This document shows positions 1 to 64,000 of a stretch of DNA of 64,000 nucleotides, one piece after another. The stretch's first letter is position 1; each line of letters opens with the position of its first letter. A model generated the notes under the pieces. The model searched no databases. It was not told where the DNA came from and worked only from the letters and a program-made list of their open reading frames with translations. Where the stretch lies: positions 62,001 to 126,000 of IMG/VR virus record IMGVR_UViG_3300037297_000066; one strand, 5' to 3'. The translations under genes and the position numbers were made by a program.

Positions 1-1321
1 GGTCTAGGAGACCTTGAAGGATCAGGGCGATCCGGTTGTGCTTCTGGATCTCCCCGGCGATGTGTGCAGCAATGTCGTCGTAGTGAACGTTGGACTGGTC
101 GAACGGTTTGTAATCCCGAACGGTTTGTCGCCTGGATCCTTGATATCTCCAACGATCCTTTTGGGGACAGGTCCTGAGCTTACGAAGCCGCTCCGCCTCT
201 TCTCTCTCCTCTTCCTCCAAGAGCCCTTGGCGCTCATCGTCCGTGATGAGCCTATCCACGCGGTCAGCAAACATTCGGGCCCAGAGCTTGCCCCCCAGCT
301 TTTGCCGATCAAGATCTGGGAACAGCTTCTTGTCGAACTCGATAGCGGTAGCCATACGGTAGAGGTTGTCCCCATTCCGCAGGTACAGGAAAGTCTGCTT
401 ATCCGCTTCATAGGCGAACAAGAAGTTGATGAACTCGGACAAGCTCATGTACGGCCGGCCCTGTTGCTTGGAGTTACGACGGACTTTGAAAGCCACCACG
501 CAGCGAGGGAAGGGGAGGATGCGATCCCGGTTTGCAGGGACGGCCAGCCACTGGTCAAACTCCTCGATGTTCTTGAAGGACATCCCTCCAGTCTGATAAG
601 CGAGCAGGCACTCTTCGTCCATGTAGTGTCGTCGTTGCAGCAGATGCACCTTGGCATCGACGGCCGCACAATCCCCCTCGGTAATCTGGACCACCTTCTC
701 TGAGAGCCCAGCGTAGAGCTCGACGTTGAAGATCCGGCCCTGGATGACGTCTATGACCTTTTCCATGCCCCGAGCTTTAGCCTTAAGGGGGATGAGGTCG
801 GCACACATCCATTCGGCCAGCGCTTTGTTGGCCCGTTCGATCTCTTTGAACAGAGCTGGAAGGGTTTTGTCTTTGGCTTTGACCAAAGCCTTCTCGTACC
901 CCTTCAGGTCCCCGCTTCCGGAGTTCAGAGTGGCCAGGGCCTTCGTTTCGGTTCCTGACTGCAGCTCGGGGCTGGGAGCCACCGCCAACTTGGCGGTGAT
1001 TTCGTGAACCCGGGCCATGAGCTTGGCCACCCGTTTTTGGTACTTGGTTCGCTGGTTCTCGATGAAGTCCTGGGGACGGTGCTCCCGTTCACACACGTCC
1101 CAAAACTCATCCAGGTGGACGCGAGCTATGTAGCAGACTCCCTTTAGCTCGGCGTAGTTCGAGCCAACGTGAACTACACACCCAAGCCAACAACCCCCCC
1201 GGTCGAGGGCATCGTCATGCTTGTCCCCCTGGACCCAATACCACTGGCCGACTTCGACTTTCTCGTTGTCGGGAAGTTCCTTCGTGGGAACTACCTTGGG
1301 TTTGGCAATGGATCGGGTCAT
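1..1321 (-). CDS. Large hypothetical phage protein, 5' part only (runs off the window start; missing from the ORF track)
   Basis: Manual translation: ATG at 1321 overlaps the stop of the upstream gene (MTRSIAKPKVV...VHLLQRRHYMDEEC...LPFPRCVVAFKVRR...) and stays open to base 1. From memory it resembles a conserved large-phage hypothetical. Confidence 0.8.
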   Translation of the reverse strand, partial: MTRSIAKPKVVPTKELPDNEKVEVGQWYWVQGDKHDDALDRGGCWLGCVVHVGSNYAELKGVCYIARVHLDEFWDVCEREHRPQDFIENQRTKYQKRVAKLMARVHEITAKLAVAPSPELQSGTETKALATLNSGSGDLKGYEKALVKAKDKTLPALFKEIERANKALAEWMCADLIPLKAKARGMEKVIDVIQGRIFNVELYAGLSEKVVQITEGDCAAVDAKVHLLQRRHYMDEECLLAYQTGGMSFKNIEEFDQWLAVPANRDRILPFPRCVVAFKVRRNSKQQGRPYMSLSEFINFLFAYEADKQTFLYLRNGDNLYRMATAIEFDKKLFPDLDRQKLGGKLWARMFADRVDRLITDDERQGLLEEEEREEAERLRKLRTCPQKDRWRYQGSRRQTVRDYKPFDQSNVHYDDIAAHIAGEIQKHNRIALILQGLLD

Positions 1322-1608
1322 CCGTCGCTTCTCCACCTCATTCGAGTCAACTGTTGTTCACGCTGAGTGTTGAACAAGGGACTGGAACATCCGGCTCCAA
1401 TCGCCAAGCCTTTTCGGGCGGCTTCATGGGCTTTCCCTGTAGTTTCCAAGAGAAGCAAGCAACGGTATCGTCTGGCTCTCTCGTTCCATTGGAGCCCCGC
1501 ACACACCCCTTTCTCATCCAGGCCGTAGATAGACTGTCCGGCAACACATTGCACTTTCTGGCAACAGTAGCCGCAGCCTACACAGGGGTGTACTGGTGCT
1601 TGGGTCAT
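1318..1608 (-). CDS. Cys-rich putative metal/Fe-S-binding protein
   Basis: N-terminal CxxCGxCC (CVGCGYCC) plus further Cys; stop/start overlaps with both neighbours. Confidence 0.6.
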   Translation of the reverse strand: MTQAPVHPCVGCGYCCQKVQCVAGQSIYGLDEKGVCAGLQWNERARRYRCLLLLETTGKAHEAARKGLAIGAGCSSPLFNTQREQQLTRMRWRSDG

Positions 1609-1853
1609 CTATGCTGGAACCTCTTGGAGTCCACTGCCAGGATGAGCTCGTCTCCCTGGTGGAGTAGCATGACGTTGAGGCCCTCGGCATAGAGTTGACC
1701 AGCCAATCTCAAGTAGGCAGCCAAGACGAAAGACTGATTCGACTTGGGGAGCTCTACGGTCTTTCCGTGCTCTAAGTCGAGTTTCCTCAGAGTCTCCTCT
1801 ACCTGGGGGGCTCGGGTCCAGTTGACAACGGTGATCTTGGTTGGTTCAGGCAT
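1605..1853 (-). CDS. Hypothetical protein (likely start MPEPTK at 1853)
   Basis: TGATG overlap with the upstream ORF. Confidence 0.55.
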   Translation of the reverse strand: MPEPTKITVVNWTRAPQVEETLRKLDLEHGKTVELPKSNQSFVLAAYLRLAGQLYAEGLNVMLLHQGDELILAVDSKRFQHR

Positions 1854-2034
1854 CACGATCCTTCTCGGTCGAAGAACTCCTCTAGATCCGTCAGGTAGCA
1901 AGCCAGATGGGGTTCTCTTTTGGGTTTTGAGGCGAAGTGTATCTCCTTACGCACCCGATCGATACTCACTACGTAGACGGGAGTCGGCATACCTTTCTCT
2001 CGGTACCTGTCCCCGACCTTTGGGTACTGCAGTT

Positions 2035-2427
2035 TCACGGGGACCACCCCTTCGGAGGTTTCCACCCCTCGGCAAGAGCCTTCTTGGCCCATTCAGGGAG
2101 GGGCTTGTTCGCCTTGTCCAGGTTCAGCCGGGCGTTGACAGCTCGGAGGGCCTCTCGGGCTACCGAAGTGCTATCGAATCGAAATTCCTGCCCTCTGAGG
2201 GGAAGCTCCAGCCCTTTGTTCTTGCAGAACCCACGAAGAGCATCGATGGCCGTGTCGTTCTCCCAGTTGTTGAGGCGTTCGTTGGCCAGGTAGAGCCCGA
2301 ACTCTCCCTCCACAGGATCGTACCAGGCGATTTGGGTATCATGGGCACGCTCGTCGAGGGCTAGGTACATACCGTCGGGGTCCACGTACCGAGGCACTCT
2401 CTGGGAGGTCTTCTTCTTGGCAGCCAT
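2035..2427 (-). CDS. Hypothetical protein
   Basis: 130 aa ORF in a co-oriented run, with an AGGAG-like RBS upstream. Confidence 0.6.
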   Translation of the reverse strand: MAAKKKTSQRVPRYVDPDGMYLALDERAHDTQIAWYDPVEGEFGLYLANERLNNWENDTAIDALRGFCKNKGLELPLRGQEFRFDSTSVAREALRAVNARLNLDKANKPLPEWAKKALAEGWKPPKGWSP

Positions 2428-2433
2428 GGCTCC

Positions 2434-2679
2434 TCAGGTACAGCTACAGGTGTTACGGGGGCCTGGGCCGGCCCCACAGGTCTCGCAGCAGTAGCGCTTC
2501 AGGTAGAGGCAGGTCTCTCGACACGCCTCTGGGTGGGGGTGCTTCCGTTGCTTGCATAGGACGGTACACCGGAAGCATCGCTTGTGGCATTCCGCCTTCT
2601 GGCTGGGAGTGGGTTCCCGATCTGCTCTGGCCACGGTGGCCACGGTCAAGAGGGCCAAGAAAATCGTGAGGTGTTTCAT
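2434..2679 (-). CDS. Small secreted Cys-rich protein
   Basis: Signal peptide-like N-terminus (MKHLTIFLALLTVATVARA) followed by many Cys in ~60 aa. Confidence 0.65.
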   Translation of the reverse strand: MKHLTIFLALLTVATVARADREPTPSQKAECHKRCFRCTVLCKQRKHPHPEACRETCLYLKRYCCETCGAGPGPRNTCSCT

Positions 2680-2816
2680 GCGTTCACCGACAGCAGCCGT
2701 TCGGCCTCATGTTGGAGGACATCGTCCAGAGCCTCTGCTTCGAAGTCGTAGTCGTAGTCGTCGAATTCGTCTTCGGGGAGAGTTTCGGGTTCGTGCTCTG
2801 AAGTGACGTTTTCCAT
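2676..2816 (-). CDS. Small acidic protein (start MENVT at 2816)
   Basis: ATG 4 nt downstream of the class A promoter-like motif. Confidence 0.5.
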   Translation of the reverse strand: MENVTSEHEPETLPEDEFDDYDYDFEAEALDDVLQHEAERLLSVNA

Positions 2817-2820
2817 ACCA

Positions 2821-2852
2821 TTACTACACGTGAGGGGGTTGGATCTTAACCC
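2821..2852 (-). promoter_or_regulatory. Class A motif GGGTTAAGATC-N7-CTCACGTGTAGTA, copy 1
   Basis: One of four copies with identical spacing, each 4-5 nt before an ATG. Confidence 0.7.
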
Positions 2853-3109
2853 TGCTTCCAACCTTTCTGGTGTCTGAGGTCGAAATCCTTCAGGTCAGGA
2901 GGGGTTTCCTCCCACTTTCGAAAAACTCCGTACCATTGAGAGGTGTCGTAGACGAACTCGCCGTCGGTAGTGTATGAAAGAGTGCCGTCTTTCAGTTGGA
3001 GCGCCTCCAGCATCAACCATCGGGGGTGAGGGGAAGGTTGGCATGTATCTCCGTAGAACAGGTAGGTCCCGGGTTCAGTCGGTAGTTGTGTGGACCACTT
3101 GGACATCAC
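2846..3109 (-). CDS. Hypothetical protein
   Basis: 87 aa ORF abutting the upstream gene. Confidence 0.55.
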   Translation of the reverse strand: MMSKWSTQLPTEPGTYLFYGDTCQPSPHPRWLMLEALQLKDGTLSYTTDGEFVYDTSQWYGVFRKWEETPPDLKDFDLRHQKGWKQG

Positions 3110-3400
3110 TCACTCCTCTTCTTCGTCCAACAAGAGCGCCTTCACCATTTGAGAAGCGTGAACGAAGGGGCCCACCTTCCGAAGGAACTTCTCCAAGGCT
3201 GCTGTCTTGGCCTTTTCCAAGTCGGTGGTGCCAAGAGGGACCTTGTTGTAGAGGGGGTGGCAGTGGCTCACCCACTCATCCCCATGGCGGAGGTGCTTGG
3301 TGATCACGATACGAACCCGCCCCACATAAGTGGCCCAGGTTCGGGGTTCGACCTTCCCACGTTCACCACGACCGTAACTGGTCTCGTCTTTCCATTCCAT
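3110..3400 (-). CDS. Hypothetical protein
   Basis: ATG 4 nt downstream of a class A motif. Confidence 0.65.
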   Translation of the reverse strand: MEWKDETSYGRGERGKVEPRTWATYVGRVRIVITKHLRHGDEWVSHCHPLYNKVPLGTTDLEKAKTAALEKFLRKVGPFVHASQMVKALLLDEEEE

Positions 3401-3404
3401 GCTT

Positions 3405-3436
3405 CTACTACACGTGAGGAGCCCGGATCTTAACCC
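3405..3436 (-). promoter_or_regulatory. Class A motif, copy 2
   Basis: Reverse complement GGGTTAAGATCCGGGCTCCTCACGTGTAGTAG, then AAGC-ATG. Confidence 0.7.
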
Positions 3437-3528
3437 TGGGCCTAGAAAAGTCTCTCCTATACCCTACACCGGGGGTTCCCCTTTTCAGACGAGTCCTAGA
3501 TGCCTGAGGCTAAATTCGGACCTTGGGC

Positions 3529-4188
3529 CTAGCCTTGGAGCTTGGACGCATTGTCCAAGTCGAACTTCTCGTCCAGGTAGAACTTCAGGTAGGTGGGTTC
3601 CCCGCCCTTTGGGGTATGTCGAAACTCCACGAACACTCGTCTACCTTCGAGACCAATAGTGTAACCACCGATTCTGCCTGTTCTTCGATGGTGCTCGATG
3701 GCCATCAGGGCGTGGTAGCCGTTGGCGGAGTGGACTTCTGAACGGGTGATCTTGAGAATGAGATCGTCGGAAAGAGCGTGGATGAAGGATTGTATCTCGG
3801 AAGGAGTGAGTTGCTGACCTTCGAGTACTATCTCGATGAGTCCGGCCAGATTGTTTCCTCGCAGTTCGCCGTACCAGATCTCCATAAAGGAGCGGACCCC
3901 CATAGTCACGATGTCAGTCAATACATCTGACGTGAGGGGTTGATCCTTGTATTTGCTTCCAAAGGTTTCTCGTAGTCGGAAGGCTGCCTTTTCAGCGGCA
4001 AGCATCATGGTACCTTTGACGTTGCTCGCACGTACCCCTGTGGAGAGCAGTATAGGAGACAGCACTCCTAGATCTGCCCACGCTTCTTCCAAGGGCTCTT
4101 CTTCGTCTTCACTCAAAGAAGAAGCAACAGTCGGTTCTTCATCCATTCGGGTAAGGGATCCTTGCTGGTGAAGCCAATGGAGACCCAT
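3529..4188 (-). CDS. Hypothetical protein (start probably internal, MDEEPT)
   Basis: Long ORF co-oriented with neighbours. Confidence 0.6.
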   Translation of the reverse strand: MGLHWLHQQGSLTRMDEEPTVASSLSEDEEEPLEEAWADLGVLSPILLSTGVRASNVKGTMMLAAEKAAFRLRETFGSKYKDQPLTSDVLTDIVTMGVRSFMEIWYGELRGNNLAGLIEIVLEGQQLTPSEIQSFIHALSDDLILKITRSEVHSANGYHALMAIEHHRRTGRIGGYTIGLEGRRVFVEFRHTPKGGEPTYLKFYLDEKFDLDNASKLQG

Positions 4189-4547
4189 GGGACAGGCTCA
4201 TACTCCAGTTGAAGGATTCGGGACTGCAGCATCAAGCAGTGAAACAGACCCTGAATGATCTTGGCCGAAGCTGGGTTCTTACGTCGAGATTTGATCAACT
4301 GTAGAGCAGAGTTCCTCAACTGCTGCACCACTAGATCTTGCTGAGCTTTAGGGACCAACAACGACACTCGGTGCTGACGGTTCTCTGTCAGGTACAAGGC
4401 TAGAGTCAAGGAAGCCTGGAATCCCTCTGAATCCAACTCTCGTAGATCCAACCCTCTGTAGCCTTGCTCGTATGCTTCGTACAAGCTCTGAGCGATCTCA
4501 CTAGGGGGTGTACCGTAAAGTCGTTGATGGAAGTCACCCAAAGCCAT
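4113..4547 (-). CDS. Hypothetical protein
   Basis: 144 aa ORF preceded by GGTG-TATGGT-N5-ATG (class B motif). Confidence 0.65.
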   Translation of the reverse strand: MALGDFHQRLYGTPPSEIAQSLYEAYEQGYRGLDLRELDSEGFQASLTLALYLTENRQHRVSLLVPKAQQDLVVQQLRNSALQLIKSRRKNPASAKIIQGLFHCLMLQSRILQLEYEPVPWVSIGFTSKDPLPEWMKNRLLLLL

Positions 4548-4864
4548 AGCTCACCATACACCAGTTACCGTCCGTTGGGATCGAAAAGACTTGGCAGATG
4601 TTCCCGTCTGTGACTAAGGTGCGCCCCTGCGTTGGACTGGCCCACGAGTCTAAATCGGCCGGCCTTTTTGAGTCTGTAAGTGACCTTAAACATTGAGCTT
4701 TTCAGTATATTTAGAGGCAAGACATACCCCTTCCTGTTCTGCGAGTTTGCAATACCTTTCTATGCGTACAGACAAAGTACACGCAGAAAACCCCGTTGAC
4801 CAAAGGGTAGTGCGGGGACTAGCTACGGGGATAGCTTGGTAACACGCCACCAAGGAAAACAACT

Positions 4865-5617
4865 ATGGACTCAGTCATCGCTTGGATTCTGTCCTTCATC
4901 GTGATGGTAGCTCCCCCGGGACGCACGGTTTATTACCCGGCGGCTCAAGAGACGAAGGAGGAAGCTGTAGTTCGCTACAACTCCATTGCCCAAGACGTGT
5001 TGGAGGTAGTCTACGATCCAGGCACCAAGCCGTTGTTTCGAGGTCCCAACGGAAGGGCTCAAACGGTGGCTTTGGTACTTAGCATCATGCTGCACGAATC
5101 GGGCTTCCGAAAGGATGTCGATTTCGCCTTGGGGAAGTACAGTCGAGGAGACCAGGGCAACTCCTGGTGTTTGATGCAACACAACATCGGCACTGGACGA
5201 ACGCTGCCTTGGAACACCAAGCACAACCGGGCCCCCAAATGGGGGGACCCTCCAGAAGAGATCCATCCGGGGTACACGGGTCCCGAGTTGATTGCCGATC
5301 GAAAGCTGTGCATCAGCGAAGGGGTAAAGGTCCTCCGGCTGTCCATGGGGGTTTGCCGGAAGCTGCCTCTCGACCAGCGTCTCAGATCCTATGCTTCGGG
5401 TACTTGCGAAAAGGGGGGTAAACAGAGTGCGGTACGAATGGGTACGGCTCTCAGATGGTTCTATAGGAGCCGAAGCAAACGAAACTTCGTGGATTCAGAA
5501 GTCACGGCAGCGGTAGCCCAATTGCTGAAGGAAAGTGCTGAACAGGAGGCCATGGAGGCCGAAAAGCAGCGTGAGAAAGCCGATCAGGCGGCAGCCGGCC
5601 CTATCGCCCAGAGATAG
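4865..5617 (+). CDS. Lytic transglycosylase (SLT)-like protein with N-terminal signal/anchor
   Basis: MLHESGF...WCLMQ resembles the ES...GLMQ lysozyme-like motifs; hydrophobic N-terminus; AAGGA RBS. Confidence 0.55.
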   Translation: MDSVIAWILSFIVMVAPPGRTVYYPAAQETKEEAVVRYNSIAQDVLEVVYDPGTKPLFRGPNGRAQTVALVLSIMLHESGFRKDVDFALGKYSRGDQGNSWCLMQHNIGTGRTLPWNTKHNRAPKWGDPPEEIHPGYTGPELIADRKLCISEGVKVLRLSMGVCRKLPLDQRLRSYASGTCEKGGKQSAVRMGTALRWFYRSRSKRNFVDSEVTAAVAQLLKESAEQEAMEAEKQREKADQAAAGPIAQR

Positions 5618-5732
5618 TTTCTGGGTTTCTTGGCTTCTATTTCCTGAGAAATCCAGGGTTTTCGAAGCTAAATCTGCGGTTCAGCCGCAGAGACAATCTT
5701 CTTATGACTTCTTCCTTGGCAAGGAGTCATTC

Positions 5733-6212
5733 ATGTCGAATCCGACCACTCAGGAACTAGCTATTCTCAGGAGTCGTCTTGTCAAGGCGGTCCAAAAGAG
5801 ATACCTCGTCGGTCAGCCCCAGCGATACCTGCAAATGCTCGTGTCTGAGACGGGTCAGGACGTGGTTCCAGAAGGCGTCAAAAAAGGATCTGCTGCACAT
5901 CTTCTGCAGCTAGTTGACGAAGCTCTAGCCATTCGTTCGGGTGCCAAGAAGAAGGTTGCTCCCAAGGTTGCTCCCAAGGTTGCTCCCAAGGTTGCTCCCA
6001 AGGTTGCTGTGGCTCCCCCTCCTGAGCCTGAGCCAGAACCTGAGGAAGAGGAAGAAGAGCTCGACCTTTCCGTTCTCCCCAGTGTGAAAACCTTGGAGAC
6101 CTTGACCAAGGATGAGCTGTACGAGTACGCTCAGCAGGTAGACCTCGATGGCCGCTCGGCCATGAACAAAGAGGAGCTACTGAGCGCTCTGAAGGCTTTG
6201 AAGAAGGGCTAG
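5733..6212 (+). CDS. Protein with C-terminal Rho_N-like domain and KVAP repeats
   Basis: AAGGAG RBS before ATG 5733; LETLTKDELYEYAQQVDLDGRSAMNKEELLSAL fits the Rho N-terminal-like helical motif. Confidence 0.65.
   Translation: MSNPTTQELAILRSRLVKAVQKRYLVGQPQRYLQMLVSETGQDVVPEGVKKGSAAHLLQLVDEALAIRSGAKKKVAPKVAPKVAPKVAPKVAVAPPPEPEPEPEEEEEELDLSVLPSVKTLETLTKDELYEYAQQVDLDGRSAMNKEELLSALKALKKG
5952..6008 (+). repeat. 12-bp tandem repeat AAGGTTGCTCCC x4.75 (encodes KVAP)
   Basis: Directly visible exact repeats. Confidence 0.95.
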
Positions 6213-7321
6213 GTACAGATCCTAGCCCTCCACGCTTCTAGCAACTTGGCCCGGGTCTTGGGTCCAACGGCTTCGTCCTTTTTGAGACCGTTGCGCTCTT
6301 GGAACGTGTAGATGGCTTCTCGGGTCTTTCGGCCCATGACGTCGTCCACACCGTCTCCATTAGGGCCGCTCGACCCGAGGTCGTAGCCCATGTCCACCAA
6401 CTGCTGTTGGATCTCTGCAGTGGTTAGGAACTGGGGTTCCCCGGTTTCAGCTTGGCTCTCAGTGTCGTGTTGAGCCTGCCAATCCTTGAGCTCTTTGGCG
6501 AAGTCCGGAAGGTTCACTCCGTAGAGCTGCTCGATGACCGGTCGAATCTTGTCGTAACGGTGGGGGTAGATGGTAATCTTCGGACCAAAGGTCAGTTCCT
6601 TGAGCACGGAGATACACCAGTCAGAGCTCCACTTCTTGGCTACAGAGGCCCTAACAGCCTTCTGGAGATGCTTTGAGGCGTAGGCAGGGTTGTTGGCTGC
6701 GAAGGATAGAAACGCAGCCCTGAGGGCTCCTGGCCAGCCTGTGTCTGGTGTGGAGTCAAATAGGATGCCTCGGGCTTCCTTGGTAGCAAAAGTACGGACT
6801 CGGGGCACCGTCCAAGCGACCTGGGCCTCCACTGCCTCAGGTTGGGACAGTACGTTGGAAGCCGAGGCCACCCAAAGCTTCACGTGGTCTTTGCTGGCTC
6901 GGTCCCAGGTACCTTTTTGGCCATTGCTGTTGAGGAGGAAGAGCCGCTGCTGGTCTGTTCTTTGCCGGATGGGCTTGAGTTGCCCTTTCCAGAAGAAGTC
7001 TCCTCGGAAGTCTACTCCAGATGCGTCCAGGGCCGGCTGGAGGGGAGCTAGAAGGTCGGGGTTCTTCTTCTGGACGGCGGCCAACAACTTGGAAGAAAGT
7101 CGGTAAATTTCACACCACTGGAAGAAACCCAACGAGATCATGCAACGGTCATAGGCGTTGATGGCATCGGCAGCTCCTCCTTCGGTGCTGGTGATGACGT
7201 TCATCACCAAGTCAGCAGGAGTCGGGTTATCCGGGAGCTTGAACTTGGTCTTGCCCGGGTACCAAGCGCCCTCATACTGCTGGTAGCTTCCCCACTTCGT
7301 ATCGGCTGGAGTGATCATCAC
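6209..7321 (-). CDS. Putative endolysin: lysozyme-like N-domain plus C-terminal PG_binding_1 domain
   Basis: C-terminal EIQQQLVDMGY...DDVMGRKTREAIYTFQERNGL...VGPKT is a typical PG-binding domain; N-terminal EGG..AINAYD..ISLGFFQW is lysozyme-like. Confidence 0.7.
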   Translation of the reverse strand: MMITPADTKWGSYQQYEGAWYPGKTKFKLPDNPTPADLVMNVITSTEGGAADAINAYDRCMISLGFFQWCEIYRLSSKLLAAVQKKNPDLLAPLQPALDASGVDFRGDFFWKGQLKPIRQRTDQQRLFLLNSNGQKGTWDRASKDHVKLWVASASNVLSQPEAVEAQVAWTVPRVRTFATKEARGILFDSTPDTGWPGALRAAFLSFAANNPAYASKHLQKAVRASVAKKWSSDWCISVLKELTFGPKITIYPHRYDKIRPVIEQLYGVNLPDFAKELKDWQAQHDTESQAETGEPQFLTTAEIQQQLVDMGYDLGSSGPNGDGVDDVMGRKTREAIYTFQERNGLKKDEAVGPKTRAKLLEAWRARICT

Positions 7322-7342
7322 CTCAGCTACGATACTAAAACT

Positions 7343-7615
7343 CTAAAGCTCAGACAAGATCCGATCCCACACCGTTGGGGCGGGTTTTGGCTCCTGCTCC
7401 TGCTCCTGTGCCCAACGCTTAGCCACTTTCTCCAACTCCACGAGCGGCTCGTTTGTCCTTTCCAAGTCCCCTGCCGGCTGAAGGGGTGGGTCAGGCGTAC
7501 GCCACTGTCTCCGTCGAGAAGCCACCAGCCTCTTGTGCAGACTTCTCATCACAGAGCCGCAGAGAGCGCCCGCCAGAAACCATCCCCACCAGGGAAGATC
7601 CAACCACCACATCAC
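7343..7615 (-). CDS. Membrane-anchored hypothetical with W-tag (PTVWDRIL)
   Basis: N-terminal TM; C-terminal tag. Confidence 0.65.
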   Translation of the reverse strand: MMWWLDLPWWGWFLAGALCGSVMRSLHKRLVASRRRQWRTPDPPLQPAGDLERTNEPLVELEKVAKRWAQEQEQEPKPAPTVWDRILSEL

Positions 7616-8334
7616 GGATCTCGATCAAGCCGTTCCCAGCAGGTAGGCGTTTGAGCTTGCTGTTTTCGTTCTTCGACTGCATTCAAAGCCTCCATCCTCT
7701 CCAACATGTCTCGCAGACTTTGAAGTGTAGCTTTGTCGGGGACAGCCTGCTCTTCGGAAGGTTTGGAAACCTGCACGATCTCCAACGCTCCTTGTCTACC
7801 TCGAACGAAGTACGTTCCCGTCACCCAAACTAGCTCCATTTCAGGAACATCCCTGTAGCTTCTGACAACGTGCACCAAACCAGGGGCTTCGTCAGCGTCT
7901 ACAGAAACAGATGCGTTGACTCTCACCGTAATCTGAGGGTTCTCGACTCCATCCCACCTGGAACCACGCACGTCTCTCAAAGAGTTCCCGTTCAACGACA
8001 AGCTTTCCAGATGGTCTGCTACCTCGGTGAATTCTTCGAGTTCTTCCGTGTCCAATCGCACATCGTACTGTAGATGGTGCTGATGAGACCAAGCCACCTG
8101 CTCAGCCTTTCGCTTCTGTTTTCGCTTTTCCCACCATTCTAAGGTCCTGACTACGGCACTTATCAGTAGCATCCCCACTACCGCTACTAGCAGCCCTACT
8201 GTGTGATCGGCAGACATCCTAACGGTACTCTTCTCCATGGATGCTGAGATTCCGAACCCACCGGAGATTAACAGCAGCCTGAGGTTGAGGAGACTCCAAC
8301 TCACGGGAGCGACCCAGTATGTAGCTACCAGCAT
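7612..8334 (-). CDS. Membrane-anchored hypothetical with W-tag (PTCWERL); start probably internal
   Basis: TM segment; tag; overlap with the downstream gene. Confidence 0.6.
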   Translation of the reverse strand: MLVATYWVAPVSWSLLNLRLLLISGGFGISASMEKSTVRMSADHTVGLLVAVVGMLLISAVVRTLEWWEKRKQKRKAEQVAWSHQHHLQYDVRLDTEELEEFTEVADHLESLSLNGNSLRDVRGSRWDGVENPQITVRVNASVSVDADEAPGLVHVVRSYRDVPEMELVWVTGTYFVRGRQGALEIVQVSKPSEEQAVPDKATLQSLRDMLERMEALNAVEERKQQAQTPTCWERLDRDP

Positions 8335-8998
8335 CTGAACCGTTTCGGAACCCGTTTAAGGCCACCTCTACTTCCTGATGGATGCTCTGAATGGTCCTAC
8401 GATTTCCGTTGAGGAGAACGGTTACCCTCCAAGGCATCGAATCAAGTGTCACATTCCCGGTCGTCACTCGAACAGCACTAGGACGCAAACACCTCAAGAA
8501 GTTGGTTGCCGCATTGTTCCAAGGGGTGCCCCACAGTTCTTGCAGCACAGGTAGACTGAACCACCCAAAAGAATGGTCTCGGGTTTCGTAATCAACCCCG
8601 TGACTAGAGATGTAAGAGTCGGCTACGTCGGTCGCCTCTCGTTGTGTTCTCAGAGCCGCTAGGTTCTCTGGAGAATCTCTTTCCGCAAGCTCTTCTGGAG
8701 TCCTCTCGTAGAAACGCAACCCTATCGGTTGCCGGACTTCATCCGCAGGCAATACCGTGAGCTCAGTCCGAACCGGAAGTTTGTTGAGGTCCGGAAGCTC
8801 TTCTTGCTTCGGACTTCCCTGTATGATGAGCCCTCCCCCCACCACTTGTTCTTTTGGGAACCGATCTAGGTGAATGAGGGTAGCCTCTTCCTCCATCTCT
8901 TCCAGTGAAGGATTTTCCGGACGAGGATTCACCTCTTCCCAGGCAGCTTCGATGGGTTCACGGCTGTCGTCAGTCATTGACTTCCCATCCTTCTCCAC
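8219..8998 (-). CDS. Hypothetical protein; C-terminal region weakly resembles I13/I78 protease-inhibitor fold
   Basis: VRVTTGNVTLDSMPWRVTVLLNG resembles the V.xG..VT.D....RV.V pattern; weak. Confidence 0.5.
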   Translation of the reverse strand: MEKDGKSMTDDSREPIEAAWEEVNPRPENPSLEEMEEEATLIHLDRFPKEQVVGGGLIIQGSPKQEELPDLNKLPVRTELTVLPADEVRQPIGLRFYERTPEELAERDSPENLAALRTQREATDVADSYISSHGVDYETRDHSFGWFSLPVLQELWGTPWNNAATNFLRCLRPSAVRVTTGNVTLDSMPWRVTVLLNGNRRTIQSIHQEVEVALNGFRNGSDAGSYILGRSRELESPQPQAAVNLRWVRNLSIHGEEYR

Positions 8999-10676
8999 TG
9001 ACGGACTCAGGATCCGCTATCTGGGACAGTACGTTGTCTGGCAGGTAACCTGTACCAACTAAACGCCGAATGAAATTGCGGGTTCGCTTGAGATTCTCGT
9101 CCGGTGGAGCTGCTCGTTTCGGACGAGGCAGTATCCGGGCCAAATAGAATGCTTCATCCATAGCCAGTCGGGAAGCGGGCTTCTGGAAGTAGTGTCTTGC
9201 TGCCGCTCCTATCCCATACAGGTCTGGACCGAACTCGATGACGTTGAGGTACAGCTCCATGATCTGGGCCTTGGACAGACACCCCTCCAACCAGCGAGAC
9301 AAGATCACCTCCCGGGCTTTTCGGTCTAAGGTCCGGAATCTTTGCAGCCAAAGATTCTTGGCCAATTGCATAGTGATGGTGGAGCCCCCACGAACGAAAC
9401 GACCCTGTTCTAAGTTGGACTTAAGAGAGTTGAACAGGGCTTGCTTGAGGTAGCCCCGATGTCGCTTGAACCCAGGGTCCTCTAGGAGGGTGAAAGCGTC
9501 CGGTACATGTACCGGCAAGTCGGCAATCGATACCCAGTTAGCTGTGGTGGGCCCTGATTCTCGTTCGAAGGGGACGTTGTCTCGGTCGTAGGCAAAATAG
9601 GTGAACTTGCCACGCTTCAACTGAGCAATGAGAGGGTCGGAACAATCCAATTTGCACGTGTTATGGATCTTGAGCTTGGGTTTGGGTCGAATGCGGACTT
9701 CGAACCCGAGGGTGCCCGAGATGTTCTCCAGTTGTAGATCTGCAAAGGGTTTCCCAGGGATAGCTTCCCACCAGGCTCTGCAAGAAGCCTCGGCTCCCAC
9801 CAGATGCCAGTCGGAGGGGGTGACCTTGATGGTGACTTCCCCGCCTTGAGTCACCGTTACAGGCAAGGACATCTCCTGCTTCAGAAGGTAGCCCAAGGGA
9901 ACCTCCACCACGAGATCCGGTACCTCAGCAGGGCCTCCCCCTGGTTTCTTGAGCCAAGGGTGGCTGGTGGCAAGCTTCCGAACGGTTACCTGTACGGTCT
10001 TTGGAAGCAGGGACGCTCGCACGGTTTCAAGCCGAACCATGTCGTCCCCGAGCTCTACAACCTCTGCTTCAAGCCACTTCTCCTCGAAGCTGGCTCGCAG
10101 GTTCTCCAAACGAAGGGGTTCCTCGTCCTTCAAACCAGGGATTTGAATAGGGATTGGAACCGTAGTCTCAAGTCGTTCGGTGGTCACGGTCTTCGAGTGC
10201 ACCATGACACAAGCCGAGTGCACGGAGCTCTTCAAGCCCTTGTAGACTAAATCCCCCTTGGAACTACAGGCAAAACCTTCCTTGTAAGACACGTCTTCGA
10301 AGTTCCCGTTGAACCCCTCCTTCGACACTGTCACGTGTAGGCCGTTGACTACGATGCTCCGACCCGAGCTCCCTGTTCCCTTGGACTGAGGACGCTTGAA
10401 GGAATCAAGGTCCACAGTCACAGTTCCCCCTTCAATGAGGACCTGGTCGAAGTCTACCGTGATGCGTGTCAAGGTCGCCAGGAGGCCCTCACGCTCGACA
10501 ATCACCTTCTTGAACAGCAGCCGCCCCCACTCCAGCTCAACCTTATCGATGGATCGAACGTCAGGGTAACGATCTTCGACGTACTTCACGATCAACGAGG
10601 GCGCCAACAGGTAGACTGCCAACGACAAGAGAAACAGCGCTCCTAGTCCCCCAACCAGACGTTTGCACCAAGTCAT
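8970..10676 (-). CDS. Peptidoglycan glycosyltransferase (GT51, MtgA/PBP transglycosylase domain) with long N-terminal region
   Basis: GT51 motifs EDPGFKRHRG, RGGSTITMQLAKNL, RKAREV, IMELYLNVIEFG, GIGAAARHYF; N-terminal TM; no transpeptidase domain. Confidence 0.9.
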   Translation of the reverse strand: MTWCKRLVGGLGALFLLSLAVYLLAPSLIVKYVEDRYPDVRSIDKVELEWGRLLFKKVIVEREGLLATLTRITVDFDQVLIEGGTVTVDLDSFKRPQSKGTGSSGRSIVVNGLHVTVSKEGFNGNFEDVSYKEGFACSSKGDLVYKGLKSSVHSACVMVHSKTVTTERLETTVPIPIQIPGLKDEEPLRLENLRASFEEKWLEAEVVELGDDMVRLETVRASLLPKTVQVTVRKLATSHPWLKKPGGGPAEVPDLVVEVPLGYLLKQEMSLPVTVTQGGEVTIKVTPSDWHLVGAEASCRAWWEAIPGKPFADLQLENISGTLGFEVRIRPKPKLKIHNTCKLDCSDPLIAQLKRGKFTYFAYDRDNVPFERESGPTTANWVSIADLPVHVPDAFTLLEDPGFKRHRGYLKQALFNSLKSNLEQGRFVRGGSTITMQLAKNLWLQRFRTLDRKAREVILSRWLEGCLSKAQIMELYLNVIEFGPDLYGIGAAARHYFQKPASRLAMDEAFYLARILPRPKRAAPPDENLKRTRNFIRRLVGTGYLPDNVLSQIADPESVSGEGWEVND

Positions 10677-11396
10677 TCAGTTCTTGTCCTGTAGAAGGCG
10701 CTCAAACCAAGATTTGCGAGGCTTGGAAGGTTTTTCAAGGGCCGCTGGCTTTGCAGTGTTTTTTGCCGGAGATTTCCGTCGATCAGGAGTCTGGGTTCGA
10801 GGGGACACTCTCGTTACCCTCCTCTCTACGAACGAGGTATTTCCGAATCGAGCTATGGTCTGCATAGCCCTTCGCATCTCTTCTCCAACCCGCTGCATTT
10901 CCCGATGTATGGTTTCTTGGGCACGCCTCAACTCTTCCTGTTCGGTAGAAAGGGGGCTTCTTGTGTGGTTCTCATCGGGATCTTCGTCGTCCTCCTCGTC
11001 TTCGTCCTCCTCGTCTTCGTTCTCCTCGTCTTCGTCCTCTTCTAAGTCGTCTTCGTCCTCGTCCTCCTCGTCTTCGTCCTCCTCGTCTTCGTTCTCCTCG
11101 TCTTCGTTCTCCTCGTCTTCGTCCTCCTCGTCTTCATCGAGGTAATTGTCATCGTCCTCCTCGACCCACACCTCTCCCAAATCGTCCTCCTCGTCATCTT
11201 CTTCACTATCATCATCATGGCTTCGCCTGATGGTGATAGGGGCTCCTCCAGAACTGGAAAGGGACTCCTTCAGTTGGGAAGTTCGTTCTTGAACTCTTAA
11301 CCTCAAGTTTCCCAACCCCTTCAGCATCGCCAGGCTTCCGTAGTAAGAAAGCAAAACGACGGCTACCAAACCAACGATCAGAACCACGTAAATCAT
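10677..11396 (-). CDS. TM protein with long Asp/Glu tract and W-tag (KSWFERLL)
   Basis: N-terminal TM; very long E/D run; tag. Confidence 0.75.
   Translation of the reverse strand: MIYVVLIVGLVAVVLLSYYGSLAMLKGLGNLRLRVQERTSQLKESLSSSGGAPITIRRSHDDDSEEDDEEDDLGEVWVEEDDDNYLDEDEEDEDEENEDEENEDEEDEDEEDEDEDDLEEDEDEENEDEEDEDEEDDEDPDENHTRSPLSTEQEELRRAQETIHREMQRVGEEMRRAMQTIARFGNTSFVERRVTRVSPRTQTPDRRKSPAKNTAKPAALEKPSKPRKSWFERLLQDKN
10978..11220 (-). repeat. Low-complexity degenerate repeat encoding E/D tract
   Basis: Recurrent TCCTCGTCTTCGT units on the + strand. Confidence 0.85.
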
Positions 11397-11956
11397 GTGT
11401 TTCTCTCTTCAGAGTCAGGTTCAACAATGCGTTCTTGCCAGGACCGGGGTTGTGGGGGAGCTGCTGCTGGAGTCCGAGACTCTTCTTCCCAATGTTGTCG
11501 CAGCACCCTAGCCAGATCGGTTTCTCTGGAAGGCTCCCCTGAGGCTCTGGCTTGGGGTTGAGGAGGGGGAGACGGCGCTTGGGGCTGAAGGTTCCTGATA
11601 CCCCGCATAAACTCCGTGATGCCTCCACCGAAGGCAGGAGCAACCCCTGAACCATGCCGAGCCAGATTCCTCAACCTCTCTTGATCTTCTTGGATCTCTT
11701 CAAACCGGCGCAAGGACCGCTGCAGGTCATTTCGCTCCTGTAACAACCCTTCGTTTGCGTTCCTCAGACGCTGATTGTTCTCCGTGTAGTGATCAAAGGT
11801 CTGCTTGTATGTATCAAGTATCCCTTCCATAGCCTTGAGCATGCTTTCATGATCTTGGGCCAGGAATTTCCACTTAAGTCCCCACCGGGTGACCAGGAAC
11901 AAGCCCACACTCAAAATCAGCACCACCACAACCCGAATGATGTCGGCCTGACTCAC
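11393..11956 (-). CDS. TM coiled-coil hypothetical with W-tag (RSWQERIV)
   Basis: TM, coiled coil, tag; overlap with next gene. Confidence 0.7.
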   Translation of the reverse strand: MSQADIIRVVVVLILSVGLFLVTRWGLKWKFLAQDHESMLKAMEGILDTYKQTFDHYTENNQRLRNANEGLLQERNDLQRSLRRFEEIQEDQERLRNLARHGSGVAPAFGGGITEFMRGIRNLQPQAPSPPPQPQARASGEPSRETDLARVLRQHWEEESRTPAAAPPQPRSWQERIVEPDSEERNT

Positions 11957-12000
11957 GGGCTTTCTCCAGACTGTGAATCTATCTGTAGAAACATAGAGAT

Positions 12001-12867
12001 ATGGATGCCCTTGCTCTGCGGGTCCGAGACCGGTTCCTGATTCGGAAGGCCGTAGACCTACAGTACACCGATTCCGTGCGGACAGCCTCCTGGAGTCCCC
12101 CCAAAGAGGAGGTACTGGCTCTGGTAGATGCTTTCTGGGAACCCCGGCTCGCCTCCGACAAGGAAGCCTTCGGGGGGATCATGCGGGCCGTCAGCAAACT
12201 GCTGGGCATGCTCAAACGAGCTCCCAGAGCTTGGCCCGCCATCCAAAGAGCGTTGGGCTTGGAGGAGATGGAAGGCCGAAGCCTTCTGGAAAAGGGAAAG
12301 ATTCTGGGGGCCCGACTCAAGGAATTGGCCAAAGAGGGAAAGCGCTGGCTTGGAAAGGCTCTCAAAGGAGCCTCCGAGAGATTCCCTCTCGCCCTCTTCT
12401 TTGTGTCCAAGAACAAACTCCCGGGCCTGACCGATCTGATGTCCCGCATCTTAGACAAGGTACCGTGGGCCCGGCAAGCCCTCAGCAAGATCCACGCAGG
12501 GTCAGTCAAAGTGGATGACTGGTTCAAGCGGTACTTGCCGAGGCTCCGACGCCCCCTCTACGCTGCCATCTTTGCGTGGGTATGGTTCAATGTTGCGGAG
12601 ATTTCGTGGGATCTCCAAGGGTTACTGGACGGATTCACAGGAAGTATCTCCTTGCCCGAGCTCTTGGCATCCCTTCCGGAGTCAGGTATTGGGTTCATTG
12701 CCGCCAGTTTTGGGCTGGGGTACGGAGCCCTCCCGGTGACATTGATTGCCCGAATCTTGTGGCTCGTGGCCAACCACTATCTGGAATGGATCCCAGGCAA
12801 GGGCCTCCAGGTCAGGTGGGACCTTCTGGGATTCCCGGACCAACGTCCAGAACTTGTGTCCGTCTAG
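12001..12867 (+). CDS. Hypothetical protein with hydrophobic C-terminal half
   Basis: 288 aa ORF; AGAG-ATG start. Confidence 0.7.
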   Translation: MDALALRVRDRFLIRKAVDLQYTDSVRTASWSPPKEEVLALVDAFWEPRLASDKEAFGGIMRAVSKLLGMLKRAPRAWPAIQRALGLEEMEGRSLLEKGKILGARLKELAKEGKRWLGKALKGASERFPLALFFVSKNKLPGLTDLMSRILDKVPWARQALSKIHAGSVKVDDWFKRYLPRLRRPLYAAIFAWVWFNVAEISWDLQGLLDGFTGSISLPELLASLPESGIGFIAASFGLGYGALPVTLIARILWLVANHYLEWIPGKGLQVRWDLLGFPDQRPELVSV

Positions 12868-12900
12868 GTCGAGCCCTGGTGTATAGTAGGTTGTCCTCAA

Positions 12901-13437
12901 ATGTGGGGCCAACAACGACAGCTCTGCGGCTCACAAGCAGAGACAAGGATTCGTCGTCATCGGACTTCTCTTGAGGAGAAACGAATGAGCTCTAAATTCG
13001 AGCAACGGCTAGCACTGGTTTGTCTTCTGTTCGTGCTCTCCGGGGTCCCCGCTGTAGTAGTAGGCTACAACTACGGAGCTCTCTACGGGGTGGGAGTCTT
13101 GGCTTTCGCCACATGGGTGGGGATGGTGTCTTCGATCCTGGTCTTTTCAAAACGGCTAGAAGAATCCCGTGACCAGGTGAAAAGCCTACAAAAACGCCTG
13201 ACAGAGACCCGTACAGATCTTCGACGAAGTCATCTGACTTTGACCCAGGAGTTCCGAGAACACTGTCAACAGACGGTCCCCCCTGCTAGATCCCCCAGTT
13301 TGAGAGAGCATCGAATCGAGGGTACTAGACTTTTGATCAAGATACCCGTCAGAAAGAACCATCGTTTAGAAACCGATGCAGACCCTCCAACTGCTTGGGA
13401 TCGTTTGAATTCTGAGGAATCTGAGACCACGGGTTAA
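12901..13437 (+). CDS. Two-TM coiled-coil protein with W-tag (PTAWDRL)
   Basis: Class B motif at 12878; alternative start MSSKF after GAGGAG. Confidence 0.7.
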   Translation: MWGQQRQLCGSQAETRIRRHRTSLEEKRMSSKFEQRLALVCLLFVLSGVPAVVVGYNYGALYGVGVLAFATWVGMVSSILVFSKRLEESRDQVKSLQKRLTETRTDLRRSHLTLTQEFREHCQQTVPPARSPSLREHRIEGTRLLIKIPVRKNHRLETDADPPTAWDRLNSEESETTG

Positions 13438-13462
13438 GATCTGGGCCCCTCACGTGTAGTAG
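13431..13462 (+). promoter_or_regulatory. Class A motif, copy 3
   Basis: GGGTTAAGATCTGGGCCCCTCACGTGTAGTAG, then AGAAC-ATG (13468). Confidence 0.7.
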
Positions 13463-13467
13463 AGAAC

Positions 13468-14136
13468 ATGACCAACATTGATGCCCAATGGGCAGCTGTA
13501 GAAGCCAAGCGATGTGCTGTCCTCAAAAAGGTTTGTGACAACATCAAAGCCCACGGCTATCCCGTGAAGGAAGGAGAGGGAGGAAGGGCCACTCTCGTGT
13601 ACGAGACGACTGTCATTGCCGCCTTTTCGGTAGATTTGAGAGGCAAGATCACGGTGCAGAATGTGGCGGGAAGAGAACGTACCCGAACCTACCCCCGCCT
13701 CAAGCAGACCGGTGAGTACAACGTCGAGAAGATGACGGAAACCATCCTCGACTGGGTGAAGGATCACAAACGACGGCAGGACCGACTTGAGGAAAGAAAG
13801 AGAGCTCTGGTTCCCTACGAGGAAGCTTTCCGGAAAATGGAAGCCGTTCGGAAAGGCCAGCGTGCTAAGTTTCGGGCCAGTCTGTCGGAAACGGGTGTGC
13901 GAGTTGTCAATGCCTTCAACGAATCAGCATTGCCCGTTCTGCAAGAGCTCATCACGGTCCAAGACGACAACGCCGCCGTTCACTTCGAAGGGGACATTCC
14001 CATCGCAGCCCTCAAAGTACTGCTGCCCTTCCTAGTATCCCCCGATTTCGGGGACGACAACTGTCGCCTCAAATTCGAAGCCAAGCTCAGTGCTGAAGAG
14101 GCCGTCGAGCTGGCTCGGAAGGTGTACGGTAAGTAA
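13468..14136 (+). CDS. Hypothetical protein
   Basis: 222 aa ORF downstream of a class A motif. Confidence 0.75.
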   Translation: MTNIDAQWAAVEAKRCAVLKKVCDNIKAHGYPVKEGEGGRATLVYETTVIAAFSVDLRGKITVQNVAGRERTRTYPRLKQTGEYNVEKMTETILDWVKDHKRRQDRLEERKRALVPYEEAFRKMEAVRKGQRAKFRASLSETGVRVVNAFNESALPVLQELITVQDDNAAVHFEGDIPIAALKVLLPFLVSPDFGDDNCRLKFEAKLSAEEAVELARKVYGK

Positions 14137-14835
14137 GTGGCAAGCAAGAAAAGTGCCCAGAAGTTCGAGAATGCTTCACAGCTCATTCAGCGGGCTGTGG
14201 AGCTCCGATACTTCAGTGAAAAGAGCCCGGCTATCCCTTACCACTGGGTTCGGGGATCGAACCCGTTGATCGTGATCGTGGGGGACAACGCCGGAGGCAA
14301 ATCCTTCGTTCGTAGGATATTCAACGCCCTCTGCCAGAAGAACCACATCGAGTTCATGGGGATCTCGATGGAAGGCCGGCAAGGCGTCTCAATGGCTCCT
14401 TGGCTCGCTTTGGTCTACGGGGACGAGTCCTACCAGAGCACGGGTCAACTCTCCGTGAGCACCGTTCTGGGGGGAATCAAGACCTGTACCAGTCGATGCG
14501 AGGAGAGAAAACCTCACGTCATCTTCTGGGACGAGCCTGACCTGGGCCTGAGTGAATCCTGGGCGGCAGGGGTCGGTGTGGCCATTCGAGATCTGACCCA
14601 ACAGGTGACTTCCTCGACCAGGGCCATTTGTGTGGTGACCCATAGCCGGCCCTTGGTCCGGGAATTGTTGCCAGTCAACCCTCACTACCTGCACGTGGGA
14701 TCGGACAAGGCTCCTGCCACCCTGAAAGAGTGGCTCACTCGAAAGGTACGCCCCCGAAAAATCGAAACTCTGGGGAAGTTGTCTCACCAACGGTTCACCA
14801 AAATCAGGAAGATCCTGAAGGAATGTGAGTCCTGA
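14137..14835 (+). CDS. ABC/AAA-type P-loop ATPase
   Basis: Walker A GDNAGGKS, Walker B IFWDEPDLGLS, H-loop VVTHS. Confidence 0.8.
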   Translation: MASKKSAQKFENASQLIQRAVELRYFSEKSPAIPYHWVRGSNPLIVIVGDNAGGKSFVRRIFNALCQKNHIEFMGISMEGRQGVSMAPWLALVYGDESYQSTGQLSVSTVLGGIKTCTSRCEERKPHVIFWDEPDLGLSESWAAGVGVAIRDLTQQVTSSTRAICVVTHSRPLVRELLPVNPHYLHVGSDKAPATLKEWLTRKVRPRKIETLGKLSHQRFTKIRKILKECES

Positions 14836-15035
14836 TGCCCCGAAAGAAGAAGTCTGAACTCAATCTCAAGCTCCGCCCCATCCTGGATGCTCACGGACCC
14901 TACAGCATCATGTCGGTCCTGGCCGAGTTGCTGCGGGAAGACGCTGCCAAGGCCAGGAAGGAACACGACTACGAGCGAGAAGCGCTTGCCAAGAAGGTGG
15001 CCCACCACGTCGAGCAGGTAAGAGACGTCGAGTAG
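14835..15035 (+). CDS. Small hypothetical protein
   Basis: TGATG-coupled. Confidence 0.55.
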   Translation: MPRKKKSELNLKLRPILDAHGPYSIMSVLAELLREDAAKARKEHDYEREALAKKVAHHVEQVRDVE

Positions 15036-15037
15036 CC

Positions 15038-16243
15038 ATGCGCAACATGCGAATGAGAATCAAGGGAGCGGATGGACGGTTCAAGACCGTTTACGAATCT
15101 CACTTCGATCCTAAAACGGGCAACCTTGTTCGCAGGGTTTGGGAACTTCGCAACAGGGATCGGTTCTCGTTAATCGAAGAGGATGAAGACCTGTGCACCC
15201 AGTTTCGCTCACAATTCCCTCACAGGCATAGGAGTTTTTGCTCCCCCTCCCCGGAGATGGTGGACATCTCCATCACGAACCAATGCAACTTCGAATGCCC
15301 TTACTGCTACCAGTGCAGCACCAAGGATGCTGAGCACGGGGAGCACAACCTGGTAGAGAAGGTGATCAAGGGATTCCAACACCCTCCCTACCAGATTGCC
15401 ATCGGGGGCGGAGAACCTACCCTCCACCCAGATCTGCCAGACATGTTGCGAACCGCCCGGCGACTCAAGGTAGTTCCCAACTACACGACCAATGGCAGCT
15501 TCATGACTAGAGAATTGGTCGAAGCCACCAACAAGTACTGTGGCGGGGTAGCCATGACCTACCACCCCCACAAGGGTATTGCCTGGTTTCGGAAGCACTA
15601 TCTCCGGCTGAAGAACAGTCTCACTTGCCAAGTCAACGTCCACCTCATTCTCAAGCGAGGAATTCTTCGAGATCTTCGAGCCTTGATGGGCCTCCAAAAA
15701 GAAGCGGGTCCCATCTCCCTGGTACTGCTCGCCTACGATCCCCAGGGACGAGGCACGATGAGCCAGCTTCCCAGTCGTAGCGACTTCAACGACCGGCTAC
15801 CCCAACTGCTGATCACTGCCCAAAACCAGGGAATGCGTGTCGCCTTCTCTGAGGGTCTCCTGCCTTACTTCCTCAGCCGCCCCCAAATCGCTGCCAACGC
15901 TGGACTAGGAACCCGGTCAGAGGGTCTGTTCAGCTGCTACGTCAACTCCCAGGGGCAGATGTTCGAAAGCAGCTTCGGGGCTGCTCCATGTGCAGGAGAC
16001 TTCCAAAAACCAACGGTTTTCGAGAATACTTCCCAAGAGCTCTGGGAGAATTTGTATGTGGGGTACAAACCTGACTTTCCTCCATGCTCTACCTGCAAAG
16101 GCAAAAGTCGGTGTGCACCTCGGGCGGTTACCTTTGGCTACCTGCTGTGTGCCCACTCAGAGATCCACAAGCTCCCTCATTGTGAACGCCCTGCCGAGGG
16201 AGTTAAGACCGCCTTCGAGAGACTTTTGGAGGAAGACGACTGA
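15038..16243 (+). CDS. Radical SAM protein with SPASM/twitch-like C-terminus and W-tag variant (KTAFERLL)
   Basis: CNFECPYC (CxxxCxxC), GGGEPTLHP, YTTNG, C-terminal Cys cluster (CSTC...C). Confidence 0.9.
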   Translation: MRNMRMRIKGADGRFKTVYESHFDPKTGNLVRRVWELRNRDRFSLIEEDEDLCTQFRSQFPHRHRSFCSPSPEMVDISITNQCNFECPYCYQCSTKDAEHGEHNLVEKVIKGFQHPPYQIAIGGGEPTLHPDLPDMLRTARRLKVVPNYTTNGSFMTRELVEATNKYCGGVAMTYHPHKGIAWFRKHYLRLKNSLTCQVNVHLILKRGILRDLRALMGLQKEAGPISLVLLAYDPQGRGTMSQLPSRSDFNDRLPQLLITAQNQGMRVAFSEGLLPYFLSRPQIAANAGLGTRSEGLFSCYVNSQGQMFESSFGAAPCAGDFQKPTVFENTSQELWENLYVGYKPDFPPCSTCKGKSRCAPRAVTFGYLLCAHSEIHKLPHCERPAEGVKTAFERLLEEDD

Positions 16244-16647
16244 TGCCCTACCAAGTTAGCGCCACTATTGGGTTCGTGACCAACTCCAGTTCCGCCATCA
16301 TGTTGTTCCCACCGGAACTGCTGAAGCACCCCGAGGTCAAAGCTTTTCTCGAAGCCTTCGAAATTGGGGAAGGTTTCGTAGGGGCCGACCTCTGGCATCG
16401 GGGCAGGTGCGGAACCATAGCCATTAGCCCGGCTCAAAAACGATTGGCCAAGACGCAACTCAAGCCAGACGTGGTTGACGAAGACACCTACACTGACAGC
16501 CGGGTTCCCGACTTCGATCCTGAAAGTGACGAAGTCTTGGTCATTTTCGGGGACGAATACAACACGGCCGCTTCAGAAATCGGAAGGTTTCTTCGTCTAG
16601 TAGCCGAGGAAGCTGGGATACCCTACTCCAGCAACGAGTACAACTAA
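16243..16647 (+). CDS. Hypothetical protein coupled to the radical SAM gene
   Basis: TGATG overlap; GFVTNSSS motif. Confidence 0.7.
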   Translation: MPYQVSATIGFVTNSSSAIMLFPPELLKHPEVKAFLEAFEIGEGFVGADLWHRGRCGTIAISPAQKRLAKTQLKPDVVDEDTYTDSRVPDFDPESDEVLVIFGDEYNTAASEIGRFLRLVAEEAGIPYSSNEYN

Positions 16648-17045
16648 TGGCGGCCATCAAGCGACGAGGAGCAGGCCCTCTCGACAACCAGTCGGGGAAG
16701 GAATGGTTTCGTCAGATCCAGGAAGCTGTCTCCCAACAGATCTACTACGTGGCCACGCATCCTGAGGCTAGCCTGGTCAGTCATGACAAAGCCAGAGCGG
16801 CCATCGCTGTCCTATTCGCCTTGGAGCCGATGGTCGAGTTCCCTCTCACTACCTATGAGGATACGGTTTCGGTCCTTGCCCGGTTGATGCAGCATCCCCA
16901 ATGGCTGGCCCAGTGGCGCCATGAGGACGCTGTTTTGGAAGATCTCAACCGACACATAGACAAGGCTGAACGAGAACGAGATCGCCGGCTCACCGGGAAA
17001 CCAGAACGAGCATTCCCGACGGCCTGGGACAGAATTCGGCGCTGA
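16647..17045 (+). CDS. Hypothetical with W-tag (PTAWDRI)
   Basis: TAATG overlap; tag. Confidence 0.7.
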   Translation: MAAIKRRGAGPLDNQSGKEWFRQIQEAVSQQIYYVATHPEASLVSHDKARAAIAVLFALEPMVEFPLTTYEDTVSVLARLMQHPQWLAQWRHEDAVLEDLNRHIDKAERERDRRLTGKPERAFPTAWDRIRR

Positions 17046-17071
17046 GGTTCTTTTCATGCCCTGGCTAGGGC

Positions 17072-17875
17072 ATGAGGCCCATCGCACTACCGCAAAAACA
17101 CGGAAAAGCCAGAGAACAAGCCCTCATAAACGCTGTTCTCGACGACAATTGTGACCTGCATTGGAGCGAGGTCACATCTGAAGAGGGGGGTCATCGCGGG
17201 GTATTTCGGATTTTCTCCGATGCCCTAGTCGTGAGCGTGTTGAACGGAGACACACCTCAAAACGTAAGGGTGAACGTCACAGCGGAGACTTCCCAGCACA
17301 TTGCGGACATCCTGGGGGCCTGCCTTCCCACAGCCAAACTCCTAGATCTGGCGTGGCTTCAAAGGAAAGCAACCCTGACTCCTTGCACCCGGAAAATCAC
17401 TTCCTCGACCAAGGCCATGATCGAGACAAGTCAGAGGGTGGATGCGCAGCTTCAAGCACTAGGCAACCCCCAGGGATTACTTTCAACGGTCGGCAAGCAC
17501 TGGATCCTGGACACAGCCATCCTGAAAAAGAAGAATCGAGCAGTCAACTATGGCTGGCACTTCGAAGGCTCCAGTTTCCACGATATCAAGGGAGAGGTAG
17601 CCGCCTCTGCCTACAAGGATCCCAATACGGGCCAGTACGGGAGACTCATCCAGGGAAGGGGGTCCGCCCATGACATCCACCACGTGGATTACTCCCAGAT
17701 CTGTCGGCTGGTAGCCCGAGACTGTGAGATCGATGGGGAAGTCAGAGATCTGGCTGACGTACTGAAGGACCCAGAGCTCAGCGTACTGGTCAGCCACCAG
17801 GGCCCTCTCTCCTTTCACCGGCATCCATACGTTGAAGAGAAGTACGTGGGGATGACCATTTTCGGAAGCCCGTAA
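17072..17875 (+). CDS. Hypothetical protein, possibly a catalytic domain
   Basis: 267 aa; conserved-looking KHW, NYGWH and HHVDYSQ motifs. Confidence 0.7.
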   Translation: MRPIALPQKHGKAREQALINAVLDDNCDLHWSEVTSEEGGHRGVFRIFSDALVVSVLNGDTPQNVRVNVTAETSQHIADILGACLPTAKLLDLAWLQRKATLTPCTRKITSSTKAMIETSQRVDAQLQALGNPQGLLSTVGKHWILDTAILKKKNRAVNYGWHFEGSSFHDIKGEVAASAYKDPNTGQYGRLIQGRGSAHDIHHVDYSQICRLVARDCEIDGEVRDLADVLKDPELSVLVSHQGPLSFHRHPYVEEKYVGMTIFGSP

Positions 17876-17877
17876 CC

Positions 17878-19224
17878 ATGCCCGCTCCTTCCTACCCCTA
17901 CCCCACGGACCAGTACGAGCCAACCCGGCCCGAGCTCTGGAGGGATGTGCTGGAGGTGGCAACAGGGAGGCGCCGAGAACTAAGAATCGGAGATCGTACC
18001 ATTCACTCCCCTAATGAGGGGCAGGGATTCGACAACATGCCTCACAACCCCAATGGCATTGCCTGGGCCGTGAAGCAGTACAATGGGTTCATGGGCGGTT
18101 GGCGTAAGAAGGAAGCAACGATGCCAGACACGGACACCTCCGACAACCCGATCAAACAGCCAGAGTTCACGGTCTTCCAACGTCAATCCCTGCAGAGGAT
18201 GGGTTTAGGAGGAGTGGTTGTTACCGATCACTTCGAGACCCATTGCCAAATGCAAGAGCTGCAAGCTCAAAGACTCGTGATGGGGTCAGCCGGCAAGAAG
18301 CCTGGTCAGTATTTCTGGAGTCTAACAGAGGCAGGTCAACGTCGAGTCACAGCAGCCCTCGGGGAAGACCTGAAGAGCCGAGTAGAAACCTTGATGCAGG
18401 CTTCTGACGAAGACGCCAAGAAAATGTCTCGGGACCTGGCCAAGTGGTTCGGAGAGAACTTCCAGCGGGTTCGGTCGGCCAAGACCCCTCGGGGCCAGAA
18501 ACGTGTCAAAGAGGAGGCCCAGCGTCTCTTGGATGTGTTGGAACTGATGGGAAACCCGGGGGGCCGAGTCACTCCAGGGGGAACCCAATCAGTGGTCAAA
18601 CAAGTCTGGGATCGCCTGGAACCCGACTTAGGGAACCTGGTGAAGTTCTTCACCTCGGAAGGGGACTTGTCCCGAGGCAAGCAAGAAGCTGTCACGGAAC
18701 TGAAGCTGTCTCACGCTACCTATCAGAACCGAGCCAACATCAGCGAGGCCAACTTCCGCAAGTACGCCGAAGCCGTGGACAAGGTCTTCGGATCCCTTAA
18801 GGGTTGGAGGAAGAAGGCTCTAGCCGGTAATCTCAAGGTAGCCTTCGTGGGACGAGGCGAAATGAAGCCTCAAGGCAAGTACGTCCGAGCCAAGGACGAA
18901 ATGCTGGTTCGGGCGACCCCCCAAGTCCTGAAGCGCTCTGCCGGCTACGGGAGCTTGGAATACATCCTGATCCACGAGCTGGGACACCGGTACGAGGAAA
19001 AGAACAAGCTCCCCACGGACTTCGACCGAGACGTGACCTGGAGGACCACCCGCTACAGCTGGACGGAGGGGGAAGCCTTTGCCGAGCTCTTTGCCCTCAG
19101 CCAGTTCAAATTGACCGGCAACTGGGATGCCAAGAAGGTCGAGAAGTTCGAGGACCTGATGTCTGGCAAGACCAAAGCAGCAGCTTTTCGAGTCCTCCAG
19201 CGCTACCAGCAGAGGGAAGCATGA
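17878..19224 (+). CDS. Protein with C-terminal zincin-like HExxH metallopeptidase motif
   Basis: ILIHELGHRY followed by EAFAELF. Confidence 0.65.
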   Translation: MPAPSYPYPTDQYEPTRPELWRDVLEVATGRRRELRIGDRTIHSPNEGQGFDNMPHNPNGIAWAVKQYNGFMGGWRKKEATMPDTDTSDNPIKQPEFTVFQRQSLQRMGLGGVVVTDHFETHCQMQELQAQRLVMGSAGKKPGQYFWSLTEAGQRRVTAALGEDLKSRVETLMQASDEDAKKMSRDLAKWFGENFQRVRSAKTPRGQKRVKEEAQRLLDVLELMGNPGGRVTPGGTQSVVKQVWDRLEPDLGNLVKFFTSEGDLSRGKQEAVTELKLSHATYQNRANISEANFRKYAEAVDKVFGSLKGWRKKALAGNLKVAFVGRGEMKPQGKYVRAKDEMLVRATPQVLKRSAGYGSLEYILIHELGHRYEEKNKLPTDFDRDVTWRTTRYSWTEGEAFAELFALSQFKLTGNWDAKKVEKFEDLMSGKTKAAAFRVLQRYQQREA

Positions 19225-19817
19225 CCGTTCTGGTACTCCAGCCTCCACCGAGGGAGGCCCTTCAGTTGCGCCGGCTGAAAGTTCCAGGAGACAGAACCAT
19301 CCCCGGAACCCAGCACATCACCGTGTTCCATTTCGGGAAAGACGTGCCCAAGGGGATGCTGGACAAGATCCTTAAGAGCACCTACGAGGTGGCCGAACAA
19401 GTCCAACCCTTCTCGGTGTCGCTTCGGCAGATCTCCAGCTTACCCCGCCACCCGGACAAGGGAACCATCCCTGTGGTCTGTCCCGTGGAAGGCTCCGAGC
19501 TCCAGGATCTGTGGAAACGGCTCAAGAAGGTCTACGATCGAGACAAGGTGGAGTACAGCGGTAAATTCCCCACCTACAAGCCTCACACGACACTATCCTA
19601 CCTAGGAGAAGATGAAGAGGCGCCCCCTGACAGGCCGCTGCCCGAACCTCTCTCCTGGGACGTTTCCCAGCTCGTGTTATGGGGAGGGGACAAGGAAAAC
19701 GCTATTCTGGAGACCACCTTCCCCTTGGGGAAGAAGATGGCGACGATCCAGAAGGTAGCTACCCGGAGTCTTTGGAGACGATTTCCGAGTGGGGCTTTAC
19801 CTTGGGAATTGGAATAG
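19221..19817 (+). CDS. 2H phosphoesterase (LigT / 2'-5' RNA ligase-like)
   Basis: Two HxT motifs: QHITVFHF and PHTTLSY. Confidence 0.8.
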   Translation: MTVLVLQPPPREALQLRRLKVPGDRTIPGTQHITVFHFGKDVPKGMLDKILKSTYEVAEQVQPFSVSLRQISSLPRHPDKGTIPVVCPVEGSELQDLWKRLKKVYDRDKVEYSGKFPTYKPHTTLSYLGEDEEAPPDRPLPEPLSWDVSQLVLWGGDKENAILETTFPLGKKMATIQKVATRSLWRRFPSGALPWELE

Positions 19818-20031
19818 CCTGCCACACCACTTTCTGGTCCTTGTTGTAGGATGCCCAAGCTTCGTGTCGGCTATCGAGCCACGCCAATCCGTTGCGCACG
19901 TTGCTTTCAGAAATTTTCTCTGCCTTGCACCACAGAGATAGTTCTTCCCAAGTACGAGGAGTGGCCAGGAACAGAACCAGCGGACGAGTTGCCTCGTACC
20001 ACCTCTCGTCTTCTGCTACCCACCAAGCCAT
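19759..20031 (-). CDS. Small hypothetical protein
   Basis: 90 aa ORF convergent with the 2H gene. Confidence 0.5.
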   Translation of the reverse strand: MAWWVAEDERWYEATRPLVLFLATPRTWEELSLWCKAEKISESNVRNGLAWLDSRHEAWASYNKDQKVVWQAIPIPKVKPHSEIVSKDSG

Positions 20032-20109
20032 CTTACCTGTGAACCCCGGGAATGCTAGGGTACACTCCTGGAGAATGATTTGATAGGATTTGCCTCATAG
20101 GGGCTAGAA

Positions 20110-20925
20110 ATGCCTACTGACACAGAACGTTCCCTGCTTGCGTTGCTCGAACAGCATCGTCAGGAAACCAATACACCAGTCGCTGCTCCTCCTTCCCAAC
20201 TTCCTGAGCTGACTCCACAGGTACTCTTGGGAGCGGGGGCCCTGCTGGAGTTTGAAGCGGCTCAACAGATCCAGCCGGGGACCCCCGTGACCCCAGACGG
20301 AAGCCCCCATAGGGTACGAGCGGCTCAACAGGGAGAGCCCGTGGTAGGGTTGGCTCACTCAATGGGAAGACGAGTCGTAGAAGGCCGGGACGTCCAAACG
20401 GTTGTGACGTCCGAACCGTCGGTTCAGGAGTTGTCTCAACTTTTCATGAACTCCGAAGCAGAAGCGGCGTTTCAACTCTCTGGTGGAGACCATACAGTAG
20501 CGGCTGAGGACGCTTTTTCGGTGGAGTTCGACAGCGAGTTTGGAGGAGAGGGCACAACCACTCCCAACCCGGCTGCTCGGTTCCAGGTGGGTAGAGAGAG
20601 CCCTCCTCCAATCAACTTCAACCGAGCTCCAATGTCCGGCCCGTCGGACGGGGTGGTGGTGGCTACCCGAGGGTCCGATGGCAGCTTCAGGCAAGTGCCC
20701 CATAACGCCCCTCAGAGGCCCTCCTACGGCTCCTTCAGAGACGGGGCCCCAGGGTCCGTAGCAAGATCATTGAGGGACCACGTGACTCATGTAGAGGCCC
20801 AGAGGGACCCTATGATGGGCCCCTCCTCCAGACAACCAACGAGTCACCGAACGGTAGCTGCTCCGAACCCCAACCGTCACGTGTACCGACCGACTGCTTG
20901 GGAGCGCCTCATCTCAGACGACTAG
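20110..20925 (+). CDS. Hypothetical with W-tag (PTAWERLI)
   Basis: 271 aa ORF; tag. Confidence 0.7.
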   Translation: MPTDTERSLLALLEQHRQETNTPVAAPPSQLPELTPQVLLGAGALLEFEAAQQIQPGTPVTPDGSPHRVRAAQQGEPVVGLAHSMGRRVVEGRDVQTVVTSEPSVQELSQLFMNSEAEAAFQLSGGDHTVAAEDAFSVEFDSEFGGEGTTTPNPAARFQVGRESPPPINFNRAPMSGPSDGVVVATRGSDGSFRQVPHNAPQRPSYGSFRDGAPGSVARSLRDHVTHVEAQRDPMMGPSSRQPTSHRTVAAPNPNRHVYRPTAWERLISDD

Positions 20926-20957
20926 CCCTATTGGTCACTCTGGTGTAGGTAGTAAGA

Positions 20958-21251
20958 GTGTCTCACGAGATCCCCAAGCACCTAGCCGACCTGTACCAGC
21001 TCATAGAGACGACAGAAGATCCTACGGCTCGGCTCAACCATCTCATGGATCTGGCCAGCAAGTTTGCGGCCAACCACGACTTACTCGACCACACGATGAT
21101 CGAGGAAATCCACGAACTGGTTGAACTGTACGAACGGAGCCGGTTAGACTACCGCCAAACAGCCGTTCGTTTGGGCAGACTTGCCATGACCATCATTCAA
21201 TCGGCCATCGACGAGGGAGACACCCTCGCCCCTAACCCGGAAGCCAACTGA
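20958..21251 (+). CDS. Hypothetical helical protein
   Basis: GTG start after a GGTGTA motif; coupled to the next gene. Confidence 0.6.
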   Translation: MSHEIPKHLADLYQLIETTEDPTARLNHLMDLASKFAANHDLLDHTMIEEIHELVELYERSRLDYRQTAVRLGRLAMTIIQSAIDEGDTLAPNPEAN

Positions 21252-22051
21252 TGCAACTCAAGACCATTCGCTCCGGTTCTCGTGGACCTATCGTCTGTGC
21301 CTGGCAGGAGTTCCTACTAGGTAAAAACTTTTACCTAGGCGAAGCTCACGGAATCTTCGACGAGGCCACAAAGGCATCCACTGAGAGCTACCAACGGTCG
21401 AAATTCCTTGATGACGACGGCGTTGTCGGAGGGATGACGTGGGGAGCGGCCTTGAGCGAGGGGTTTTCCTCCGAAGGTATCATCGAGGACAACCGTACGA
21501 AAGATGGCCCCAACTGGCCTCCGGCGCCCTCTGGCCTCAAGCCCCTCAGCTTGAAGAAGCGAAGTGAACTGTTTGGGTGGATCACGTTCAAGCCCAAGCC
21601 CACCAAAGGCAACCCCGAGGGCATTGTCATCACGAACAACTGGCAGAAGCAGCACCTGGGCAAGGTGGTGGTGCCCCAGCTCAAGGGAGTCGTGGGGGCC
21701 CCAAAGAGTGGCCGGGTATTCTGGCACACCGACGGCATTCCCCAACTCCTAGCGTTGTTTCAAGCCTGGGAGGATGCTGGGCTCAGGGGACTCATCCTGT
21801 CCTGGGCTGGCTCCTGGAGTCCTAGGTTTGTCCGAGGCTCCCGGACTTATCTCAGCAACCATAGTTGGGCGACGGCCTTCGACATCAACGTCCCCTGGAA
21901 TGGTCTCCGCAAAACTCCAGCCCTGGTGGGCAAGAAGGGAAGCGTCCGAGAGCTAGTTCCTATCGCCAATGAACTTGGTTTCTTTTGGGGCGGTCATTTT
22001 AAGCGTAAGGACGGCATGCACTTCGAGATGGCTAAGATCATCAAAGTCTAG
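21251..22051 (+). CDS. Endolysin-like: PG-binding domain plus M15 Zn peptidase
   Basis: N-terminal PG_binding (GIFDEATKASTESYQ...DGVVGGMTW); M15 motifs SNHSWATAFDIN and DGMHFE. Confidence 0.85.
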   Translation: MQLKTIRSGSRGPIVCAWQEFLLGKNFYLGEAHGIFDEATKASTESYQRSKFLDDDGVVGGMTWGAALSEGFSSEGIIEDNRTKDGPNWPPAPSGLKPLSLKKRSELFGWITFKPKPTKGNPEGIVITNNWQKQHLGKVVVPQLKGVVGAPKSGRVFWHTDGIPQLLALFQAWEDAGLRGLILSWAGSWSPRFVRGSRTYLSNHSWATAFDINVPWNGLRKTPALVGKKGSVRELVPIANELGFFWGGHFKRKDGMHFEMAKIIKV

Positions 22052-22411
22052 ATGACTCTCCCCGCTTCCTACTGGGCACAGATTCCAGAAGTACGAGACT
22101 GGCTTCACCGGACCTACTCCCGGGGCCTGGGTCATGGGGCTCAACTCGTCGAGGCATACCGCCGGGCCGACAACGTAGCCACGGTGGACCGTATCCTCAC
22201 CAGCCTGGAAGAGGAGGGGTGGATCAAGAGGCTGAAGTACGTGCCTACTGTAGAGCAGATCTTCTTTGGGGTAGGTGGGAGGCCCCCGGGAAAGAAGGCC
22301 AGCCACGCTACAGGGTACGCTGTAGAGTTCACGTGGGAGGCGGTCTACGATTGTGAGGAACTGATGAAGTTCCTCGGCATAGGCCAATCAGCCCCTCCAG
22401 CCGGTGTATAG
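22052..22411 (+). CDS. Hypothetical protein
   Basis: Abuts the upstream stop. Confidence 0.6.
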   Translation: MTLPASYWAQIPEVRDWLHRTYSRGLGHGAQLVEAYRRADNVATVDRILTSLEEEGWIKRLKYVPTVEQIFFGVGGRPPGKKASHATGYAVEFTWEAVYDCEELMKFLGIGQSAPPAGV

Positions 22412-22422
22412 TACCTGAAAAG

Positions 22423-23016
22423 ATGTCAGACGACTGGCCTGAATTCACGAACCCTCCTTGTCAAGAGAACCTCTTGTTGGAGCCTCCCCCTATCGATGAG
22501 TCGATAGAAGCAGATTGGCTTGCCGTACAAGGGATAGAGATAGAGGAAGAACACAACGATGAGGGGCCTCCTAGGATTTCCAAAAAGGAACTTCGGGAGT
22601 TCATTCAGGCTGTGATCGAAAACAGGGTCTTCCTCTCGGCTCAAATCCAGAATCCTAACTCCAGGTTGGTTGGAAGCATTTTCCTGCCTCTATGTTTGGG
22701 AGGGTTTAGAGGGTGGACAGACAGAGCCATCAACAACATCGGAGTCATCTACGAGTACTACGGGAAAAACCAATCTCCTCGTAGCATCAACGGCTACCCG
22801 ATATTTTTCTCATGTCGTCTCTTGCACAAGGAAGACTGGGCTCTTGCAGATCGAGCTATCCGAAAGGTCACTGAGGCCCAACAACGGGCCCTAGAAGAAG
22901 TGGAGAACCGTGGAACTGAAATTGGACAAACTAGGCGCCAACGAACTGAAAGCACTCTCGACAGCGGTGAAGCAGGAGAGGGACCGGCGAGGCAAGAAAA
23001 ATCCTGCCAACCATGA
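22423..23016 (+). CDS. Hypothetical protein
   Basis: Preceded by GGTG-TATAGT at 22403. Confidence 0.7.
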   Translation: MSDDWPEFTNPPCQENLLLEPPPIDESIEADWLAVQGIEIEEEHNDEGPPRISKKELREFIQAVIENRVFLSAQIQNPNSRLVGSIFLPLCLGGFRGWTDRAINNIGVIYEYYGKNQSPRSINGYPIFFSCRLLHKEDWALADRAIRKVTEAQQRALEEVENRGTEIGQTRRQRTESTLDSGEAGEGPARQEKSCQP

Positions 23017-23105
23017 GCCCCCCACCTGGGTCATTCCGAACAAGGCTGTTGGGAAACCACAAGTAGCTACCCAACAGTGATCTTTTGAAGTATAGCCTAT
23101 AGAGG

Positions 23106-23519
23106 ATGCTAGTAGCCTACGCAGCCTCTCAGGCAGACAACTTCTCCGATGCCCTCAAGGTCATACTGAAGGAAGGGGGCGTGTGGGGCGCCTTCGTCGT
23201 TTTGCTGATCCTGGCCTTGGTGGGAGTCCTAGGGGTCCTATGGAAAGTGGTGAAGGCACTTCTCAAAGCCAAGGATGACCGGCTGAGTGACCAGAAAAGT
23301 ATGACGGCCACCTTGAGCCAACTAAACCTGACTCTTAAGGATCAAGCCGTAGAGAGCAGTGCCCTGGCTAGCCGGTTGAGTGCAGAAACCACCACCAACA
23401 ACACGCAAGTGAAGGAATGTGCTCAGCAGACGGGACAAAAGGTAGAGAAGCTGGAAGCCTCTATCGTACAACTCCAACAGCAACAGGCGATCCTCCTCGT
23501 CAAACTAGGACAAGGATAG
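23106..23519 (+). CDS. Single-TM coiled-coil protein (holin-like candidate)
   Basis: One TM followed by a coiled coil; near the M15 lysin. Function is inferred. Confidence 0.6.
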   Translation: MLVAYAASQADNFSDALKVILKEGGVWGAFVVLLILALVGVLGVLWKVVKALLKAKDDRLSDQKSMTATLSQLNLTLKDQAVESSALASRLSAETTTNNTQVKECAQQTGQKVEKLEASIVQLQQQQAILLVKLGQG

Positions 23520-23728
23520 ACATGCACTGGTTCTGGAGAATGTTGAGCTGGTTCTGGCCTTTCGGGCGGGCTGCCAAAGTCCGACGGGAAAGAGTGGCCC
23601 AAGAAGCGGCTGTGGACTCGGCGTTCAGCAGCAAGCTACAGGAGACTCTGGTCTTGGGTAAAGACCTTCAGAAAGCGGTAGCTCGCATGAGGGAGTCCCG
23701 AGAAGCCAGGCAACGTGCAACACGGTAG
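23520..23728 (+). CDS. Small hypothetical (start MHWFW)
   Basis: ATG immediately after the upstream stop. Confidence 0.5.
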
Positions 23729-23733
23729 TAGTT

Positions 23734-24447
23734 ATGGACTCAAAACTCGAAAACACCATCCAGTCGGCTGACCCCAAAATGATCAAGAAGGTCAGAGAGG
23801 CTGTTGAAAGACACTCTCCTCACCCACCCCCGACCGCGGAACAAGCTCTGTTCGAACCCGAAGAGCAACTCACCAACCCCGGGGGCAGCAACCAGATAGC
23901 GTGTTTTCTCAGGAAGGCTACTCAAAAGCTAGAAGAGGTTGGGGAGACGGCCAACTTCTTCACGGGGGGCCTAGACAAGATCGAAAGAGTGTTGCTGTTG
24001 GTCGTGCATCGCATGGGACGTTTTGGTATGGCCATGGCGTTGCTAGCCTTGTTCTGTGCCATCGCTTGTGTGCTTATGGTGCTGGTGATCCTTCGTCAAG
24101 AAGACATCTTGATGAACTACCAGGAGCTCAAGGCTCAACAAAGCGCATCCCACAAGCAGCAGACCACCCTGGTCGAATCTCAGAAACGAGTCGAAGAGAA
24201 GGTAGAGAAGGCCCAGGACAACATCGCAGAGGCCCAAGAACAGCTCGACGAGATGCCCAAGATCGCTGTCGTGGATGACGAAAAGTCATCGTCTTCAAAG
24301 CCTCGGTTAATCCTGAAGGCCCCCAAGCGAAGGTCCGTGAAGCACATGCCCTTCCCAGACTCAGATCCCCCTATACCTGTGGCGGAGCCCGACGAGCCTG
24401 AGGAAACTGTAGAGATACCTTTAGAACTGCCCCGCAAATCCCGCTAG
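23734..24447 (+). CDS. TM coiled-coil protein (spanin/cell-division-like candidate)
   Basis: Central TM, long coiled coil, Pro-rich tail. Confidence 0.65.
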   Translation: MDSKLENTIQSADPKMIKKVREAVERHSPHPPPTAEQALFEPEEQLTNPGGSNQIACFLRKATQKLEEVGETANFFTGGLDKIERVLLLVVHRMGRFGMAMALLALFCAIACVLMVLVILRQEDILMNYQELKAQQSASHKQQTTLVESQKRVEEKVEKAQDNIAEAQEQLDEMPKIAVVDDEKSSSSKPRLILKAPKRRSVKHMPFPDSDPPIPVAEPDEPEETVEIPLELPRKSR

Positions 24448-24683
24448 GTAGCTTCCAGGATTCTCTGCCAGCAAGTAGGGGGAAGGGTTCGCCCTGCCAA
24501 CGTGATGCTGACGGTGTATTGCAGTTCGTTGAGGTTGTGTTCCTTAGAGCTCACACAAGCCTCAACCAGCCTTCCTTTCTCATCTAGACAGGTAACGGGA
24601 TCCCCTACGTTCAATGTGGACAAGTCCTCGGGTATGTCTGCCGACACTACCATGCCGTTCATGACGAACACCTGGAAAGGCAT
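24444..24683 (-). CDS. Small hypothetical with W-tag (PTCWQRIL)
   Basis: Tag; coupled to the upstream gene. Confidence 0.6.
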   Translation of the reverse strand: MPFQVFVMNGMVVSADIPEDLSTLNVGDPVTCLDEKGRLVEACVSSKEHNLNELQYTVSITLAGRTLPPTCWQRILEAT

Positions 24684-24685
24684 CG

Positions 24686-25279
24686 TCAGTCCTCGTCCTC
24701 ATCTTGCATGAGTCTCTCACCCCAAGTAGGGGCTGCCGTTTCAGCTCGACGCTCTAGGACTCGCAGAAAGGCCGATCTAGCTTCGGGCAGTGTCTTGGGT
24801 TTCCTTACGATCTGGAACACTGCCCCGGGCATTTGGTTATTTTTCCACCAGGTTTCCGAAACACAGTACTCAGGACTACGCACAGAGTCACTAACCTCCC
24901 CCTGTCCAGAGAATACTACTAGATCTCCCCCATAATCAGGGGACCCTTCATGCAACGAGATGTCCCCTCCAACGTGTCTCAGTGACTGAGTTTGTCCCAG
25001 ACGAAGAGAACCGTCTGGGTTGAAGCCCGGGGGAACCGTTGCTATGGGGGGCAACACATCGTGTTCAATGATGTCGAAACGCCTGGTTCGTATGTCAGCG
25101 ATACTGATCGTAGGGTTGGACTGGAGGGGAGCGCCCCAAGGGTTCTCCCAAGAATTTCCGACCCTGATGAGTTCGTGTTCAGGAGGGGTAGGCGAATGGT
25201 GCTCTACCACCTCTTCTGATCCCACCGACCGAATACGCTCTACCTGCTCTCGGGTAGGAGTCTCTGGTTCATCAGGCAT
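24686..25279 (-). CDS. Hypothetical with W-tag variant (PTWGERLM)
   Basis: GAGGTAG RBS-like sequence; tag. Confidence 0.65.
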   Translation of the reverse strand: MPDEPETPTREQVERIRSVGSEEVVEHHSPTPPEHELIRVGNSWENPWGAPLQSNPTISIADIRTRRFDIIEHDVLPPIATVPPGFNPDGSLRLGQTQSLRHVGGDISLHEGSPDYGGDLVVFSGQGEVSDSVRSPEYCVSETWWKNNQMPGAVFQIVRKPKTLPEARSAFLRVLERRAETAAPTWGERLMQDEDED

Positions 25280-25311
25280 AACCTGACTCTACCTCACCTT
25301 GACAGGTTTGC

Positions 25312-25638
25312 CTACGCCTGACCAGTGATGGGACGCCCGAGGAAGGTTCTGTCCCACCCCGTCCGGTACTCATCGGACACAGCCCCCGAAGAGACTTTGG
25401 AGCTACCCTCTTCCAAGAGAGGGGAGACCCTGTAGAGGGGACCAGGGCCTTCATGCTCCAGGTGGACGGCCTCTCCTGAGACAGGCGTTCCCTCTTTGAG
25501 CGGCAGGAGCACCCCTAGCTCCGGCTTTGTATCCGGAGACTTTCTTCTCAGACAGGGTATGGCTTTTCTGTCTCCTAAGGTCTGGGGGGTACCCAACAGA
25601 ACCAGGTCCTTGCTTTTCTCGCTAGTCATCGTGTTCAC
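25312..25638 (-). CDS. Hypothetical protein
   Basis: Divergent class B motif at 25641. Confidence 0.6.
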   Translation of the reverse strand: MNTMTSEKSKDLVLLGTPQTLGDRKAIPCLRRKSPDTKPELGVLLPLKEGTPVSGEAVHLEHEGPGPLYRVSPLLEEGSSKVSSGAVSDEYRTGWDRTFLGRPITGQA

Positions 25639-25640
25639 GA

Positions 25641-25657
25641 TACACCGGTTTGGTGTA
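25641..25657. promoter_or_regulatory. Back-to-back class B motifs TACACC-N5-GGTGTA between divergent genes
   Basis: Same arrangement at 28210-28225 and 58944-58960. Confidence 0.6.
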
Positions 25658-25670
25658 CTGTAGGGTAATC

Positions 25671-26054
25671 ATGGGTATTTTATTTCTGAACGAAGGCGTA
25701 GAGCAGCGAATTTTCGACATTGTGGCACATGCCTCCAACCCCTTGCATTGGTACAGACCTGGCAAGAGCGACTGGGTTCCTGGGGACAAACCGGAGTATG
25801 TACTGCTCTCAGGAGACACGAAAGCCGTCTTCAGTTGGACGGAAACCACGGCTGTTTTCCGCCACCTATCTGTCTCGGTCAGAACCCCTGGAAAGTACCC
25901 CGACCTAACCGTAGTCTGGACGCTTGCTCACAAGTTTGGATTCCAAGGGGCCACTCCAGATAAGGATGGGTTTGTTCACAAGCCTTCACCTACCTGGGGG
26001 TGTGGGTCGAGCCAAGCGCACGAATGCGTAACTCTCATTGAACAGGTTTCTTAA
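25671..26054 (+). CDS. Hypothetical protein (start MGILF)
   Basis: Downstream of GGTG-TACTGT; RHLSVS motif. Confidence 0.65.
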   Translation: MGILFLNEGVEQRIFDIVAHASNPLHWYRPGKSDWVPGDKPEYVLLSGDTKAVFSWTETTAVFRHLSVSVRTPGKYPDLTVVWTLAHKFGFQGATPDKDGFVHKPSPTWGCGSSQAHECVTLIEQVS

Positions 26055-26098
26055 CCTCCTTCCGAAAAGACATCTACATCCCCGTTGGCAGGTGATCC

Positions 26099-26653
26099 AT
26101 GCGTTACTTTTTCGACACCGAATTCATTGAGGATGGCAAGACCATCGAGCTCATCTCCATTGCTCTTGTGGCAGAAGACGGACGTGAGCTCTACTGCATC
26201 AACGACGAATGCAAGCTCGACCGAGCCAACGACTGGGTCAAGCAACACGTGATCCCACATCTACCCAAACACCAGAGTTACGGATGGGCTTCCCCCCATC
26301 CTTGCGGGACGTCGATCCCACCTTGGATGTCTCGGCGAGACATCAAGAAAGCCGTTCTGAAATTCGCTCCTCCGGAAAGCAAGCCACACTTCTGGGCCTA
26401 CTTCGCCGACTACGACTGGGTGGTTTTCTGCCAGCTCTTCGGGAAGATGGTGGACCTGCCCCAGGGCTACCCTATGTTTTGCAGAGACTTGAAGCAGCTC
26501 ATGTGGCACTTGGGAGTTAGCAAGAAGGACACCCCTCCCAAACCGGCAAACGCTCACGATGCCTTGGCCGATGCTCGCTGGAACCTAGCCCTCTTCAAGC
26601 ACCTTGAAGAGCATGGAAAGCTCCACGGGATCACCAGCTACATCACCCTCTAG
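26099..26653 (+). CDS. DEDDh 3'-5' exonuclease (Rv2179c/RNase AS-like)
   Basis: YFFDTEFIE...IELISIALV...YDWVVF...HDALADARW. Confidence 0.85.
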   Translation: MRYFFDTEFIEDGKTIELISIALVAEDGRELYCINDECKLDRANDWVKQHVIPHLPKHQSYGWASPHPCGTSIPPWMSRRDIKKAVLKFAPPESKPHFWAYFADYDWVVFCQLFGKMVDLPQGYPMFCRDLKQLMWHLGVSKKDTPPKPANAHDALADARWNLALFKHLEEHGKLHGITSYITL

Positions 26654-27189
26654 TCCTCTTCCAGACGCTCCCAGAGGGTTTTAGGCTTTGGCTTAACTAA
26701 AACAGATCGCAGGTCATCCAAGGCCCCTCGCAGTCTACGACTAGCCTCGGAAGTGCTGGTTCCATCCATACGACTGGATCCATTGCTCATGTGAACCTGG
26801 ATTCTCCAGTTTCTGACTCGCTCGGGGATCTCTCCATCTGGGGGCATCCAATCCAGGATAGGAGCTTCCAAGTTCAAGCGGAAACGATCACGTCTAGCCT
26901 CCATGAAGGGAGCCAGTCGAGGGTCACTCGCCACCAGGTCTTCTACGAACGTAGAGGTAATCTGTCGTATGTTTTGGGTAGGAACAATTACCTCTAAGTG
27001 ATCTGAGTAGTACACCCATAATCTAGGGCTTCTGACGGCCAAACGTATCAAGGCCACTGCCCAAGCAAAGGTTCGTCCGGTAGCTCTGGGGCCGTTTCCC
27101 AAGCTTTCTTCAGCAAGGTTTACCTGACCTCGATCAAACAACCAGTCGAGGACTTCAACAGCTCTGAGTTGGGCGTCTGACAGGGGCAT
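26650..27189 (-). CDS. Hypothetical, paralog A, W-tag (KTLWERL)
   Basis: N-terminus closely similar to the next gene. Confidence 0.75.
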   Translation of the reverse strand: MPLSDAQLRAVEVLDWLFDRGQVNLAEESLGNGPRATGRTFAWAVALIRLAVRSPRLWVYYSDHLEVIVPTQNIRQITSTFVEDLVASDPRLAPFMEARRDRFRLNLEAPILDWMPPDGEIPERVRNWRIQVHMSNGSSRMDGTSTSEASRRLRGALDDLRSVLVKPKPKTLWERLEED

Positions 27190-27191
27190 CG

Positions 27192-27770
27192 CTAATCCTC
27201 AGGAATGTCTTCTTGCAGGCGCTCCCAGACGGTCTTGGGGACCTTGGGGGGCTCAGCTGCCCGAATTTTCCAACCAACCTGTCGAGTTTCCTTGTCCTGA
27301 AGCCTGATCTCCTCCACCGGCATACTGGAGTCCAGCCTGATTGCCGGAAACTCCTCAGACCGCTCTTGTGCTTGTTGACGAGCATACTCTGAGGCCCAAG
27401 TCACGATATCTCTGTTCGTCACTTGTGGAGGAGGGTTATGGTCCAGGACGGGCAACCAGTTGTCGATAGGCTCCGGAAGGCTTAGCCGAAAGTGGTGCTG
27501 GTCTATTTCTAAGTTACCATCTAGCCGAAAGTCACGACTCACGAGCTCTCGAAGGATACTTTGGGTACCTTCGTGAAGGTGACGGTGGAGATGCGTGTAC
27601 TGTTCGGCATGATCCGAGATCTCCACCCATTGACCAGGGTGACGAGCTGCTTCCCGTATAAGGGCCACAACCCAAACCAAAGAGCGTCCGGTTTGACGGA
27701 GGCTGTCGTCGGAACGGAACAGCCAATCCAAGACTTCCAAGGCTCGAAGTTGGTTTTCTGATAGGGGCAC
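27192..27770 (-). CDS. Hypothetical, paralog B, W-tag (KTVWERL)
   Basis: MPLSENQLRALEVLDWLF versus MPLSDAQLRAVEVLDWLF. Confidence 0.75.
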   Translation of the reverse strand: MPLSENQLRALEVLDWLFRSDDSLRQTGRSLVWVVALIREAARHPGQWVEISDHAEQYTHLHRHLHEGTQSILRELVSRDFRLDGNLEIDQHHFRLSLPEPIDNWLPVLDHNPPPQVTNRDIVTWASEYARQQAQERSEEFPAIRLDSSMPVEEIRLQDKETRQVGWKIRAAEPPKVPKTVWERLQEDIPED

Positions 27771-27779
27771 GCTCTCAGG

Positions 27780-28199
27780 CTACTCCCCGAACAGGTCTTC
27801 GTCTAGAAGGTCCCAAGCCGTAGGGGGGTCCTTCTCCCAGTTGGGCCACTCGAACAGAATGCTCGTGCCCCCCAGAAGCTTGCGGTTGTAGCTGGTGCTC
27901 TGGATGTAGGGGATGTAGTCTAGGAGGGCCCGAGGGTGTATCTTCACGTCCACATCGTTCAAGGGAAGCCCCAGGAGAGCTCGGGCCCGCTTACCCGTGA
28001 ATACAACCCGGTCCGAACGCCGGACCAGGACCACTTCTTTGGTCCCTTGGACCAATTCTCGTTTAGTCAACTCGTAGAAGCAGCGGCCTGGAGCAAACTT
28101 GATGCTCTTCAAGGCGCAGAAATCCCGGATGGCCATGTTCTGGGGAACCTCGAAAGTCCCGAACCGTCTAGGGGGTACCTCAATCAAGTCATTCGGCAT
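27780..28199 (-). CDS. Hypothetical with W-tag (PTAWDLL); start MPNDL
   Basis: ATG 6 nt after GGTG-TATCCT. Confidence 0.7.
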   Translation of the reverse strand: MPNDLIEVPPRRFGTFEVPQNMAIRDFCALKSIKFAPGRCFYELTKRELVQGTKEVVLVRRSDRVVFTGKRARALLGLPLNDVDVKIHPRALLDYIPYIQSTSYNRKLLGGTSILFEWPNWEKDPPTAWDLLDEDLFGE

Positions 28200-28235
28200 A
28201 CCCTGAGGATACACCATTTGGTGTATGGGTAGAAC

Positions 28236-28463
28236 ATGGACTCGTTTGACATCATCACCGGAGCGACTCTGGTTGTCGTTGTGGTATTTGTCTCAATCTT
28301 CCAGCTGCTGCTCCCTTGGCTCCATTTCCGAAAGGTGGAGCGTCAAAACCAGCTCAAGTTCGAGAAGATCCTGAAAAAGCTCGAAACTAGAGACCCGGAC
28401 CAGGTAAGAGAAGCCTCAAAGGAAGCCATCGACTTGATTTCCAAGGGCCCCTACGGATGCTAG
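28236..28463 (+). CDS. Small TM protein
   Basis: Class B motif directly upstream. Confidence 0.6.
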   Translation: MDSFDIITGATLVVVVVFVSIFQLLLPWLHFRKVERQNQLKFEKILKKLETRDPDQVREASKEAIDLISKGPYGC

Positions 28464-28762
28464 CTGCCGTCATCAAAAGCGTCGAACCTCACCCCACCCG
28501 AAGGGAACGGGTGGTGATAACGGGAACCTGGAGCGACGGCCTTCCCAATCCGGATAAGTGCCCCCGCCGGCTGGAGCAAGTCCGGGAGGGCCGAACGGTG
28601 GGGGTATGGGTGCTGAAGACTGCCGACTACAAATCCCAAGAAGTCGTTCTGTGGAGGGAAAGCGGCAAGACACCTCTTCAAGCCGGAGACCAGTTGCAGT
28701 GGCGGGCCTCTTCCAGCAGAATTCCCCTCTACAGCCAGCCTCCCCCCAAGCCCTCCGCATGA
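28457..28762 (+). CDS. Hypothetical protein
   Basis: Overlaps both neighbours. Confidence 0.5.
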   Translation: MLAAVIKSVEPHPTRRERVVITGTWSDGLPNPDKCPRRLEQVREGRTVGVWVLKTADYKSQEVVLWRESGKTPLQAGDQLQWRASSSRIPLYSQPPPKPSA

Positions 28763-29169
28763 TTGCCTACCTCCCCAATTGTGACCTTCACACCACTACA
28801 CACAGCAACACCCGACCGTTTGTTTACGTGATCTCAATCACGGACTGCGTAACCTGTCAGACCAATAGTTCCAGCTTCCAAATCCCTTTCATTGCCAATG
28901 CTGATAGGGGATCGTGCCCAGAAGACCTACCGTGGGGGGTACCGAGAAGTCGGGAAAAAGAGCGGCTCAAGCGGTTGGCTGAGTTGGCTGCTTGGACACA
29001 CCAGGCTATCGAGGAGTTTCGTAAGGCAGTACTCCAAAGTAGAGCACTCCCAACCGCTCCCATCCAAAAGCAGCCCAGGCCCGTAGAGCACAAGCACCTT
29101 CACGTTCGCAAGCTCAGCAAGCGACGAGTGTGCTCAGGGGCAAGTCGCTATCGAGTGATGGCCAACTAG
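28759..29169 (+). CDS. Hypothetical protein (start MIAYL)
   Basis: ATGA overlap with the upstream stop. Confidence 0.5.
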   Translation: MIAYLPNCDLHTTTHSNTRPFVYVISITDCVTCQTNSSSFQIPFIANADRGSCPEDLPWGVPRSREKERLKRLAELAAWTHQAIEEFRKAVLQSRALPTAPIQKQPRPVEHKHLHVRKLSKRRVCSGASRYRVMAN

Positions 29170-30407
29170 CGACTCTCTTCCCAAGAGTCGTGTAGAGCCG
29201 AGAAGATCATCCCCATCTGGGACCAATCTACGAGTCTCTGTCGGATGATCTTAGACATCGGAACAACTTCTACGTAGGTACGTTCCGAATCCCCCTCAAC
29301 CCCATGGGCACTTGAGTCCGATCGCAGCTGCTCCAACTGTTCGGGAGTCAACTCTGTCCGAAACAGGTTGCAATGGTAGGAGGCCCCTGTAGCGTTGATC
29401 TGCCTGGAACCCAAGGGCCGGACCTCGGTTACTGATAACCTGAGTCCCGTTTCCTCGAAAACCTCTTCTACGGCCACCTCTCTGGGGTCCTCATTGGGAT
29501 CCTTGGAGGAGCCCCCTGGAAGTTCGTAAACGAAACCCTCCTCGTTTCTGACAGAGCTCCGAAACTCTTTGACCAAAACCACCTCTGCTTCAGCCCCATA
29601 CCCGTACATCACAACGGCAGATATGTCCGGACGGAAGGAAACCACTTCGTTGGTCTTGTTGCGATCCTCGGCCTCGATGTGGACATTGACGTGGAGGACG
29701 TACGAGAACAACCCGCTCCTGGGCCTACCTTTGGCCGGCTCGAAGGTCCCTCTAGGGATTCGGAAGGTCCATTCGACCCGGCAACCATCGAGACGATTGC
29801 CTACAGCCTTCTGGGCGCTCAGCCACGCCTGGAAGTCGTTTCGATTCCAGATCTCCAAGGGTACCTCGCACTCCCCGCCCATCCTCAGAGCCCCCTCAGC
29901 GGTTCGGGAAAGGGCACATTGAAGGGTAGCCTCCAAAGCCTCCCTGATGGGCACCCCCAGATGGCGGGCCCACCACAGTTGGTAGCCCACTTTCTCGGCC
30001 TCGGGAGGAGCTCCGAAAACGCATTTCCCGGAGTGCTTCCAGGTGCCCCACTCATCATTCGTCGTCAGGGCCGCCATGGGCTGGGGGAAGAGCTTGCCCC
30101 CATAGATGTCCCGGGGGACCCAGAACACGATGCAGTCGCACCGGTTCATGGCCTCCTCTTCCCACTCGATCTGGGTATCGTAGTCAATCCCTGGATTTTT
30201 ATTCTCCCGGTACTCCGGATTGTAGACCACTCCATCGTAGCCTAGCCGCTCCAAGATCTCCAAAGCGGTGGTCCTCCAGGACTCCCCCTTTACTCGTGGA
30301 GACGGCCCGGCCAGGAAGATGGCTCGGGTAAAGGTCTCGGGAACAGGTTCTCCGGTGTAGACTACCTGCATGGCTTGACCCCTCTTCCAATGTCCGGCAT
30401 CGTGCAT
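29166..30407 (-). CDS. Nucleoside 2-deoxyribosyltransferase-like domain fused to a NUDIX hydrolase
   Basis: N-terminal IFLAGP...WR...YNPE...QIEWE...CDCIVFW...TTNDEWG; C-terminal NUDIX box GGSSKDPNEDPREVAVEEVFEETGL. Confidence 0.85.
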   Translation of the reverse strand: MHDAGHWKRGQAMQVVYTGEPVPETFTRAIFLAGPSPRVKGESWRTTALEILERLGYDGVVYNPEYRENKNPGIDYDTQIEWEEEAMNRCDCIVFWVPRDIYGGKLFPQPMAALTTNDEWGTWKHSGKCVFGAPPEAEKVGYQLWWARHLGVPIREALEATLQCALSRTAEGALRMGGECEVPLEIWNRNDFQAWLSAQKAVGNRLDGCRVEWTFRIPRGTFEPAKGRPRSGLFSYVLHVNVHIEAEDRNKTNEVVSFRPDISAVVMYGYGAEAEVVLVKEFRSSVRNEEGFVYELPGGSSKDPNEDPREVAVEEVFEETGLRLSVTEVRPLGSRQINATGASYHCNLFRTELTPEQLEQLRSDSSAHGVEGDSERTYVEVVPMSKIIRQRLVDWSQMGMIFSALHDSWEESR

Positions 30408-30442
30408 GACTACCTCTTACCCCACAAGGGTCTAGAAAAGCA

Positions 30443-30895
30443 ATGGCGATAGAAGAAGGTGAGACCAGTGCTGGAGAACGTTGCCTGAGCATCGGCCGCA
30501 ATCATGAAGAAGATGGTGGAGGAGCCTACTTCACAAGCGAAGACAGGCTGCTAAGGATGACCATCCCTTTGGTGTACAGGAACTTTCTGCGCATCGATCC
30601 TTCTGTTGCCACTGACATGATAGAGGTTCTCCAGTACTACTTGCGTCATCAGGCGCTAGGAAAAGGCGAGGTGTTCCAAGTAGGTGATTGGGTTAGAGGG
30701 ATCAACGGAGTCAAGGGAGAGGTAGGGGTTATCAAAAAGCTGGACGAAGAAAGAGCTGTCATTCTGTGTCCGGGTCCCCCTGAACAAGAATGGTTCTCTT
30801 CTCAGCCTATTGGAGTCAGCTGGATCAGGTGTGATCCTCCTTCTACCCACAACTCAGCGCCCACGGCCTGGGATCGAATCCAAGAGGACGACTGA
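30443..30895 (+). CDS. Hypothetical with SH3/KOW-like region and W-tag (PTAWDRI)
   Basis: FQVGDWVRGINGVKGEVGVI; tag. Confidence 0.65.
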   Translation: MAIEEGETSAGERCLSIGRNHEEDGGGAYFTSEDRLLRMTIPLVYRNFLRIDPSVATDMIEVLQYYLRHQALGKGEVFQVGDWVRGINGVKGEVGVIKKLDEERAVILCPGPPEQEWFSSQPIGVSWIRCDPPSTHNSAPTAWDRIQEDD

Positions 30896-31182
30896 TGCCA
30901 CGAGAAGACGATCTGAACATGCTCCGAACGCTCCTAGCGAGCACCAACATCGAACGTCACGACAAGGAAGCGTTCGAGAACATGTACGACTGGCTATTCC
31001 GGGGACGCCGTACATTGACCCCCAAACAGCGAGCCTGGGTGGAGAAGGTCTATCACAAGCTTGGAACCAACCGGCCGAAGCTCCAAAGGCATCGAGCGGC
31101 CGTCAATCCCAAGATGAGCCCCGAGGAACGCAAGCTCATGGAATCTCTTCGATCCCGAAAAAGGGTCAAGGGCGGTGTATAG
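30895..31182 (+). CDS. Hypothetical protein
   Basis: TGATG coupling; LTPKQRAW motif. Confidence 0.6.
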   Translation: MPREDDLNMLRTLLASTNIERHDKEAFENMYDWLFRGRRTLTPKQRAWVEKVYHKLGTNRPKLQRHRAAVNPKMSPEERKLMESLRSRKRVKGGV

Positions 31183-31191
31183 TAGGGCACG

Positions 31192-31500
31192 ATGCCCGAG
31201 CTCTCTGTCACGCCCGAGGTGCTCTGCCCATTCTGTAGGAGGCCCATCATCAGGATGATGCGTCACCACACGGTGCCCAAGTCCCTAGGGGGAAAGGAGA
31301 AGATGGACTCCTGTAGGGACTGCCACCGGGCTATCCACCTCTGCTTCACGAACAAAGAACTGGAGAAGGAGTTCAACACTGTCAAGAAGCTCTTGTCCCG
31401 AGCTAAGTTTCGTAGGATGGTGGAGTTCATCAAGGGGCAAGATCCCTACCACAAGGTTCGGATGCTACGCCCTCAAGGAGCCCGACGGAAGCGATGGTGA
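31192..31500 (+). CDS. HNH endonuclease-like protein
   Basis: CPFC...HHTVPKSLGG...CRDCHRAIH. Confidence 0.8.
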   Translation: MPELSVTPEVLCPFCRRPIIRMMRHHTVPKSLGGKEKMDSCRDCHRAIHLCFTNKELEKEFNTVKKLLSRAKFRRMVEFIKGQDPYHKVRMLRPQGARRKRW

Positions 31501-31760
31501 GGTCAAAGCATCCAACCGTGGAGGAAGCTCGGGTGCTTGCCTTACGGAAGCTGCTCGACCAATGGCCTACTGGCTCAACCTGTTCCAGAGAGCATTTGCA
31601 GAAAGCGTTGGATAAAGCCCAAGCAGAGCTCGAAGGTGAACTGAATTTTCAGGGCGTTGCATGTGACCATCAGCGGATGATCGAGTGTCATCCAGGCTGT
31701 GGCCACTTTTACTGCCCCGATTGTGGTCTCACCTGGGACGATGGGTGCGATTTCCCCTGA
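31494..31760 (+). CDS. Small Zn-finger hypothetical
   Basis: C-terminal CHPGC...CPDC. Confidence 0.55.
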   Translation: MVRSKHPTVEEARVLALRKLLDQWPTGSTCSREHLQKALDKAQAELEGELNFQGVACDHQRMIECHPGCGHFYCPDCGLTWDDGCDFP

Positions 31761-32130
31761 AGGGTGAGCTGTCAATGACCGAACCTGAAAAGCAACAGAC
31801 TTCTCTAAGAGAGCGCCTCTGGCTACTTAGGTACGGAATCGACGCCTTGGTTGCCACCGGTATGATCTCAGTGGATGCCGCTGCAATCTACATCAAACGG
31901 AAACGAGCCAAGGAACTGGCAACCAAAGCCCAGAAACGAGACGTGTAAAACGGTACTAGTCATGTGCGACATCGAACGAATCTTCGGACTGTGCAAGGAC
32001 ACCTTGGTCCTAAGGAAGGGTAAAGAGGACCCCGAAGTGCATGTTTGCGAGTTGCCAAAGTACCATAGAGGGCCCCACCAAGTATGTTTCACAAACAAGG
32101 GCATACACGTCACCACCCAATGGGAAAACG

Positions 32131-32541
32131 ATGGAACCAAAAAACTCTCCTGAACCCGAATGTTGGCAAGAAGTCCCTTCCGAGGATCATCGGATTCATC
32201 CTAGCCGAGCCCTGATCGCCTACTCCGACGACGCCGAAGTGAGTATCGTTTTGGAATACGTGGGAGACACCCTCGAAGAGGAGATCGAGAACCTCGACAG
32301 CCGGCAAACTTGCGACTTGGGACTGAACGTCCCCGAAGGTCAAGAAGATCCTCCCCTTCCAACTTCTGGGTTGTGCATCTGGGAAGGTGAGTTCGTGTCC
32401 AAGTCCGTCTCTTCCCCTGAAACGGGCTACGATTACGACACTGAGGCCCGAGGATCCTTTCGTCCCCTGACGGACGAGGAATGGGAGAAGGTGAAACGAG
32501 GGGAAGCTCTTTTCATTGTGGATCCCCCACCCGGCTCATGA
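32131..32541 (+). CDS. Acidic hypothetical protein (start MEPKN)
   Basis: Co-oriented, coupled run. Confidence 0.55.
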   Translation: MEPKNSPEPECWQEVPSEDHRIHPSRALIAYSDDAEVSIVLEYVGDTLEEEIENLDSRQTCDLGLNVPEGQEDPPLPTSGLCIWEGEFVSKSVSSPETGYDYDTEARGSFRPLTDEEWEKVKRGEALFIVDPPPGS

Positions 32542-33058
32542 AACTCACTGATGCACAAGTTCTGAAGCTTCGAGAAGCTGTTGAACATGGTCAGACGTGT
32601 GAGTACCATCCCACTCAGCGCAGGACCCTCAAGCGTCTAGTAGTGTTGGGGATGCTACGACGGAATCCAGATCCACCTTGGGGCAAGGTGCTATTTCCTC
32701 TTCACTACCCCACCGCTCGGGGCCGAGCCTACATGCGTTGGTGGAGCTGCAAGTACGATAAGCCCATCAAGCCTTTCCGTTGCCTTCCAGGGGGACAGAT
32801 CCTGCCTTTCCACCGACTCTAAAAGGCTAGACTCCCAGAAAAAGGTAGCAAGGACGGCATCTGTGAAGAACGGTAATCTCTGGCTGCGAGAGGTGTTCGA
32901 TGTTTTGGACACTAAAGGAGAAGTGTGCCAGACCCTCTGCCCCGAGGAGTCGGATTGTCACCCTTACGAGCCGAACGATGCTTGTGGGGGCTGCGACAAC
33001 TGCCTGTTGGCCCAAGCAATCCACTACAAATACGAAGTGAAACGAAGGGTGGAAACCT

Positions 33059-33661
33059 ATGCCCGGTGAAGTGAGTCGATCTAACCCTGGCCCCTCTGAC
33101 GAGAGTCCCTACTGTCCAGACTACTGTTACCCCAATGGGCCGAGAATGTGCCCATGTGGGCATCACGAGGGCTACCACAACGACCAGGGCGAGTGCCTAC
33201 TGGCCCACCAATGCCAGTGTAAGGGACTCCCCCTCACGTGTCGGACCCCGACCCCAAATGAAGAAGGTCAGGGAATACGGGAAATACAACAGCGCATCGG
33301 AGACTGGGTTCGTTCCACCCTTGGGGAAAAGTCCCTCAATAACCCCTTAGAACGGTGCCTACGCTTGATGGAAGAAGCAGCCGAGCTCTCTCAAGCAGTG
33401 GGGGTGAATGCCGAAACCTTGCATCGGTTGATTGACTATGTCTACGCCCGACCCAAAGGGAAAGCACCTCAGGAGATAGCCGGTTGCATGGTCACAATCT
33501 GTGCTGCCGCCTTCTCTCTCAAGGTCGATCTGCTCGCCGTGACCCTGAAAGAGATCCGGCGCATCCACACCTCCGAGGTCATAGCCAGGGTCCGCAGACG
33601 ACAACACGAGAAACGAGAGGCCGGCCTTGAGGGAAAAGGTCTCAAAGGGACCGGGAGATAA
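33059..33661 (+). CDS. Cys-rich N-terminus plus MazG/NTP-pyrophosphatase-like helical domain
   Basis: ERCLRLMEEAAELSQA...QEIAG fits the EExxE pattern of all-alpha NTP-PPases; weak. Confidence 0.5.
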   Translation: MPGEVSRSNPGPSDESPYCPDYCYPNGPRMCPCGHHEGYHNDQGECLLAHQCQCKGLPLTCRTPTPNEEGQGIREIQQRIGDWVRSTLGEKSLNNPLERCLRLMEEAAELSQAVGVNAETLHRLIDYVYARPKGKAPQEIAGCMVTICAAAFSLKVDLLAVTLKEIRRIHTSEVIARVRRRQHEKREAGLEGKGLKGTGR

Positions 33662-33792
33662 AGGAGGCCCTGGCCGCTCTGGAAGAGGGAGACTTCATTG
33701 AGTTGAGCGACTTGTTCTGGGAGTGGGCCGATGGCTACCCCAACTCTTGCAAACCCCACAAAAAATGAGCGTCTTTACCCCTCACTTTTTTC

Positions 33793-33821
33793 TTGACACC
33801 TGTGAACGGGGGGACTAAACA
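33793..33821 (+). promoter_or_regulatory. Sigma70-like promoter TTGACA-N17-TAAACA
   Basis: Perfect -35, imperfect -10, 10 nt before ATG 33832; preceded by an A6/T6 imperfect inverted repeat. Confidence 0.5.
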
Positions 33822-33831
33822 CTACACACCG

Positions 33832-34164
33832 ATGTTTGGTGACTACGCAAGGGCCCGTCGAGAGGCCAAAGGGATAGGTTTGAGAGAGATAGCCAAGGCT
33901 CTCAAAAAGTCCCCCACGTTCATCTCACGGGTAGAGTTAGGTCACGAGGTCAGAGTAGGAGAAGAGACTTTGGTCAAATGGGCCCACGTTCTTGGAGAGG
34001 ACCCTGACCTGTTCCTAGCCCGAGCCGGAAAACTTCAAACAGACATTCGGGAGGCCATTATGGCCAATCCGGAGATCTTTCTGGAGCTCATCCGGAGGGT
34101 TCGAGCACTTCCTAGGAAGCGTCAAGCAGAGGTGGTTCGCAAGGTCAAAGACGGAGATTGGTAA
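33832..34164 (+). CDS. XRE-family helix-turn-helix regulator
   Basis: FGDYARARREAKGIGLREIAKALKKSPTFISRVELG. Confidence 0.85.
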   Translation: MFGDYARARREAKGIGLREIAKALKKSPTFISRVELGHEVRVGEETLVKWAHVLGEDPDLFLARAGKLQTDIREAIMANPEIFLELIRRVRALPRKRQAEVVRKVKDGDW

Positions 34165-34165
34165 G

Positions 34166-35362
34166 ATGACGATCAAATTGGAACAAGACAAGCTGAGTTT
34201 CTCATTCCCCGAGGTGCACACGGACGCCAAGTTCTCGTTGGATTTCCAACGCACGCTGCGTCTCCCCGACGACGGCAAGACCTACCCGCTTCCGCCTGGC
34301 CTGGGTCGTTTTCCCATCCGGCACATCGAGGACTATGCCGACCGAGTCCCTGCTGAGTGGCTCAAGCGGCTCGGCGTGATGACGCCCCTCTACCAGTCCG
34401 AGGCTCTGTGGATCAACTTCCACCCGAGCACCGGAAGCTGTCGCCCGTCGGCCTACCCGTTTGCCATCAAGATCGCCGCCGGCAAGCGGTGTGCTCTGAC
34501 CGGCAACGCCTGGTGGCCCAAGCTCCGCAACCGCCCTGGTGAGGACCAGGACTACGTGGTCATCCCCGGCCAGCCGTGGCTCGATGGGTTCGTGGTCGAG
34601 AAGGGAAAGGTCCGGCAGTTCGTGGCCGTCCCCCTCGGGATGGGGCTTACGGTCGAGGGCCAGATGGATGGCAAGGAGGAGTTTGGAGGCATCCAGATCC
34701 AGGTCTACCCCATGAAGGCCGAGGTCTACGAGCGCAAGTTCCCCCAACGAAAGATGGAAGCACGTTTGGGGGTGTGTCGTGGGATGAGCGCTACTTTTGA
34801 CAGCCTCAGCCTAGACTGCAAAAGCCTCGGGGCCGCTCCAGCCGGGGCTGACATGGGTCTCGGCATGGGAGGTTCGATGAAGCAAGAGGTATTCCAAGAC
34901 CGCTTCGACTTCGACGACTGGGATCACGAGCACTCTAGCCGGCTATATGTTCACCTGGCCAACAGCCTGGCTTGGAAAGCCATCACACAACAGGATCCCC
35001 CCTCGGCTCCTCAAACGGCAGCTCTGTACGCCCGGTACGGCCTTCCTTGGTTCGACTACTACGACGACAGCCTCAAGGCTCTGGAAGGCAGTGGGAAACT
35101 CGCCGCTCTCAAGAGCATCCTGGAGCTGGGTTTCCAGAAGGGACTCACCGGAGTCCTGCCAGAGAACGAGTCCCCGAGCCCGGGAGGCGCCCAGACGCTC
35201 TACGGAATCCCAATGGGCAGTGGCCGGGAAGTGGCGACCGCTTGTAGTGGCACCCGGTACGGTATCCCCATCAAGGAGCCCCAGAGCGACAGTCCCATCC
35301 CCAGTGACCAGATCCACGTCATCAAGGGACAGCACGGAACCGTCAGAAACGGGAAGTGGTGA
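34166..35362 (+). CDS. Conserved protein of unknown function
   Basis: FQRTLRLPDDGKTYPLPPGLG, PLYQSEALWINF, QPWLDG and RQFVAVPLG resemble, from memory, a family found in bacteria and fungi. Confidence 0.8.
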   Translation: MTIKLEQDKLSFSFPEVHTDAKFSLDFQRTLRLPDDGKTYPLPPGLGRFPIRHIEDYADRVPAEWLKRLGVMTPLYQSEALWINFHPSTGSCRPSAYPFAIKIAAGKRCALTGNAWWPKLRNRPGEDQDYVVIPGQPWLDGFVVEKGKVRQFVAVPLGMGLTVEGQMDGKEEFGGIQIQVYPMKAEVYERKFPQRKMEARLGVCRGMSATFDSLSLDCKSLGAAPAGADMGLGMGGSMKQEVFQDRFDFDDWDHEHSSRLYVHLANSLAWKAITQQDPPSAPQTAALYARYGLPWFDYYDDSLKALEGSGKLAALKSILELGFQKGLTGVLPENESPSPGGAQTLYGIPMGSGREVATACSGTRYGIPIKEPQSDSPIPSDQIHVIKGQHGTVRNGKW

Positions 35363-35371
35363 AAGCTCAGA

Positions 35372-35407
35372 TTTCCGGGAATTGAGTTAACCCTTGATTC
35401 CCGGAAA
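35372..35407. terminator. Inverted repeat between convergent genes (likely terminator)
   Basis: TTTCCGGGAAT...ATTCCCGGAAA, 11-bp stem extendable by G-U pairs. Confidence 0.6.
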
Positions 35408-35944
35408 CTCATTGCCCACCAGCAAGCGTTCCCAAGCCGAGGGGAGTCTCTCGTAACGGTTTCGGCGAGACCGTTCCTTGGACTCCTCCTTGGCTTTGGC
35501 TCTTTTGGCCGTCTTCTTCCAAGCTCTGGGGTCCACCCATTCTTGGACGAAACCCTTGGTCCACACGCCCTTGAGCTTGAAGAGAATGGTTGTGCCTGCA
35601 GGAAGCTTCTCTAGCCTACGAAGGGTGTACTTCCCTATCTCCTGGCCTCGAAGAGGGGAAGGTTCGTTGCTAGAGGGAGGGTTCGAACCCCACCGTCTCC
35701 AATCAAAACAACCCCGAACCTGCCCCTTCATCAGGGAATGGGACCACCTGACTGTCCTGTAGCTAGGATTTGACCATCGAGAACGATCTACCTGGAAGTG
35801 TTGGTCAGGTACCTGATTGTCCTTCACTACCAGGACTACTTCGTCCCGCCCAAAGTAGTGGGTGTCCCACTCATCCTCGGAGCGTGAAGATCCTGGTCGC
35901 CGGACCTTCACCCCGATGGGCTTCTGTCGAGTAGAACCAGGCAT
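35387..35944 (-). CDS. Hypothetical with W-tag (PSAWERLL)
   Basis: 185 aa ORF; tag. Confidence 0.65.
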   Translation of the reverse strand: MPGSTRQKPIGVKVRRPGSSRSEDEWDTHYFGRDEVVLVVKDNQVPDQHFQVDRSRWSNPSYRTVRWSHSLMKGQVRGCFDWRRWGSNPPSSNEPSPLRGQEIGKYTLRRLEKLPAGTTILFKLKGVWTKGFVQEWVDPRAWKKTAKRAKAKEESKERSRRNRYERLPSAWERLLVGNEFPGIKG

Positions 35945-36016
35945 TAAACACCTTCACGCCCCAAGGATGGCAAAAACTACTGCCCAAAACAAGCTCTCTG
36001 TTGTAGTCTCCGGGTC

Positions 36017-36673
36017 ATGAGCCTTAGCCGACGCCTTCAGCGCAAGAAGCAGCAACGTGAGGAGAAAGAGGCCCAGGGGCCAAAAGGGCAAGACCACCGG
36101 AAGCTCCCAGTGGGAAAGCTCATCTCCCCACCTGTGAAGGGGGACTTCCTCTGTCTTCCCTTGTTCGGTTGGGTAGCAATCCGGGAAAAGGCGGATACAC
36201 CTCTGGTGATGTTGGTGGTGACCCTCATCCGGAGCACAGAGGATCCAACTCCCCGGGGGACCCTACAAATCGAACTGCCTGTCTGGCCAGAGACCGAGAG
36301 AGCCACGGTAGCGGCCTTGGCTCGATTCGGGTGGGACGGCAGGATTTGGCCCAAAGAGGACGGTTGGCCGGAAGGGGACGAGACAGATTCCCAGAATCTG
36401 ATCGAGCTCATGAGCCAGGCCAAGCTTCGAAACACGATGACGTTTCCCCCGGACGATCGGGGAGTTGCCTGCCAGTCCGTAACGGTAGCCAGAGCTCGTG
36501 GGCCCTTCTTGATGCCTCCTCTAGAGGTGCCTGAGGGGGATGTGGACCCGTTCTTGCTGGAGAGGCTCCAAGCCCTTTGCGAAGATCCAAAGCCGTTCTA
36601 CCCCATCATGCAAGCCCGGAGACCTATGCCTGCGGCTATCGAGCGTCTGGATCCGGACGCTGGTGTACAGTAG
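36017..36673 (+). CDS. Hypothetical protein
   Basis: 218 aa ORF. Confidence 0.7.
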   Translation: MSLSRRLQRKKQQREEKEAQGPKGQDHRKLPVGKLISPPVKGDFLCLPLFGWVAIREKADTPLVMLVVTLIRSTEDPTPRGTLQIELPVWPETERATVAALARFGWDGRIWPKEDGWPEGDETDSQNLIELMSQAKLRNTMTFPPDDRGVACQSVTVARARGPFLMPPLEVPEGDVDPFLLERLQALCEDPKPFYPIMQARRPMPAAIERLDPDAGVQ

Positions 36674-36676
36674 GGC

Positions 36677-37417
36677 ATGGGAAAAGACAGTTCCTCCGAA
36701 ACCAGCTACTGGGATCTCCTTGATGAAGGGGATCAACTCTTCCGGGAAGGGCCCGTCCCCAAACCCATGGTGGAACGAGAGTCCCGGCCTTTAGACCGTG
36801 CAGAAGTAGCCGTTTTCAACGCCATCGGATGTTGTTCCGGGGACGCTGAGGGAGCCCTGGGACTAATCAACAAGCTTTCTGCTGAGCGAGCCTCAGGGGA
36901 TGAATCTCTTCCAGTTGAGGGCAGCGACCACGAAGCCTTCCAGCTCATGGGGTTCGAACTGGGGGAAGTCCGAAAACAGAGCACGCTGTTTCGAAACGTC
37001 AAATACCCCGAGGGGTGGACTAAGATCTCGGATCCAGAGGACCCTGAAGGCCGAATGACAGCCATCCTAGACACGAAGGGCCGGTGGAGGGTCAGCATCA
37101 CACATCTGGGGCAGTTCTGGGACGACTACGCCAGCTGTACTCCACTCTCTCTGTACAGGGCCAGAAGTCAGAGCAATGTCCCTGGCAAGGTGGTTTGGGA
37201 ATGCCTCGAAGGGGGCACCACCGTGATCCACACCTGGGAGGAGGAAGTCTCAGGCAGGGCCTACTCCGAGAAGTGGTGGGCCGCCTACAAGGAGGGGAAG
37301 GCCGAGTGTGAGCGGTGGCTCACAGAGCATTACCCAGACTGGCGTAACTGCCTGGCCTACTGGGACGACTACCCCAAGACGGCCCTGGAGAGAGTCTCCG
37401 ACGACTCAGAATCCTGA
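36677..37417 (+). CDS. Hypothetical with tag variant (KTALERV)
   Basis: GGTG-TACAGT-N5-ATG start. Confidence 0.75.
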   Translation: MGKDSSSETSYWDLLDEGDQLFREGPVPKPMVERESRPLDRAEVAVFNAIGCCSGDAEGALGLINKLSAERASGDESLPVEGSDHEAFQLMGFELGEVRKQSTLFRNVKYPEGWTKISDPEDPEGRMTAILDTKGRWRVSITHLGQFWDDYASCTPLSLYRARSQSNVPGKVVWECLEGGTTVIHTWEEEVSGRAYSEKWWAAYKEGKAECERWLTEHYPDWRNCLAYWDDYPKTALERVSDDSES

Positions 37418-37435
37418 CCGACTTTTTCAGATTCC

Positions 37436-37642
37436 GGTGTACAGTAGGGGAGCGAAGCCATTTGCGAGAGGTTCAGTGGCAAGAGTTTCCTAGGGACCGC
37501 TCGAAAGTGTGTGTTCCTTGATAGTTAAACCCTGTTTCCTGCTGGTCAGAGTCTGGTGATATAGGGTCAGAAGACCAGAACTGGACAACCTATCGCAGAG
37601 TCCTGTCCAAAGGTCTGATCTGACACCCCCATTTAGGGGTGG
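37436..37642 (+). promoter_or_regulatory. CRISPR leader 1 with class B promoter motif
   Basis: Near-identical to 46955-47161; starts with GGTGTACAGT; abuts the first repeat. Confidence 0.8.
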
Positions 37643-39603
37643 GTCGAGGGAGGAAAATCCTCTCTCGGGAGTTCCAACCTCAGCATGCCTTAGCCGGCGA
37701 GGAAGACCAACACCAGGTCGAGGGAGGAAAATCCTCTCTCGGGAGTTCCAACTCGTCCCTGCCTCTCGTGAGTTGGGATGCACTGTGCGTCGAGGGAGGA
37801 AAATCCTCTCTCGGGAGTTCCAACGCACTAGCGTACGTGTCCTCGGTGGAGCAGGCGGAGGTCGAGGGAGGAAAATCCTCTCTCGGGAGTTCCAACACGA
37901 GGCTTCGGGCTCGCTGGTCCGGGCTGACGTTCGTCGAGGGAGGGTGATCCTCCCTCGGGAGTTCCAACACCGTTCCATCCCCCTGGTGAACCCAACACGG
38001 AACACGTCGAGGGAGAAAAATCCTCTCTCGGGAGTTCCAACGCACTCGTCCACTGCACCGATAGGGGGCTACCCGTATAGTCGAGGGAGGAAAATCCTCC
38101 CTCGGGAGTTCCAACGGCGAGGTCGAGGATCGCCCCCTGCACTACATCCGGGTCGAGGGAGGGGGATCCTCCCTCGGGAGTTCCAACGATGATCGAGATA
38201 TCCCGGGCCACCCTCAGACCAGCTGTCGAGGGAGGGGTTTCCTCCCTCGGGAGTTTCAAGCCACCATGGGTAGACGCGCCAAGCACGCAAGTCGAGGGAG
38301 GGGGATCCTCCCTCGGGAGTTCCAAGCACGTGCCCGGCACTGGCGACGATTCCCGCTTCGATGTCGAGGGAGGGCAATCCTCTCTCGGGAGTTCCAACAA
38401 TGCACCAGTCGTTGACGACGTTCGCTCCAGGTCGAGGGAGGGGGATCCTCCCTCGGGAGTTCCAACTCCTCCCAGCCCCTGAACTGGGCCTCCACTGCCT
38501 GCAGGTCGAGGGAGGGTCCTCCTCCCTCGGGAGTTCCAACCCGTCACCGCTCGGAGAGACGACCATCACCCAAAGGGTCGAGGGAGGGTGATCCTCCCTC
38601 GGGTGTTCCAAGTGGACGCTCCACCGAATCCACGCCACGAGCGAGTGAAGTCGAGGGAGGGGGATCCTCCCTCGGGAGTTCCAACTGCGGGATCTTTGAG
38701 AATGCGGGGGGTCTGTAGTCTGGTCGAGGGAGGGAAATCCTCTCTCGGGAGTTCCAACATCTCCATTCTTTCGGGTTTCGGATGTGAATCTCTTGGGTCG
38801 AGGGAGGGAAATCCTCTCTCGGGAGTTCCAACCTCACCTTGCGATGCCTGTCGGCCGTCACGAGGGCCATGTCGAGGGAGGGAAATCCTCTCTCGGGAGT
38901 TCCAAGATCTGGCTCTTCGCCCCGGACTTCCTGGTACTGAGCGGTCGAGGGAGGGTTTTCCTTCCTCGGGAGTTCCAAGCAGAAGCTCGTGGACGCTGCC
39001 GTGCCTGCCGATCCCGTGTCGAGGGAGGGGGATCCTCCCTCGGGAGTTTCAATCAGACGGATGACGGTCGCGAGGCCCAGTCGAGGGAGGGTCCTCCTCC
39101 CTCGGGAGTTCTAAGAATCGGACGCTAGGGCCATCGCCCCCATAGCCTGTCGAGGGAGGGGTTTCCTCCCTCGGGAGTTTCAAGCCGGATGATGAGGCGA
39201 GGCTCATCAGCGATGTCGAGGGAGGGAGATCCTCCCTCGGGAGTTTCAACCGATCCCACCACCTCTGAGCGAGGCCGATGGCCATGTCGAGGGAGGGGTT
39301 TCCTCTTTCAGGAGTTCCAAGGCCGGGCCCGACGATCGCTTCGTGCAGCCCGACGACGGGTCGAGGGAGGGAAATCCTCTCTCGGGAGTTCCAAGCGAGA
39401 ACAACCGCATGTGGGTACCTGCCGCACCAGGGGTCGAGGGAGGGTCCTCCTCCCTCGGGAGTTCTAACGGGAGTTCAAAATCCACGGCCGGACGTTGTGA
39501 ATCGGTTGTCTGGTGCGTCGAGGGAGGGTGATCCTCCCTCGGGAGTTTCAATCAAGGCTTTTCGCTAATCGAGAGGGATCATTTCCCTCTCGGGAGTTTC
39601 AAT
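37643..39603 (+). CRISPR. CRISPR array 1: about 28 repeats (27 plus 1 degenerate terminal), ~36 nt, unique spacers mostly ~35-38 nt
   Basis: Consensus GTCGAGGGAGG-N5-CCTC(C/T)CTCGGGAGTT(C/T)CAA(C/G); ~73 nt period; degenerate repeat at the right end defines the trailer. Confidence 0.97.
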
Positions 39604-39709
39604 AAGCGATGCTGTCTCGTAAGTTGCTGAAATAACTAGACTACCCAAAAAAGTGTACGTTTAGAGAAAACCCTTGGAAGAATTCGTTCTAGTTGGTGTA
39701 CGGTAGGGC

Positions 39710-40393
39710 ATGCCTACCCCCCCACTAAAACGAGTCTACGTCAGAGCCTGGGCTGAGCTGGGTTGTTGGAACACTCTTTCCCAGCAAGCCGAGCGCATCT
39801 CCAACATCGTACCCACTCATTCGGCCGTTCGAGGTTTTCTACGATCCATCCTTGGGAAATGGGAAACCGACTACCAGGTCCACGAATGTTGGTTGCTCCG
39901 GGAGCCGGAGTTGACCTCCCATGTCGTTAGCGAGGTCAACTTCAAGCCTACGGTCAACCCGCAAAAGCCCGTTCACATTGAAGGGGCTCGCATCATGCGC
40001 ACGAACACGTGCTTGAGAAACCCGGACTATATGTTCGTGTTCACCCCCATGCGTAGTTGGTGGGGAGACAAGGTCTTCCAAAAGGATCCCACCGAGACTC
40101 ACGAAAAGAACTGGAACATGTCAGTGAGGCGGTTGAAGCACGGTAAGCAACACCGACCGCCCTACTTTGGGATGAGCGACTACCCCGCCTCCTATGAATA
40201 CGTTGACAAGCCTCAACTCAAGCCTGTTCCTGTCAACCGAAACCTCGGCATCATGTACTGGGGGATCGACTACGCAGATCCTCAAGAACCCAGCTACTAC
40301 ACCGCCCTGAGCGTTGTGGACGGTGTAGTCCGTTACCCAACGGTAGAAGAAGTCCGGAAGAACGGCCTCAAATTGACGGATAGGCGATCATGA
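39710..40393 (+). CDS. cas5: Type I-C Cas5 (Cas5d/Cas5c)
   Basis: ERISNIVPTHSAVRGFLRSILGK, SEV, RTNTCLRNPDY, RRLKHG...PYFG, NLGIMYWGIDY, VVDGVVRYP match the Cas5c pattern. Confidence 0.9.
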   Translation: MPTPPLKRVYVRAWAELGCWNTLSQQAERISNIVPTHSAVRGFLRSILGKWETDYQVHECWLLREPELTSHVVSEVNFKPTVNPQKPVHIEGARIMRTNTCLRNPDYMFVFTPMRSWWGDKVFQKDPTETHEKNWNMSVRRLKHGKQHRPPYFGMSDYPASYEYVDKPQLKPVPVNRNLGIMYWGIDYADPQEPSYYTALSVVDGVVRYPTVEEVRKNGLKLTDRRS

Positions 40394-42246
40394 TCACAGC
40401 TCTCTACTCGTTTGGTAAGAACCGGGGGCTGGGATTCGATCCCTACTTCCCCCTGAAGCCCCACTACTACCTTCGACTATCTTCTTCGGGATCCGTGCGA
40501 ATCGAACCCATCAAGGAACCTGAGATCCGCCTCCCAGAGAAGTCCGGACGAAGCAGCAACATCGAGGCCAACTTCCTGTACGACACGGCCATGTACGCTC
40601 TGGCCTTCAACGCCATCCGCAAAGAGCGCTTGCTGACTCAGTTCCTGACTTTTTGGGGCAAGACCCTGGAACATCTGACCAACTGCGAAGACGTGGAAGC
40701 ACTGAAAGCCGTGAAGGCATTCTGCGACCAACTGGCCTTGTCAGAAATCTGCTCCGCCGTGAGTCAATGGGAAAAGAGCTCCAAGAAGCGGCTAGTGAGC
40801 CTTAAAGGCCCGAACCGTATCTCGGGTCTTGCTGAGATCCGGAAGGGACTCTCCGAGGTGGCTTTGGAGACCTTCGAAAGTCTAGCCAGTGGAAAACCCC
40901 CGGCCCCCATTCAAAAGGCCATAGGAGATCTGGCTATAGAAGGAGAGCAGTGGGTCATACTGACTTTGGAGGATGACAACACGCCCCTAGCGCTCAGGCC
41001 CAAGCCTTCTGAGCTGTGGGTTCAGCTCCAAAAGCCTACTGACGACAAGCCCACCAGCACCTGCTTGCTCACAGGGAAACCTTGTAAACCAGTCCGACTA
41101 CACCGGGCTCTCAAGGGTGTACCTGGTGGGGACAAAGGGATTCCTCTCATCTCGTTCGAGCAAGAAGTGACCCGCTACAAGGGCCGCAAGAAGGAAGACA
41201 ACTTCCCCATCAGTCGAGAAGCTCACGACACGTATGTAGCGGCCTTCCGGCACATTGTAGATCAGGGGAATGTCTTCGTGAGCATCAACTCCTGCCTCTT
41301 GGTATGGGTAGATGAGGCCGAGCATGACGAGCTCCTAACCCCCCTGCTGACGGTCCTACGATCCAAGGAAAAGGAGGAGGTCAAAGCAGCCTGGGACGAA
41401 GTAGAACGTCTAGACAGCGACGTCACGGTGCATCTGGCCATGCTTCGTAGCTCCAAGGGCCGCATCTCCATCCTAGGCTATCACACGCTTTCCGTGAATC
41501 AGTTGAGGGCCAACCTTCTCCGATTCCACGAAGAGTTCTCCGAGTTCCCAGAGTACACCCCAAGAGGGTTATTTTCCTGGATGCTCAAGAAGAACATCAA
41601 GGGCAAGGACAAGGAAACAGCCAAGCTCTACACCATGGTGACTTTGGCCGTAGTACTAGGGACTCCTTACCCGTTACAGATCTTCCCTAGCCTCATCCAG
41701 TGGATCAAGAACACGGACAGTGCCCTGGACTTGTTCTTGCATCTTACCTGGCTGCGAGCCTACGTCTGCAGGGACTACGGTATTAACCCGCCTCCTATCA
41801 AAAACCCCTTTCAAAAGGAGCCCCTCGTGTGCGAACCACGCATTGAAGAGAACGTCAACCTCAACGAAACCGACATCGGATACAACCTTGGAAGACTGGT
41901 CGCCTTAGACTGCCATCTGCGCAGAATGACCGGCATCAGTGTCAGTGAGATTTCCGAGGTACGTTCAGCCACCAACAACCCTCACATGTACATCAGCCGG
42001 AGCTACCGGATGCTCCCCACGCTGGAGAAGCTGGAGAAGAAGGGATGGGGGAAGCCTCTCAGGGAGATGCGTGAAGAGGTCAAGGCCAAACTTGCTCCTC
42101 TCGTGGCTACTCCCATTCGTCTAACTCTCCTTGAAGAGTCCAGCTTTCAGATGGCCTTCACGTACCAGAAGACCTACCTTCGCCGCTACAACGCTTGGAG
42201 GAAGCAGCAGTACAAGGCCGCCAAGGCTGCTGAGGAAGAGAACTGA
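40390..42246 (+). CDS. cas8c: Type I-C large subunit Cas8c (Csd1)
   Basis: RSSNIEANFLYD, CLLTGK...RLHRALKGV...LISFE...NFPIS, KGRISI, GYNLGRLVAL; ATGA-coupled to cas5. Confidence 0.88.
   Translation: MITALYSFGKNRGLGFDPYFPLKPHYYLRLSSSGSVRIEPIKEPEIRLPEKSGRSSNIEANFLYDTAMYALAFNAIRKERLLTQFLTFWGKTLEHLTNCEDVEALKAVKAFCDQLALSEICSAVSQWEKSSKKRLVSLKGPNRISGLAEIRKGLSEVALETFESLASGKPPAPIQKAIGDLAIEGEQWVILTLEDDNTPLALRPKPSELWVQLQKPTDDKPTSTCLLTGKPCKPVRLHRALKGVPGGDKGIPLISFEQEVTRYKGRKKEDNFPISREAHDTYVAAFRHIVDQGNVFVSINSCLLVWVDEAEHDELLTPLLTVLRSKEKEEVKAAWDEVERLDSDVTVHLAMLRSSKGRISILGYHTLSVNQLRANLLRFHEEFSEFPEYTPRGLFSWMLKKNIKGKDKETAKLYTMVTLAVVLGTPYPLQIFPSLIQWIKNTDSALDLFLHLTWLRAYVCRDYGINPPPIKNPFQKEPLVCEPRIEENVNLNETDIGYNLGRLVALDCHLRRMTGISVSEISEVRSATNNPHMYISRSYRMLPTLEKLEKKGWGKPLREMREEVKAKLAPLVATPIRLTLLEESSFQMAFTYQKTYLRRYNAWRKQQYKAAKAAEEEN
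41827..42246 (+). CDS. cas11: Putative internally translated Cas11c (139 aa)
   Basis: In-frame GTG with AAGGAG 6 nt upstream, shortly before the GYNLGRL helix. Confidence 0.55.
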   Translation: MCEPRIEENVNLNETDIGYNLGRLVALDCHLRRMTGISVSEISEVRSATNNPHMYISRSYRMLPTLEKLEKKGWGKPLREMREEVKAKLAPLVATPIRLTLLEESSFQMAFTYQKTYLRRYNAWRKQQYKAAKAAEEEN

Positions 42247-42378
42247 TCGTTCAGACAACGGAACGCAGACTTTTGCCGAAAAGTACCGCTACAAGGGTTG
42301 ATTAACCCTCAGGTACTTCAGGTATCAGGAGGTATCTCCTGGGAGTCATCTAGATCGAAATCAAAACAGGAGGGCCTC

Positions 42379-43386
42379 ATGGCTCATTCATCGTATCCAA
42401 AAAACAATGACACCAACGTTTCTATCGTCCCCAACCGAATGGAGATCGTGACTCTCACGGAATATCGGGACGGCACTCCCCAACTGGCGCCTGACGAAAA
42501 CGGCACTCGTCAGGATCCCTTCTCTGGTCAAGGCTTGATCACGGGAGTGGGTACCAAGCGCAAGATTCGGGACTTCGCAGCCCTGCTCGGCCAGTCTCTC
42601 TACGTGGCCCGTCGAGCCGTCTTGAGCCACGCCGTCAACGAAGCAGCTCAAGCCCTGGGGGTGGAAGCCGATGCCAACCAGGAGGAAGAAAGCCCTCCCA
42701 TCGACGAGGACAAGGAAACCGAGCCCGAGCCCAAGAGCAAGGGCAAGAGCAAGGGCAAGAGCAAGGCCAAGGGCAAGGCCAAGAAGGAAAAGAACAAGGA
42801 GCTCGATTACGAAGTTGCCCTGAAGGTCAGGGATGAACTGTGCCGACGGTACTGGGACATCCGGGCATTTGGGGCCGTTCTGTGCAGCCCCGTGAACATC
42901 CCCGTTCGAGGGCCTCTCCAAGTTGGGATGGCCAGGTCTGTGGATCCGATCAACCCCCTCACGCTCTCTATCACCCGGGTCGCTGTGGCTACGGACCGAG
43001 AAGCGGAGGAGCAGAAAGGGCGCAACCACACGATGGGCACCCAGACGGTCGTTCCCTACGGGGTCTACCAGCAACACCACTACTACAACCCCCACGACGC
43101 CGAGGTCACGGGCTTCTCCCAGGAAGACTTTGAGATCTACCTCAGGGCTCTCAGGGAGATGCATGACCACACCAGGTCATGCATGCGGACTGAGGTGGTT
43201 CCTAGGAAGATCGTCATCTTCCGGCACAGCTGCCCTTTGGGCAACGCTCCCAGCCACAAGCTGTTCGAGTTGGTCAAGTTGACCAAGAAGCCGGGGGTTC
43301 CTACCCCCACCTGTTGGGAGGACTACGAGTTCAGCGTGGACGTAGAAAATCTACCTGAAGGGGTGGAAATCGAAGTCATCGGCTGA
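42379..43386 (+). CDS. cas7: Type I-C Cas7 (Csd2)
   Basis: ITGVGTKRKIRD, YWDIRAFGAV, VRGPLQV, SITRVAV, TMG...VPYGVY, TGFSQED, LGNAPSHKLF; GGAGG RBS before ATG 42379. Confidence 0.92.
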   Translation: MAHSSYPKNNDTNVSIVPNRMEIVTLTEYRDGTPQLAPDENGTRQDPFSGQGLITGVGTKRKIRDFAALLGQSLYVARRAVLSHAVNEAAQALGVEADANQEEESPPIDEDKETEPEPKSKGKSKGKSKAKGKAKKEKNKELDYEVALKVRDELCRRYWDIRAFGAVLCSPVNIPVRGPLQVGMARSVDPINPLTLSITRVAVATDREAEEQKGRNHTMGTQTVVPYGVYQQHHYYNPHDAEVTGFSQEDFEIYLRALREMHDHTRSCMRTEVVPRKIVIFRHSCPLGNAPSHKLFELVKLTKKPGVPTPTCWEDYEFSVDVENLPEGVEIEVIG

Positions 43387-43395
43387 CCCCGTGGT

Positions 43396-43433
43396 GTATG
43401 GTGGGAGAGACGAGAAAGCCTCTCCCACCATAC
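43396..43433. other. Perfect 14-bp inverted repeat between cas7 and the helicase
   Basis: GTATGGTGGGAGAG-N10-CTCTCCCACCATAC; no U-tract. Confidence 0.85.
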
Positions 43434-43445
43434 CAGGTCCTAGAA

Positions 43446-45470
43446 ATGCCTAGAAGAATCACTCTCCACAACTTCCAGAGCAGAGACGCTAACCGCCTCT
43501 GCCCTCGGTTCGTTGACCACAAGGTCTTCGCTATCATCTACGCTACTGGAGCAGGCAAGACCTTGGAGATAAGGGCCATCGTTTCTAGGCTGTACCACCA
43601 CCGATACGATCCTGAATACAAGGGGTTCAGTTTCACTCACTGTATTTTTGCGGCCCCCCAACGAGTCATCCGAGACAACTTCATTGAGGACATCTCCGAA
43701 CTGGTGGACGGAAACCTAGTCTACCCCTGTCTCAATGTCGTCACCAACGTAAGTCGAGAGGACCTGGAAAGGTTCCTGGGGCAACGCTGGACCGTAGACC
43801 GTATGTGTATGGCGGTCACCCACAGTATCATCGTAAGGCTGATCCCATGGTTGGAAGAGGCCCTGCGTCAAGACCCTAGCTTTCTCGTGGGAAAAATCCT
43901 GGTTATAGACGAAGCTCACCACATTCCGGCCAAGAGGCTGGCCCAACTGTGTCGGTTATGGAAAGACCACGGTGGACATCTGGTACTCCTGACCGCCACC
44001 CCCAGCCATCCTGACATCGAAAAAGTCATCCCTGACAATGCCATCGTAGCTTGCAGAACTCTGCCGGAGCAGATGGAAGGCGGAAAGTACGCCCCCCAGA
44101 TCCTTGAGACCGGTATCATCAACGTCACCGGAGAGGGGTACTCGGACAAGGAGATGTGTGGGATCCCCGTAGACGCAGACACCGCCATTCAGGAGATTGT
44201 AGACGACTACGAAAAGCAATGCCTGGAAGCCAAATGCAAGCCTCGGGCCCTGGTAATCATCCGACCTCGTAAGACCAGAGAAGAGAACCGGAAGATCATT
44301 GAGCGCTTCCTAGAGTGCTTTGAAGCGAAGGGGGACCTGAACGGTCTCGGGAAGATCCGGCCCGTAGTTGGAGTAGGGGCACACAAGTCGGTTATAGGGG
44401 ATGTGTCTGACTGCATCGCTCACGACAAAGCGATTCATTCAGGGGAGCAATGCACCTGCTCGAAGTGCCGAGGGCTCCCGTACCGGAGACTGACCTTCAA
44501 AGACTCCAACTACGATGTCCTGATTCTGATTGGCCGAGGACGAGAAGGGCTGGATACCGTTCTAGCCAGTCACATGTACCTGTTCGGCCTATGCCACTTC
44601 TTGCCTTCGGTGGGGCAGCTTCTGGGACGCATTATGCGTTGGCGTAAAGAGGTTCTCGACTACCCTGACAAGTGGCGGAACAGATCCTACCTCCGCATCA
44701 TCACGGCCGGAGTCAAAAATCTGGCAGCCCACAGTCAGCAGGTACTGTTGACTATGCACTACCTCAACCTCCTAGGCTTGCAACAGTGGAGTGTCCTGAG
44801 CCTAGTCAGCCGAATTGTTGACAAGATGGCTTCAAAGGCAGGCCACCCTCGACTCGGTGGAAAGCGTATTCCCTACATCACCTTGGAGAAGCGAGCCGCC
44901 ATTCTCACCTACCATAGTGAGATGATGAAGTGGTACAACGAAGGCTCTTCTCAGAATGAGCGAAATCACGGGGCCCCCCTCAACAAAGTACTGACTCGTA
45001 ATGAGCAGGCTAAGCTCACACTCAGTAGGATAGAGTTGGGTTGCCTCAGGCTAAAAGGAGCCCCTAAGGACAAGATCACCGAAGCAGAGATCCTCTTGGT
45101 CCTCACTGACCTTGAAGCCTCCTTCCACCGTGAGCAAAAAGAGGCCCTCCAAAGAGAGTTGTGGAAAGCCTTGGAAGAGCTGTTGCCCGAGGAAGGGGTG
45201 ATGAGTGCCGTCAACAGAGCTCTGGTTCAAGTGGCCTCCTCATTCCGAGAAGCCACTCTAAGCTACTCCCTGCTTGCCAGCCGGGTTCAACAGGAAATCC
45301 TGAGCTTGACTACTGAGCATATTGAAGACTTCTCAGCCCGCTTGGACGAGGCCCTCAAGAACAGCACGGCTCAAGCAGAAAAGAAACTGGAGACCCGCTA
45401 CGGGTACTCCCCCGGAACCTTGGAGACGTTCCGAAGAACCATAGCCAACCACCCGCCGGGTGTAAGATGA
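43446..45470 (+). CDS. SF2 DEAH helicase, restriction-enzyme/RadD-like rather than Cas3; no HD domain
   Basis: YATGAGKT ~30 aa from the start, IDEAHH, LTATP, GREGLD, QLLGRIMR; Cys-rich insert CTCSKC. The alternative start 43398 lies inside the hairpin. Confidence 0.85.
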   Translation: MPRRITLHNFQSRDANRLCPRFVDHKVFAIIYATGAGKTLEIRAIVSRLYHHRYDPEYKGFSFTHCIFAAPQRVIRDNFIEDISELVDGNLVYPCLNVVTNVSREDLERFLGQRWTVDRMCMAVTHSIIVRLIPWLEEALRQDPSFLVGKILVIDEAHHIPAKRLAQLCRLWKDHGGHLVLLTATPSHPDIEKVIPDNAIVACRTLPEQMEGGKYAPQILETGIINVTGEGYSDKEMCGIPVDADTAIQEIVDDYEKQCLEAKCKPRALVIIRPRKTREENRKIIERFLECFEAKGDLNGLGKIRPVVGVGAHKSVIGDVSDCIAHDKAIHSGEQCTCSKCRGLPYRRLTFKDSNYDVLILIGRGREGLDTVLASHMYLFGLCHFLPSVGQLLGRIMRWRKEVLDYPDKWRNRSYLRIITAGVKNLAAHSQQVLLTMHYLNLLGLQQWSVLSLVSRIVDKMASKAGHPRLGGKRIPYITLEKRAAILTYHSEMMKWYNEGSSQNERNHGAPLNKVLTRNEQAKLTLSRIELGCLRLKGAPKDKITEAEILLVLTDLEASFHREQKEALQRELWKALEELLPEEGVMSAVNRALVQVASSFREATLSYSLLASRVQQEILSLTTEHIEDFSARLDEALKNSTAQAEKKLETRYGYSPGTLETFRRTIANHPPGVR

Positions 45471-46183
45471 ACCTTGTAAAATTCAACAAACAGCCCTGGA
45501 GGTTGCGAACCTTTCAGAGCATGCGTAGTGAAAGCAGATTGTGGGATGGGTTTAAGCTGCGAGGGATCTACGCAGAGATGACAGCTCTTTCTGGCCACGA
45601 AATGTACCTCATCCTAAAAGAACACAAGGCTCTTGAAAAGCCTTACTACTTCGTAGGCTCTGATCTCAATGTGAAAGTCTACGTAGAACTCAGGGAAGAC
45701 AAGGAACGTGGGAAAATCCCGTGGACGGTAGCCTTCGGGGACATCATTCAAGTAGTCCAACAGATCATCCACAACAAGGATGGCCTCCCTGTTGCCGTTC
45801 TGAACATGGATGGGTTTGATCAGGTAGGGGGAAGCAAGTGGTGGAGTGAGACGGCCTCCCCCCTCGTAGAGATTGTCGAGGATTCCGTCAGGCGTCTAGG
45901 CAGTTTCATGTTGATTCTCAACAAGACCCTCGACACCCGAACCAAGAGTGATCCACTAGAGGCTTTGAGAACCCAGACGGCCCTCCTTTGCAAGGTCTTC
46001 GGCAAACGTTGGCCCTTGAGTCATAGCGACATCGTAACAGACATCCCCCCAGAAGTAGCCAACCGCAGCTTCGTAGGAGACGTGGGCGCCTTCCAGATCT
46101 ACAAGAGCAAAGGACGCCAGCTTCGAATGGCTACCTTGAGACTGGCTTTTCAACCCAGAAGAATTGTGGCCAAGCTTAGCTAG
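45467..46183 (+). CDS. Hypothetical, possible class I SAM-dependent methyltransferase-like fold
   Basis: Strand order YAEMTALSG / FVGSDLN / AFGDI / VLNMDGF mirrors motifs I-IV; ATGA-coupled to the helicase. Confidence 0.5.
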   Translation: MNLVKFNKQPWRLRTFQSMRSESRLWDGFKLRGIYAEMTALSGHEMYLILKEHKALEKPYYFVGSDLNVKVYVELREDKERGKIPWTVAFGDIIQVVQQIIHNKDGLPVAVLNMDGFDQVGGSKWWSETASPLVEIVEDSVRRLGSFMLILNKTLDTRTKSDPLEALRTQTALLCKVFGKRWPLSHSDIVTDIPPEVANRSFVGDVGAFQIYKSKGRQLRMATLRLAFQPRRIVAKLS

Positions 46184-46211
46184 TAACCCAACCCATAACC
46201 AGAGGAATCCG

Positions 46212-46421
46212 ATGTCCAAATCCAAAGACAGCTTCAACTCCGACGTCGTTCTCACGTTCGCCCAAAAGGCCAAGCGCTTCACGACTCAAGGTGTAGCAGG
46301 ACGCTTCAAGGTCCCCAAGCAGAGGGCCGCAGCGTGTATCGCCATCCTTCGTATCAAGGAAGTGGTCGAGTCCGACGGCAAGACCAGAGACGGCGACAGC
46401 AAGTGGGTCTACTGCGGGTAA
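46212..46421 (+). CDS. Small winged-helix DNA-binding-like protein
   Basis: AGAGGA RBS; FTTQGVAGRFKVPKQRAAACIAILRIKEVV plus a C-terminal beta hairpin. Confidence 0.55.
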   Translation: MSKSKDSFNSDVVLTFAQKAKRFTTQGVAGRFKVPKQRAAACIAILRIKEVVESDGKTRDGDSKWVYCG

Positions 46422-46714
46422 TTAGGCTCCACCATCGAAAACCTGTCCCGATCTTGATGGGGCATGACGCCCAAAAGGCGTTCCCAAGCTGTACGGGGAA
46501 CCTCTGGCTTCTTAGGTAAAGGCGTAGGAGCCGGAGGGAGCCCCGCTGATAGCCTTTTGTTCCGGTGGTACTCGTTGTCCACCCAGGACACGAAACGCCT
46601 TAGGGAGGGCTCCAGACGGTGTTCTCGGAGCTTTTCTCGGGCTTCGAACAAGAGACAGACGATGTCCTTCTGTTCTCGAAGGGTCAGTTGGCTAAACATG
46701 TAGGATAACGACAT
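46409..46714 (-). CDS. Hypothetical with W-tag (RTAWERLL)
   Basis: GTG-TAGGTA-N5-ATG start. Confidence 0.6.
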   Translation of the reverse strand: MSLSYMFSQLTLREQKDIVCLLFEAREKLREHRLEPSLRRFVSWVDNEYHRNKRLSAGLPPAPTPLPKKPEVPRTAWERLLGVMPHQDRDRFSMVEPNYPQ

Positions 46715-46773
46715 ACCCTTACCTACACTGGCCTACACTTAGTGTCAAGTCCTACTTGTGGTACTCTCAGGGC

Positions 46774-46947
46774 ATGAAGATAGACGGCAAACAGCTATGT
46801 CTGGCCTGCGGGACGAACGTGGCCACCCGGATGGACGGGACAGTCCCCCTCTGTGACTCGTGTGCAAGTCACGTCACAGACCGACGAGGGGTCCGATTCG
46901 ACAACCCTCGCCTCACGAAGGACGAAATTCCTCCAAACGTTCACTAG
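46774..46947 (+). CDS. Small Zn-finger protein
   Basis: CLAC...CDSC; TG-G-TACTCT-N6-ATG. Confidence 0.55.
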   Translation: MKIDGKQLCLACGTNVATRMDGTVPLCDSCASHVTDRRGVRFDNPRLTKDEIPPNVH

Positions 46948-46954
46948 GTGGTTT

Positions 46955-47161
46955 GGTGTACAGTAGGGGAGCGAAGCCATTTGCGAGAGGTTCAGTGCTA
47001 CCCGTAGCCTAGGGACCGCTCGAAAGTGTGTGTTCCTTGATAGTTAAACCCTGTTTCCTGCTGGTCAGAGCCTGGTGATACAGGGTCAGAAGATCAGAGC
47101 TGGACAACCTATCGCAGAGTTCTGTCCAAAGGTCTGATCTGACACCCCTATTTAGGGGTGA
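46955..47161 (+). promoter_or_regulatory. CRISPR leader 2 (duplicate of leader 1)
   Basis: Same sequence apart from one 11-nt block and about 7 scattered substitutions. Confidence 0.8.
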
Positions 47162-49116
47162 GTCGAGGGAGGGCAATCCTCTCTCGGGAGTTTCAACGAG
47201 CGACAACATCGTGCGGACCGTCGCCAGCTGCAACGTCGAGGGAGGGGGATCCTCCCTCGGGAGTTTCAACCGGGGCAGCTACCTTCCTTTCGAGCGGTAC
47301 ACGTTGGGTCGAGGGAGGGGATCCTCCCTCGGGAGTTTCAACGTAGCTCACGTAGGCGTTCTCGGAATCGCCGGTACCTCGTCGAGGGAGGGTCCTCCTC
47401 CCTCGGGAGTTCCAAGCAGCTACTCGACGCTTTGGGCAAGCCGAATGACATCAAGTCGAGGGAGGAAAATCTTCCCTCGGGAGTTCCAAGGAGCTCGGGT
47501 CCAGGTGACTCAGACTGGTACATCTGGGTCGAGGGAGGGGATCCTCCCTCGGGAGTTCCAAGTAGGTAGTGCTCGACTGGCGTGGTCATTCGGCCTCTAC
47601 GTCGAGGGAGGGGATCCTCCCTCGGGAGTTCCAAGTGGACCACCTCGGGTGGCAGTCGCCCCGATACTAGGGTCGAGGGAGGAAAATCTTCCCTCGGGAG
47701 TTCCAAGAGATCGTCGGACATCACACCACCTCCAGCAGCTGCGAGGTCGAGGGAGGAAAATCTTCCCTCGGGAGTTCCAAGGAACGAAACTGACGGATAC
47801 TCAGCCAGCGCGTTAACGGTCGAGGGAGGGGGATCCTCCCTCGGGTGTTTCAACGAAGGACGGACACAGCAAGCCACGGACAGAGGTCGAGGGAAGGAAA
47901 TCCTCCCTCGGGAGTTCCAACTGACCCGCCTTTCGGGCAAGAGCCGCCTGGCTCGTCGAGGGAGGGTGATCCTCCCTCGGGAGTTTCAACCCGAACGCGG
48001 TAGTGGCAGCCGTGCCCCACCCCACGTCGAGGGAGGGTCCTCCTCCCTCGGGAGTTCCAACACCATATCGAAGGGAGCAGAAGCCATGAAGCAGAGTCGA
48101 GGGAGGAAAATCTTCCCTCGGGAGTTCCAAGGTACGCGAGCCTCGCGACGGTTCTGACCACAGGTGTCGAGGGAGGAAAATCTTCCCTCGGGAGTTCCAA
48201 GTCGGGGTAACGCCGTTGGCCTTGCGGCGAGTCGAGGGAGGGGTTTCCTCCCTCGGGAGTTCCAAGAGTTTGCTCAGCCGGGGTGGGTGCGTCGGAGTGC
48301 GTAGTCGAGGGAGGGGTTTCCTCCCTCGGGAGTTCCAAGATCAGCGTTCAGCGCCCATGAGATTTGATCGTGATGAGTCGAGGGAGGGTCCTCCTCCCTC
48401 GGGAGTTCCAAGTCGGGACCAGTGCCCCAGACCGCGCTGAAGTTGATGTCGAGGGAGGAAAATCTTCCCTCGGGAGTTCCAAGAGAAGCCTCGTCCCCCT
48501 TCTCCCTTTCTTCTTCCAGCGTCGAGGGAGGGGGATCCTCCCTCGGGAGTTTCAACTAAAGACCGCCGCGTCTTCCAGTTCCGCCACGAGCGGTCGAGGT
48601 AGGGGGATCCTCCCTCGGGAGTTTCAAGTTGTACACGGTGGTCGTCCCCACCTTGAGGGCACGGTCGAGGGAGGAAAATCTTCCCTCGGGAGTTCCAAGG
48701 AGGACTACCAGGCGAGGCAGGCCAAGGACGTGTTCAAGGTCGAGGGAGGGGGATCCTCCCTCGGGAGTTCCAAGACGCCCGGACCTGACGAGCCCGTAGT
48801 CCCTCCAGAAGTCGAGGGAGGGAAATACTCCCTCGGGAGTTCCAAGAGCGCCCTGATGCGTCTGGATGAAAGCTTCGCTGCCGTCGAGGGAGGAAAATCC
48901 TCCCTCGGGAGTTCCAAGAGGACGGACGACGGACGCCATTCTGTCGCTTGCTTCTTGTCGAGGGAGGGTCCTCCTCCCTCGGGAGTTCCAAGAGCTAGTC
49001 ATCCCACGGGCGTTCCGTTCGACTCGAAGTCGAGGGAGGGGGATCCTCCCTCGGGAGTTCCAAGAATGTCAGGAAGCAGTGTCGAGGGAGGGAGATCCTT
49101 CCTCGGGAATTTCAAT
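47162..49116 (+). CRISPR. CRISPR array 2: about 28 repeats, same repeat family as array 1
   Basis: Counted by eye; last spacer is only ~16 nt and the last repeat is degenerate (GAATTTCAAT). Confidence 0.97.
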
Positions 49117-50093
49117 CAATCAATCAACAACGACTCGATCAGAAGTCTCTCGTGCCAGGTCTTTCTGGGATCCGAGACCTGTTTCCACACGGACTCGAAG
49201 GACTTGTTCACGAGACGGCTCCAGTAAATGCGTTCCCCCGTGTCCAACCGCATCAAACTGACGACAGTGGCATCAATCAAGAGCACCCGGTGAACCAACC
49301 CGATGTCTCTCCGGGCCACCCAAGCACCAAGAGTGCACCACTCGGGAAGAGCACACCCCCGCACTGAAGTAGAGACAGGGTAGTGCCCCCTCAAAGGACT
49401 GTTAGAGGAGTGGCGCAGGAGCGAAGGTCCATTTGAGGAAACGAAGCTGACTTCAGTGAAGGTGATCCCAGTCTGGTCAGGGCCTCTGCCAGGGTCCACG
49501 CCCATCACTCTTCTAGAGGGATCAAAAGGCACGTTCGCTCCCATGGATACTGCCACATCTCCCCCGGCCCTCAAAATTGGTTGTACACCGGCAGGAATTA
49601 CCGTCTCTGCCTCTGGGAGAGCTCTTTCTACTATCGGGAGAGCTCCTTCTGGCAGTTCCTCAACCGAGAAGACCCTCCTCCCTATCGAAGTGTAGTCCAA
49701 CCTTTGGCGTAGAGGAGGGATCAAGGCTTGGAGACTTGTCCCCATCCCGCTCCAATCCCGTCTGCCTTCTCGGATGTAGTTTTCTACGATGTTCCGAAAG
49801 TCATCCCGGTTCTGGTTGGGACCAGACCTCCGGAAGGTTTCCCCAAAGGTCAACGGAAACGGATTAGCACCTCTGCGGTGTTCTTCTAGGAGCTTAAGTA
49901 GCCTGGAATCCTGGGGTCCCTCACACCCCTCACGAAAAGTTACCCGAACCTCGATTTCTCTGGTAGAAGGGATCACCGCAGGAACTTCTACCCGTTCCAC
50001 GTGAGGATCCGATTGGAGCGTAACCACATCTCCCCGGAGATTGATCCTATCGTCCAAAGAACGCAGGAAATAAACCAAGATCCAGGTTTCCAC
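49116..50093 (-). CDS. Hypothetical with W-tag variant (KTWHERLL)
   Basis: 325 aa ORF whose stop abuts the terminal repeat. Confidence 0.65.
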   Translation of the reverse strand: METWILVYFLRSLDDRINLRGDVVTLQSDPHVERVEVPAVIPSTREIEVRVTFREGCEGPQDSRLLKLLEEHRRGANPFPLTFGETFRRSGPNQNRDDFRNIVENYIREGRRDWSGMGTSLQALIPPLRQRLDYTSIGRRVFSVEELPEGALPIVERALPEAETVIPAGVQPILRAGGDVAVSMGANVPFDPSRRVMGVDPGRGPDQTGITFTEVSFVSSNGPSLLRHSSNSPLRGHYPVSTSVRGCALPEWCTLGAWVARRDIGLVHRVLLIDATVVSLMRLDTGERIYWSRLVNKSFESVWKQVSDPRKTWHERLLIESLLID

Positions 50094-50132
50094 GAGATGG
50101 GCAGTCTACCTGGTGTATTGTGGGGCATCAAC

Positions 50133-50432
50133 ATGACTCTTCGAATTCTGCTATTCTCCGCAATCGCTATCTTCTGCATGATCTTCCTCACCCAGGTGAT
50201 CATCCCCGCCTGGCACAACCGAAGACTCTTCCCTGCGTTCCGAAAGGACCGAAGGAAGGCACGTGTCAGGCTCGAAGAGGCCAAGGGCAAAAACCTGGCC
50301 CAGCAAGACATTCTGGAAGCCGCCCAAACCGATGTTCATACGGCTAGGATGGCTGCGGAAATCGAAGCCTGTATCGAAACCGCCTACGATGAAGCGATGG
50401 ACCCCTCAAAGTCCCGTAGAGAAAACAAGTAA
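50133..50432 (+). CDS. TM protein (start MTLRI)
   Basis: GGTG-TATTGT at 50112; TM segment; upstream partner of the SPFH gene. Confidence 0.6.
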   Translation: MTLRILLFSAIAIFCMIFLTQVIIPAWHNRRLFPAFRKDRRKARVRLEEAKGKNLAQQDILEAAQTDVHTARMAAEIEACIETAYDEAMDPSKSRRENK

Positions 50433-50455
50433 ACCCAATCCGAAAAGGAACCCAA

Positions 50456-51772
50456 ATGACACCCAAACGAATTGCACTCTTGGTCACCTCTCTCATCGTG
50501 ATGGGGGTGGTAACGATCTTGGGCTTCAAGGTCGTATGCAACGTGGACGACACCGAGATCGTCGTCCTGCAAGAACTCGACGGCGACATGGAAGTATGGA
50601 GTACTGCCGGTTGGCGCTACCAGGGATTTGGGAAGGTCACCCGTTACCCCAAGTCTCAGGAGTACACCTTCCAGCATCAAGAAGACGACCAAGGCACCAT
50701 CACCAGCACGAAGGAATGCTTGCCCATCCGCTTCAACGACAAGGGCAAGGCGGTGATTTCCGGCAACCTGTCTTGGGACATGCCGACAGATCCCGAACAG
50801 GTATTGGCCTTGCACAGCAAATACCGAAACTCTGAGGGTATCGAGAATCGGCTCGTGAAACCCGCCGTGAATCGAGCCATCTACCACTCCGGCCCCCTGA
50901 TGTCATCCAAGGAATCAGCAGGACAACGTCGTGGTGAGTTGATTCGGTTCATCCAAGATCAAGCCATCCAGGGCGTCTACAAGACCGTTTCCCGAGAGGT
51001 CGAGGAAATCGACCATCTGGCTCCTCCCGTGGAAGTAGTCGAAAAGGTCAGGGAAGCGAAGCTCGACGACAAGGGTGACCCAATGCTCGACGACAAGGGC
51101 GATCCCATCATGATCGAGGTCCCCAAGAAGGTGAAGAAGCCGGCCACCAAGAAGATCACCGTCTACGAGCCTGAAATGAAGGACGGTCAACCCTTAGTGG
51201 AAGAGGAAAGCAACGCCACGAAGTTCGGAGTTCTCCTCCACAACATCACGATCAAGAGCATCATCTACGAGCCCAAGGTTCAGGAACAGATCAACGCTCA
51301 ACGTGACATGGAGATGTCTGTCCAGACCAAGATCGCTGAAGCCAGCAAGGCCAAGCAAGATGCTGTGACGGCTGAGGAAAAAGGGAAGGCTGAAGCTGCC
51401 AAGGCCAAGTGGGAGCAGGAAGTCAAGAAGGCCCAGGCCCTCACGGCTGCCGAACAAAAGCAGGAAGTGGCCAAGAAAGACCTAGAGGCCGCCAAACTTG
51501 AACGTGAGGCTGCGATCGAACGAGCCAAAGGCGAGTCCGAGGCCAAACGACTCGTGATGCAAGCTGACGGGGCCCTTCAGCAGAAGTTGGCAGCCTGGGT
51601 CGAAGTGCAAAAGGCATACGCTGCTCAGATGGGCAAACAACGATGGGTGCCGACTATCCAGATGGGAGAAGGTTCGAGTGGAGGGGGAGCTGCTGCCGGT
51701 TTCATGCAACTCATGCAGGCTCAAGCTGCACGTCAGCTCAACCTCGACATGCAGATGGGTAGAAAGAGATAA
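50456..51772 (+). CDS. SPFH/band 7 domain protein
   Basis: N-terminal TM, IRFNDKGKA...SWDMP...LVKPAV, coiled-coil AEA/AKA tail; AAGGA RBS. Confidence 0.85.
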   Translation: MTPKRIALLVTSLIVMGVVTILGFKVVCNVDDTEIVVLQELDGDMEVWSTAGWRYQGFGKVTRYPKSQEYTFQHQEDDQGTITSTKECLPIRFNDKGKAVISGNLSWDMPTDPEQVLALHSKYRNSEGIENRLVKPAVNRAIYHSGPLMSSKESAGQRRGELIRFIQDQAIQGVYKTVSREVEEIDHLAPPVEVVEKVREAKLDDKGDPMLDDKGDPIMIEVPKKVKKPATKKITVYEPEMKDGQPLVEEESNATKFGVLLHNITIKSIIYEPKVQEQINAQRDMEMSVQTKIAEASKAKQDAVTAEEKGKAEAAKAKWEQEVKKAQALTAAEQKQEVAKKDLEAAKLEREAAIERAKGESEAKRLVMQADGALQQKLAAWVEVQKAYAAQMGKQRWVPTIQMGEGSSGGGAAAGFMQLMQAQAARQLNLDMQMGRKR

Positions 51773-51788
51773 GCTGCGCCCAGCTTTG

Positions 51789-51822
51789 GAGAGAAGGCTC
51801 CCGAACCCCGGGGGCCTTCTCT
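51789..51822 (+). terminator. Probable intrinsic terminator after SPFH
   Basis: GAGAGAAGGCTCC...GGGGCCTTCTCTC stem followed by ATTT. Confidence 0.6.
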
Positions 51823-51891
51823 CATTTGAGCGTTGTGCATCTTGTAAGATCCCGAAGAAAAAGCTATTACTTACAAGTCACCTATACCAAC

Positions 51892-52230
51892 ATGCCTCCC
51901 TCCAAACAGCAAAAACGTAAGGCCACCAACCGCCGAGAAGTACTGGTCATACGCAACCAGATAGGGCCTCTGCAGCTACCCAAAAGGAAAGAAGAGTTCC
52001 TCCGGAAGATGCTGCAGTACCGATTCAAAAACCTCTACACGAAGCTCCGAACCGACCATCCAGAAGTCTTTGAAGATCGTCGGCAGGACTACAACGGAGA
52101 GGCTCGCAACTACTGGCACTACGGGTATCTAGCGGCTCTCAAAGACTTCCTGCATCTAGTCCAACGGGGGGTATGGCCCCTTGATGCCTACAACCCCAAC
52201 CACCCCCTAGACTTGCCCGAGGACGACTGA
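51892..52230 (+). CDS. Hypothetical protein (start MPPSK)
   Basis: TGATG-coupled to the next gene. Confidence 0.55.
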   Translation: MPPSKQQKRKATNRREVLVIRNQIGPLQLPKRKEEFLRKMLQYRFKNLYTKLRTDHPEVFEDRRQDYNGEARNYWHYGYLAALKDFLHLVQRGVWPLDAYNPNHPLDLPEDD

Positions 52231-52838
52231 TGACTGCACACCTGGTAGGGGAAGACCGAACCAGAACCTTGTGTGGGATATACGTGTCAGTCCTTCCCGA
52301 GGGGGACACCTGGGCTTTTCAGTCTTCAGCCACCTACTCCAGCTGTGCTGCCTGTATCAACGCTAACAACGCCCCCGTCACAGTCCGAAGAGAGGGGTTT
52401 ACTGTACATCGAGAAGGGAACCCCCGAGTTTCAAACGAAGAGCACGGGAGTTGGGCCACGCTGCTTGGATCTGCTTTTGACTACCATCAAGAGTGCACCA
52501 AAGAACTCCAAATCAAAGTGGCCCAACTCGAAGAGGATGTCTCCGTACTGACACTGGTGTTGGCGACCTTTCTGCCTCATCTGAACTCAGAGTGCAGGGA
52601 GACTGTGATGAGCCTTCTGAAGTCGAGGCCCCTCCCCTCATGTCGCCCCGAGCTGGAGACGTCCGACGATGGCGGTGTATGGTTCAAGCCAGAGATCCTT
52701 CGAACCACCCAGGATCCCCCCACGGTGCTCACCATTTGGGAACGACTCTTAGAGGATGCGTCTCCTCCCCAACCCGTCCCGACCGTACGGCTGACTCATG
52801 GATCCGATACTGCTGAGACTGGCAAAGAAGGCGATTGA
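52230..52838 (+). CDS. Hypothetical with W-tag (LTIWERLL)
   Basis: N-terminal small Cys motif; tag. Confidence 0.6.
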   Translation: MTAHLVGEDRTRTLCGIYVSVLPEGDTWAFQSSATYSSCAACINANNAPVTVRREGFTVHREGNPRVSNEEHGSWATLLGSAFDYHQECTKELQIKVAQLEEDVSVLTLVLATFLPHLNSECRETVMSLLKSRPLPSCRPELETSDDGGVWFKPEILRTTQDPPTVLTIWERLLEDASPPQPVPTVRLTHGSDTAETGKEGD

Positions 52839-53003
52839 AGAGCACCCCCACGAGTGGGAGAATCATCGCAAGGGGAAGGCTAACGTCACCTACCTAGCAG
52901 GGTGGCTCCTGTCCGCTCTGAGAACTCAGAACCCAGACACCCAGGCCACCCTAGCCGAAGCTCGAAAAGCCATTGTAGGGGCACTTAGCCAGGATACAGA
53001 GGG

Positions 53004-53411
53004 TTGATTCCCAAAGTCGGCTCCTGGTGGCGAACCAAGAGCGCCCAGTGGCCCAGTACGGCTTTTTTACTCACAGGCTTCAGGGACGTCTTCCACGAGG
53101 TGGTTTCCATCACTGAAGAGGACGTCTGCCTGATCCAAAACGGAGCGGACCGGCCCTACTTCATCCCCAAAGACGAATTCGACCAAGGAAAGTTCAAGCC
53201 TTTCCGGCCCCGAGGCTCAATACCTTCGTGGGTGAGACCGGGGGTCCTTTTTCGTAGACCCCGGGGAAAAACCTGGACAGTCACGACGGTTCGAGGAAGG
53301 TTCTTCACCGCCGAGATCAGGTACGGCACCTTTCGGTTCTTCAGTCCTGACGAGATTTCGAACTTACGGCCGTACCTGACGTGGCACGAGCGACTTCTAT
53401 CTACAGATTGA
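53004..53411 (+). CDS. Hypothetical with W-tag variant (LTWHERLL)
   Basis: Two SH3-like repeats; tag. Confidence 0.6.
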   Translation: MIPKVGSWWRTKSAQWPSTAFLLTGFRDVFHEVVSITEEDVCLIQNGADRPYFIPKDEFDQGKFKPFRPRGSIPSWVRPGVLFRRPRGKTWTVTTVRGRFFTAEIRYGTFRFFSPDEISNLRPYLTWHERLLSTD

Positions 53412-54240
53412 GGAACTGCGAGCTTCCCTCGTTCGGCCGAGCGTGGAGATAGCGGCTAGTAGTCGCCACGTTGGCGTGCCCGAGGGTTGCTTGCACGAGG
53501 TGTATGGGGGCCCCGTTGTCCAGGGCATGGCTAGCATGAGCGTGACGCAGCCAGTGAGGGGAAGCCTTCTCGCCGATGGCATCAGCGGTCTCGTAGATGA
53601 TCTGCCGAGCTTCTCGGACACACAGAGGGTTGCCTCGCCGGCTCTTGAACACGAGGCTATGGTCGGTGTCGTTCTTCCAACGAAGTTTTCGGAGCTCGTT
53701 GACGAACTGGGCAGAGAGCTTGACGGTTCGGGTCTTACCGCCCTTCCCGTGGAAGGTGACCCTGTCGATGCTCAGGTCCGCCCATGTAAGGTTCACGGTT
53801 TCGGTGATACGGGATCCCGCCGCATATAGCAGCTTGATGAGCAGGTAGTTGCGGCCAGGCTCTGCTGCGGCCAGCAATCCCTGAACGGTTTCCTCGTTCA
53901 GGATTCTCTCGTGGAGAGTGTCTCTCACTGAGGGGGCCTTCAGGATGAGGGCCACGTTGAACACCGTGTAGCCGGTCTGGTGAGCGTACTTCATGAGGCT
54001 CTTGACCGAGCGGATCCGGCGGGCCTTCGTCGCTGGGGAGCCCACCAGGGATTCAGCATAGCGAACCACGTGGTCCACCTTGGCTTCCTGAAGACCTACA
54101 TTCTCCGACTCTAGGAACTCCAAGAACATCTGGGCATCCCGGGAGTACGCTATGGCTGTATTTTCAGGACGACCCGACAGCCAAAGTTGAACCAAATGCT
54201 TGTCGGAAGTAGCGCCGGAGTAGTTTTCAGGAAGCCGCAT
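53401..54240 (-). CDS. Tyrosine recombinase, XerC/XerD-like
   Basis: GSRITE (R), GKGGK (K), PHWLRHAHASH, LGHANVATTSRY (HxxR, H, Y). Confidence 0.95.
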   Translation of the reverse strand: MRLPENYSGATSDKHLVQLWLSGRPENTAIAYSRDAQMFLEFLESENVGLQEAKVDHVVRYAESLVGSPATKARRIRSVKSLMKYAHQTGYTVFNVALILKAPSVRDTLHERILNEETVQGLLAAAEPGRNYLLIKLLYAAGSRITETVNLTWADLSIDRVTFHGKGGKTRTVKLSAQFVNELRKLRWKNDTDHSLVFKSRRGNPLCVREARQIIYETADAIGEKASPHWLRHAHASHALDNGAPIHLVQATLGHANVATTSRYLHARPNEGSSQFLNL

Positions 54241-54244
54241 ACCT

Positions 54245-54276
54245 CAATTACACTTGAGACTCACGGATCTTAACCC
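54245..54276 (-). promoter_or_regulatory. Class A motif, copy 4 (upstream of the recombinase)
   Basis: GGGTTAAGATCCGTGAGTCTCAAGTGTAATTG, then AGGT-ATG. Confidence 0.65.
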
Positions 54277-54594
54277 GGCTTGTTGATCAAATTTGAGACC
54301 TTGCTCTAGTACTTACAAAGCGCATCCATTCAACTTTGAAAGGAAGGGCTTAGGTAGGCGAATTCCTTGATATATCTGCAGAGGGGAGGGTAAGATGGCA
54401 GTATCCGACGAATTCCGGGACGTCAGTGAATCTCTGCTGCAGGAACTTCCGGAAGTGCTGCGAAGCCTTCCAGGGTTCGAAAAGCTACCCTCCAAATGTC
54501 ACCTCAAACACCACCAAGAAACCGAGCTAAGAAAAGCGGTTGAGGGCTTGCATTTAGCCCTCAAACACATGCATCATTTCCTAGACGGAGACTA

Positions 54595-54921
54595 ATGGAC
54601 CTCAGAGACTTTGCAGAGCGGCATGAAGACCGGATTTCCCGGGCTTGGGCCACCACGTTTGCCCAGACGGGGTCTCTAGATTTGGCGGTGGTGCTGCTGG
54701 AAGTAGACCGAGACACGATCGCCATAGGGTGTGGCCTTCGAGAGAAGTTCCTGGAGCGTTTAGGCCCCGAGTTTGCCGAGTTCCAAACGCACATGCGACA
54801 ACCTGCTTACGAGATGGGGGACCCGGGCCCCTTCCATTACTGGGTGTTAGCCCTGGCCAATCAACAGGCTGCTTGTTGGCCAGTCACTCGTTGGGTCCTC
54901 TCTCCTGGAGGCTCCTGCTAG
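54595..54921 (+). CDS. Hypothetical protein
   Basis: TAATG-coupled to 54395-54595. Confidence 0.6.
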   Translation: MDLRDFAERHEDRISRAWATTFAQTGSLDLAVVLLEVDRDTIAIGCGLREKFLERLGPEFAEFQTHMRQPAYEMGDPGPFHYWVLALANQQAACWPVTRWVLSPGGSC

Positions 54922-55461
54922 TGCATGATCTTGTGGGTCAGATACAGCACCATCACGACCCCGAGGGCTCCTAAGAAGGCTCCTGTCCACTGGTAATACC
55001 AGTAGCCTACTCCTACGAAAGACACGCTGAACAAAGCCTGGATCAGGCCCCCCAAGAAGTGGTCCTCGGGAGGAGGCACGGACTTTCTAGTCCAAACGAT
55101 TTCGGGATCGGAGACCATCGGTGTACTGTAGGGGTAGCTATGGGTAAATCCTGGAAAGAAAAGACCCGATGATGTGCCAACAGACGCCACTCGACACTAG
55201 AAGGTGTCTCCCCAACAACGAGGTGGGACAGTTGATGGGGTCAATCCTCGACCATGCAGAACGGGTCGAGGGAAGGATCTTCAAGCCGGAAGAGATCAAC
55301 ATCACCAAGCGTCCCCGCCTACTGGGCATCCCCGGAGGGCTGACTTGGGAGTGGAGAGCTACGATTGGCAAATCGAGCACCCACTGGGCTTACGGATCCG
55401 GAGAAAAGCTCATACTAGAAGCGCTGTTGGGGGTCCTGGGCTCACTGCCTAGCCACAACGA

Positions 55462-56145
55462 ATGACTACACTTCCACGAGCCATCTGGGTAGCCCTTTTT
55501 AGGGGACGGAAAGAGCTTTTCGAGAGCCGCATTCGGGTCAACCTACCTTGCCAAAGGATCAACCTTCAATGGCCTCAAGAGGCCGGGGTGGCCACCAAAC
55601 TAGCCGTCTACTCTGCCAATGATCAAGAACGGGAACTCTACCAAGAGACAGTCCAGCTCAACTCAAGGGTTGATTTCAACTCGGGAGAGCGCCTCTATTG
55701 GGTTTGCTTCGAACCCAACATCCCTAGGATCTACCACATCCTAGGCACGGAGATCCCAAAGCCCGGGGAAGTCTGGAAATGGGAGGACTCTAGGGGACTG
55801 GTGCTTTCCAGCGACGGGACTCTCACCAAGGTTGCTCTCAGAGACGGAACTCACCAAGAAGTACCGACTGAGAGCCTGCTCCAGGGGGGTAGAGCAGAAA
55901 GTGTCCAGCAACCCGTCGTCGATGGTGTATGGATTGGTAGAGACGACGACATCTCCTACAAGATAGTTAGCTTTGAAGGAAACCAAATCGTGCTCTGTTC
56001 CGAAAACCTTGTCTATGACGCCACTGAGAAACGTCACGTGACAGAGACGGTTTGGGTCACACGAGAACAACTCTACCTGGACTACCGTCCCCTAGAGAAA
56101 CTAAGTGCCTGGGAGCGCCTGACTCTCTCAGACGAGGAAACATGA
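55462..56145 (+). CDS. Hypothetical with W-tag (LSAWERL)
   Basis: 227 aa ORF; coupled; tag. Confidence 0.65.
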   Translation: MTTLPRAIWVALFRGRKELFESRIRVNLPCQRINLQWPQEAGVATKLAVYSANDQERELYQETVQLNSRVDFNSGERLYWVCFEPNIPRIYHILGTEIPKPGEVWKWEDSRGLVLSSDGTLTKVALRDGTHQEVPTESLLQGGRAESVQQPVVDGVWIGRDDDISYKIVSFEGNQIVLCSENLVYDATEKRHVTETVWVTREQLYLDYRPLEKLSAWERLTLSDEET

Positions 56146-56473
56146 ACAACAATCACTATCGGGGCCCCCGCCGCCCCCCACTGTCCACTTTCGTTCCCCC
56201 CCTGACTGAGGACCAGCTAGAACTGCTACTGGCTTTCTATGACGAGGCCAACAAGACCTCTCCCGCTGTGTCAGCCGAGGAAGAGCAAGACATCTTGCGG
56301 TTGGTGGAAATGGGACTTCTGGATGTGTACTCCAAACAGGGCCGGAAGGATCACTACAGCATCAACCAGAACGGCAAGGATCGTTTGCTCGACCCTATCG
56401 GCCTAGCCAAGCGCAGGGCCAGGGAAGCAGGCTTCTCCCGAAAGCCCTACCAGAGCCGCCCTCATCACCCCTG

Positions 56474-56734
56474 ATGGCGCAGCTCATCAGACGCACCAAA
56501 CAAGGAAAAGTACTCTCCACCCGAGAGGTATCCTTCGGAGTCTTTCCTGAAGACCCCCCATACCTTGGTGTGAGGACGGTACCTGAAGGCATCGCTAACT
56601 ACGAGATTGTACTCAAGCTAACTCCTGGAGAAGCCTTCATCCTCTCCCGAAACCTGGTGCGGGTCCTCGACGAGACGCACCAGAAACGACAAGGGCGCCT
56701 CAGGACTCTTTGGGAACGATTGATGGACTTCTGA
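56474..56734 (+). CDS. Hypothetical with W-tag (RTLWERLM)
   Basis: TGATG-coupled; tag. Confidence 0.6.
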   Translation: MAQLIRRTKQGKVLSTREVSFGVFPEDPPYLGVRTVPEGIANYEIVLKLTPGEAFILSRNLVRVLDETHQKRQGRLRTLWERLMDF

Positions 56735-57491
56735 GGAACTTGTAGACGGTCCCGTAGGGTTCTTGCTTCGAGAGGGCTATGCGAAGGGCCGCCTCTAGAA
56801 CCTTCATAGCCTTAGTCTGGCTCCACAGCATGAAGAGGTAGCCGGAGCCCGTGAAAATAGGAGCCAAAGTCTCGGCCGTCAGAGCTCCCCCCTTCCACTG
56901 AGCGATGGCCAGATTCATGGCGTATCCCCTAGCCTCCCAACGAGTCCGCCAGGTGGAGGGCCAAGGCACCATGAACAAGGCTGCCATCAAGAGCCAAAGG
57001 GCACCCCATTCAGCCGCCAGACTAAGGTAGCCGGCAGACCCTATAGAGGCAGCAAGAATCACGTAGAAGAGCGATACGTGTAGCCGAGCCAGCACACAGC
57101 CCAGCAGGTAGCCCCCCAAAGGAATGAGCAGGATCCCGCTTAAGTTGAACTGAAAGATGGCGAACATCAGCAAAGGGAATACGATCAAGAGCTGGGGCAA
57201 GAAGTAGCTCAAGGAAAACCATACTCCATGCTTCTTCCGATCGTGTATGTGCACAAACTCGTGAGCTAAGGTCACGAAAGTCAACACAGCGTCCTTTTGA
57301 TAGAGCTTCCGGGGGAAGTACACGGTAGTTCCCAGAGTCGTGGTGAATTCTGTCATGAACGAGGGACAGAAGGGGTACACCAAGAACCCCACCAGCCGCA
57401 TGAGCCACGACTGCTCTTTCCACTTCACTTGGAAGGAAGGGTACTTCTTCCGGACTACGCTCTCGAAAAAGGCAATCGTTTCTCTATCCAT
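56700..57491 (-). CDS. Membrane protein with HExxH metalloprotease-like motif
   Basis: LAHEFVHIHD, several TMs, RWEARGY. Confidence 0.65.
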   Translation of the reverse strand: MDRETIAFFESVVRKKYPSFQVKWKEQSWLMRLVGFLVYPFCPSFMTEFTTTLGTTVYFPRKLYQKDAVLTFVTLAHEFVHIHDRKKHGVWFSLSYFLPQLLIVFPLLMFAIFQFNLSGILLIPLGGYLLGCVLARLHVSLFYVILAASIGSAGYLSLAAEWGALWLLMAALFMVPWPSTWRTRWEARGYAMNLAIAQWKGGALTAETLAPIFTGSGYLFMLWSQTKAMKVLEAALRIALSKQEPYGTVYKFLRSPSIVPKES

Positions 57492-57551
57492 TGCTTTCCC
57501 CTACGTGGTAGGCTGCTTCACCATCTATACCAAGTCACAAGAGATTTCGGA

Positions 57552-58106
57552 ATGCCGTGTTACGACCATACCCTGATACAGACCCTTGTCCTAGACAAGA
57601 GTGGCAGTTTGTCCAACCACTATGAGTGCAATCCCTTGGGCAGTCACTACATGCTGCGATCCAAAAAGATACACTTACTATGGGGCAACCTGCAGATCAA
57701 TGTGTCTCCGATCCGATGGCCCAATGAGGACATGCTAAACCAACACTTGGTCCGGGCCTACCGTCGGGTTTCCAGAGACTGTTCCAACGGAATCGACCAT
57801 CAAGCCATCTGGGCCCACATGAAGAAACACCCCGAGTTCCTGGGAGCCACTGAAGGAACTCGAAAGGTTCAGATCATCTGCAAACCCGCAGATGGGGAAC
57901 GGCTGGCCGAAGCTTGGCATTTCCTGAGTCCCATCATCTACACCACCAAGTTCATGGGGGAAGCCCCCTACAAGGATCTCGGGGGTTACCTACTCATGCC
58001 TCCCCCTGAGCTCTTGGGTTTCTCTCCAGTGCGAGGGGATGAGTACGGGTTTTTCGTACGGGAATCCAGAAAAGTCCTGTGTGTTCACTCACTTGGTGTA
58101 CGATAA
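57552..58106 (+). CDS. Hypothetical protein (start MPCYD)
   Basis: 3' part of ORF 57297-58106; the 5' extension overlaps the opposite-strand gene. Confidence 0.55.
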   Translation: MPCYDHTLIQTLVLDKSGSLSNHYECNPLGSHYMLRSKKIHLLWGNLQINVSPIRWPNEDMLNQHLVRAYRRVSRDCSNGIDHQAIWAHMKKHPEFLGATEGTRKVQIICKPADGERLAEAWHFLSPIIYTTKFMGEAPYKDLGGYLLMPPPELLGFSPVRGDEYGFFVRESRKVLCVHSLGVR

Positions 58107-58109
58107 CAC

Positions 58110-58709
58110 ATGTCGGCTGAGCTCATTCAGCAAGCTGTCCGGGAAAGACTGTTCAAGAGCCTCGTGTTCGATCTCGTAGGTGAGGGGGAGCCTCTTTACG
58201 AGATGCCCAACCCCAAAGGGATCTGGTACCTGTCCTGGGCCACCAGACCTGATGCTGAGATCCGATGGAGGAAAGCCAAGATCCACAGGAAGGACAACTT
58301 GTTTCGACCCCCTTACACTAGGCTTGGTTTACTGAATCGGCTACAGGGGACGATCGAGCAGGGACTTGCTAGCGGAGAGCGTTTGACCAAAGCCCTTCAG
58401 AAAATCCCCAAACTCAACAACGCGCACATCGTGGTCTACTACAAACGTGAATCGGCTCCTCCACCGACCACAGTGGCCTTCGGGGTAGTGGCTACCCCAC
58501 GAAAAGTAAAGCTCGCCAAGCTCCGAGACAACGCCATCCAGAAAGCCTGCACAGGTGCCGAGCTCGAACTGAACATCCCTGGCTGGGCCAATCCCTTGGA
58601 GCTTTGGATCAGAGAACTCCTAAGTGTTGCCAAAAAGACCAGCGCTTGGGACCTCATCTTAGAGGATTCGCTGTTCACTCCCCCCACTCGGGAAACCTCA
58701 CTGGCTTAG
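58110..58709 (+). CDS. Hypothetical with W-tag (TSAWDLIL)
   Basis: GGTG-TACGAT-N5-ATG. Confidence 0.7.
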   Translation: MSAELIQQAVRERLFKSLVFDLVGEGEPLYEMPNPKGIWYLSWATRPDAEIRWRKAKIHRKDNLFRPPYTRLGLLNRLQGTIEQGLASGERLTKALQKIPKLNNAHIVVYYKRESAPPPTTVAFGVVATPRKVKLAKLRDNAIQKACTGAELELNIPGWANPLELWIRELLSVAKKTSAWDLILEDSLFTPPTRETSLA

Positions 58710-58932
58710 CTCGGCCTTGCTTGACCCATTTGAGGCTGGAGTCAGGGTTGTCATCCTGTTGATGCATGAGAGCATCGTAAAACCGGACGCAATACCGAAC
58801 GATCTCAGCTTTGCTCTTGGCCCCCGTTCGCCGCATCAAGCTTTCCAGCTGAGCTACCTCTTTAGCCGTGAGGTCAATCGAGAAGCGGGTTCCCCGGCCT
58901 AGACGAGGCGGACGCTTGAAAGGTTCAGCCAT
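58675..58932 (-). CDS. Ribbon-helix-helix (CopG-like) regulator
   Basis: RFSIDLTAKEVAQLESLMRRTGAKSKAEIVR. Confidence 0.6.
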   Translation of the reverse strand: MAEPFKRPPRLGRGTRFSIDLTAKEVAQLESLMRRTGAKSKAEIVRYCVRFYDALMHQQDDNPDSSLKWVKQGRAKPVRFPEWGE

Positions 58933-58973
58933 ATGTACCGATATACACCAAACCGGTGTATCTTTCTAGAGCG

Positions 58974-59441
58974 ATGCCTTCCGACGACATCAGGAATAGA
59001 TCCAAGCGGTACCGCCATAATGTACCAGAAGGCTACTGCCCCTGGTGCTGTCTGCCCAAGGAATACGATCCCGGCCACACACCCCCTGGCTATTTCAGGA
59101 ACCAAAGCTTTAACACAAGCTCCTCCGAGTTTCGGCAATTCATGAAAGCCAGAAGGGAACAGTACCAAAGGGCCATCGATCTGCTGCCCGTGGCCGAACT
59201 GCTGAAAATGCCTGAACCGGTCAACTCTTCTTGGAGACTGACCATCTACCAACGAGCTTTTGCAAAAGCTTCCTCCAAACCTGCCAAGACTGCTTGGGAC
59301 CATCTCATGGAACGGGAGCCCGAATTCGACCTCTCGCCTGACGAGTTCCAGACTCAAGTCCAGAAGCTCATCAACACAGCCCGAAAGGCTGGTCTGTCAG
59401 TGGGCCTGATCCGAACCATCCTGGATGGGATGATCCTCTAG
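58974..59441 (+). CDS. Hypothetical with internal W-tag (KTAWDHLM)
   Basis: Divergent class B motif; CPWC. Confidence 0.6.
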   Translation: MPSDDIRNRSKRYRHNVPEGYCPWCCLPKEYDPGHTPPGYFRNQSFNTSSSEFRQFMKARREQYQRAIDLLPVAELLKMPEPVNSSWRLTIYQRAFAKASSKPAKTAWDHLMEREPEFDLSPDEFQTQVQKLINTARKAGLSVGLIRTILDGMIL

Positions 59442-59803
59442 TCATCCGCCAGGAGACGGTCCCAAACCGAAGGCTTACGAAGGTAGGCAGCCTTGGCCCT
59501 ACTCCGACGTTTCTCTTGCTTCCTGAGCGTCTTGAGGGCCTGGACCTCCTCAGGGTCGTCTTCCCACTCCTCGGGCTCAGGGAGGGCCTCCTCGGGCTCG
59601 GGAAGGGACTCCTCGGGCTCGTCAGAGGGGGCCGGGGGCACCCATCCTTTGGGTTTACGGATCACCCGGGTGACGACCCGATGCGTGGACGCAAAATCCT
59701 CGGAAGCGTCCTGGCACTCCTTTTGTTTGAAGGAGGCCAAAGACGGAAGGTCTGTCCAACCCCTAGCCCGGTGACAGTACTGGACCACGTAGTAACGGGG
59801 CAT
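59438..59803 (-). CDS. Hypothetical with W-tag (PSVWDRLL)
   Basis: GGTG-TATGGT-N5-ATG; tag. Confidence 0.7.
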   Translation of the reverse strand: MPRYYVVQYCHRARGWTDLPSLASFKQKECQDASEDFASTHRVVTRVIRKPKGWVPPAPSDEPEESLPEPEEALPEPEEWEDDPEEVQALKTLRKQEKRRSRAKAAYLRKPSVWDRLLADD

Positions 59804-59926
59804 GCCTCACCATACACCGTAGAAAGATCAGGATCTCTTGATTTTACCAGAAAAAGAAAAGGACTCTTCGACCTGAAAAACGGCTCCTCTGGTGTACTGT
59901 CTTAAGAGATCTCTCCGGAGGGACGT

Positions 59927-60436
59927 ATGGCTACAAGACGGGGCAAAAAACAACGTGTTTCATTCAAGAAGGTAAAAGGCGGAAGCTGGAACCTTCTGGA
60001 TGTGGCCGCATTCATTGTCCAGGTCCACGAAGAGGTCACTGGGAATCCTCAGATCACCTCGATCAAACTACATCGGCTGCTCTACTACGTTCAAGCGGCA
60101 AGTTTCGTTTGGGACGGCCGTCCGCTATTTGACGAGTCCATCCAAGCCTGGGCAAACGGCCCCGTGGTACCCGCCATCTACCGACTCCACAACGGCAGCT
60201 TCAAGCTCACGGAACCATGGCCTGAAGAGGGCCAGCCAGATCGGCTCGACAAAGACGCTATCGGGGTCATTGACGGAGTGGTGCGGTGGTACGGCCGAAT
60301 GAGCACTTACGAGTTGAGTAAACGGGTACAAAGCCAGAAGCCCTGGCTAGACGCACGCTCCCGAGGGCAACGCTGCGAGGAAATCATCACGACCGACGCT
60401 ATTTTGGAGTTCCATAGAAGTGTCGGGTTCGAGTAG
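59927..60436 (+). CDS. Panacea (DUF4065/SocA/GepA-like) antitoxin-domain protein
   Basis: ITSIKLHRLLYYVQ...LFDESIQAWANGPVVPAIY...PW. Confidence 0.85.
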   Translation: MATRRGKKQRVSFKKVKGGSWNLLDVAAFIVQVHEEVTGNPQITSIKLHRLLYYVQAASFVWDGRPLFDESIQAWANGPVVPAIYRLHNGSFKLTEPWPEEGQPDRLDKDAIGVIDGVVRWYGRMSTYELSKRVQSQKPWLDARSRGQRCEEIITTDAILEFHRSVGFE

Positions 60437-60447
60437 ACTCCCCTTCC

Positions 60448-60639
60448 ATGTCAATGCGAAAAGCCCGGTGCCCCAAGTGCCGGGCCTTCAAGGTCAAGAT
60501 CCTTCGAGCCAACCTGAAGTCTCTGGCCAACACGACTCAAGCCACTGTTCAGTGTGAGGAGTGTGGCCACGAGTGGGAGATGACGGTTCTAACCGAGAGG
60601 GGTAAAGAGCGTCGAGCCCAAGGACGGTTGAGAGTCTGA
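60448..60639 (+). CDS. Zn-ribbon protein
   Basis: CPKC...CEECGHEW. Confidence 0.65.
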   Translation: MSMRKARCPKCRAFKVKILRANLKSLANTTQATVQCEECGHEWEMTVLTERGKERRAQGRLRV

Positions 60640-60641
60640 AG

Positions 60642-60944
60642 GTGTCGAAGCCCCCCACCACACTCGAAGAAGCCTACAAGGCTCTCGATGAGATGCTCAA
60701 TTCAGAGGATCTGGAGTACATCGATAGTTCCCCTGAAGCCAAGGCAATGGGGCGTTTTCACAACAACTTAGGCAGGCATCTGAGAAACGAGTGGGGGCTC
60801 TGGAACGGTTCACTTCTGAAGGAGAAACTTCGTCAGGAATTTGGAGTCAACCATCCAGATGACCTTAGCCACCACCTGCTAATAGGCTACTGGCACTACC
60901 GTCACCAAGGAAAGACCATGTGGGAACGGCTCCAGGAAGGGTAG
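60642..60944 (+). CDS. Hypothetical with W-tag (KTMWERL)
   Basis: LGRHLRNEWGLW...HPDDLS; tag. Confidence 0.65.
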   Translation: MSKPPTTLEEAYKALDEMLNSEDLEYIDSSPEAKAMGRFHNNLGRHLRNEWGLWNGSLLKEKLRQEFGVNHPDDLSHHLLIGYWHYRHQGKTMWERLQEG

Positions 60945-60958
60945 AGTAGGTACCTTCG

Positions 60959-61339
60959 ATGGAAGGATCGGTTCTACACAACAAGCACCTGGACTTGGAT
61001 ACGTGGGCGGATTTCTTGGATCGATGCTCTTCGAGGTACGTTTCAAGACGACCTCATCTGACGTGCCCCCGAGGCTGCAAGCCCATTGAGATAGTGTCGG
61101 AGCCAGGCCACGCTGATGCGGGATACTGTCCCCGCTGCATGATTCGTTTTCAAATCCCTCTCACCTGGCATGAACGCCTTTTGGAACTGAAACCCAAGTA
61201 TGCCCCTGGCCAGGTTAGCCACTGGACAACGCTCTCCTATAGCGACGCCACCGTCACCAACGCACCTGTCATCTGGCAAAGCTCCACCCTTACCATCAGC
61301 ACTATTTACAGTACCTCCTCAAGAAACACCTTCCTATGA
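60959..61339 (+). CDS. Zn-finger hypothetical with internal tag (LTWHERLL)
   Basis: CPRGC...CPRC. Confidence 0.55.
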   Translation: MEGSVLHNKHLDLDTWADFLDRCSSRYVSRRPHLTCPRGCKPIEIVSEPGHADAGYCPRCMIRFQIPLTWHERLLELKPKYAPGQVSHWTTLSYSDATVTNAPVIWQSSTLTISTIYSTSSRNTFL

Positions 61340-62133
61340 TCATTGGAATTACAGGCTTGAGCCAAACTCCGGACAGACGAAACAGATGGTGCATGGGTAG
61401 CGGCAAGGATACTGTTGCAGACCTTGTTCTTTCCCGAGAAGGGTGGGTCAAGGTAGCCTTGGCAGACGCCATGAAGCGATTTGTCCGAGACCTTTACTCC
61501 TTTACGGACGAGCAGTTGTGGGGGCCCTCCGAAATGAGAAATGCTCCCGACAAACGCTACCCCAGAGAGAAACACCACTGGTACGAATGGGACGAACATC
61601 ACCCAGAGATCTACTGCACAGATTGTGGGATGCTTCTGAAGGACTACAAGAACAGCAAGGAAACCCCTTGCTACCTGAGTCCTAGACTGGTGTTGCTTTC
61701 CTTGGGTAACTGGGGTCGCAAACTGTACCCTAGAACTTGGGCTCCTAAGGTACTGGACATTGCCCAAGCGCTACTAAAGTCGCAGATTTACCAAAACGGC
61801 GAACTGTACGCCCAAAACAGGTTCTTGCCTGGTTGGCACGGATACTCAGCCCAGCTGGGTCTTCTGCCAGTAGGACTTGGGCCCCCTAACAAGGGCGTTC
61901 TCATTTCGGACGTTCGCTATCGGGAGGAGTGTCTAGCCATCCAAGAAGCTGGGGGCAAGATCATACGAGTCAAAAGAATCCAAACGGAACCCCCTAAAGT
62001 CGGTGTATTGTCAGACAGTACGGAAAGAGATCTCCTCACCTGGGGGGATGACAAGTTCGACTACATCCTCCCCAACAACCGGTTGGAGGATCTTCCTGCC
62101 CAGGTAGCCCGGATGCTTGAACAACTAGCGTGA
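61336..62133 (+). CDS. Phage-type deoxynucleoside monophosphate kinase
   Basis: MIIGITG...GSGKDTVAD, ALADAMKR, LISDVRYREE, GGKIIRVKR. Confidence 0.85.
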   Translation: MIIGITGLSQTPDRRNRWCMGSGKDTVADLVLSREGWVKVALADAMKRFVRDLYSFTDEQLWGPSEMRNAPDKRYPREKHHWYEWDEHHPEIYCTDCGMLLKDYKNSKETPCYLSPRLVLLSLGNWGRKLYPRTWAPKVLDIAQALLKSQIYQNGELYAQNRFLPGWHGYSAQLGLLPVGLGPPNKGVLISDVRYREECLAIQEAGGKIIRVKRIQTEPPKVGVLSDSTERDLLTWGDDKFDYILPNNRLEDLPAQVARMLEQLA

Positions 62134-62783
62134 ATGACAGCTGTCAAACAGGTAGATGATGTCGGAGTACATCGACAAGAGAACGAAAATCACAGACGAT
62201 AACGCTGCCGAGTGCGCAATGGCGTTGCGTTCGATGGAAAAGGATCGAGACAGCCTTGTCGAAAAACTGAGACACTACCCGATCGAGATGTGCTTCGGAG
62301 GTCTGCGTTATGTGTTCTCTCAGGCAAACGAGTTGGATTCCCTTATTTCCCGACTTGACGTCTTGCTCACGGCCTACTGCGCTAAGAAGAGCAAGTCGAG
62401 AGGTTAGTTGTCAAACAGGGTGATGGTGATGGAATATAAGCTCTACTTGACTGAGGTGACTGTTGCAGGAAGCGAAGAATGGATTCCCTGCGGCGAACAC
62501 CCAACGCAGGATCGTCAACTTGCGGAACGCCGGCATGAAGAATGGGCCCGTGGAAATCCGCATCTAGTGTTTCGGATAGCGTCGTTCTCTCGTGACGAGC
62601 CGTCTAAGTAACCGTCAGAAAGGGAGACTGATGAAGACAGACGGAATACTGGGGCTCATCATCGTCCTGGCCGCGGCTGGACTGATGGTGACTACCTGCA
62701 CAGCCGCCAACCGGATTGTGTGGAGCATCGAGGATGCTGCACGAATCTGTGCGCCCAAGTAACTGTCAGACAGACGCAGGACC

Positions 62784-63116
62784 ATGAACCACTGGAAGTT
62801 AGCTACCAACGAGTTCAAGCTGCCGTGGTACGTACAAGAACCCTACAACGGTTGTAATGGTGGACGGATGCAACACTCAGTCGTCGATGACGACGGGTGC
62901 CTTGTGTGCGAGTGTGATGGTGAAGACGAAGGTCTACAGGTAGCCGTCGCCATCGTGACTGCAGCCAACCGCTCGGGGCCTCGTATCTGCCATCACTGCG
63001 GGAAGCCGGCAACGTGCTTCGGCTCTTATGAAGACAACCTGCATCCAGCCTTCGCCTGTGATGAGTGCTGTGGTCACGGCAACGAGGATGGTTGGTGTGA
63101 GCCAGTAGAGGAATAG
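62784..63116 (+). CDS. Cys-rich hypothetical
   Basis: CHHCGK...CDECCGH. Confidence 0.55.
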   Translation: MNHWKLATNEFKLPWYVQEPYNGCNGGRMQHSVVDDDGCLVCECDGEDEGLQVAVAIVTAANRSGPRICHHCGKPATCFGSYEDNLHPAFACDECCGHGNEDGWCEPVEE

Positions 63117-63124
63117 GAACTGTC

Positions 63125-63412
63125 GTGACGACTCCCGACCCAGAACGACCGTTTGAACCTGATTGGGCAAGCCCCCCAGGAGCCACCATCACTGATCTTA
63201 TGTTTGTACGTGGCGTGACACGAGCTAAGTTGGCTTCCCAGTTGGGGATCAACCTGCCAGAAGTAGACAAGCTGTTGTCGGGTGAACGCCATATGACGGC
63301 TTGTGACGCTTTGGGGTTGGAGGAAGTGTTTACGGTACCCGTGAGCTTCTGGTGCCGGCTTGAGGTTCAGTATCGCAAGACTCTTAAACGGCTTGAACAC
63401 AAGGCCGAGTGA
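63125..63412 (+). CDS. HigA-like HTH antitoxin
   Basis: SPPGATITDLM...RAKLASQLG...ALGLEEVFTVPVSFWCRLEVQY. Confidence 0.85.
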   Translation: MTTPDPERPFEPDWASPPGATITDLMFVRGVTRAKLASQLGINLPEVDKLLSGERHMTACDALGLEEVFTVPVSFWCRLEVQYRKTLKRLEHKAE

Positions 63413-63414
63413 CA

Positions 63415-64000
63415 ATGAGTGAAGCAGTTGACACTTCAGTGACGTCTGAGAATCTGAGTGAACTCTTCGAAGAGCCCTCAATCGAAGACGCTGTTCAAGC
63501 ACGCAGGGGCTGGTACTACTCCCAAAAAGGTTTCGTGGATGAGTGGGATGAGTGGCACTCCAGTGACTACTGGGAGGCCGAACGAGTTCTGTGGGAAACC
63601 CCCTTACGAGGCATTCGTTCAAACCTCCGACAACACTACTACGGACTCCCTTGGTCAGCCCAGCTCAAATACAGGCTTACGATCTACGGTAAACGTGACA
63701 AGAACCGAAGACTTCGTCCTGTGAGGTTCACCCCTGAGCTCCGCTTCGGTCAAACTCGGATCTACCTACCCTCGGTCAACTGTGCCTCTTTGAAGACGGC
63801 GTTTCGAAGAGCCGACGCTCACCCTGAGTTGAAAGCCCGGGTCCGAGAGTTGATGAAAAAGGTCTATAGCAAGAGAGAAGCCGCCTGTGTCTTTCGAAGA
63901 GTGGGTGGGCACAAAGACACCCCCATACGTACAGCTTGGGAACGAGTACTGACAGGACCTCCAGAGTGGTGTCCCTGGGCTACCTTGTTTCACGCCTATG
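63415..64000 (+). CDS. Hypothetical protein, partial (runs off the window end; missing from the ORF track); contains RTAWERVL
   Basis: Manual translation from ATG 63415 (MSEAVDTS...) is open to the end of the window. Confidence 0.7.
   Translation, partial: MSEAVDTSVTSENLSELFEEPSIEDAVQARRGWYYSQKGFVDEWDEWHSSDYWEAERVLWETPLRGIRSNLRQHYYGLPWSAQLKYRLTIYGKRDKNRRLRPVRFTPELRFGQTRIYLPSVNCASLKTAFRRADAHPELKARVRELMKKVYSKREAACVFRRVGGHKDTPIRTAWERVLTGPPEWCPWATLFHAY

What the first reader, a model, noticed from the sequence alone, without database searches (positions are those of the whole stretch)
2821..54276. Class A motif: a 32-bp conserved element directly upstream of four start codons, including the recombinase
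Seen: GGGTTAAGATC-N7-CTCA(C/A)GTGTA(G/A)T with identical spacing at 2821-2852(-), 3405-3436(-), 13431-13462(+) and 54245-54276(-), each 4-5 nt before an ATG and with no room for an RBS. TTAAGA and TAGTAG are 17 nt apart, like -35/-10 boxes, and three copies contain a CACGTG palindrome. Inference: a distinct promoter class (early, or recognised by an element-encoded sigma/activator) producing leaderless mRNAs and defining a regulon that includes the XerC/D-like enzyme.
Basis: partly seen in the sequence, partly recalled or inferred. Interest (0 to 1): 0.6.

Follow-up and report, generated by a model that had tools for sequence, protein, structure and literature searches.

The report
Phage promoter fused to start codons
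The repeated 32-bp element is real and is most likely a phage-specific promoter that sits directly against the start codons of about 38 small genes of a 437-kb uncultured wetland phage, giving mRNAs with no leader; copies also mark the points where gene cassettes differ between strains.

Summary
The four window copies belong to a family of 38 copies (43 with degenerate ones) in a 437,331-bp phage genome; the reversed-pattern control finds none. All lie at gene boundaries and point at the next gene. In 28 of 38 a start codon (27 ATG, 1 GTG) follows GTGTA by exactly 8-9 nt.

The phage also has a more common box, TGGTGTAYRGT, then a G-rich 5-7 nt, then the start codon (60 sites). It looks like a -35-less extended -10 promoter for leaderless mRNA. 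The 3' half of the class A motif matches this box in the same register, but has G where the key -11 A should be. It adds an invariant GGGTTAAGATC at -36 to -26.

My reading: a second promoter class that needs an extra, probably phage-encoded, factor and starts transcription at or next to the ATG. Copies whose ATG lies further away carry a GAAAGG ribosome-binding site, which fits this.

Copies also bound cassette gains and losses between strains, as PeSL cassettes do in T4-like phages.

No RNA data exist, so no transcription start is shown. The factor, the timing and the host are unknown. This is a new member of a known kind.

The parts
2821..2852 (-). Class A copy 1: GGGTTAAGATC-CAACCCC-CTCACGTGTAGTAA. 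The TAA at 2848-2846 inside box 1 is the stop codon of the upstream ORF 2846-3109(-).
2676..2816 (-). Small ORF (46 aa) whose ATG lies 8 nt after GTGTA of copy 1. A second ATG at +3 opens a 45-aa frame, so this start is the least certain of the four.
3405..3436 (-). Class A copy 2: GGGTTAAGATC-CGGGCTC-CTCACGTGTAGTAG.
3110..3400 (-). 96-aa ORFan. Its ATG, 8 nt after GTGTA of copy 2, is the first possible start in its frame (the in-frame stop lies 66 nt upstream, with no alternative start between).
13431..13462 (+). Class A copy 3: GGGTTAAGATC-TGGGCCC-CTCACGTGTAGTAG. The TAA at 13435-13437 is the stop codon of the upstream ORF 12901-13437(+).
13468..14136 (+). 222-aa ORFan. Its ATG, 9 nt after GTGTA of copy 3, is the first possible start (in-frame stop at -33). 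No Pfam, PHROG or NCBIfam match.
54245..54276 (-). Class A copy 4, the most divergent window copy: GGGTTAAGATC-CGTGAGT-CTCAAGTGTAATTG.
53401..54240 (-). 279-aa XerC/XerD-like tyrosine recombinase. PF00589 gives E 1e-31, and PF02899 (the N-terminal SAM-like domain) matches from residue 25. Best NCBIfam matches are XerD, XerC and XerA-like, all below the equivalog cut-offs. The ATG 8 nt after GTGTA is the first possible start (in-frame stop 6 nt upstream). A public gene call starts at residue 38, which would cut into the SAM-like domain.
4553..4562 (-). Context: one copy of the general leaderless box GGTGTATGGT, followed by 5 nt and then the ATG at 4547 of the ORF 4113-4547(-). Other window gene starts with this kind of box are 14137(+), 25629(-), 28199(-)/28236(+), 36677(+), 39710(+, Cas5c), 58110(+), 58932(-) and 59803(-).

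Best explanation
The class A motif is a phage-specific promoter built directly against the start codon.

Taking the A of the ATG as +1, the layout is:
- -12 to -7: TGTAGT, a -10-like hexamer.
- -6 to -1: R-G-G-G-C, a G-rich discriminator.
- -18 to -13: CTCA(C/G)G.
- -36 to -26: the invariant GGGTTAAGATC, where a -35 element or an activator box would sit.
- About -48: a weak A/T-rich patch, where an UP element would sit.

Transcription by the host's multisubunit RNA polymerase would start at or within a nucleotide or two of the ATG, giving leaderless mRNAs.

The hexamer is the phage's general leaderless box (TAYRGT) with the critical -11 A replaced by G. I therefore infer that the host primary sigma cannot use it alone. 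A further factor, probably phage-encoded, would read box 1 and make these about 38 genes a separate regulon or temporal class. Those genes are small ORFans plus a methyltransferase-like protein and the XerC/D-like recombinase.

The 223-aa tandem sigma-region-4 protein at genome 334,433-335,104 is the only candidate found for that factor.

A second, observed property: because the copies are 30-40 bp of near-identical DNA next to unrelated small genes, recombination between them adds, deletes and swaps gene cassettes between strains.

Shown: the anatomy, the conservation, and the recombination joints. Inferred: promoter function, the transcription start, dependence on a factor, and timing.
For: 1. 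38 copies against 0 in the reversed-pattern control. All lie between genome 64.8 and 268.6 kb, in the region of small genes on both strands.

2. In 27 copies an ATG, and in one a GTG, lies exactly 8 or 9 nt after GTGTA and opens an ORF. In 16 of the 27 ATG copies this is the first possible start in the frame.

3. The divergent pair 197095(-)/197125(+) leaves only 29 nt between the two motif starts. The promoters of both genes must therefore lie within the motifs.

4. The consensus scan finds no sigma-70-type promoter in the 5.9-kb stretch that holds 15 copies.

5. A second box, yTGGTGTAYRGT followed by 5-7 nt, precedes a start codon at 60 of its 103 occurrences. It has no -35-like conservation and occurs back to back at divergent genes with about 34 nt between the start codons. 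This matches -10 motifs adjacent to ORFs that drive leaderless genes in Deinococcus (PMC12340547) and the GGGA discriminator read by Thermus sigma A (PMC3526302).

6. Aligned from the ATG, class A agrees with that box at 8 of 11 positions. The differences include -11 (own comparison of the profiles).

7. Copies whose ATG is 15-50 nt away carry GAAAGG(A) before the ATG. Copies at 8-9 nt have no room for it. Elsewhere in the genome, Shine-Dalgarno matches sit mostly 4-10 nt before the start.

8. In a strain 93-98% identical, box 1 shows 0 differences in 297 sites. Differences in box 2 fall at positions 19, 23, 29 and 30, mostly the variable ones. The N7 spacer shows 12 in 189, and the flanks 2-3.7%.

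9. The downstream proteins are unrelated to each other apart from one trio of paralogs, so the repeat is not a by-product of gene duplication.

10. No RNA polymerase gene was detected. One sigma-70-superfamily protein with region 4 only was found.

11. Recombination: 18 of 46 synteny breakpoints between the strain contigs and this genome lie within 20 nt of a copy, against about 1.4% expected (two of the contigs cover the same region). Cassette deletions join copies exactly, for example a 523-bp skip equal to the distance between copies 199851 and 200374.
Against: - There is no transcript evidence. All 17 runs that hold this DNA are DNA runs.
- Neither possible hexamer is a proper TAnnnT. TGTAGT lacks A at -11 and TAGTAG lacks T at -7. 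TTAAGA is 15 nt from TGTAGT, a poor spacing for sigma-70-type enzymes.
- No factor has been tied to box 1. The sigma-region-4 protein lies far away, in the large plus-strand gene block, and nothing links it to the motif.
- A G-rich run at -6 to -2 could be argued to be a very close ribosome-binding site on a longer RNA.
- About half of the copies can form a hairpin between the upstream flank and the N7 spacer, which a pure promoter does not require.
- Three or four copies have no convincing ORF downstream.
- The host is unknown, so its ability to translate leaderless mRNA is assumed from the phage's own gene starts.
- The gene calls used are my own crude ones.
Confidence: 0.6

Rival explanations
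1. Box 1 is an operator for a phage repressor, like the stoperators of mycobacteriophage L5. It would sit on a weak variant of the general leaderless promoter, so the motif marks negatively controlled genes. On this view there is no new polymerase specificity.
For: - Box 1 is an asymmetric, invariant 11-mer in one orientation relative to transcription. It lies in short intergenic spaces and often overlaps the upstream stop codon.
- The phage carries a tyrosine recombinase under the same motif. That would fit a temperate or pseudolysogenic lifestyle.
- Two further box 1 copies (139505 and 271254) are joined to a different downstream sequence, CAATCGTT. Box 1 is therefore a separable module.
Against: - The spacing from box 1 to box 2 and to the ATG is fixed in nearly all copies. 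A road-block site would not need that.
- The -11 G makes the core unlikely to fire on its own, so an activator fits better than a repressor.
- No repressor gene was identified.
Confidence: 0.15
2. The element acts as RNA. It would be a conserved 5'-UTR or intercistronic module, a hairpin followed by CUCACGUGUAGUAGGGGC. This module would drive ribosome loading, re-initiation or processing just before the AUG. Transcription would start further upstream.
For: - GGGUU can pair with the R-R-Y-Y-Y part of N7 if G-U pairs are allowed. The 22-nt core folds slightly better as the sense strand than as antisense (-4.2 against -3.0 kcal/mol).
- In some copies the upstream flank pairs with N7 to give long sense-specific stems, for example -24.7 against -9.5 kcal/mol at 205826.
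- Fourteen upstream ORFs end at the TAA inside box 1, 29 nt before the next ATG.
- There is a purine-rich run next to the ATG.
Against: - Over the extended region, sense and antisense fold equally well (-9.59 against -9.53 kcal/mol, P = 0.58).
- The pairing register shifts from copy to copy, and the recombinase copy does not pair.
- N7 is the fastest-changing part between strains, and I saw no clear compensating changes among the differences listed.
- No Rfam family matches.
- Divergent back-to-back copies leave no room for promoters upstream.
- Copies with distant ATGs carry their own GAAAGG site.
- The 3' half matches a DNA-level -10 box plus discriminator in register.
Confidence: 0.1
3. The motif is the promoter of a phage-encoded RNA polymerase too divergent to detect. 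Its 30-bp continuous specificity would resemble that of T7-, N4- or crAss-type enzymes.
For: - The recognition sequence is unusually long and nearly invariant for a bacterial holoenzyme.
- Five large ORFs at genome 1-18 kb (624 to 1325 aa) have no Pfam or PHROG match, and the three searched against the PDB gave no credible match.
- The PF00940 search rang in no control genome, so it does not show absence.
Against: - There is no match to PF00562 or PF00623, and those searches rang in all 14 control genomes.
- No DFDGD-type catalytic loop was found. The one exception is a DIDGD in the 1325-aa ORF, and that ORF's nearest look-alikes are DUF4815 phage proteins.
- The in-register likeness to a TAnnnT-type box points to a sigma-dependent enzyme.
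Confidence: 0.1
4. The copies are only recombination or mobile-cassette boundaries, integron- or MITE-like. On this view they have no role in gene expression.
For: - Cassette gains and losses between strains are bounded by copies.
- A tyrosine recombinase gene carries a copy.
Against: - The two boxes are not inverted repeats of each other, so there is no recombinase core-site architecture.
- The recombinase scores far below the integron-integrase cut-offs (76.6 against 265 bits).
- The fixed distance to the ATG and the constant orientation toward the gene are not explained.
- Joints that retain one copy are what homologous recombination between repeats gives.
Confidence: 0.05

Closest known systems
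Leaderless-gene promoters: the -10 motif adjacent to ORFs in Deinococcus-Thermus (PMC12340547), and the leaderless middle and late transcripts of Thermus phage phiYS40 (as summarised in PMC3594737)
   Same: A -10-like box lies a fixed 5-7 nt before the start codon. There is no Shine-Dalgarno sequence and ATG predominates. The G-rich discriminator resembles the GGGA element read by Thermus sigma A (PMC3526302). The phage's general box TGGTGTAYRGT fits this kind closely, and class A shares its register.
   Different: Class A has G at the -11 position and adds an invariant 11-mer at -36 to -26 and CTCA at -18 to -15, so it is not a plain -10-only promoter. The host is unknown, and the samples are wetland and marine sediment rather than hot springs. 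No transcript mapping exists here.
PeSL cassettes (promoter-early stem-loops) of T4-like phages (PMC2839356, PMC4122927)
   Same: Many near-identical promoter-containing repeats lie in regions full of small ORFans. Insertions, deletions and replacements between close relatives are bounded by the repeats. Some copies have an adjacent stem-loop.
   Different: PeSL promoters are strong sigma-70 consensus promoters with a defined terminator hairpin and ordinary leaders. Here the promoter is non-consensus and abuts the ATG. The hairpin is variable, overlaps box 1 and mostly lacks a T tail. Mini-circles were not examined.
T4 MotA/AsiA-dependent middle promoters (from my own knowledge of the T4 literature, not read here)
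   Same: A conserved box centred near -30 takes the place of the -35 element and would make a set of phage genes depend on a phage factor.
   Different: T4 middle promoters keep a good TAnnnT -10 and have normal leaders. No MotA or AsiA match was found, though those searches had no positive control.
Stoperators of mycobacteriophage L5 and its relatives (from my own knowledge)
   Same: Dozens of asymmetric sites, in one orientation relative to transcription, lie in short intergenic gaps that overlap stop and start codons.
   Different: Stoperators are 13-bp repressor sites with no fixed distance to a start codon and no linked -10-like box.

Membership tests
Sigma-70-type -35/-10 promoter | -10 hexamer TAnnnT about 7 nt before the transcription start | tested here: not met
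   With the ATG taken as +1, the hexamer at -12 to -7 is TGTA(G/A)T, with G at -11 in 38 of 38 copies. The alternative hexamer TAGTAG has T at its last position in only 5 of 38. The consensus scan finds none in the 5.9-kb stretch with 15 copies.
Sigma-70-type -35/-10 promoter | TTGACA-like -35 element 16-18 nt upstream of the -10 | tested here: inconclusive
   TTAAGA matches 4 of 6 positions. It lies 17 nt from TAGTAG but 15 nt from TGTAGT (sequence).
Leaderless-gene promoter (-10 box adjacent to the ORF) | -10-like box at a fixed short distance (5-8 nt) from the start codon, with no Shine-Dalgarno sequence | tested here: met
   In 28 of 38 copies a start lies 8-9 nt after GTGTA, which is 6-7 nt after TGTAGT. 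GAAAGG appears only where the ATG is 15 nt or more away.
Leaderless-gene promoter (-10 box adjacent to the ORF) | mRNA 5' end at or within a few nt of the start codon | not testable with these tools
   No RNA run holds this DNA. Read laying returned only DNA contigs.
PeSL-type regulatory cassette | Indels between close relatives are bounded by the repeats | tested here: met
   18 of 46 breakpoints lie within 20 nt of a copy, against about 1.4% expected. Segment maps of L036, L038 and L039 agree. There are joints of 523 and 247 bp between copies.
PeSL-type regulatory cassette | Terminator stem-loop joined to the promoter | tested here: inconclusive
   A hairpin between the upstream flank and N7 forms in roughly half of the copies, with a variable register and no T tail. 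Terminator-like hairpins with a T tail lie directly upstream of 2 of the 15 copies in the 5.9-kb stretch scanned.
PeSL-type regulatory cassette | Strong sigma-70 consensus early promoter | tested here: not met
T4 MotA-type middle promoter | MotA and AsiA homologs in the phage | tested here: inconclusive
   There are no PF09114 or PF09010 matches, but neither search rang in any control genome.
Integron attC site or tyrosine-recombinase core site | Inverted binding arms around a short spacer, and an IntI-type integrase | tested here: not met
   Box 1 and box 2 are not inverted repeats of each other (sequence). The recombinase scores 76.6 bits against the 265-bit cut-off of TIGR02249 and matches XerD and XerC models better.
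Known RNA family (Rfam) | Match to a curated covariance model | tested here: not met
   0 matches at gathering score in 104 kb that include 24 copies.

The most novel reading that the evidence does not exclude
Class A promoters are read by a phage-specified form of the host polymerase. A phage protein would dock on the invariant GGGTTAAGATC and allow opening at a -10 element with G instead of A at -11. The protein might be the tandem sigma-region-4 protein, which lacks any region 2. This would be a new sigma-appropriation-like mechanism dedicated to leaderless genes in a CRISPR-bearing huge phage, with the same 36-bp module doubling as the joint for cassette exchange.
Probability: 0.2. Interest if true: 0.65.

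Novelty: new member of a known kind. Interest (0 to 1): 0.42.

Why it matters
Almost nothing is known about how uncultured huge phages organise transcription. The two jumbo-phage transcript-mapping studies I read, on phiKZ and AR9, found leadered transcripts made by the phages' own polymerases.

Here the sequence alone points to a different design:
- no detectable phage polymerase;
- about 100 genes whose start codons abut promoter boxes;
- two promoter classes that probably separate two phases or conditions of expression.

Practical consequences:
- The motif gives a ready-made regulon of about 38 genes, mostly ORFans, to test.
- It corrects start-codon calls; the public call for the recombinase, for example, starts 37 codons too late.
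- It shows where this phage's accessory genes are exchanged.

If a phage factor that reads box 1 is found, it would be a useful orthogonal transcription part.

Tried and rejected
- Exact-pattern scans for the motif in IMG/VR, in GTDB genomes and in a 110-kb relative (PolA 43% identical) found nothing. The metagenome scan found only a close strain of the same phage. No deep comparative set exists.
- I tried to infer the host from the CRISPR repeat in GTDB genomes and from look-alikes of the recombinase. Both gave nothing usable.
- Searches for RNA polymerase and sigma genes (PF00940, PF04542, PF00562, PF00623, catalytic-loop patterns) were all negative. The one DIDGD hit is in a DUF4815-like protein, a weak lead against it being a polymerase.
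- PDB sequence searches of three large ORFans gave no credible match.
- Ribosomal protein S21 and IF3 genes, which could bear on leaderless translation, were not found.
- The CACGTG palindrome as a functional dimer site is rejected. It is absent from 14 of 38 copies.
- An RNA hairpin as the main function is not supported.
- An integron-like system is rejected.
- I looked for a late-promoter motif in the 283-435 kb block. Only three intergenic AGATGTAGA sites turned up, too few to call.
- My first gene caller, a fifth-order model, missed most small genes and was replaced.

Full report
**What the window is.**
The window is bases 62,001-126,000 of a 437,331-bp IMG/VR virus record with direct terminal repeats (127 bp by my check), rated 100% complete. 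GC content is about 55%.

Runs that hold this DNA come from wetland, marsh, rhizosphere and marine-sediment metagenomes. All are DNA runs.

The genome has a replication block at 20-55 kb, containing a SNF2 helicase, a DnaB-like helicase, a family A DNA polymerase and a topoisomerase IB. A central region from about 60 to 280 kb holds small genes on both strands. A long plus-strand block runs from 303 to 435 kb.

**The observation.**
The pattern is present without mismatch at the four stated places, against 0.00 expected. The ATGs follow at the stated distances.

In the whole genome there are 38 copies at <=2 mismatches, and 0 for the reversed pattern. At <=4 mismatches there are 43. All lie between 64.8 and 271 kb.

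Conservation extends beyond the searched letters. Position 30 is T in 37 of 38 copies. Positions 33-35 are purine, mostly G. There is a weak A/T preference 11-12 nt upstream of the motif.

**Position relative to genes.**
In 27 copies an ATG lies 8 nt (22 copies) or 9 nt (5 copies) after GTGTA. In one more a GTG lies 8 nt after it.

In 16 of those 27 the ATG is the first possible start in its frame. For the recombinase, the in-frame stop is only 6 nt upstream.

Upstream ORFs often end inside the motif. They end at the TAA of GGGTTAAG in 14 copies, and at the TAG of GTGTAG in several others. No copy sits deep inside a gene. The apparent overlaps come from my caller taking the longest frame.

The downstream proteins are unrelated to one another, apart from one trio 39-50% identical. 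They are mostly ORFans. The exceptions are a methyltransferase-like protein, a zinc-ribbon protein and the XerC/D-like recombinase.

**A second, commoner box gives the key to the register.**
GTGTAYNGT occurs 103 times, and 60 of those are followed after 4-7 nt by a start codon that opens an ORF of 40 aa or more. The profile is yTGGTGTAYRGT, then G-rich bases, with no -35-like conservation upstream (examples).

Divergent genes can have their two boxes back to back with about 34 nt between start codons, for example genome 37073(-)/37108(+). That leaves room for nothing but the boxes.

This arrangement has been shown experimentally to drive leaderless genes in Deinococcus (PMC12340547). The G-rich stretch matches the GGGA element just downstream of the -10, which strengthens promoters read by Thermus sigma A (PMC3526302). 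Thermus phage phiYS40 makes most of its middle and late mRNAs without leaders (PMC3594737).

By contrast, the jumbo phages phiKZ and AR9 gave no leaderless transcripts.

**Class A in that register.**
Aligned backwards from the ATG, class A reads T-17 C A C/G G-13 T-12 G-11 T-10 A-9 G-8 T-7 A G G G C-1. The general box reads T-17 G G T G-13 T-12 A-11 Y-10 R-9 G-8 T-7 G G G G C-1. Eight of eleven positions agree, and the differences include -11 (own comparison).

This places TGTAGT at -12 to -7, exactly where a transcription start at the A of the ATG would require it.

From established knowledge of sigma-70-family enzymes, the -11 A is the base flipped into sigma region 2. A G there should cripple recognition by the primary sigma. 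That is my reason to think class A needs help through its extra upstream elements.

**Evidence that the start is at the motif's 3' end.**
Copies whose ATG is 15-50 nt away all carry GAAAGG(A), or a similar purine block, before the ATG. The 8-9 nt copies cannot. Elsewhere in the genome, Shine-Dalgarno matches sit mostly 4-10 nt before the start.

The divergent pair at 197095/197125 has 29 nt between motif starts. No sigma-70 consensus promoter is found in the 5.9 kb that holds 15 copies.

**Selection.**
Eleven metagenome contigs (L032-L042) are a strain 93-98% identical to this genome. Across 27 aligned copies the differences are:
- box 1: 0 in 297 sites;
- box 2: 9 in 324, all at positions 19, 23, 29 and 30;
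- N7: 12 in 189;
- flanks: 2-3.7%.

These contigs were found through at least one exact copy each, so the zero for box 1 is somewhat favoured by the way they were found.

**Who reads the motif.**
Searches for T7-like and multisubunit polymerase domains, sigma region 2 and catalytic-loop patterns were negative.

The only sigma-like gene encodes 223 aa. It has an acidic N terminus, a clear region 4 (PF04545 E 7e-13; it passes the TIGR02937 superfamily cut-off) and a second weaker region-4-like helix-turn-helix. It has no region 2. Nothing links it to box 1, so it is a candidate only.

Genes under the general box include a ClpX-like ATPase, an HNH nuclease and Cas5c, but no recognisable transcription factor.

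**RNA-level alternative.**
GGGUU can pair with N7, and in about half of the copies the upstream flank pairs with N7. However, the register shifts between copies. Sense and antisense fold equally well over the extended region. N7 is the most variable part between strains. Rfam finds nothing. I keep this reading as a minor rival.

**Recombination.**
Synteny between the strain contigs and this genome breaks at class A copies. Of 46 internal alignment ends, 18 lie within 20 nt of a copy, against about 1.4% expected. L036 and L039 cover the same region, so the independent count is about half of that.

In L036 every insertion (318 and 241 bp), and the 523-bp deletion, is flanked by copies. Contigs from other runs show the same 523-bp joint and a 247-bp one. 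This is the behaviour described for PeSL cassettes of T4-like phages (PMC2839356, PMC4122927).

**Verdict.**
The motif is real, functional and under selection. The best reading is a phage-specific, probably factor-dependent, promoter for leaderless mRNAs that also serves as a recombination joint.

This is a new member of known kinds (phage promoter families, leaderless promoters, PeSL-like cassettes) and not a new kind of system. The transcription start, the factor, the timing and the host remain untested.

Noticed in passing
window about 37,640-39,560 and 47,160-49,075 (minus strand); cas genes at window 39,710-46,183: There are two CRISPR arrays of about 26 and 27 repeats. The repeat is about 36 nt, (C/G)TTGGAACTCCCGAGGGAGG-NNNNNN-CTCCCTCGAC, with a variable hairpin loop and a period of about 72. 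The arrays flank a type I-C-like gene set: Cas5c, Cas8c/Csd1, Cas7/Csd2, a 690-aa helicase and a 238-aa ORF. The repeat is absent from GTDB genomes.
   Followed up: partly
genome-wide; window gene starts at 4547(-), 14137(+), 25629(-), 28199(-)/28236(+), 36677(+), 39710(+), 58110(+), 58932(-), 59803(-): A general leaderless box, yTGGTGTAYRGT followed by 5-7 G-rich nt and then ATG or GTG, occurs at about 60 gene starts. It has no -35-like conservation. It is sometimes found as back-to-back divergent pairs with about 34 nt between start codons.
   Followed up: yes
genome 57083-57183, 147285-147383, 178595-178695, 205116-205214, 226107-226221, 229512-229615; strain insertion sites at window about 3547-3554 and genome 144470-144478: A dispersed repeat of about 100 bp is present at some sites in one strain and absent from the same sites in the other. 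It looks like a small mobile element (MITE-like).
   Followed up: no
genome 133,730-135,391 (L012:7730-9388): A 553-aa protein matches phrog_1211, named '2-aminooxy adenylosuccinate synthetase' (PurZ-like), with E 5e-71. If it is a true PurZ, the phage DNA might carry 2-aminoadenine, which would bear on how -10 elements are read. It was not distinguished from an ordinary PurA.
   Followed up: no
genome 278,190-302,050 (L019, L020); 257,557-257,714 (L018); 302,878-303,261 (L020:16878-17261): There are about 50 tRNA genes in one region. There are also two adjacent tRNAs with a CUA (amber-reading) anticodon and a tmRNA with the tag ANDNAIADQAIAA. The large ORFs are intact under code 11, so no recoding is evident.
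   Followed up: no
genome 334,433-335,104 (L028:1303-1971): A 223-aa protein has an acidic N terminus, a sigma-70 region 4 and a second region-4-like helix-turn-helix. It has no region 2. This is an unusual architecture for a sigma-family protein.
   Followed up: partly
genome 139,478-139,505(-) and 271,254-271,281(+): Two copies of box 1 plus N7 are joined to a different downstream sequence, C(T/C)CAATCGTT. A leader with GAAAGG follows before the ATG. Box 1 therefore appears to be a module that can be combined with another core.
   Followed up: partly
genome 425,261-433,006: A 2581-aa ORF contains about 19 copies of a protein repeat of roughly 50 or 100 aa, each with the DNA word AACAAGAAGAG. 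It is probably a fibre or surface protein.
   Followed up: no
window 53,401-54,240(-): A public protein record for the recombinase begins at residue 38 of the frame. That start would cut into the N-terminal SAM-like domain, which matches from residue 25. Standard gene callers seem to miss the leaderless starts of this phage.
   Followed up: partly

Follow-up and report, generated by a model that had tools for sequence, protein, structure and literature searches.

An acidic, tryptophan-containing peptide ends many unrelated proteins

The window, meaning the whole stretch of 64,000 nucleotides analyzed here, is part of a 437,331-bp contig of an uncultivated phage (IMG/VR record IMGVR_UViG_3300037297_000066, also Ga0394146_0000001; source samples JGI 3300037297, SRR12668987). 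About one-quarter of the window's proteins, which are mutually unrelated, carry at the C-terminus a Trp-containing peptide that is about 10 residues long and has an acidic tail. The consensus of this tag is P-T-A-W-E/D-R-L-L-x-D-D, and D/E account for 45% of the tail residues. A preliminary description of the DNA had listed 28 tagged ORFs, and we located the tag in every one of them (Table 1). Strict patterns describe 22 copies ([ST]-x-W-[DE]-R-[LI], n = 15; the shifted form [ST]-W-x-E-R-[LI], n = 7), and the other six are one-residue variants. W and R are near-invariant among the window tags. The carriers are indeed unrelated to each other, a single paralogous pair excepted (26650-27189 and 27192-27770). 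At 59438, the tag is carried by ORF 59438-59803 on the minus strand.

The C-terminal enrichment, which the preliminary description had left to be checked against shuffled sequences, was confirmed. Across 106 ORFs, strict matches occur 18 times within the last 30 aa and twice further inside, compared to means of 0.012 C-terminal and 0.096 internal matches in 2000 residue shuffles (maximum 1 to 2); the C-terminal bias is significant (binomial P = 7e-13). Counting all 28 copies, 26 are located in the last quarter of the carrier. The tag is separated from the stop by 2 to 29 aa or more, and internal, N-terminal and tandem double copies also exist. Therefore, the signal does not include a free C-terminus, and binding could be multivalent.

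Because third codon positions are almost random, the tag is conserved at the protein level, as had been supposed: at the conserved T/S, D/E, R and L/I codons, entropy is 1.8 bits at the third position versus 0.26 bits at the first and second. Codon families are mixed (CGN and AGA for R, TCN and AGY for S, CTN and TTG for L), and every copy, on both strands, is in frame. Changes relative to near-identical relatives were 4 synonymous to 1 non-synonymous within tags and 76 to 73 elsewhere, which is the expected direction but falls short of significance (P = 0.37). A repeated DNA or RNA element (terminator, promoter or mobile repeat) translated by chance at gene ends would account for the recurrence at gene ends and for nothing else; it is refuted by the codon analysis, with serine and arginine each drawing on both of their codon families, and we give it practically no chance. 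The repeated promoter-like DNA motif that the window does hold has a different sequence. It precedes tagged and untagged genes alike, and a common promoter for the tagged genes was rejected.

Table 1. Tag copies in the window and the proteins that carry them
Tag	Form	Position	Strand	Carrier	Remarks
TVWDRILSEL	tag	7346..7375	-	90-aa N-terminal-TM protein 7343-7615	end of protein; 4 aa from motif to stop
TCWERLDRDP	tag	7615..7644	-	240-aa membrane protein 7612-8334	end of protein; K/R cluster after TM places C-terminus inside
SWFERLLQDK	shifted	10683..10712	-	239-aa TM protein 10677-11396	end of protein, with D/E run of about 100 aa
SWQERIVEPD	shifted	11414..11443	-	187-aa TM/coiled-coil protein 11393-11956	
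TAWDRLNSEE	tag	13390..13419	+	two-TM protein 12901-13437	N-in, C-in
TAFERLLEED	variant, F for W	16208..16237	+	radical SAM enzyme 15038-16243	homologues with and without appended tail
TAWDRIRR	tag	17019..17042	+	132-aa protein 16647-17045	tail basic, not acidic
TAWERLISDD	tag	20893..20922	+	271-aa protein 20110-20925	37%-identical homologue L183 retains tag across variable linker
TCWQRILEAT	variant, Q for E	24447..24476	-	79-aa protein 24444-24683	
TWGERLMQDE	shifted	24698..24727	-	197-aa protein 24686-25279	
TLWERLEED	tag	26653..26679	-	179-aa protein 26650-27189	AlphaFold model: domain, low-confidence linker, terminal helix at tag
TVWERLQEDI	tag	27204..27233	-	192-aa protein 27192-27770	paralogue of 26650-27189
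TAWDLLDEDL	variant, L for R	27792..27821	-	145-aa protein 27780-28217	
TAWDRIQEDD	tag	30863..30892	+	150-aa protein 30443-30895	
SAWERLLVGN	tag	35411..35440	-	185-aa basic protein 35387-35944	
TALERVSDDS	weak variant, L for W	37379..37408	+	protein 36677-37417	also N-terminal S-Y-W-D-L-L-D-E copy
TAWERLLGVM	tag	46463..46492	-	101-aa protein 46409-46714	21 aa from end
TWHERLLIES	shifted	49131..49160	-	325-aa protein 49116-50093	
TIWERLLEDA	tag	52731..52760	+	protein 52230-52838	29 aa from end
TWHERLLSTD	shifted	53379..53408	+	135-aa protein 53004-53411	
SAWERLTLSD	tag	56104..56133	+	227-aa protein 55462-56145	
TLWERLMDF	tag	56705..56731	+	86-aa protein 56474-56734	
SAWDLILEDS	variant, L for R	58641..58670	+	protein 58110-58709	16 aa from end
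TAWDHLMERE	variant, H for R	59289..59318	+	protein 58956-59441	44 aa from end
SVWDRLLADD	tag	59441..59470	-	121-aa ORF 59438-59803	called as 121-aa gene in Logan assembly
TMWERLQEG	tag	60915..60941	+	100-aa protein 60642-60944	
TWHERLLELK	shifted, internal	61163..61192	+	protein 60959-61339	52 aa from end
TAWERVLTGP	tag, internal	63931..63960	+	248-aa protein 63409 onward	extends beyond window end

Carriers combine a conserved domain, a variable linker and the tag

In the protein families, a conserved N-terminal domain precedes a hypervariable linker and a retained tag; A2, A3 and A4 all run from the conserved domain through a linker with indels of more than 100 aa to an invariant tag. In a 157-aa family, all 28 homologues, some as little as 39% identical, retain W, and their tails are acidic without exception. 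AlphaFold predicts a confident domain and a linker with a pLDDT of about 42; the tag coincides exactly with a short terminal helix that is not docked, and here the models are of low confidence. A second, shallower model concurs. Homologues lacking the tag, which the preliminary description had suggested looking for, were found in the radical SAM family: among its best 120 homologues, 28 end at the domain boundary, and at least 39 continue with 'x-L-P-L', a P/E-rich linker and a tag-like acidic helix. The tag has been gained and lost as a module. L185 and window 31192-31500, considered as another homologue pair with and without the tag, proved to be two overlapping frames and were discarded.

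The recognizable enzymes of the window lack the tag, as previously noted for the Cas proteins, lysins, integrase and a dNMP-kinase-like protein and as we also find for nucleases; the radical SAM enzyme is the exception. The C-terminus of Cas7 (42298-43386) is a weak partial look-alike, P-T-x-W-E without R-L. Searches of the carriers against Pfam and PHROG gave no match except the radical SAM domain. Carriers and neighbors compared with Pfam, PHROG and PDB sequences yielded nothing informative, as did Foldseek with the model of the 157-aa family, and a full-text literature search for the tag peptide found no match. In agreement with the first impression of the sequence, no described motif matches the tag.

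Five carriers are integral membrane proteins with N-terminal or paired TM segments, and for all five the positive-inside rule predicts the tag in the cytoplasm. We conclude that the tag is exposed in the cytoplasm. An addressing role, possibly capsid targeting, had been proposed earlier. Docking or addressing fits the succession of globular domain, hypervariable linker and conserved peptide, whereas capsid packaging as a general role is weakened by the five membrane carriers with their cytoplasmic tags. Degrons of the adaptor type and peptides for cargo loading agree with this arrangement too.

The tag is restricted to one lineage of huge phages

The tag had been described as genome-wide. Instead, it clusters in a single stretch of the contig, about 57 kb long and reaching from window position 7343 to about 66000, with flanks nearly free of it; this mapping covers the window and the fetched flanks of the 437-kb contig. 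A phage contig of 252 kb and numerous contigs from soil and sediment metagenomes, belonging to the same lineage, also encode unrelated proteins that end in the tag. Pattern matches in metagenomes were true C-terminal tags in 26 of 39 cases, on contigs with homologues of window proteins, and more cases were found on scaffolds of 129 kb and 320 kb; a 393-kb scaffold bears the tag as well. A search of 185,579 cellular species genomes returned only 10 matches, at chance level and non-terminal, with one narrow codon pattern that rare host ligands would escape. Among 23 more distant, tagless phage relatives, the tag pattern occurred in 1 of 653 ORFs, and in a cultured phage relative in 0 of 92 ORFs (50 kb). 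We conclude that the tag is restricted to a clade of huge phages.

Among the matches listed for a 14-base codon pattern in IMG/VR, most were chance hits or an unrelated conserved internal P-T-A-W-E-R-V segment; this search led to the 252-kb relative. A word-indexed homologue search with the tag region alone returned only the query itself, since the tag has too few shared words. A tag profile (A5) run against 1.84 billion representatives gave four matches at E ≤ 0.001, two of them true double-tag proteins; the other two were set aside as look-alikes (a translated repeat, and globin-like N-termini with T-L-W-D-R-L-G-G-E-E). The tree of a conserved 750-aa protein is star-like and therefore neither demonstrates nor rules out that the tag arose once.

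Across the lineage, the W position may also hold Y, F, L or M, and the R position H, I or F. Three tags of one metagenome sample end alike, in I-M-G-E-D-x-F. Genome-specific 'dialects' as proof of receptor co-evolution were not established, since the 320-kb scaffold mixes tag forms (W/Y; R/K/I/F). With such heterogeneity within one genome, there is no clean co-evolving dialect to prove a phage-encoded receptor. The substitutions also bear on the idea that the tag is a site of post-translational modification, for example of W or R by a phage enzyme. The near-invariance of these residues in the window and the radical SAM enzyme encoded in the region would suit a modification site; however, that enzyme is itself tagged, with F at the W position, and the replacements seen across the lineage suit a binding surface better than a chemical target. 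We therefore consider modification extremely improbable.

Comparison with known peptide signals

The tag resembles encapsulin cargo-loading peptides, whose reader is related to phage capsids, in being a short conserved C-terminal peptide behind a flexible linker on unrelated proteins. Encapsulin peptides are G/S/L-rich, without W or acidic tail, and serve one to few cargo types encoded beside the shell gene. Here, in contrast, the sequence is different, there are dozens of carriers, membrane proteins included, and no shell gene lies nearby; no shell or Linocin-type family was found among the scanned window proteins. Encapsulation peptides of bacterial microcompartments are likewise amphipathic helices at a protein terminus, attached to unrelated enzymes by a poorly conserved linker, but they comprise about 18 residues with only the hydrophobic pattern conserved, whereas the tag has about 10 residues, of which T, W, E/D and R hardly vary, and an acidic tail. 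No microcompartment shell proteins were seen among the scanned window proteins. The T4 capsid targeting sequence (CTS) is also a short, phage-specific peptide addressing several unrelated proteins; it is N-terminal and removed by the prohead protease, whereas the tag is C-terminal, occurs on membrane proteins too and shows no cleavage-site signature.

Huge phages package many internal proteins, and a peptide binding the interior of the procapsid or of another phage-built compartment could package the tagged proteins like encapsulin cargo in an HK97-type shell. The anatomy of domain, flexible linker and C-terminal peptide of about 10 residues is that of encapsulin cargo. Nevertheless, we consider cargo loading unlikely: the five membrane carriers have strong TM segments, N-terminal or paired, and by their positive-inside topology are expected in the inner membrane, a metabolic radical SAM enzyme is among the carriers, no structural genes were seen in or beside the tag-rich region (window and fetched flanks), and the motif is unlike encapsulin peptides.

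Clamp and SSB hub motifs (PIP box, beta-clamp motif, C-terminal tails binding the T4/RB69 gp45 clamp) are short hydrophobic-plus-acidic peptides that end disordered C-terminal tails and connect many clients to one hub. Their clients are DNA enzymes, whereas here the recognizable DNA/RNA enzymes are untagged and membrane proteins are tagged. Additionally, the tag has no conserved Q and a spacing other than that of the beta-clamp and PIP-box patterns (Q-L-[SD]-L-F or Q-x-x-[LIM]-x-x-[FY]-[FY]; also Q-L-x-L-F and Q-x-x-L-x-x-F-F). Sortase, exosortase and rhombosortase signals occur on secreted proteins, where a TM helix and a basic tail come after the motif; the tag, in contrast, is followed by an acidic tail without a TM segment, on carriers that are cytoplasmic or C-in membrane proteins. 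Among eukaryotic short linear motifs (SLiMs), the W-x-x-L core with acidic neighbors agrees with the LIR/AIM pattern ([WFY]-x-x-[LIV] with acidic flanks), which is short and generic, and a terminal hub-docking helix recalls MIM1 of ESCRT-III; these are likenesses of pattern only. LIR motifs bind as a beta-strand, unlike the helix predicted for the tag, and their receptors (Atg8, MIT domains) are not known from bacteria or phages.

Degrons of the ssrA/SspB type are transferable C-terminal peptides on disordered tails, and the tag could similarly deliver accessory proteins, perhaps early ones, for removal at a set time by an AAA+ protease or unfoldase, with the long disordered linker as initiation site. 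Consistent with this, the tag ends disordered tails, among them those that membrane proteins extend into the cytoplasm, it is missing from the recognizable enzymes (Cas, lysins, integrase, nucleases) except the radical SAM enzyme, and an AAA ATPase of the classical clade, with a Cdc48-like AAA domain, adjoins a tagged gene elsewhere in the contig. However, ssrA-type signals need a fixed, free, non-polar C-terminus, whereas the tag lies at variable distance from an acidic end and may be internal, N-terminal or duplicated. The ATPase has L-A-G in place of the aromatic pore-loop residue of unfoldases, and the radical SAM family retains the tag over wide divergence, which would be odd for a disposal signal. 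A degron therefore seems rather improbable to us.

A translocation signal, comparable to the acidic signals on substrates of type IV secretion and recognized by a coupling protein or an export machine, would also be C-terminal, uncleaved-looking, acidic and present on many unrelated proteins. Yet no secretion-system genes were found among about 76 window proteins scanned against Pfam, and no coupling protein or secretion system was seen in the window or the fetched flanks, about 350 kb of the contig lying outside them. Integral membrane carriers are unlikely substrates, and the tag is much more sharply defined than known type IV signals. We regard translocation as very unlikely.

A candidate docking motif for one cytoplasmic receptor

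We propose that the tag is a modular short linear docking motif, helical and on a flexible tether, that binds one cytoplasmic receptor, and we give this reading about an even chance. The tag frame would form an N-capped amphipathic helix, with T/S as N-cap and the E/D three residues on completing a classical S/T-x-x-E capping box, usually with P just upstream. W, L/I and L/M would make one hydrophobic face, followed by the D/E run; in the shifted variant, the T-x-x-E-R-L frame stays intact and W alone is displaced by one position. The predicted helix sits at the tip of a linker that is disordered, rich in P/K/R and widely differing in length, on unrelated globular or membrane-anchored proteins. 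It would be read in the cytoplasm by one common putative receptor, with W and L fitting into a hydrophobic pocket and the acidic tail lying on a basic rim. This receptor, most likely encoded by the phage lineage itself, would tether or co-localize many accessory proteins at one site. We infer that the tag binds as a helix, that a single receptor exists and is of phage origin, and that co-localization is the purpose of the tag.

None of the window proteins has a recognizable peptide-binding domain. The AAA ATPase was considered as receptor and rejected for the same L-A-G residues; it has no other link to the tag.

More tentatively, at somewhat less than even chances, the docking motif may represent a private protein-addressing code in an uncultivated huge-phage clade, in which a modular helix of about 10 residues directs a large part of the accessory proteins to one receptor or structure that the phage builds in the infected cell. 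Among the clients of such a code would be inner-membrane proteins and the radical SAM enzyme. If this is true, a bacterial virus would possess a sorting or assembly system based on SLiMs and without described counterpart.

The majority of huge-phage genes are ORFans, which offer no handle for study. A shared, transferable tag groups dozens of uncharacterized proteins into one functional set and predicts a receptor that is retrievable with a synthetic peptide. As an annotation marker, it exposes real genes (e.g., 59438-59803) and flags this phage lineage in metagenomes, and it might find use as a portable tag for targeting. Should the receptor be a phage structure, the tag would reveal how a very large phage arranges its proteins inside the bacterial cell.

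Reality of the tag

The C-terminal Trp tag is a real, strongly nonrandom, protein-level feature that is conserved across a lineage of uncultivated huge phages. A six-frame regular-expression scan of the window located 15 copies of [ST]-x-W-[DE]-R-[LI] and seven of the shifted form [ST]-W-x-E-R-[LI]; all strict copies except one lay within long ORFs, the majority no more than 17 residues from the stop. All 28 sites of the preliminary description were recovered, counting six one-residue variants. Among 106 nonoverlapping ORFs, 18 strict copies were found within the last 30 residues and two further in, compared with mean expectations of 0.012 and 0.096 when residues were shuffled within each protein, which upholds the proposed C-terminal enrichment (positional bias, binomial P = 7e-13). 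As also described, the carriers are mutually unrelated, one paralogous pair excepted (all-against-all BLAST).

The fixed residues use all synonymous codons (CGC, CGT, CGA, CGG, and AGA for R; TCG and AGT for S; CTN and TTG for L). Codons are nearly free at the third position, with an entropy of 1.8 bits vs. 0.26 bits at positions 1 and 2. Conservation thus acts on the protein, and a repeated DNA element as the origin of the tag is refuted. Two ORFs overlap on opposite strands at 59438-59905; the real gene is the minus-strand ORF of 121 aa, as indicated by its tag and by its being called in an independent assembly. The window's contig, as annotated by JGI, has the radical SAM gene and 27192-27770 split or truncated.

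Distribution of the tag

The suggestion that the signal is genome-wide did not hold: The tag is regional, being absent from or sparse in the sampled flanks. It occurs on about 22-26% of window ORFs, but none was found in window positions 1-7342 or in the 10.5 kb upstream of the window. Past the window end, one further tag is followed by none in 6.7 kb, and an 11-kb piece (contig positions 139-150 kb) holds one weak copy. An 18-base codon pattern matching three window tags had no other match in the 437-kb contig.

In JGI metagenomes, the same pattern retrieved 39 stretches. Of these, 26 were C-terminal tags, in frame and with an acidic tail; they came from many samples of soil, peat, and sediment, and the genes next to them were often tagged too. 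These contigs carry homologues of untagged window proteins at 30-48% identity and are therefore of the same lineage. One recurrent tagged family has homologues on scaffolds up to 393 kb, and two sampled scaffolds (320 kb and 129 kb) showed five to six tagged genes per about 30, including forms with Y for W. A 252-kb IMG/VR contig with homologues of three window proteins (39-48% identity) encodes, within 20 kb, five to six proteins that have a C-terminal tag and no window homologue. Across 185,579 bacterial and archaeal species (one genome each), the pattern gave 10 matches, about the number expected by chance, none of them C-terminal. Only two tags were present in 27 genes of a syntenic 130-kb relative, one relaxed match in 653 ORFs from 23 loci of more distant relatives, and none in 92 ORFs of the first 50 kb of a cultured Mesorhizobium phage. 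Tag density is thus variable, and the window is an extreme case. The tag-bearing relatives L204 (6761-8685) and L206 (6603-8522) have a conserved block in common, in which three tagged genes in a row come after a LigT/Acb1-like phosphodiesterase and an enzyme of the CCA-adding/poly(A)-polymerase family.

Gene content and phage lineage

The window corresponds to positions 62001-126000 of the 437,331-bp viral contig IMGVR_UViG_3300037297_000066, to which two of its proteins map with 100% identity. Its G+C is 54-60%, and numerous short ORFs lie on either strand. Genes that could be recognised encode a type I-C CRISPR-Cas effector set between two repeat arrays, a GT51 peptidoglycan transglycosylase, two PG-binding proteins (one also an M15 peptidase), an SPFH protein, a tyrosine integrase, a LigT-like phosphoesterase, a 3'-5' exonuclease, a nucleoside deoxyribosyltransferase-NUDIX fusion, a dNMP-kinase-like protein, a SocA/Panacea protein, and one radical SAM enzyme. 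None of ten larger proteins without a Pfam family matched PHROGs, and cas1, cas2, and cas4 were not recognised in the window.

A protein of about 620-750 aa is 39-51% identical among 25 large phage contigs and cultured phages, and is useful as a marker of this phage group. Large cultured Mesorhizobium and Erythrobacter phages encode homologues of it (40% identity), and a Flavobacterium phage gives a weaker partial match (30% over 37% of the query), which places the window in a genuine tailed-phage lineage, albeit a distant one.

A promoter-like DNA motif, GGTGTA-Y-N-GTAGG, has nine perfect copies in the window and 31 matches with up to two mismatches (11.7 expected). It sits 2-10 nt upstream of start codons of tagged and untagged genes alike, a proximity that suggests leaderless or very short-leader transcripts, and also upstream of both CRISPR arrays.

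Coordinates of features in the window and of the marker protein in a related contig
Feature	Position	Strand	Remarks
Marker protein, ~620-750 aa	2-1336	-	no known family; cut by window start
Marker protein in related contig L123	5600-7858
Membrane-protein carriers (five)	7343-7615, 7612-8334, 10677-11396, 11393-11956, 12901-13437
GT51 peptidoglycan glycosyltransferase	8970-10676	-	N-terminal TM segment
CRISPR arrays	37717-38540, 48448-48628		72-bp period; flank cas genes
cas genes	39710-46183		type I-C effector set
Cas5	39710-40393
Cas8c/Csd1	40390-42246
Cas7	42298-43386	+
Cas3-like protein	43398-45470		helicase only; then unassigned 238-aa protein
GGTGTA-Y-N-GTAGG	12878-12890, 25652-25664, 31174-31186, 36662-36674, 37436-37448, 39695-39707, 46955-46967, 55120-55132	+
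GGTGTA-Y-N-GTAGG	12057-12069	-

Anatomy and modularity

In a profile of 49 nonredundant copies, partly biased as many were retrieved with a P-T-A-W pattern, P (33/49) stands ahead of T (45) or S (4); next come A (36), W (46; F in the others), an acidic residue (E in 33, D in 16), and an invariant R (49/49), and after these L (30) or I (16) and then L or M. The tail is 45% D/E vs. 3% K/R, and P and K/R are enriched in the 13 residues upstream. T-x-x-E is a classical helix N-capping box, with P typical directly ahead of the cap. The shifted variant keeps the T-x-x-E-R-L frame and displaces W alone, which suggests a single helical frame for both forms, one face of which bears W, L/I, and L/M. Such a frame fits the AlphaFold models: for a tagged family of 157 aa (28 sequences), a domain with pLDDT 80-90 is followed by a linker (about 42) and, at tag residues 148-153, by a short predicted helix that does not pack against the domain, and a shallower model of 26650-27189 has the identical layout.

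Protein families are stable in their tag status: every, or almost every, member of a tagged BLAST cluster carries the tag, and no member of an untagged one does. Alignments of tagged families show a conserved N-terminal domain, linker indels of more than 100 residues, and an invariant P-x-T-x-W-E-R block. In the 157-aa family, 28 homologues with identities as low as 39% all keep W and an acidic tail but allow substitutions at T and R (e.g., N-A-W-D-I-I-M-E-D-D-D-D-A), pointing to a deep core of aromatic-x-x-hydrophobic-hydrophobic-acid. Tandem double-tag proteins also exist.

The radical SAM carrier (15038-16243) is the cleanest test of modularity. Homologues without the tag do exist: 28 of its best 120 stop no more than 10 residues past the final conserved motif of the domain. 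No fewer than 39 of the 120 extend through x-L-P-L and a P/E-rich linker into a tag-like acidic helix (T-A-Y-E-R-L-M-E-D-D, S-R-F-E-I-L-Q-E-D-D, and A-L-D-R-L-L-E-D among them), and some have other endings. Homologues P0059, P0083, P0116, P0124, and P0105 share another recurrent tail (H-D-R-[VI]-I-x-[KR]-D-I-V or similar), which may be a second tail type of other huge phages.

Cas7 ends in P-T-P-T-C-W-E-D-Y-E-F (in its C-terminal 25 aa), resembling the first half of the tag without R-L and scoring far below true tags. Three repeats in P0004 (765 aa, representative library) starting T-L-W-D-R-L-G-G-E-E were rejected as false positives; they resemble the N-terminal ends of truncated-globin-like domains and show that surveys by regular expression call for caution.

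Membrane carriers and function

Each of the five membrane carriers has a K/R cluster after its last TM segment, and the N-terminus of the two-TM protein 12901-13437 is strongly basic as well, so their C-terminal tags are predicted to be cytoplasmic. Carrier 10677-11396 (minus strand; pI 4.1) is membrane-anchored, with about 100 residues of almost pure D/E between TM segment and tagged C-terminus. Four of the five carrier genes lie around the transglycosylase gene and form an operon-like run with it and with the PG-binding protein 6209-7321. The transglycosylase is kept in relatives L208 and L209; in L208, the locus whose neighbours were checked, none of them is tagged.

Variable linker, conserved peptide, cytoplasmic exposure, and modularity define the tag as a short linear motif on a flexible tether, read by something cytoplasmic. 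A terminus-dependent degron, one of the roles first considered, is made less likely by the variable distance from the terminus, by internal and tandem copies, and by the tag's conservation in a family of enzymes. The cytoplasmic tags on integral membrane proteins speak against a general role in packaging or export. As an explanation of the tag, a docking motif that binds one cytoplasmic partner fits best. It is similar in principle to cargo-loading and hub-binding peptides and lies outside every described family; literature searches for the peptide and for shared C-terminal motifs of huge phages turned up no description, in line with the initial impression.

Comparison of neighbouring proteins with Pfam, PHROGs, and PDB and a fold search revealed nothing informative about a receptor, and an AAA ATPase adjoining one tagged gene is a poor candidate. 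Since cellular genomes lack the motif, at the sensitivity of our test, and it is restricted to one phage lineage, we lean towards a phage-encoded receptor.

What the first reader, a model, noticed from the sequence alone, without database searches (positions are those of the whole stretch)
37436..49116. Type I-C Cascade with two large arrays but no Cas3 and no adaptation genes
Seen: leader-array1-cas5c-cas8c-cas7c-helicase-ORF-wHTH-leader-array2, all on the + strand, with about 54 spacers. No HD nuclease, cas1, cas2 or cas4 is recognisable anywhere in the 64 kb. Established: I-C interference needs the Cas3 HD nuclease, and Cascade alone binds DNA and can silence transcription. Element-borne Cas3-less type I systems are known in general. 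Inference: either a non-cutting RNA-guided system using the adjacent genes as effectors, or one that borrows host Cas3 and Cas1-2 to fight competing elements.
Basis: partly seen in the sequence, partly recalled or inferred. Interest (0 to 1): 0.8.

Follow-up and report, generated by a model that had tools for sequence, protein, structure and literature searches.

The report
Phage Cascade with helicase and methyltransferase partners
A 437-kb wetland phage carries a CRISPR system with no DNA-cutting or spacer-acquiring genes; it pairs its RNA-guided complex with a conserved helicase, a methyltransferase-like protein and a small DNA-binding protein, a published but functionally untested design.

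Summary
Two arrays (28 repeats and 27 spacers each, with 93%-identical leaders) flank cas5c-cas8c-cas7c. Cas1, Cas2, Cas4, Cas6, the Cas3 core, the Cas3 HD domain and any generic HD domain are absent.

The genes after cas7c are not bystanders:
- The 690-aa protein is an SF2 ATPase with intact motifs but is not Cas3-like.
- The "ORF" (238 aa) belongs to an unannotated family. Its confident model (pLDDT 94.8) has a class I SAM-methyltransferase fold, and the SAM-site acidic residues are conserved.
- The 85-aa protein is a winged-helix protein.

The order cas5-cas8c-cas7-helicase-methyltransferase(-wHTH) recurs in at least five distant metagenomic lineages (25-36% identity). One distant relative fuses a helicase to the methyltransferase-like domain. 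The same layout is in a phage genome of Al-Shayeb et al. 2020, who reported a "type I-C variant ... with a helicase instead of Cas3".

This is therefore a new member of a known but uncharacterised kind. The most likely mechanism is nuclease-free, type IV-A-like interference by a Cascade-recruited helicase-methyltransferase module. No spacer target was found. Borrowing a host Cas3 is unsupported but not excluded.

The parts
37436..37642 (+). Leader of array 1
   Evidence: The 243-nt block 37436-37678 is 93% identical to 46955-47197 (D7; alignment). The simple scan finds no sigma-70 consensus promoter.
37643..39602 (+). CRISPR array 1: 28 repeats of 35/36 nt, 27 spacers
   Evidence: The repeats share a 9-bp stem and the 3' handle GGAGTT(C/T)CAA(S). 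The last repeat (39568-39602) has a fully compensated different stem.
39710..40393 (+). cas5c (227 aa), presumed pre-crRNA endonuclease and Cascade subunit
   Evidence: PF09704 E 7e-9. PADLOC Cas5c E 6.5e-23. Full-length alignment to the Cas5c chains of type I-C entries 8dex/7kha. No Cas6 in the genome.
40390..42246 (+). cas8c/csd1 (618 aa), large subunit
   Evidence: PF09709 E 2e-50 covering residues 27-595; no extra domain. Below the NCBIfam equivalog cut-off (123 vs 218 bits), so it is divergent.
42298..43386 (+). cas7c/csd2 (362-aa ORF; homology starts near residue 45)
   Evidence: TIGR02589 at 225 bits, above its 182-bit cut-off. PF05107 E 1.5e-59. It is the only Cas7 in the genome.
43398..45470 (+). 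SF2 (ResIII/DEAD-like) helicase, 690 aa, sitting in place of Cas3
   Evidence: PF04851/PF00270 cover the N-terminal half only. Motifs TGAGKT, DEAHH, TATP and QxxGRxxR are invariant among relatives. No Cas3 model or Cas3 structure matches. The nearest clusters are generic ResIII/DEAD helicases. It lies next to cas7c in all relatives with enough flank.
45467..46183 (+). 238-aa protein with a class I SAM-dependent methyltransferase fold (unannotated family)
   Evidence: No Pfam, NCBIfam, PADLOC or PDB sequence hit. The family has 142 representatives. AF2 model: pLDDT 94.8, pTM 0.91. All top structural matches are methyltransferases. Conserved residues: K8, E37, D66, D92, D115, N152.
46164..46421 (+). 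Small winged-helix-turn-helix protein (85-aa ORF; the likely start is the Met at residue 17, position 46212)
   Evidence: Homologues follow the methyltransferase gene in L003, L009 and L011 (47-50% identity for L003 and L011) and in the published phage. Atlas features and structure point to MarR/ArsR/FeoC-like wHTH, TM 0.73-0.80.
46955..47161 (+). Leader of array 2 (a duplicate of leader 1)
47162..49115 (+). CRISPR array 2: 28 repeats, 27 spacers (the last spacer is truncated to 17 nt)

Best explanation
This is a complete, phage-borne derivative of a type I-C CRISPR system. Cas3 and the adaptation genes have been replaced by a dedicated three-gene module: a non-Cas3 SF2 helicase, a SAM-methyltransferase-fold protein and a small winged-helix protein.

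Proposed working:
1. Both arrays are transcribed from their duplicated leaders. Cas5c cuts the hairpin repeats.
2. Cas5c-Cas8c-Cas7c assemble on the crRNAs. The complex forms R-loops on foreign DNA that is richer in G+C than the phage.
3. Instead of Cas3, Cascade recruits the helicase with its methyltransferase-fold partner.
4. ATP-driven translocation or unwinding from the R-loop blocks transcription or replication of the target, as type IV-A Cascade does with CasDinG. The methyltransferase either modifies the exposed nucleic acid or acts as an adaptor.

Shown here: the gene content, the absences, the conserved synteny, the intact ATPase motifs and the methyltransferase fold. Inferred: complex formation, recruitment, lack of cutting, and what gets methylated.
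For: - Cascade genes and arrays are intact.
- No Cas1/2/4/6, Cas3 core, Cas3 HD or any HD domain in the complete genome, with a working positive control.
- The order cas5-cas8c-cas7-helicase-methyltransferase recurs in L001/L002, L003, L009 and L010/L011, and helicase-methyltransferase in L004, at only 25-36% identity. It also occurs in SR-VP_PHAGE_CIR_63_141 of Al-Shayeb 2020.
- P0142 fuses a ResIII helicase to the methyltransferase-like domain.
- The helicase ATPase motifs are invariant.
- The methyltransferase model is confident and matches only methyltransferases. The acidic residues at the ends of strands 1-4 are conserved.
- Neither Cas8c nor Cas5c carries an inserted nuclease domain.
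- The helicase C-terminal third is predicted all-helical, with no conserved acidic or histidine cluster.
- Spacers average 63% G+C against 55% for the genome, and none matches the phage itself.
Against: - No protospacer was found, so the target and PAM are unknown.
- The helicase model is poor (pLDDT 47), so a novel nuclease fold in it cannot be ruled out.
- In the window's methyltransferase-fold protein, the first glycine of the SAM loop is alanine (78 of 83 relatives have glycine). No canonical (D/N)PP(Y/F) motif is present, so activity and substrate are open.
- Neither leader has a recognisable promoter by the simple scan.
- No expression or interaction data exist.
Confidence: 0.5

Rival explanations
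1. The system still destroys its targets. The helicase unwinds from the R-loop, and a nuclease not recognisable by sequence does the cutting. That nuclease could lie in the helicase C-terminal region, elsewhere in the phage, or in the host.
For: A helicase in Cas3's functional slot suggests a Cas3-like processive role. Independent helicase-nuclease solutions exist, such as DinG-HNH (PMC10910872). The helicase model is too poor to exclude a new fold. Most of the phage's genes have no annotation.
Against: No HD, Cas3_HD or Cas4 domain in 437 kb. No nuclease family hit in any locus gene or flanking gene. The region after helicase motif VI is helical, and its invariant residues are aromatic or aliphatic rather than catalytic. 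The conserved partner is a methyltransferase fold, not a nuclease.
Confidence: 0.2
2. The phage Cascade and arrays rely on the host's type I-C Cas3 for interference and on host Cas1-Cas2(-Cas4) for new spacers. The helicase module has an unrelated job.
For: Arrays are large and their stems intact. Contigs from a second wetland sample carry two repeat-flanked spacers absent from this assembly, so array content changes between populations. Acquisition in trans is documented for type IV-A3 (bioRxiv 10.1101/2023.06.23.546257, listed).
Against: The repeat occurs in none of 185,579 species genomes and in no other IMG/VR contig. Cas8c and Cas5c are far below the canonical I-C cut-offs, which argues against compatibility with a host Cas3. 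The helicase module is syntenic with cas7c in every relative. Repeat loops are a mosaic of 11 variants rather than copies of the leader-proximal repeat, and relatives' arrays are decayed. That pattern fits recombination and loss better than polarised acquisition.
Confidence: 0.12
3. RNA-guided methylation is the actual output. Cascade and the helicase deliver the methyltransferase to a chosen locus, to mark DNA or a transcript. The mark might silence the target, protect it, or sensitise it to modification-dependent nucleases.
For: SAM-site acidic residues are conserved family-wide and D115 is invariant at the catalytic strand-4 position. The protein is tightly coupled to, and in one case fused with, a helicase that would expose single strands. 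The nearest solved structures include nucleic-acid methyltransferases such as METTL16, RlmI/RlmO, Trm5 and RlmCD.
Against: No DNA-methyltransferase motif IV and no target-recognition domain. Fold neighbours equally include small-molecule and protein methyltransferases. The window's copy has Ala for the conserved Gly in the SAM loop. No such natural system is known.
Confidence: 0.13
4. The locus is a decaying relic with no current function.
For: It lacks adaptation genes. Spacer lengths are irregular (16-49 nt) and both terminal spacers are truncated. Related arrays are degenerate.
Against: All six ORFs are intact, and catalytic motifs are conserved across lineages at 25-36% identity. Of 504 stem positions, 499 still pair. 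The design persists in several distant phages.
Confidence: 0.05

Closest known systems
Type I-C variant of huge phages (Al-Shayeb et al. 2020, Nature 578:425; example SR-VP_PHAGE_CIR_63_141)
   Same: It sits on a huge phage and has Cas5, Csd1/Cas8c and Cas7 with no Cas1/Cas2 and 'a helicase protein instead of Cas3'. In the deposited genome, the gene after cas7 is a helicase with the same FTHxIxAAPQ / DEAHH / TATPS motifs. It is followed by a 231-aa protein with the family motifs of the methyltransferase-fold protein, then an array, then a small protein of the same wHTH family.
   Different: Its helicase is longer (908 vs 690 aa). The published phages also carry a second, CasPhi system; here no other array exists. 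This phage has two arrays with duplicated leaders flanking the operon. The published record annotates the helicase, the 231-aa protein and the small protein only as hypothetical proteins. I compared the sequences by eye on motifs and did not align them.
Canonical type I-C CRISPR-Cas (Desulfovibrio vulgaris / Bacillus halodurans type)
   Same: It has a Cas5c-Cas8c-Cas7c Cascade, no Cas6, and a hairpin repeat with a conserved 3' handle.
   Different: It lacks the Cas3 HD-helicase and cas4-cas1-cas2. Repeats are 35/36 nt with variable loops. Cas5c and Cas8c score below the NCBIfam cut-offs. It has an extra helicase, methyltransferase-fold and wHTH module.
Type IV-A CRISPR-Cas (Csf Cascade + CasDinG)
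   Same: Both are carried on mobile elements, lack an adaptation module and a nuclease, and have a dedicated SF2 helicase encoded beside the Cascade genes. Type IV-A interference works by silencing rather than cutting (PMC11519345, abstract).
   Different: The Cascade subunits here are I-C, not Csf. The helicase is ResIII/DEAD-like and does not match the type IV DinG model. There is no Cas6-like Csf5. Type IV-A has no methyltransferase partner.
Cas3-less type I derivatives (Tn7-CAST I-F3/I-B; Cas8-HNH and Cas5-HNH; Cas8-Cas5 fusion 'incomplete I-C')
   Same: These are also type I Cascades that lost Cas3 and took on a different effector (10.1101/154229, listed; PMC10910872).
   Different: There are no transposition genes and no HNH insertion in Cas5 or Cas8. 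The effector here is a helicase with a methyltransferase-fold protein.
Type I / type III restriction-modification enzymes (SF2 'Res' motor + SAM methyltransferase)
   Same: Both pair a ResIII-family SF2 ATPase with a Rossmann-fold methyltransferase. The best, weak PDB sequence hit of the helicase profile is a type I R subunit.
   Different: This is an analogy only. No endonuclease domain, no specificity or target-recognition domain, and no (D/N)PP(Y/F) motif are present. Specificity would come from the crRNA.

Membership tests
Type I-C CRISPR-Cas (canonical) | Cas5c, Cas8c (Csd1) and Cas7c (Csd2) Cascade genes | tested here: met
   Cas7c is above its curated cut-off. Cas5c and Cas8c are significant but below the equivalog cut-offs.
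Type I-C CRISPR-Cas (canonical) | Cas3 with an HD nuclease and a Cas3-type helicase core | tested here: not met
   TIGR01587, PF18019, TIGR01596 and PF01966 have no match in the whole genome. The locus helicase does not match Cas3 models or structures.
Type I-C CRISPR-Cas (canonical) | Adaptation module cas4-cas1-cas2 | tested here: not met
   PF01867, PF09827 and PF01930 are absent from the whole genome.
Type I-C CRISPR-Cas (canonical) | No Cas6; a hairpin repeat processed by Cas5c | tested here: inconclusive
   Cas6 is absent and the repeat hairpin is conserved. Cas5c catalytic residues and processing were not tested.
Huge-phage type I-C variant (Al-Shayeb 2020) | I-C-like Cas5/Cas8c/Cas7 on a huge phage genome, lacking Cas1 and Cas2 | tested here: met
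   A 437-kb virus record with terminal repeats, and an HK97 capsid hit. The absences are as listed above.
Huge-phage type I-C variant (Al-Shayeb 2020) | A non-Cas3 helicase encoded next to cas7 in place of Cas3 | tested here: met
   The published genome's helicase shows the same family-specific motifs in the same position. This was a motif-level comparison, not a computed alignment.
Type IV-A CRISPR-Cas | Csf1/Csf2/Csf3/Csf5 subunits and a DinG-family helicase | tested here: not met
   The subunits match I-C models only. The window's helicase gets no typeIV_DinG hit in PADLOC.
Class I SAM-dependent methyltransferases | Rossmann-like seven-stranded sheet with a strand 6-7 hairpin | tested here: met
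   AF2 pLDDT 94.8. Foldseek probability 1.0 to many methyltransferases. VIA Z up to 11.7, with 370 chains at Z >= 8, all listed ones methyltransferases.
Class I SAM-dependent methyltransferases | SAM-binding motifs: an acidic residue plus Gly-rich loop after strand 1, and acidic residues at the ends of strands 2 and 3 | tested here: inconclusive
   E37 (E/D in 80 of 83), D66 (D/E in 80 of 83) and D92 (D/N in 77 of 83) are conserved. G40 is Gly in 78 of 83 relatives but Ala in the window's protein.
Class I SAM-dependent methyltransferases | Methyl transfer from SAM to a defined substrate | not testable with these tools
   Needs biochemistry. D115 at the strand-4 catalytic position is invariant, but no known motif IV is present.

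The most novel reading that the evidence does not exclude
The Cascade-helicase-methyltransferase module is a natural RNA-guided nucleic-acid methylation machine. The crRNA picks the site, the helicase opens or tracks along the DNA, and the methyltransferase writes a mark that silences, protects or condemns the target. This would be a new output class for CRISPR systems.
Probability: 0.13. Interest if true: 0.9.

Novelty: new member of a known kind. Interest (0 to 1): 0.6.

Why it matters
Nuclease-free CRISPR systems on mobile elements (type IV, CASTs) have each revealed a new use of RNA guidance. This phage variant was noted in 2020 but never explained.

This work shows that its "helicase instead of Cas3" always travels with a methyltransferase-fold protein and a winged-helix protein, and that a distant relative fuses a helicase to the methyltransferase-like domain. 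That turns a vague "incomplete system" into a defined six-gene module with testable catalytic residues.

If the methyltransferase is active on the target, it would be a natural programmable methylation system. If it is not, the system is still a second, independent case of helicase-based, cut-free interference, used by huge phages against competitors or hosts.

Tried and rejected
- **Cas3 in disguise.** The helicase profile hits only generic SF2 motif V-VI regions of HsdR, RapA, UvrB, RadD and XPB. It hits no Cas3 chain, and the Atlas neighbours are generic ResIII/DEAD clusters. Rejected.
- **Helicase structure.** The AF2 model from 4 sequences was too poor to search with (pLDDT 47). A profile search found no more relatives.
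- **Nuclease in flanking genes.** Ten neighbours have no nuclease or cas domain. Only an XRE-type HTH, an SPFH protein and an integrase further away were recognised.
- **Self-targeting or regulatory partial matches.** The best own-genome matches are 14-17 nt, lie outside the seed and look like chance.
- **Spacer targets.**
  - All 54 spacers were compared with GenBank phages and PLSDB plasmids.
  - All but the 16-nt last spacer of array 1 were compared with the fetched loci.
  - Six spacers were searched by exact seed-end pattern: two in JGI metagenome contigs and four in IMG/VR.
  - Nothing was found.
- **Host via repeat or Cas7c.** The repeat is in no species genome. The Cas7c pattern search in genome contigs gave no relative.
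- **Relatives in IMG/VR** by helicase, methyltransferase alignment or repeat: none (one search failed on a too-diverse alignment). None in GenBank phages by tblastn.
- **Whole-record Cas1 search of relatives' contigs.** Not possible, because the records are not held.
- **Rfam.** No CRISPR repeat family or other RNA in the locus.
- **Literature.** No functional follow-up of this variant was found. The 2022 Cell paper on virus-encoded CRISPR systems is not held.

Full report
**What is there**

The window is bases 62,001-126,000 of a single 437,331-bp virus record with direct terminal repeats, G+C 55%. The record has an HK97-type capsid match above the Pfam cut-off and a weak large-terminase ATPase match. 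Near-identical sequence occurs in several wetland metagenome runs.

At 37436-49116 the + strand carries, in order:
- a ~207-nt leader
- array 1, 37643-39602
- cas5c
- cas8c
- cas7c
- a 690-aa helicase
- a 238-aa ORF
- an 85-aa ORF
- about 530 nt without a convincing gene
- a second copy of the leader (the 243-nt blocks are 93% identical)
- array 2, 47162-49115

Each array has 28 repeats and 27 spacers, 54 spacers in all.

The Cascade assignments are solid:
- Cas7c scores 225 bits against TIGR02589, whose cut-off is 182.
- Cas8c matches PF09709 at E 2e-50 over nearly its whole length.
- Cas5c matches I-C Cas5 models and aligns end to end with the Cas5c chains of solved type I-C structures.

**What is missing**

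The absences were tested on the whole phage genome in six frames. There is no Cas1, Cas2, Cas4, Cas6, Cas3 helicase core, Cas3 HD (two models) or even a generic HD domain. The same procedure finds Cas7 once, at the right place. No third array and no array with another repeat exists. Neither Cas8c nor Cas5c has an inserted nuclease domain.

**The helicase**

The protein has Pfam ResIII/DEAD matches in its N-terminal half. Walker A (TGAGKT), DEAHH, TATP and QxxGRxxR motifs are invariant among its relatives, so it should be an active SF2 ATPase.

It is not recognisably Cas3:
- No Cas3 family model reaches significance.
- A profile of six family members hits only the generic motif V-VI region of HsdR, RapA, UvrB, RadD and XPB in the PDB, and no Cas3 chain.
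- Its nearest clusters in the ESM Atlas are ordinary ResIII/DEAD helicases.

The last ~250 residues are predicted helical, and their invariant positions are aromatic or aliphatic. My structure model was poor (pLDDT 47 from four sequences), so a novel fold there is not excluded.

Close relatives are very rare. There are four in a word-indexed search of 5.8 billion proteins, and none in GenBank phages or IMG/VR.

**The 238-aa ORF**

It has no Pfam, NCBIfam, PADLOC or PDB sequence match. An exhaustive profile search found a family of 142 representatives, nearly all 200-285 aa.

With 83 of them as the alignment, AlphaFold2 gave a confident model (pLDDT 94.8, pTM 0.91). The model has alternating strands and helices ending in a strand hairpin. 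Every structural search returns class I SAM-dependent methyltransferases:
- Foldseek probability 1.0 against dozens of PDB methyltransferases.
- An AlphaFold DB cluster annotated as class I SAM methyltransferase at TM 0.77.
- VIA-align Z up to 11.7 (METTL16), with 370 chains at Z >= 8.
- Only methyltransferases among reviewed proteins.
- RNA-methyltransferase clusters, a spermidine-synthase cluster of the same fold, and two unannotated clusters, one half viral, in the Atlas.

Family conservation falls where SAM enzymes need it:
- E/D at the end of strand 1, followed by a Gly-rich loop.
- D/E at the end of strand 2.
- D at the end of strand 3.
- An invariant D115 at the end of strand 4.
- An invariant K8 and a near-invariant N152.

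Two cautions apply. The window's copy has alanine where 78 of 83 relatives have the first loop glycine. There is no canonical (D/N)PP(Y/F) motif. The fold is certain; activity is likely; the substrate is unknown.

**The 85-aa ORF**

Its C-terminal ~60 residues are conserved in small genes that follow the methyltransferase gene in three other loci. Atlas features and predicted structure place it among MarR/ArsR/FeoC/FaeA-type winged-helix proteins, TM 0.73-0.80. The Atlas holds the sequence only from residue 17, read as Met (46212). A start there would remove the overlap with the preceding gene. The 79-aa ORF at 46464-46703 has no relatives and is probably not a gene.

**Are these genes part of the system?**

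The synteny says yes. The helicase's few relatives, at 25-28% identity, all sit directly after cas7, and each is followed by a methyltransferase-family gene:
- L001/L002 and an 86.6-kb JGI contig: cas5-cas8c-cas7-helicase-methyltransferase-array.
- L003: the same genes plus the wHTH gene.
- L004: helicase-methyltransferase, with the contig cut upstream.
- L009, on a 207-kb contig: all five genes, a small ORF, then an array.
- L010/L011: cas8c-cas7-helicase-methyltransferase-wHTH.

None of these shows cas1, cas2, cas3 or cas4 within the 10-kb flanks.

A more distant family member, P0142, is a single 918-aa protein with an N-terminal ResIII helicase and a C-terminal methyltransferase-like domain. 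This fusion argues that the two proteins work together. Some distant family members lie in other contexts (L005, L007). The pair may therefore be an older module that this Cascade captured.

**Already described**

Al-Shayeb et al. [quoted passage not shown] Their Extended Data Fig. 9 treats the Cas5 and the "unidentified helicase".

Their deposited genome SR-VP_PHAGE_CIR_63_141 shows the layout on the complement strand:
- Cas5, Csd1 and Cas7.
- A 908-aa "hypothetical protein" with the family-specific FTHxIxAAPQ, DEAHH and TATPS motifs.
- A 231-aa "hypothetical protein" carrying the methyltransferase-family motifs.
- An array region.
- A 78-aa protein of the same wHTH family.

I compared these by eye, not by computed alignment. 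The window's system is a further, divergent member of this published variant. I found no later functional study. A large 2023 survey of rare CRISPR systems that I read mentions no such methyltransferase association. The 2022 Cell survey of viral CRISPR systems is not held, so I cannot claim priority for the methyltransferase assignment.

**Arrays**

The repeat folds into a 9-bp stem. Of 504 stem positions, 499 pair, 22 of them as G-U. The stem is followed by the handle GGAGTT(C/T)CAA(S). The 4-5-nt loop has 11 variants, interleaved through both arrays rather than graded from the leader. The terminal repeat of array 1 has a fully compensated different stem.

Spacers are mostly 36-39 nt but range from 16 to 49. 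The 49-nt one begins with what looks like a remnant of a repeat handle.

Arrays in relatives are more decayed still: stems are eroded, spacing is irregular and only the handle is kept. This is what arrays look like when they are kept by selection on crRNA function but are not renewed by Cas1-Cas2.

Even so, contigs from a second sample carry two repeat-flanked spacers that the assembly lacks. Array content therefore differs among populations. The cause could be loss, recombination or acquisition in trans.

**Targets**

Spacers average 63% G+C against 55% for the phage, and none matches the phage genome beyond chance. They come from foreign, G+C-richer DNA.

I found no protospacer:
- none in GenBank phages or PLSDB plasmids
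- none in the fetched loci
- none in exact-pattern scans with six spacers of JGI metagenome contigs and IMG/VR

The PAM and the target class remain unknown.

**Mechanism**

The best-supported reading is a self-contained, nuclease-free effector. Cas5c matures the crRNAs. The I-C-type Cascade forms an R-loop. In place of Cas3 it recruits the dedicated helicase together with its methyltransferase-fold partner. The wHTH protein probably regulates the operon or helps DNA binding.

By analogy with type IV-A systems, the helicase would turn a static roadblock into efficient silencing or replication interference. Those systems are likewise element-borne, lack adaptation genes and carry a helicase instead of a nuclease (PMC11519345).

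The role of the methyltransferase is the open and interesting point. It could modify the target, modify an RNA, or act as an adaptor.

Rival readings, in decreasing order of confidence, are an unrecognised nuclease (0.2), methylation as the main output (0.13), dependence on host Cas3 and Cas1-2 (0.12) and a non-functional relic (0.05). The host-dependence rival is disfavoured because the repeat is absent from 185,579 species genomes and because the helicase module stays syntenic with cas7c in every relative. It is not excluded.

**Verdict**

The kind of system is already in the literature, so this is a new member of it. Its conserved composition is now better defined: Cascade, an SF2 helicase, a SAM-methyltransferase-fold protein and a wHTH protein. 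Its function is untested and potentially unusual.

Noticed in passing
window 37643-39602 and 47162-49115: The loop of the repeat hairpin has 11 sequence variants (AAAAT 14, GGGAT 11, GTCCT 7, GAAAT 6, GGTTT 5 and others). They are interleaved in both arrays, while the stem and handle are kept. The last repeat of array 1 has a fully compensated alternative stem. This looks like shuffling of repeat-spacer cassettes rather than polarised acquisition.
   Followed up: partly
window 38502-38540 and 39259-39433 (run X2 contigs): Contigs of a second wetland sample carry two repeat-flanked spacers (34 and 28 nt) that occur nowhere in the assembled phage genome. Array content therefore differs between populations.
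   Followed up: partly
window 39468-39516: The 49-nt 'spacer' 26 of array 1 starts with a sequence resembling the repeat's 3' handle (GGGAGTTCAAA). It is probably a remnant of a repeat lost by deletion.
   Followed up: no
all 53 extracted spacers (the 16-nt last spacer of array 1 not included): Spacers average 63% G+C against 55% for the phage genome, which points to G+C-richer targets. The published relative phage's file name, SR-VP_PHAGE_CIR_63_141, may encode 63% G+C; that is my reading of the name only.
   Followed up: no
L005:801-3557 (protein P0142): A 918-aa protein fuses an N-terminal ResIII helicase to a C-terminal domain of the methyltransferase-fold family. No Cascade genes lie within the 6.2-kb contig. 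The helicase-methyltransferase pair may exist as a stand-alone module.
   Followed up: partly
L001:7232-9727 and L009:11164-12765: Arrays next to related systems are strongly degenerate. The 3' handle (GATTGAAAT or GATTGCAAC) is kept, while stems erode and spacing becomes irregular.
   Followed up: partly
window 53401-54240 (-): A tyrosine integrase (phrog_1, E 5e-44) lies 4 kb downstream of array 2 in a 437-kb phage genome.
   Followed up: no
window 15038-16243 (+), 50456-51772 (+), 33793-34164 (+), 6209-7321 (-): Other recognisable genes in the window are a radical-SAM protein, an SPFH/Band 7 protein, an XRE-type HTH regulator and an endolysin-like protein. Most other ORFs have no family.
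   Followed up: no
window 44448-44480 (helicase residues ~351-361): The window's helicase has a lineage-specific insertion containing a C-x-C-x2-C cysteine cluster between the two RecA-like halves. It is absent from the three relatives aligned.
   Followed up: no
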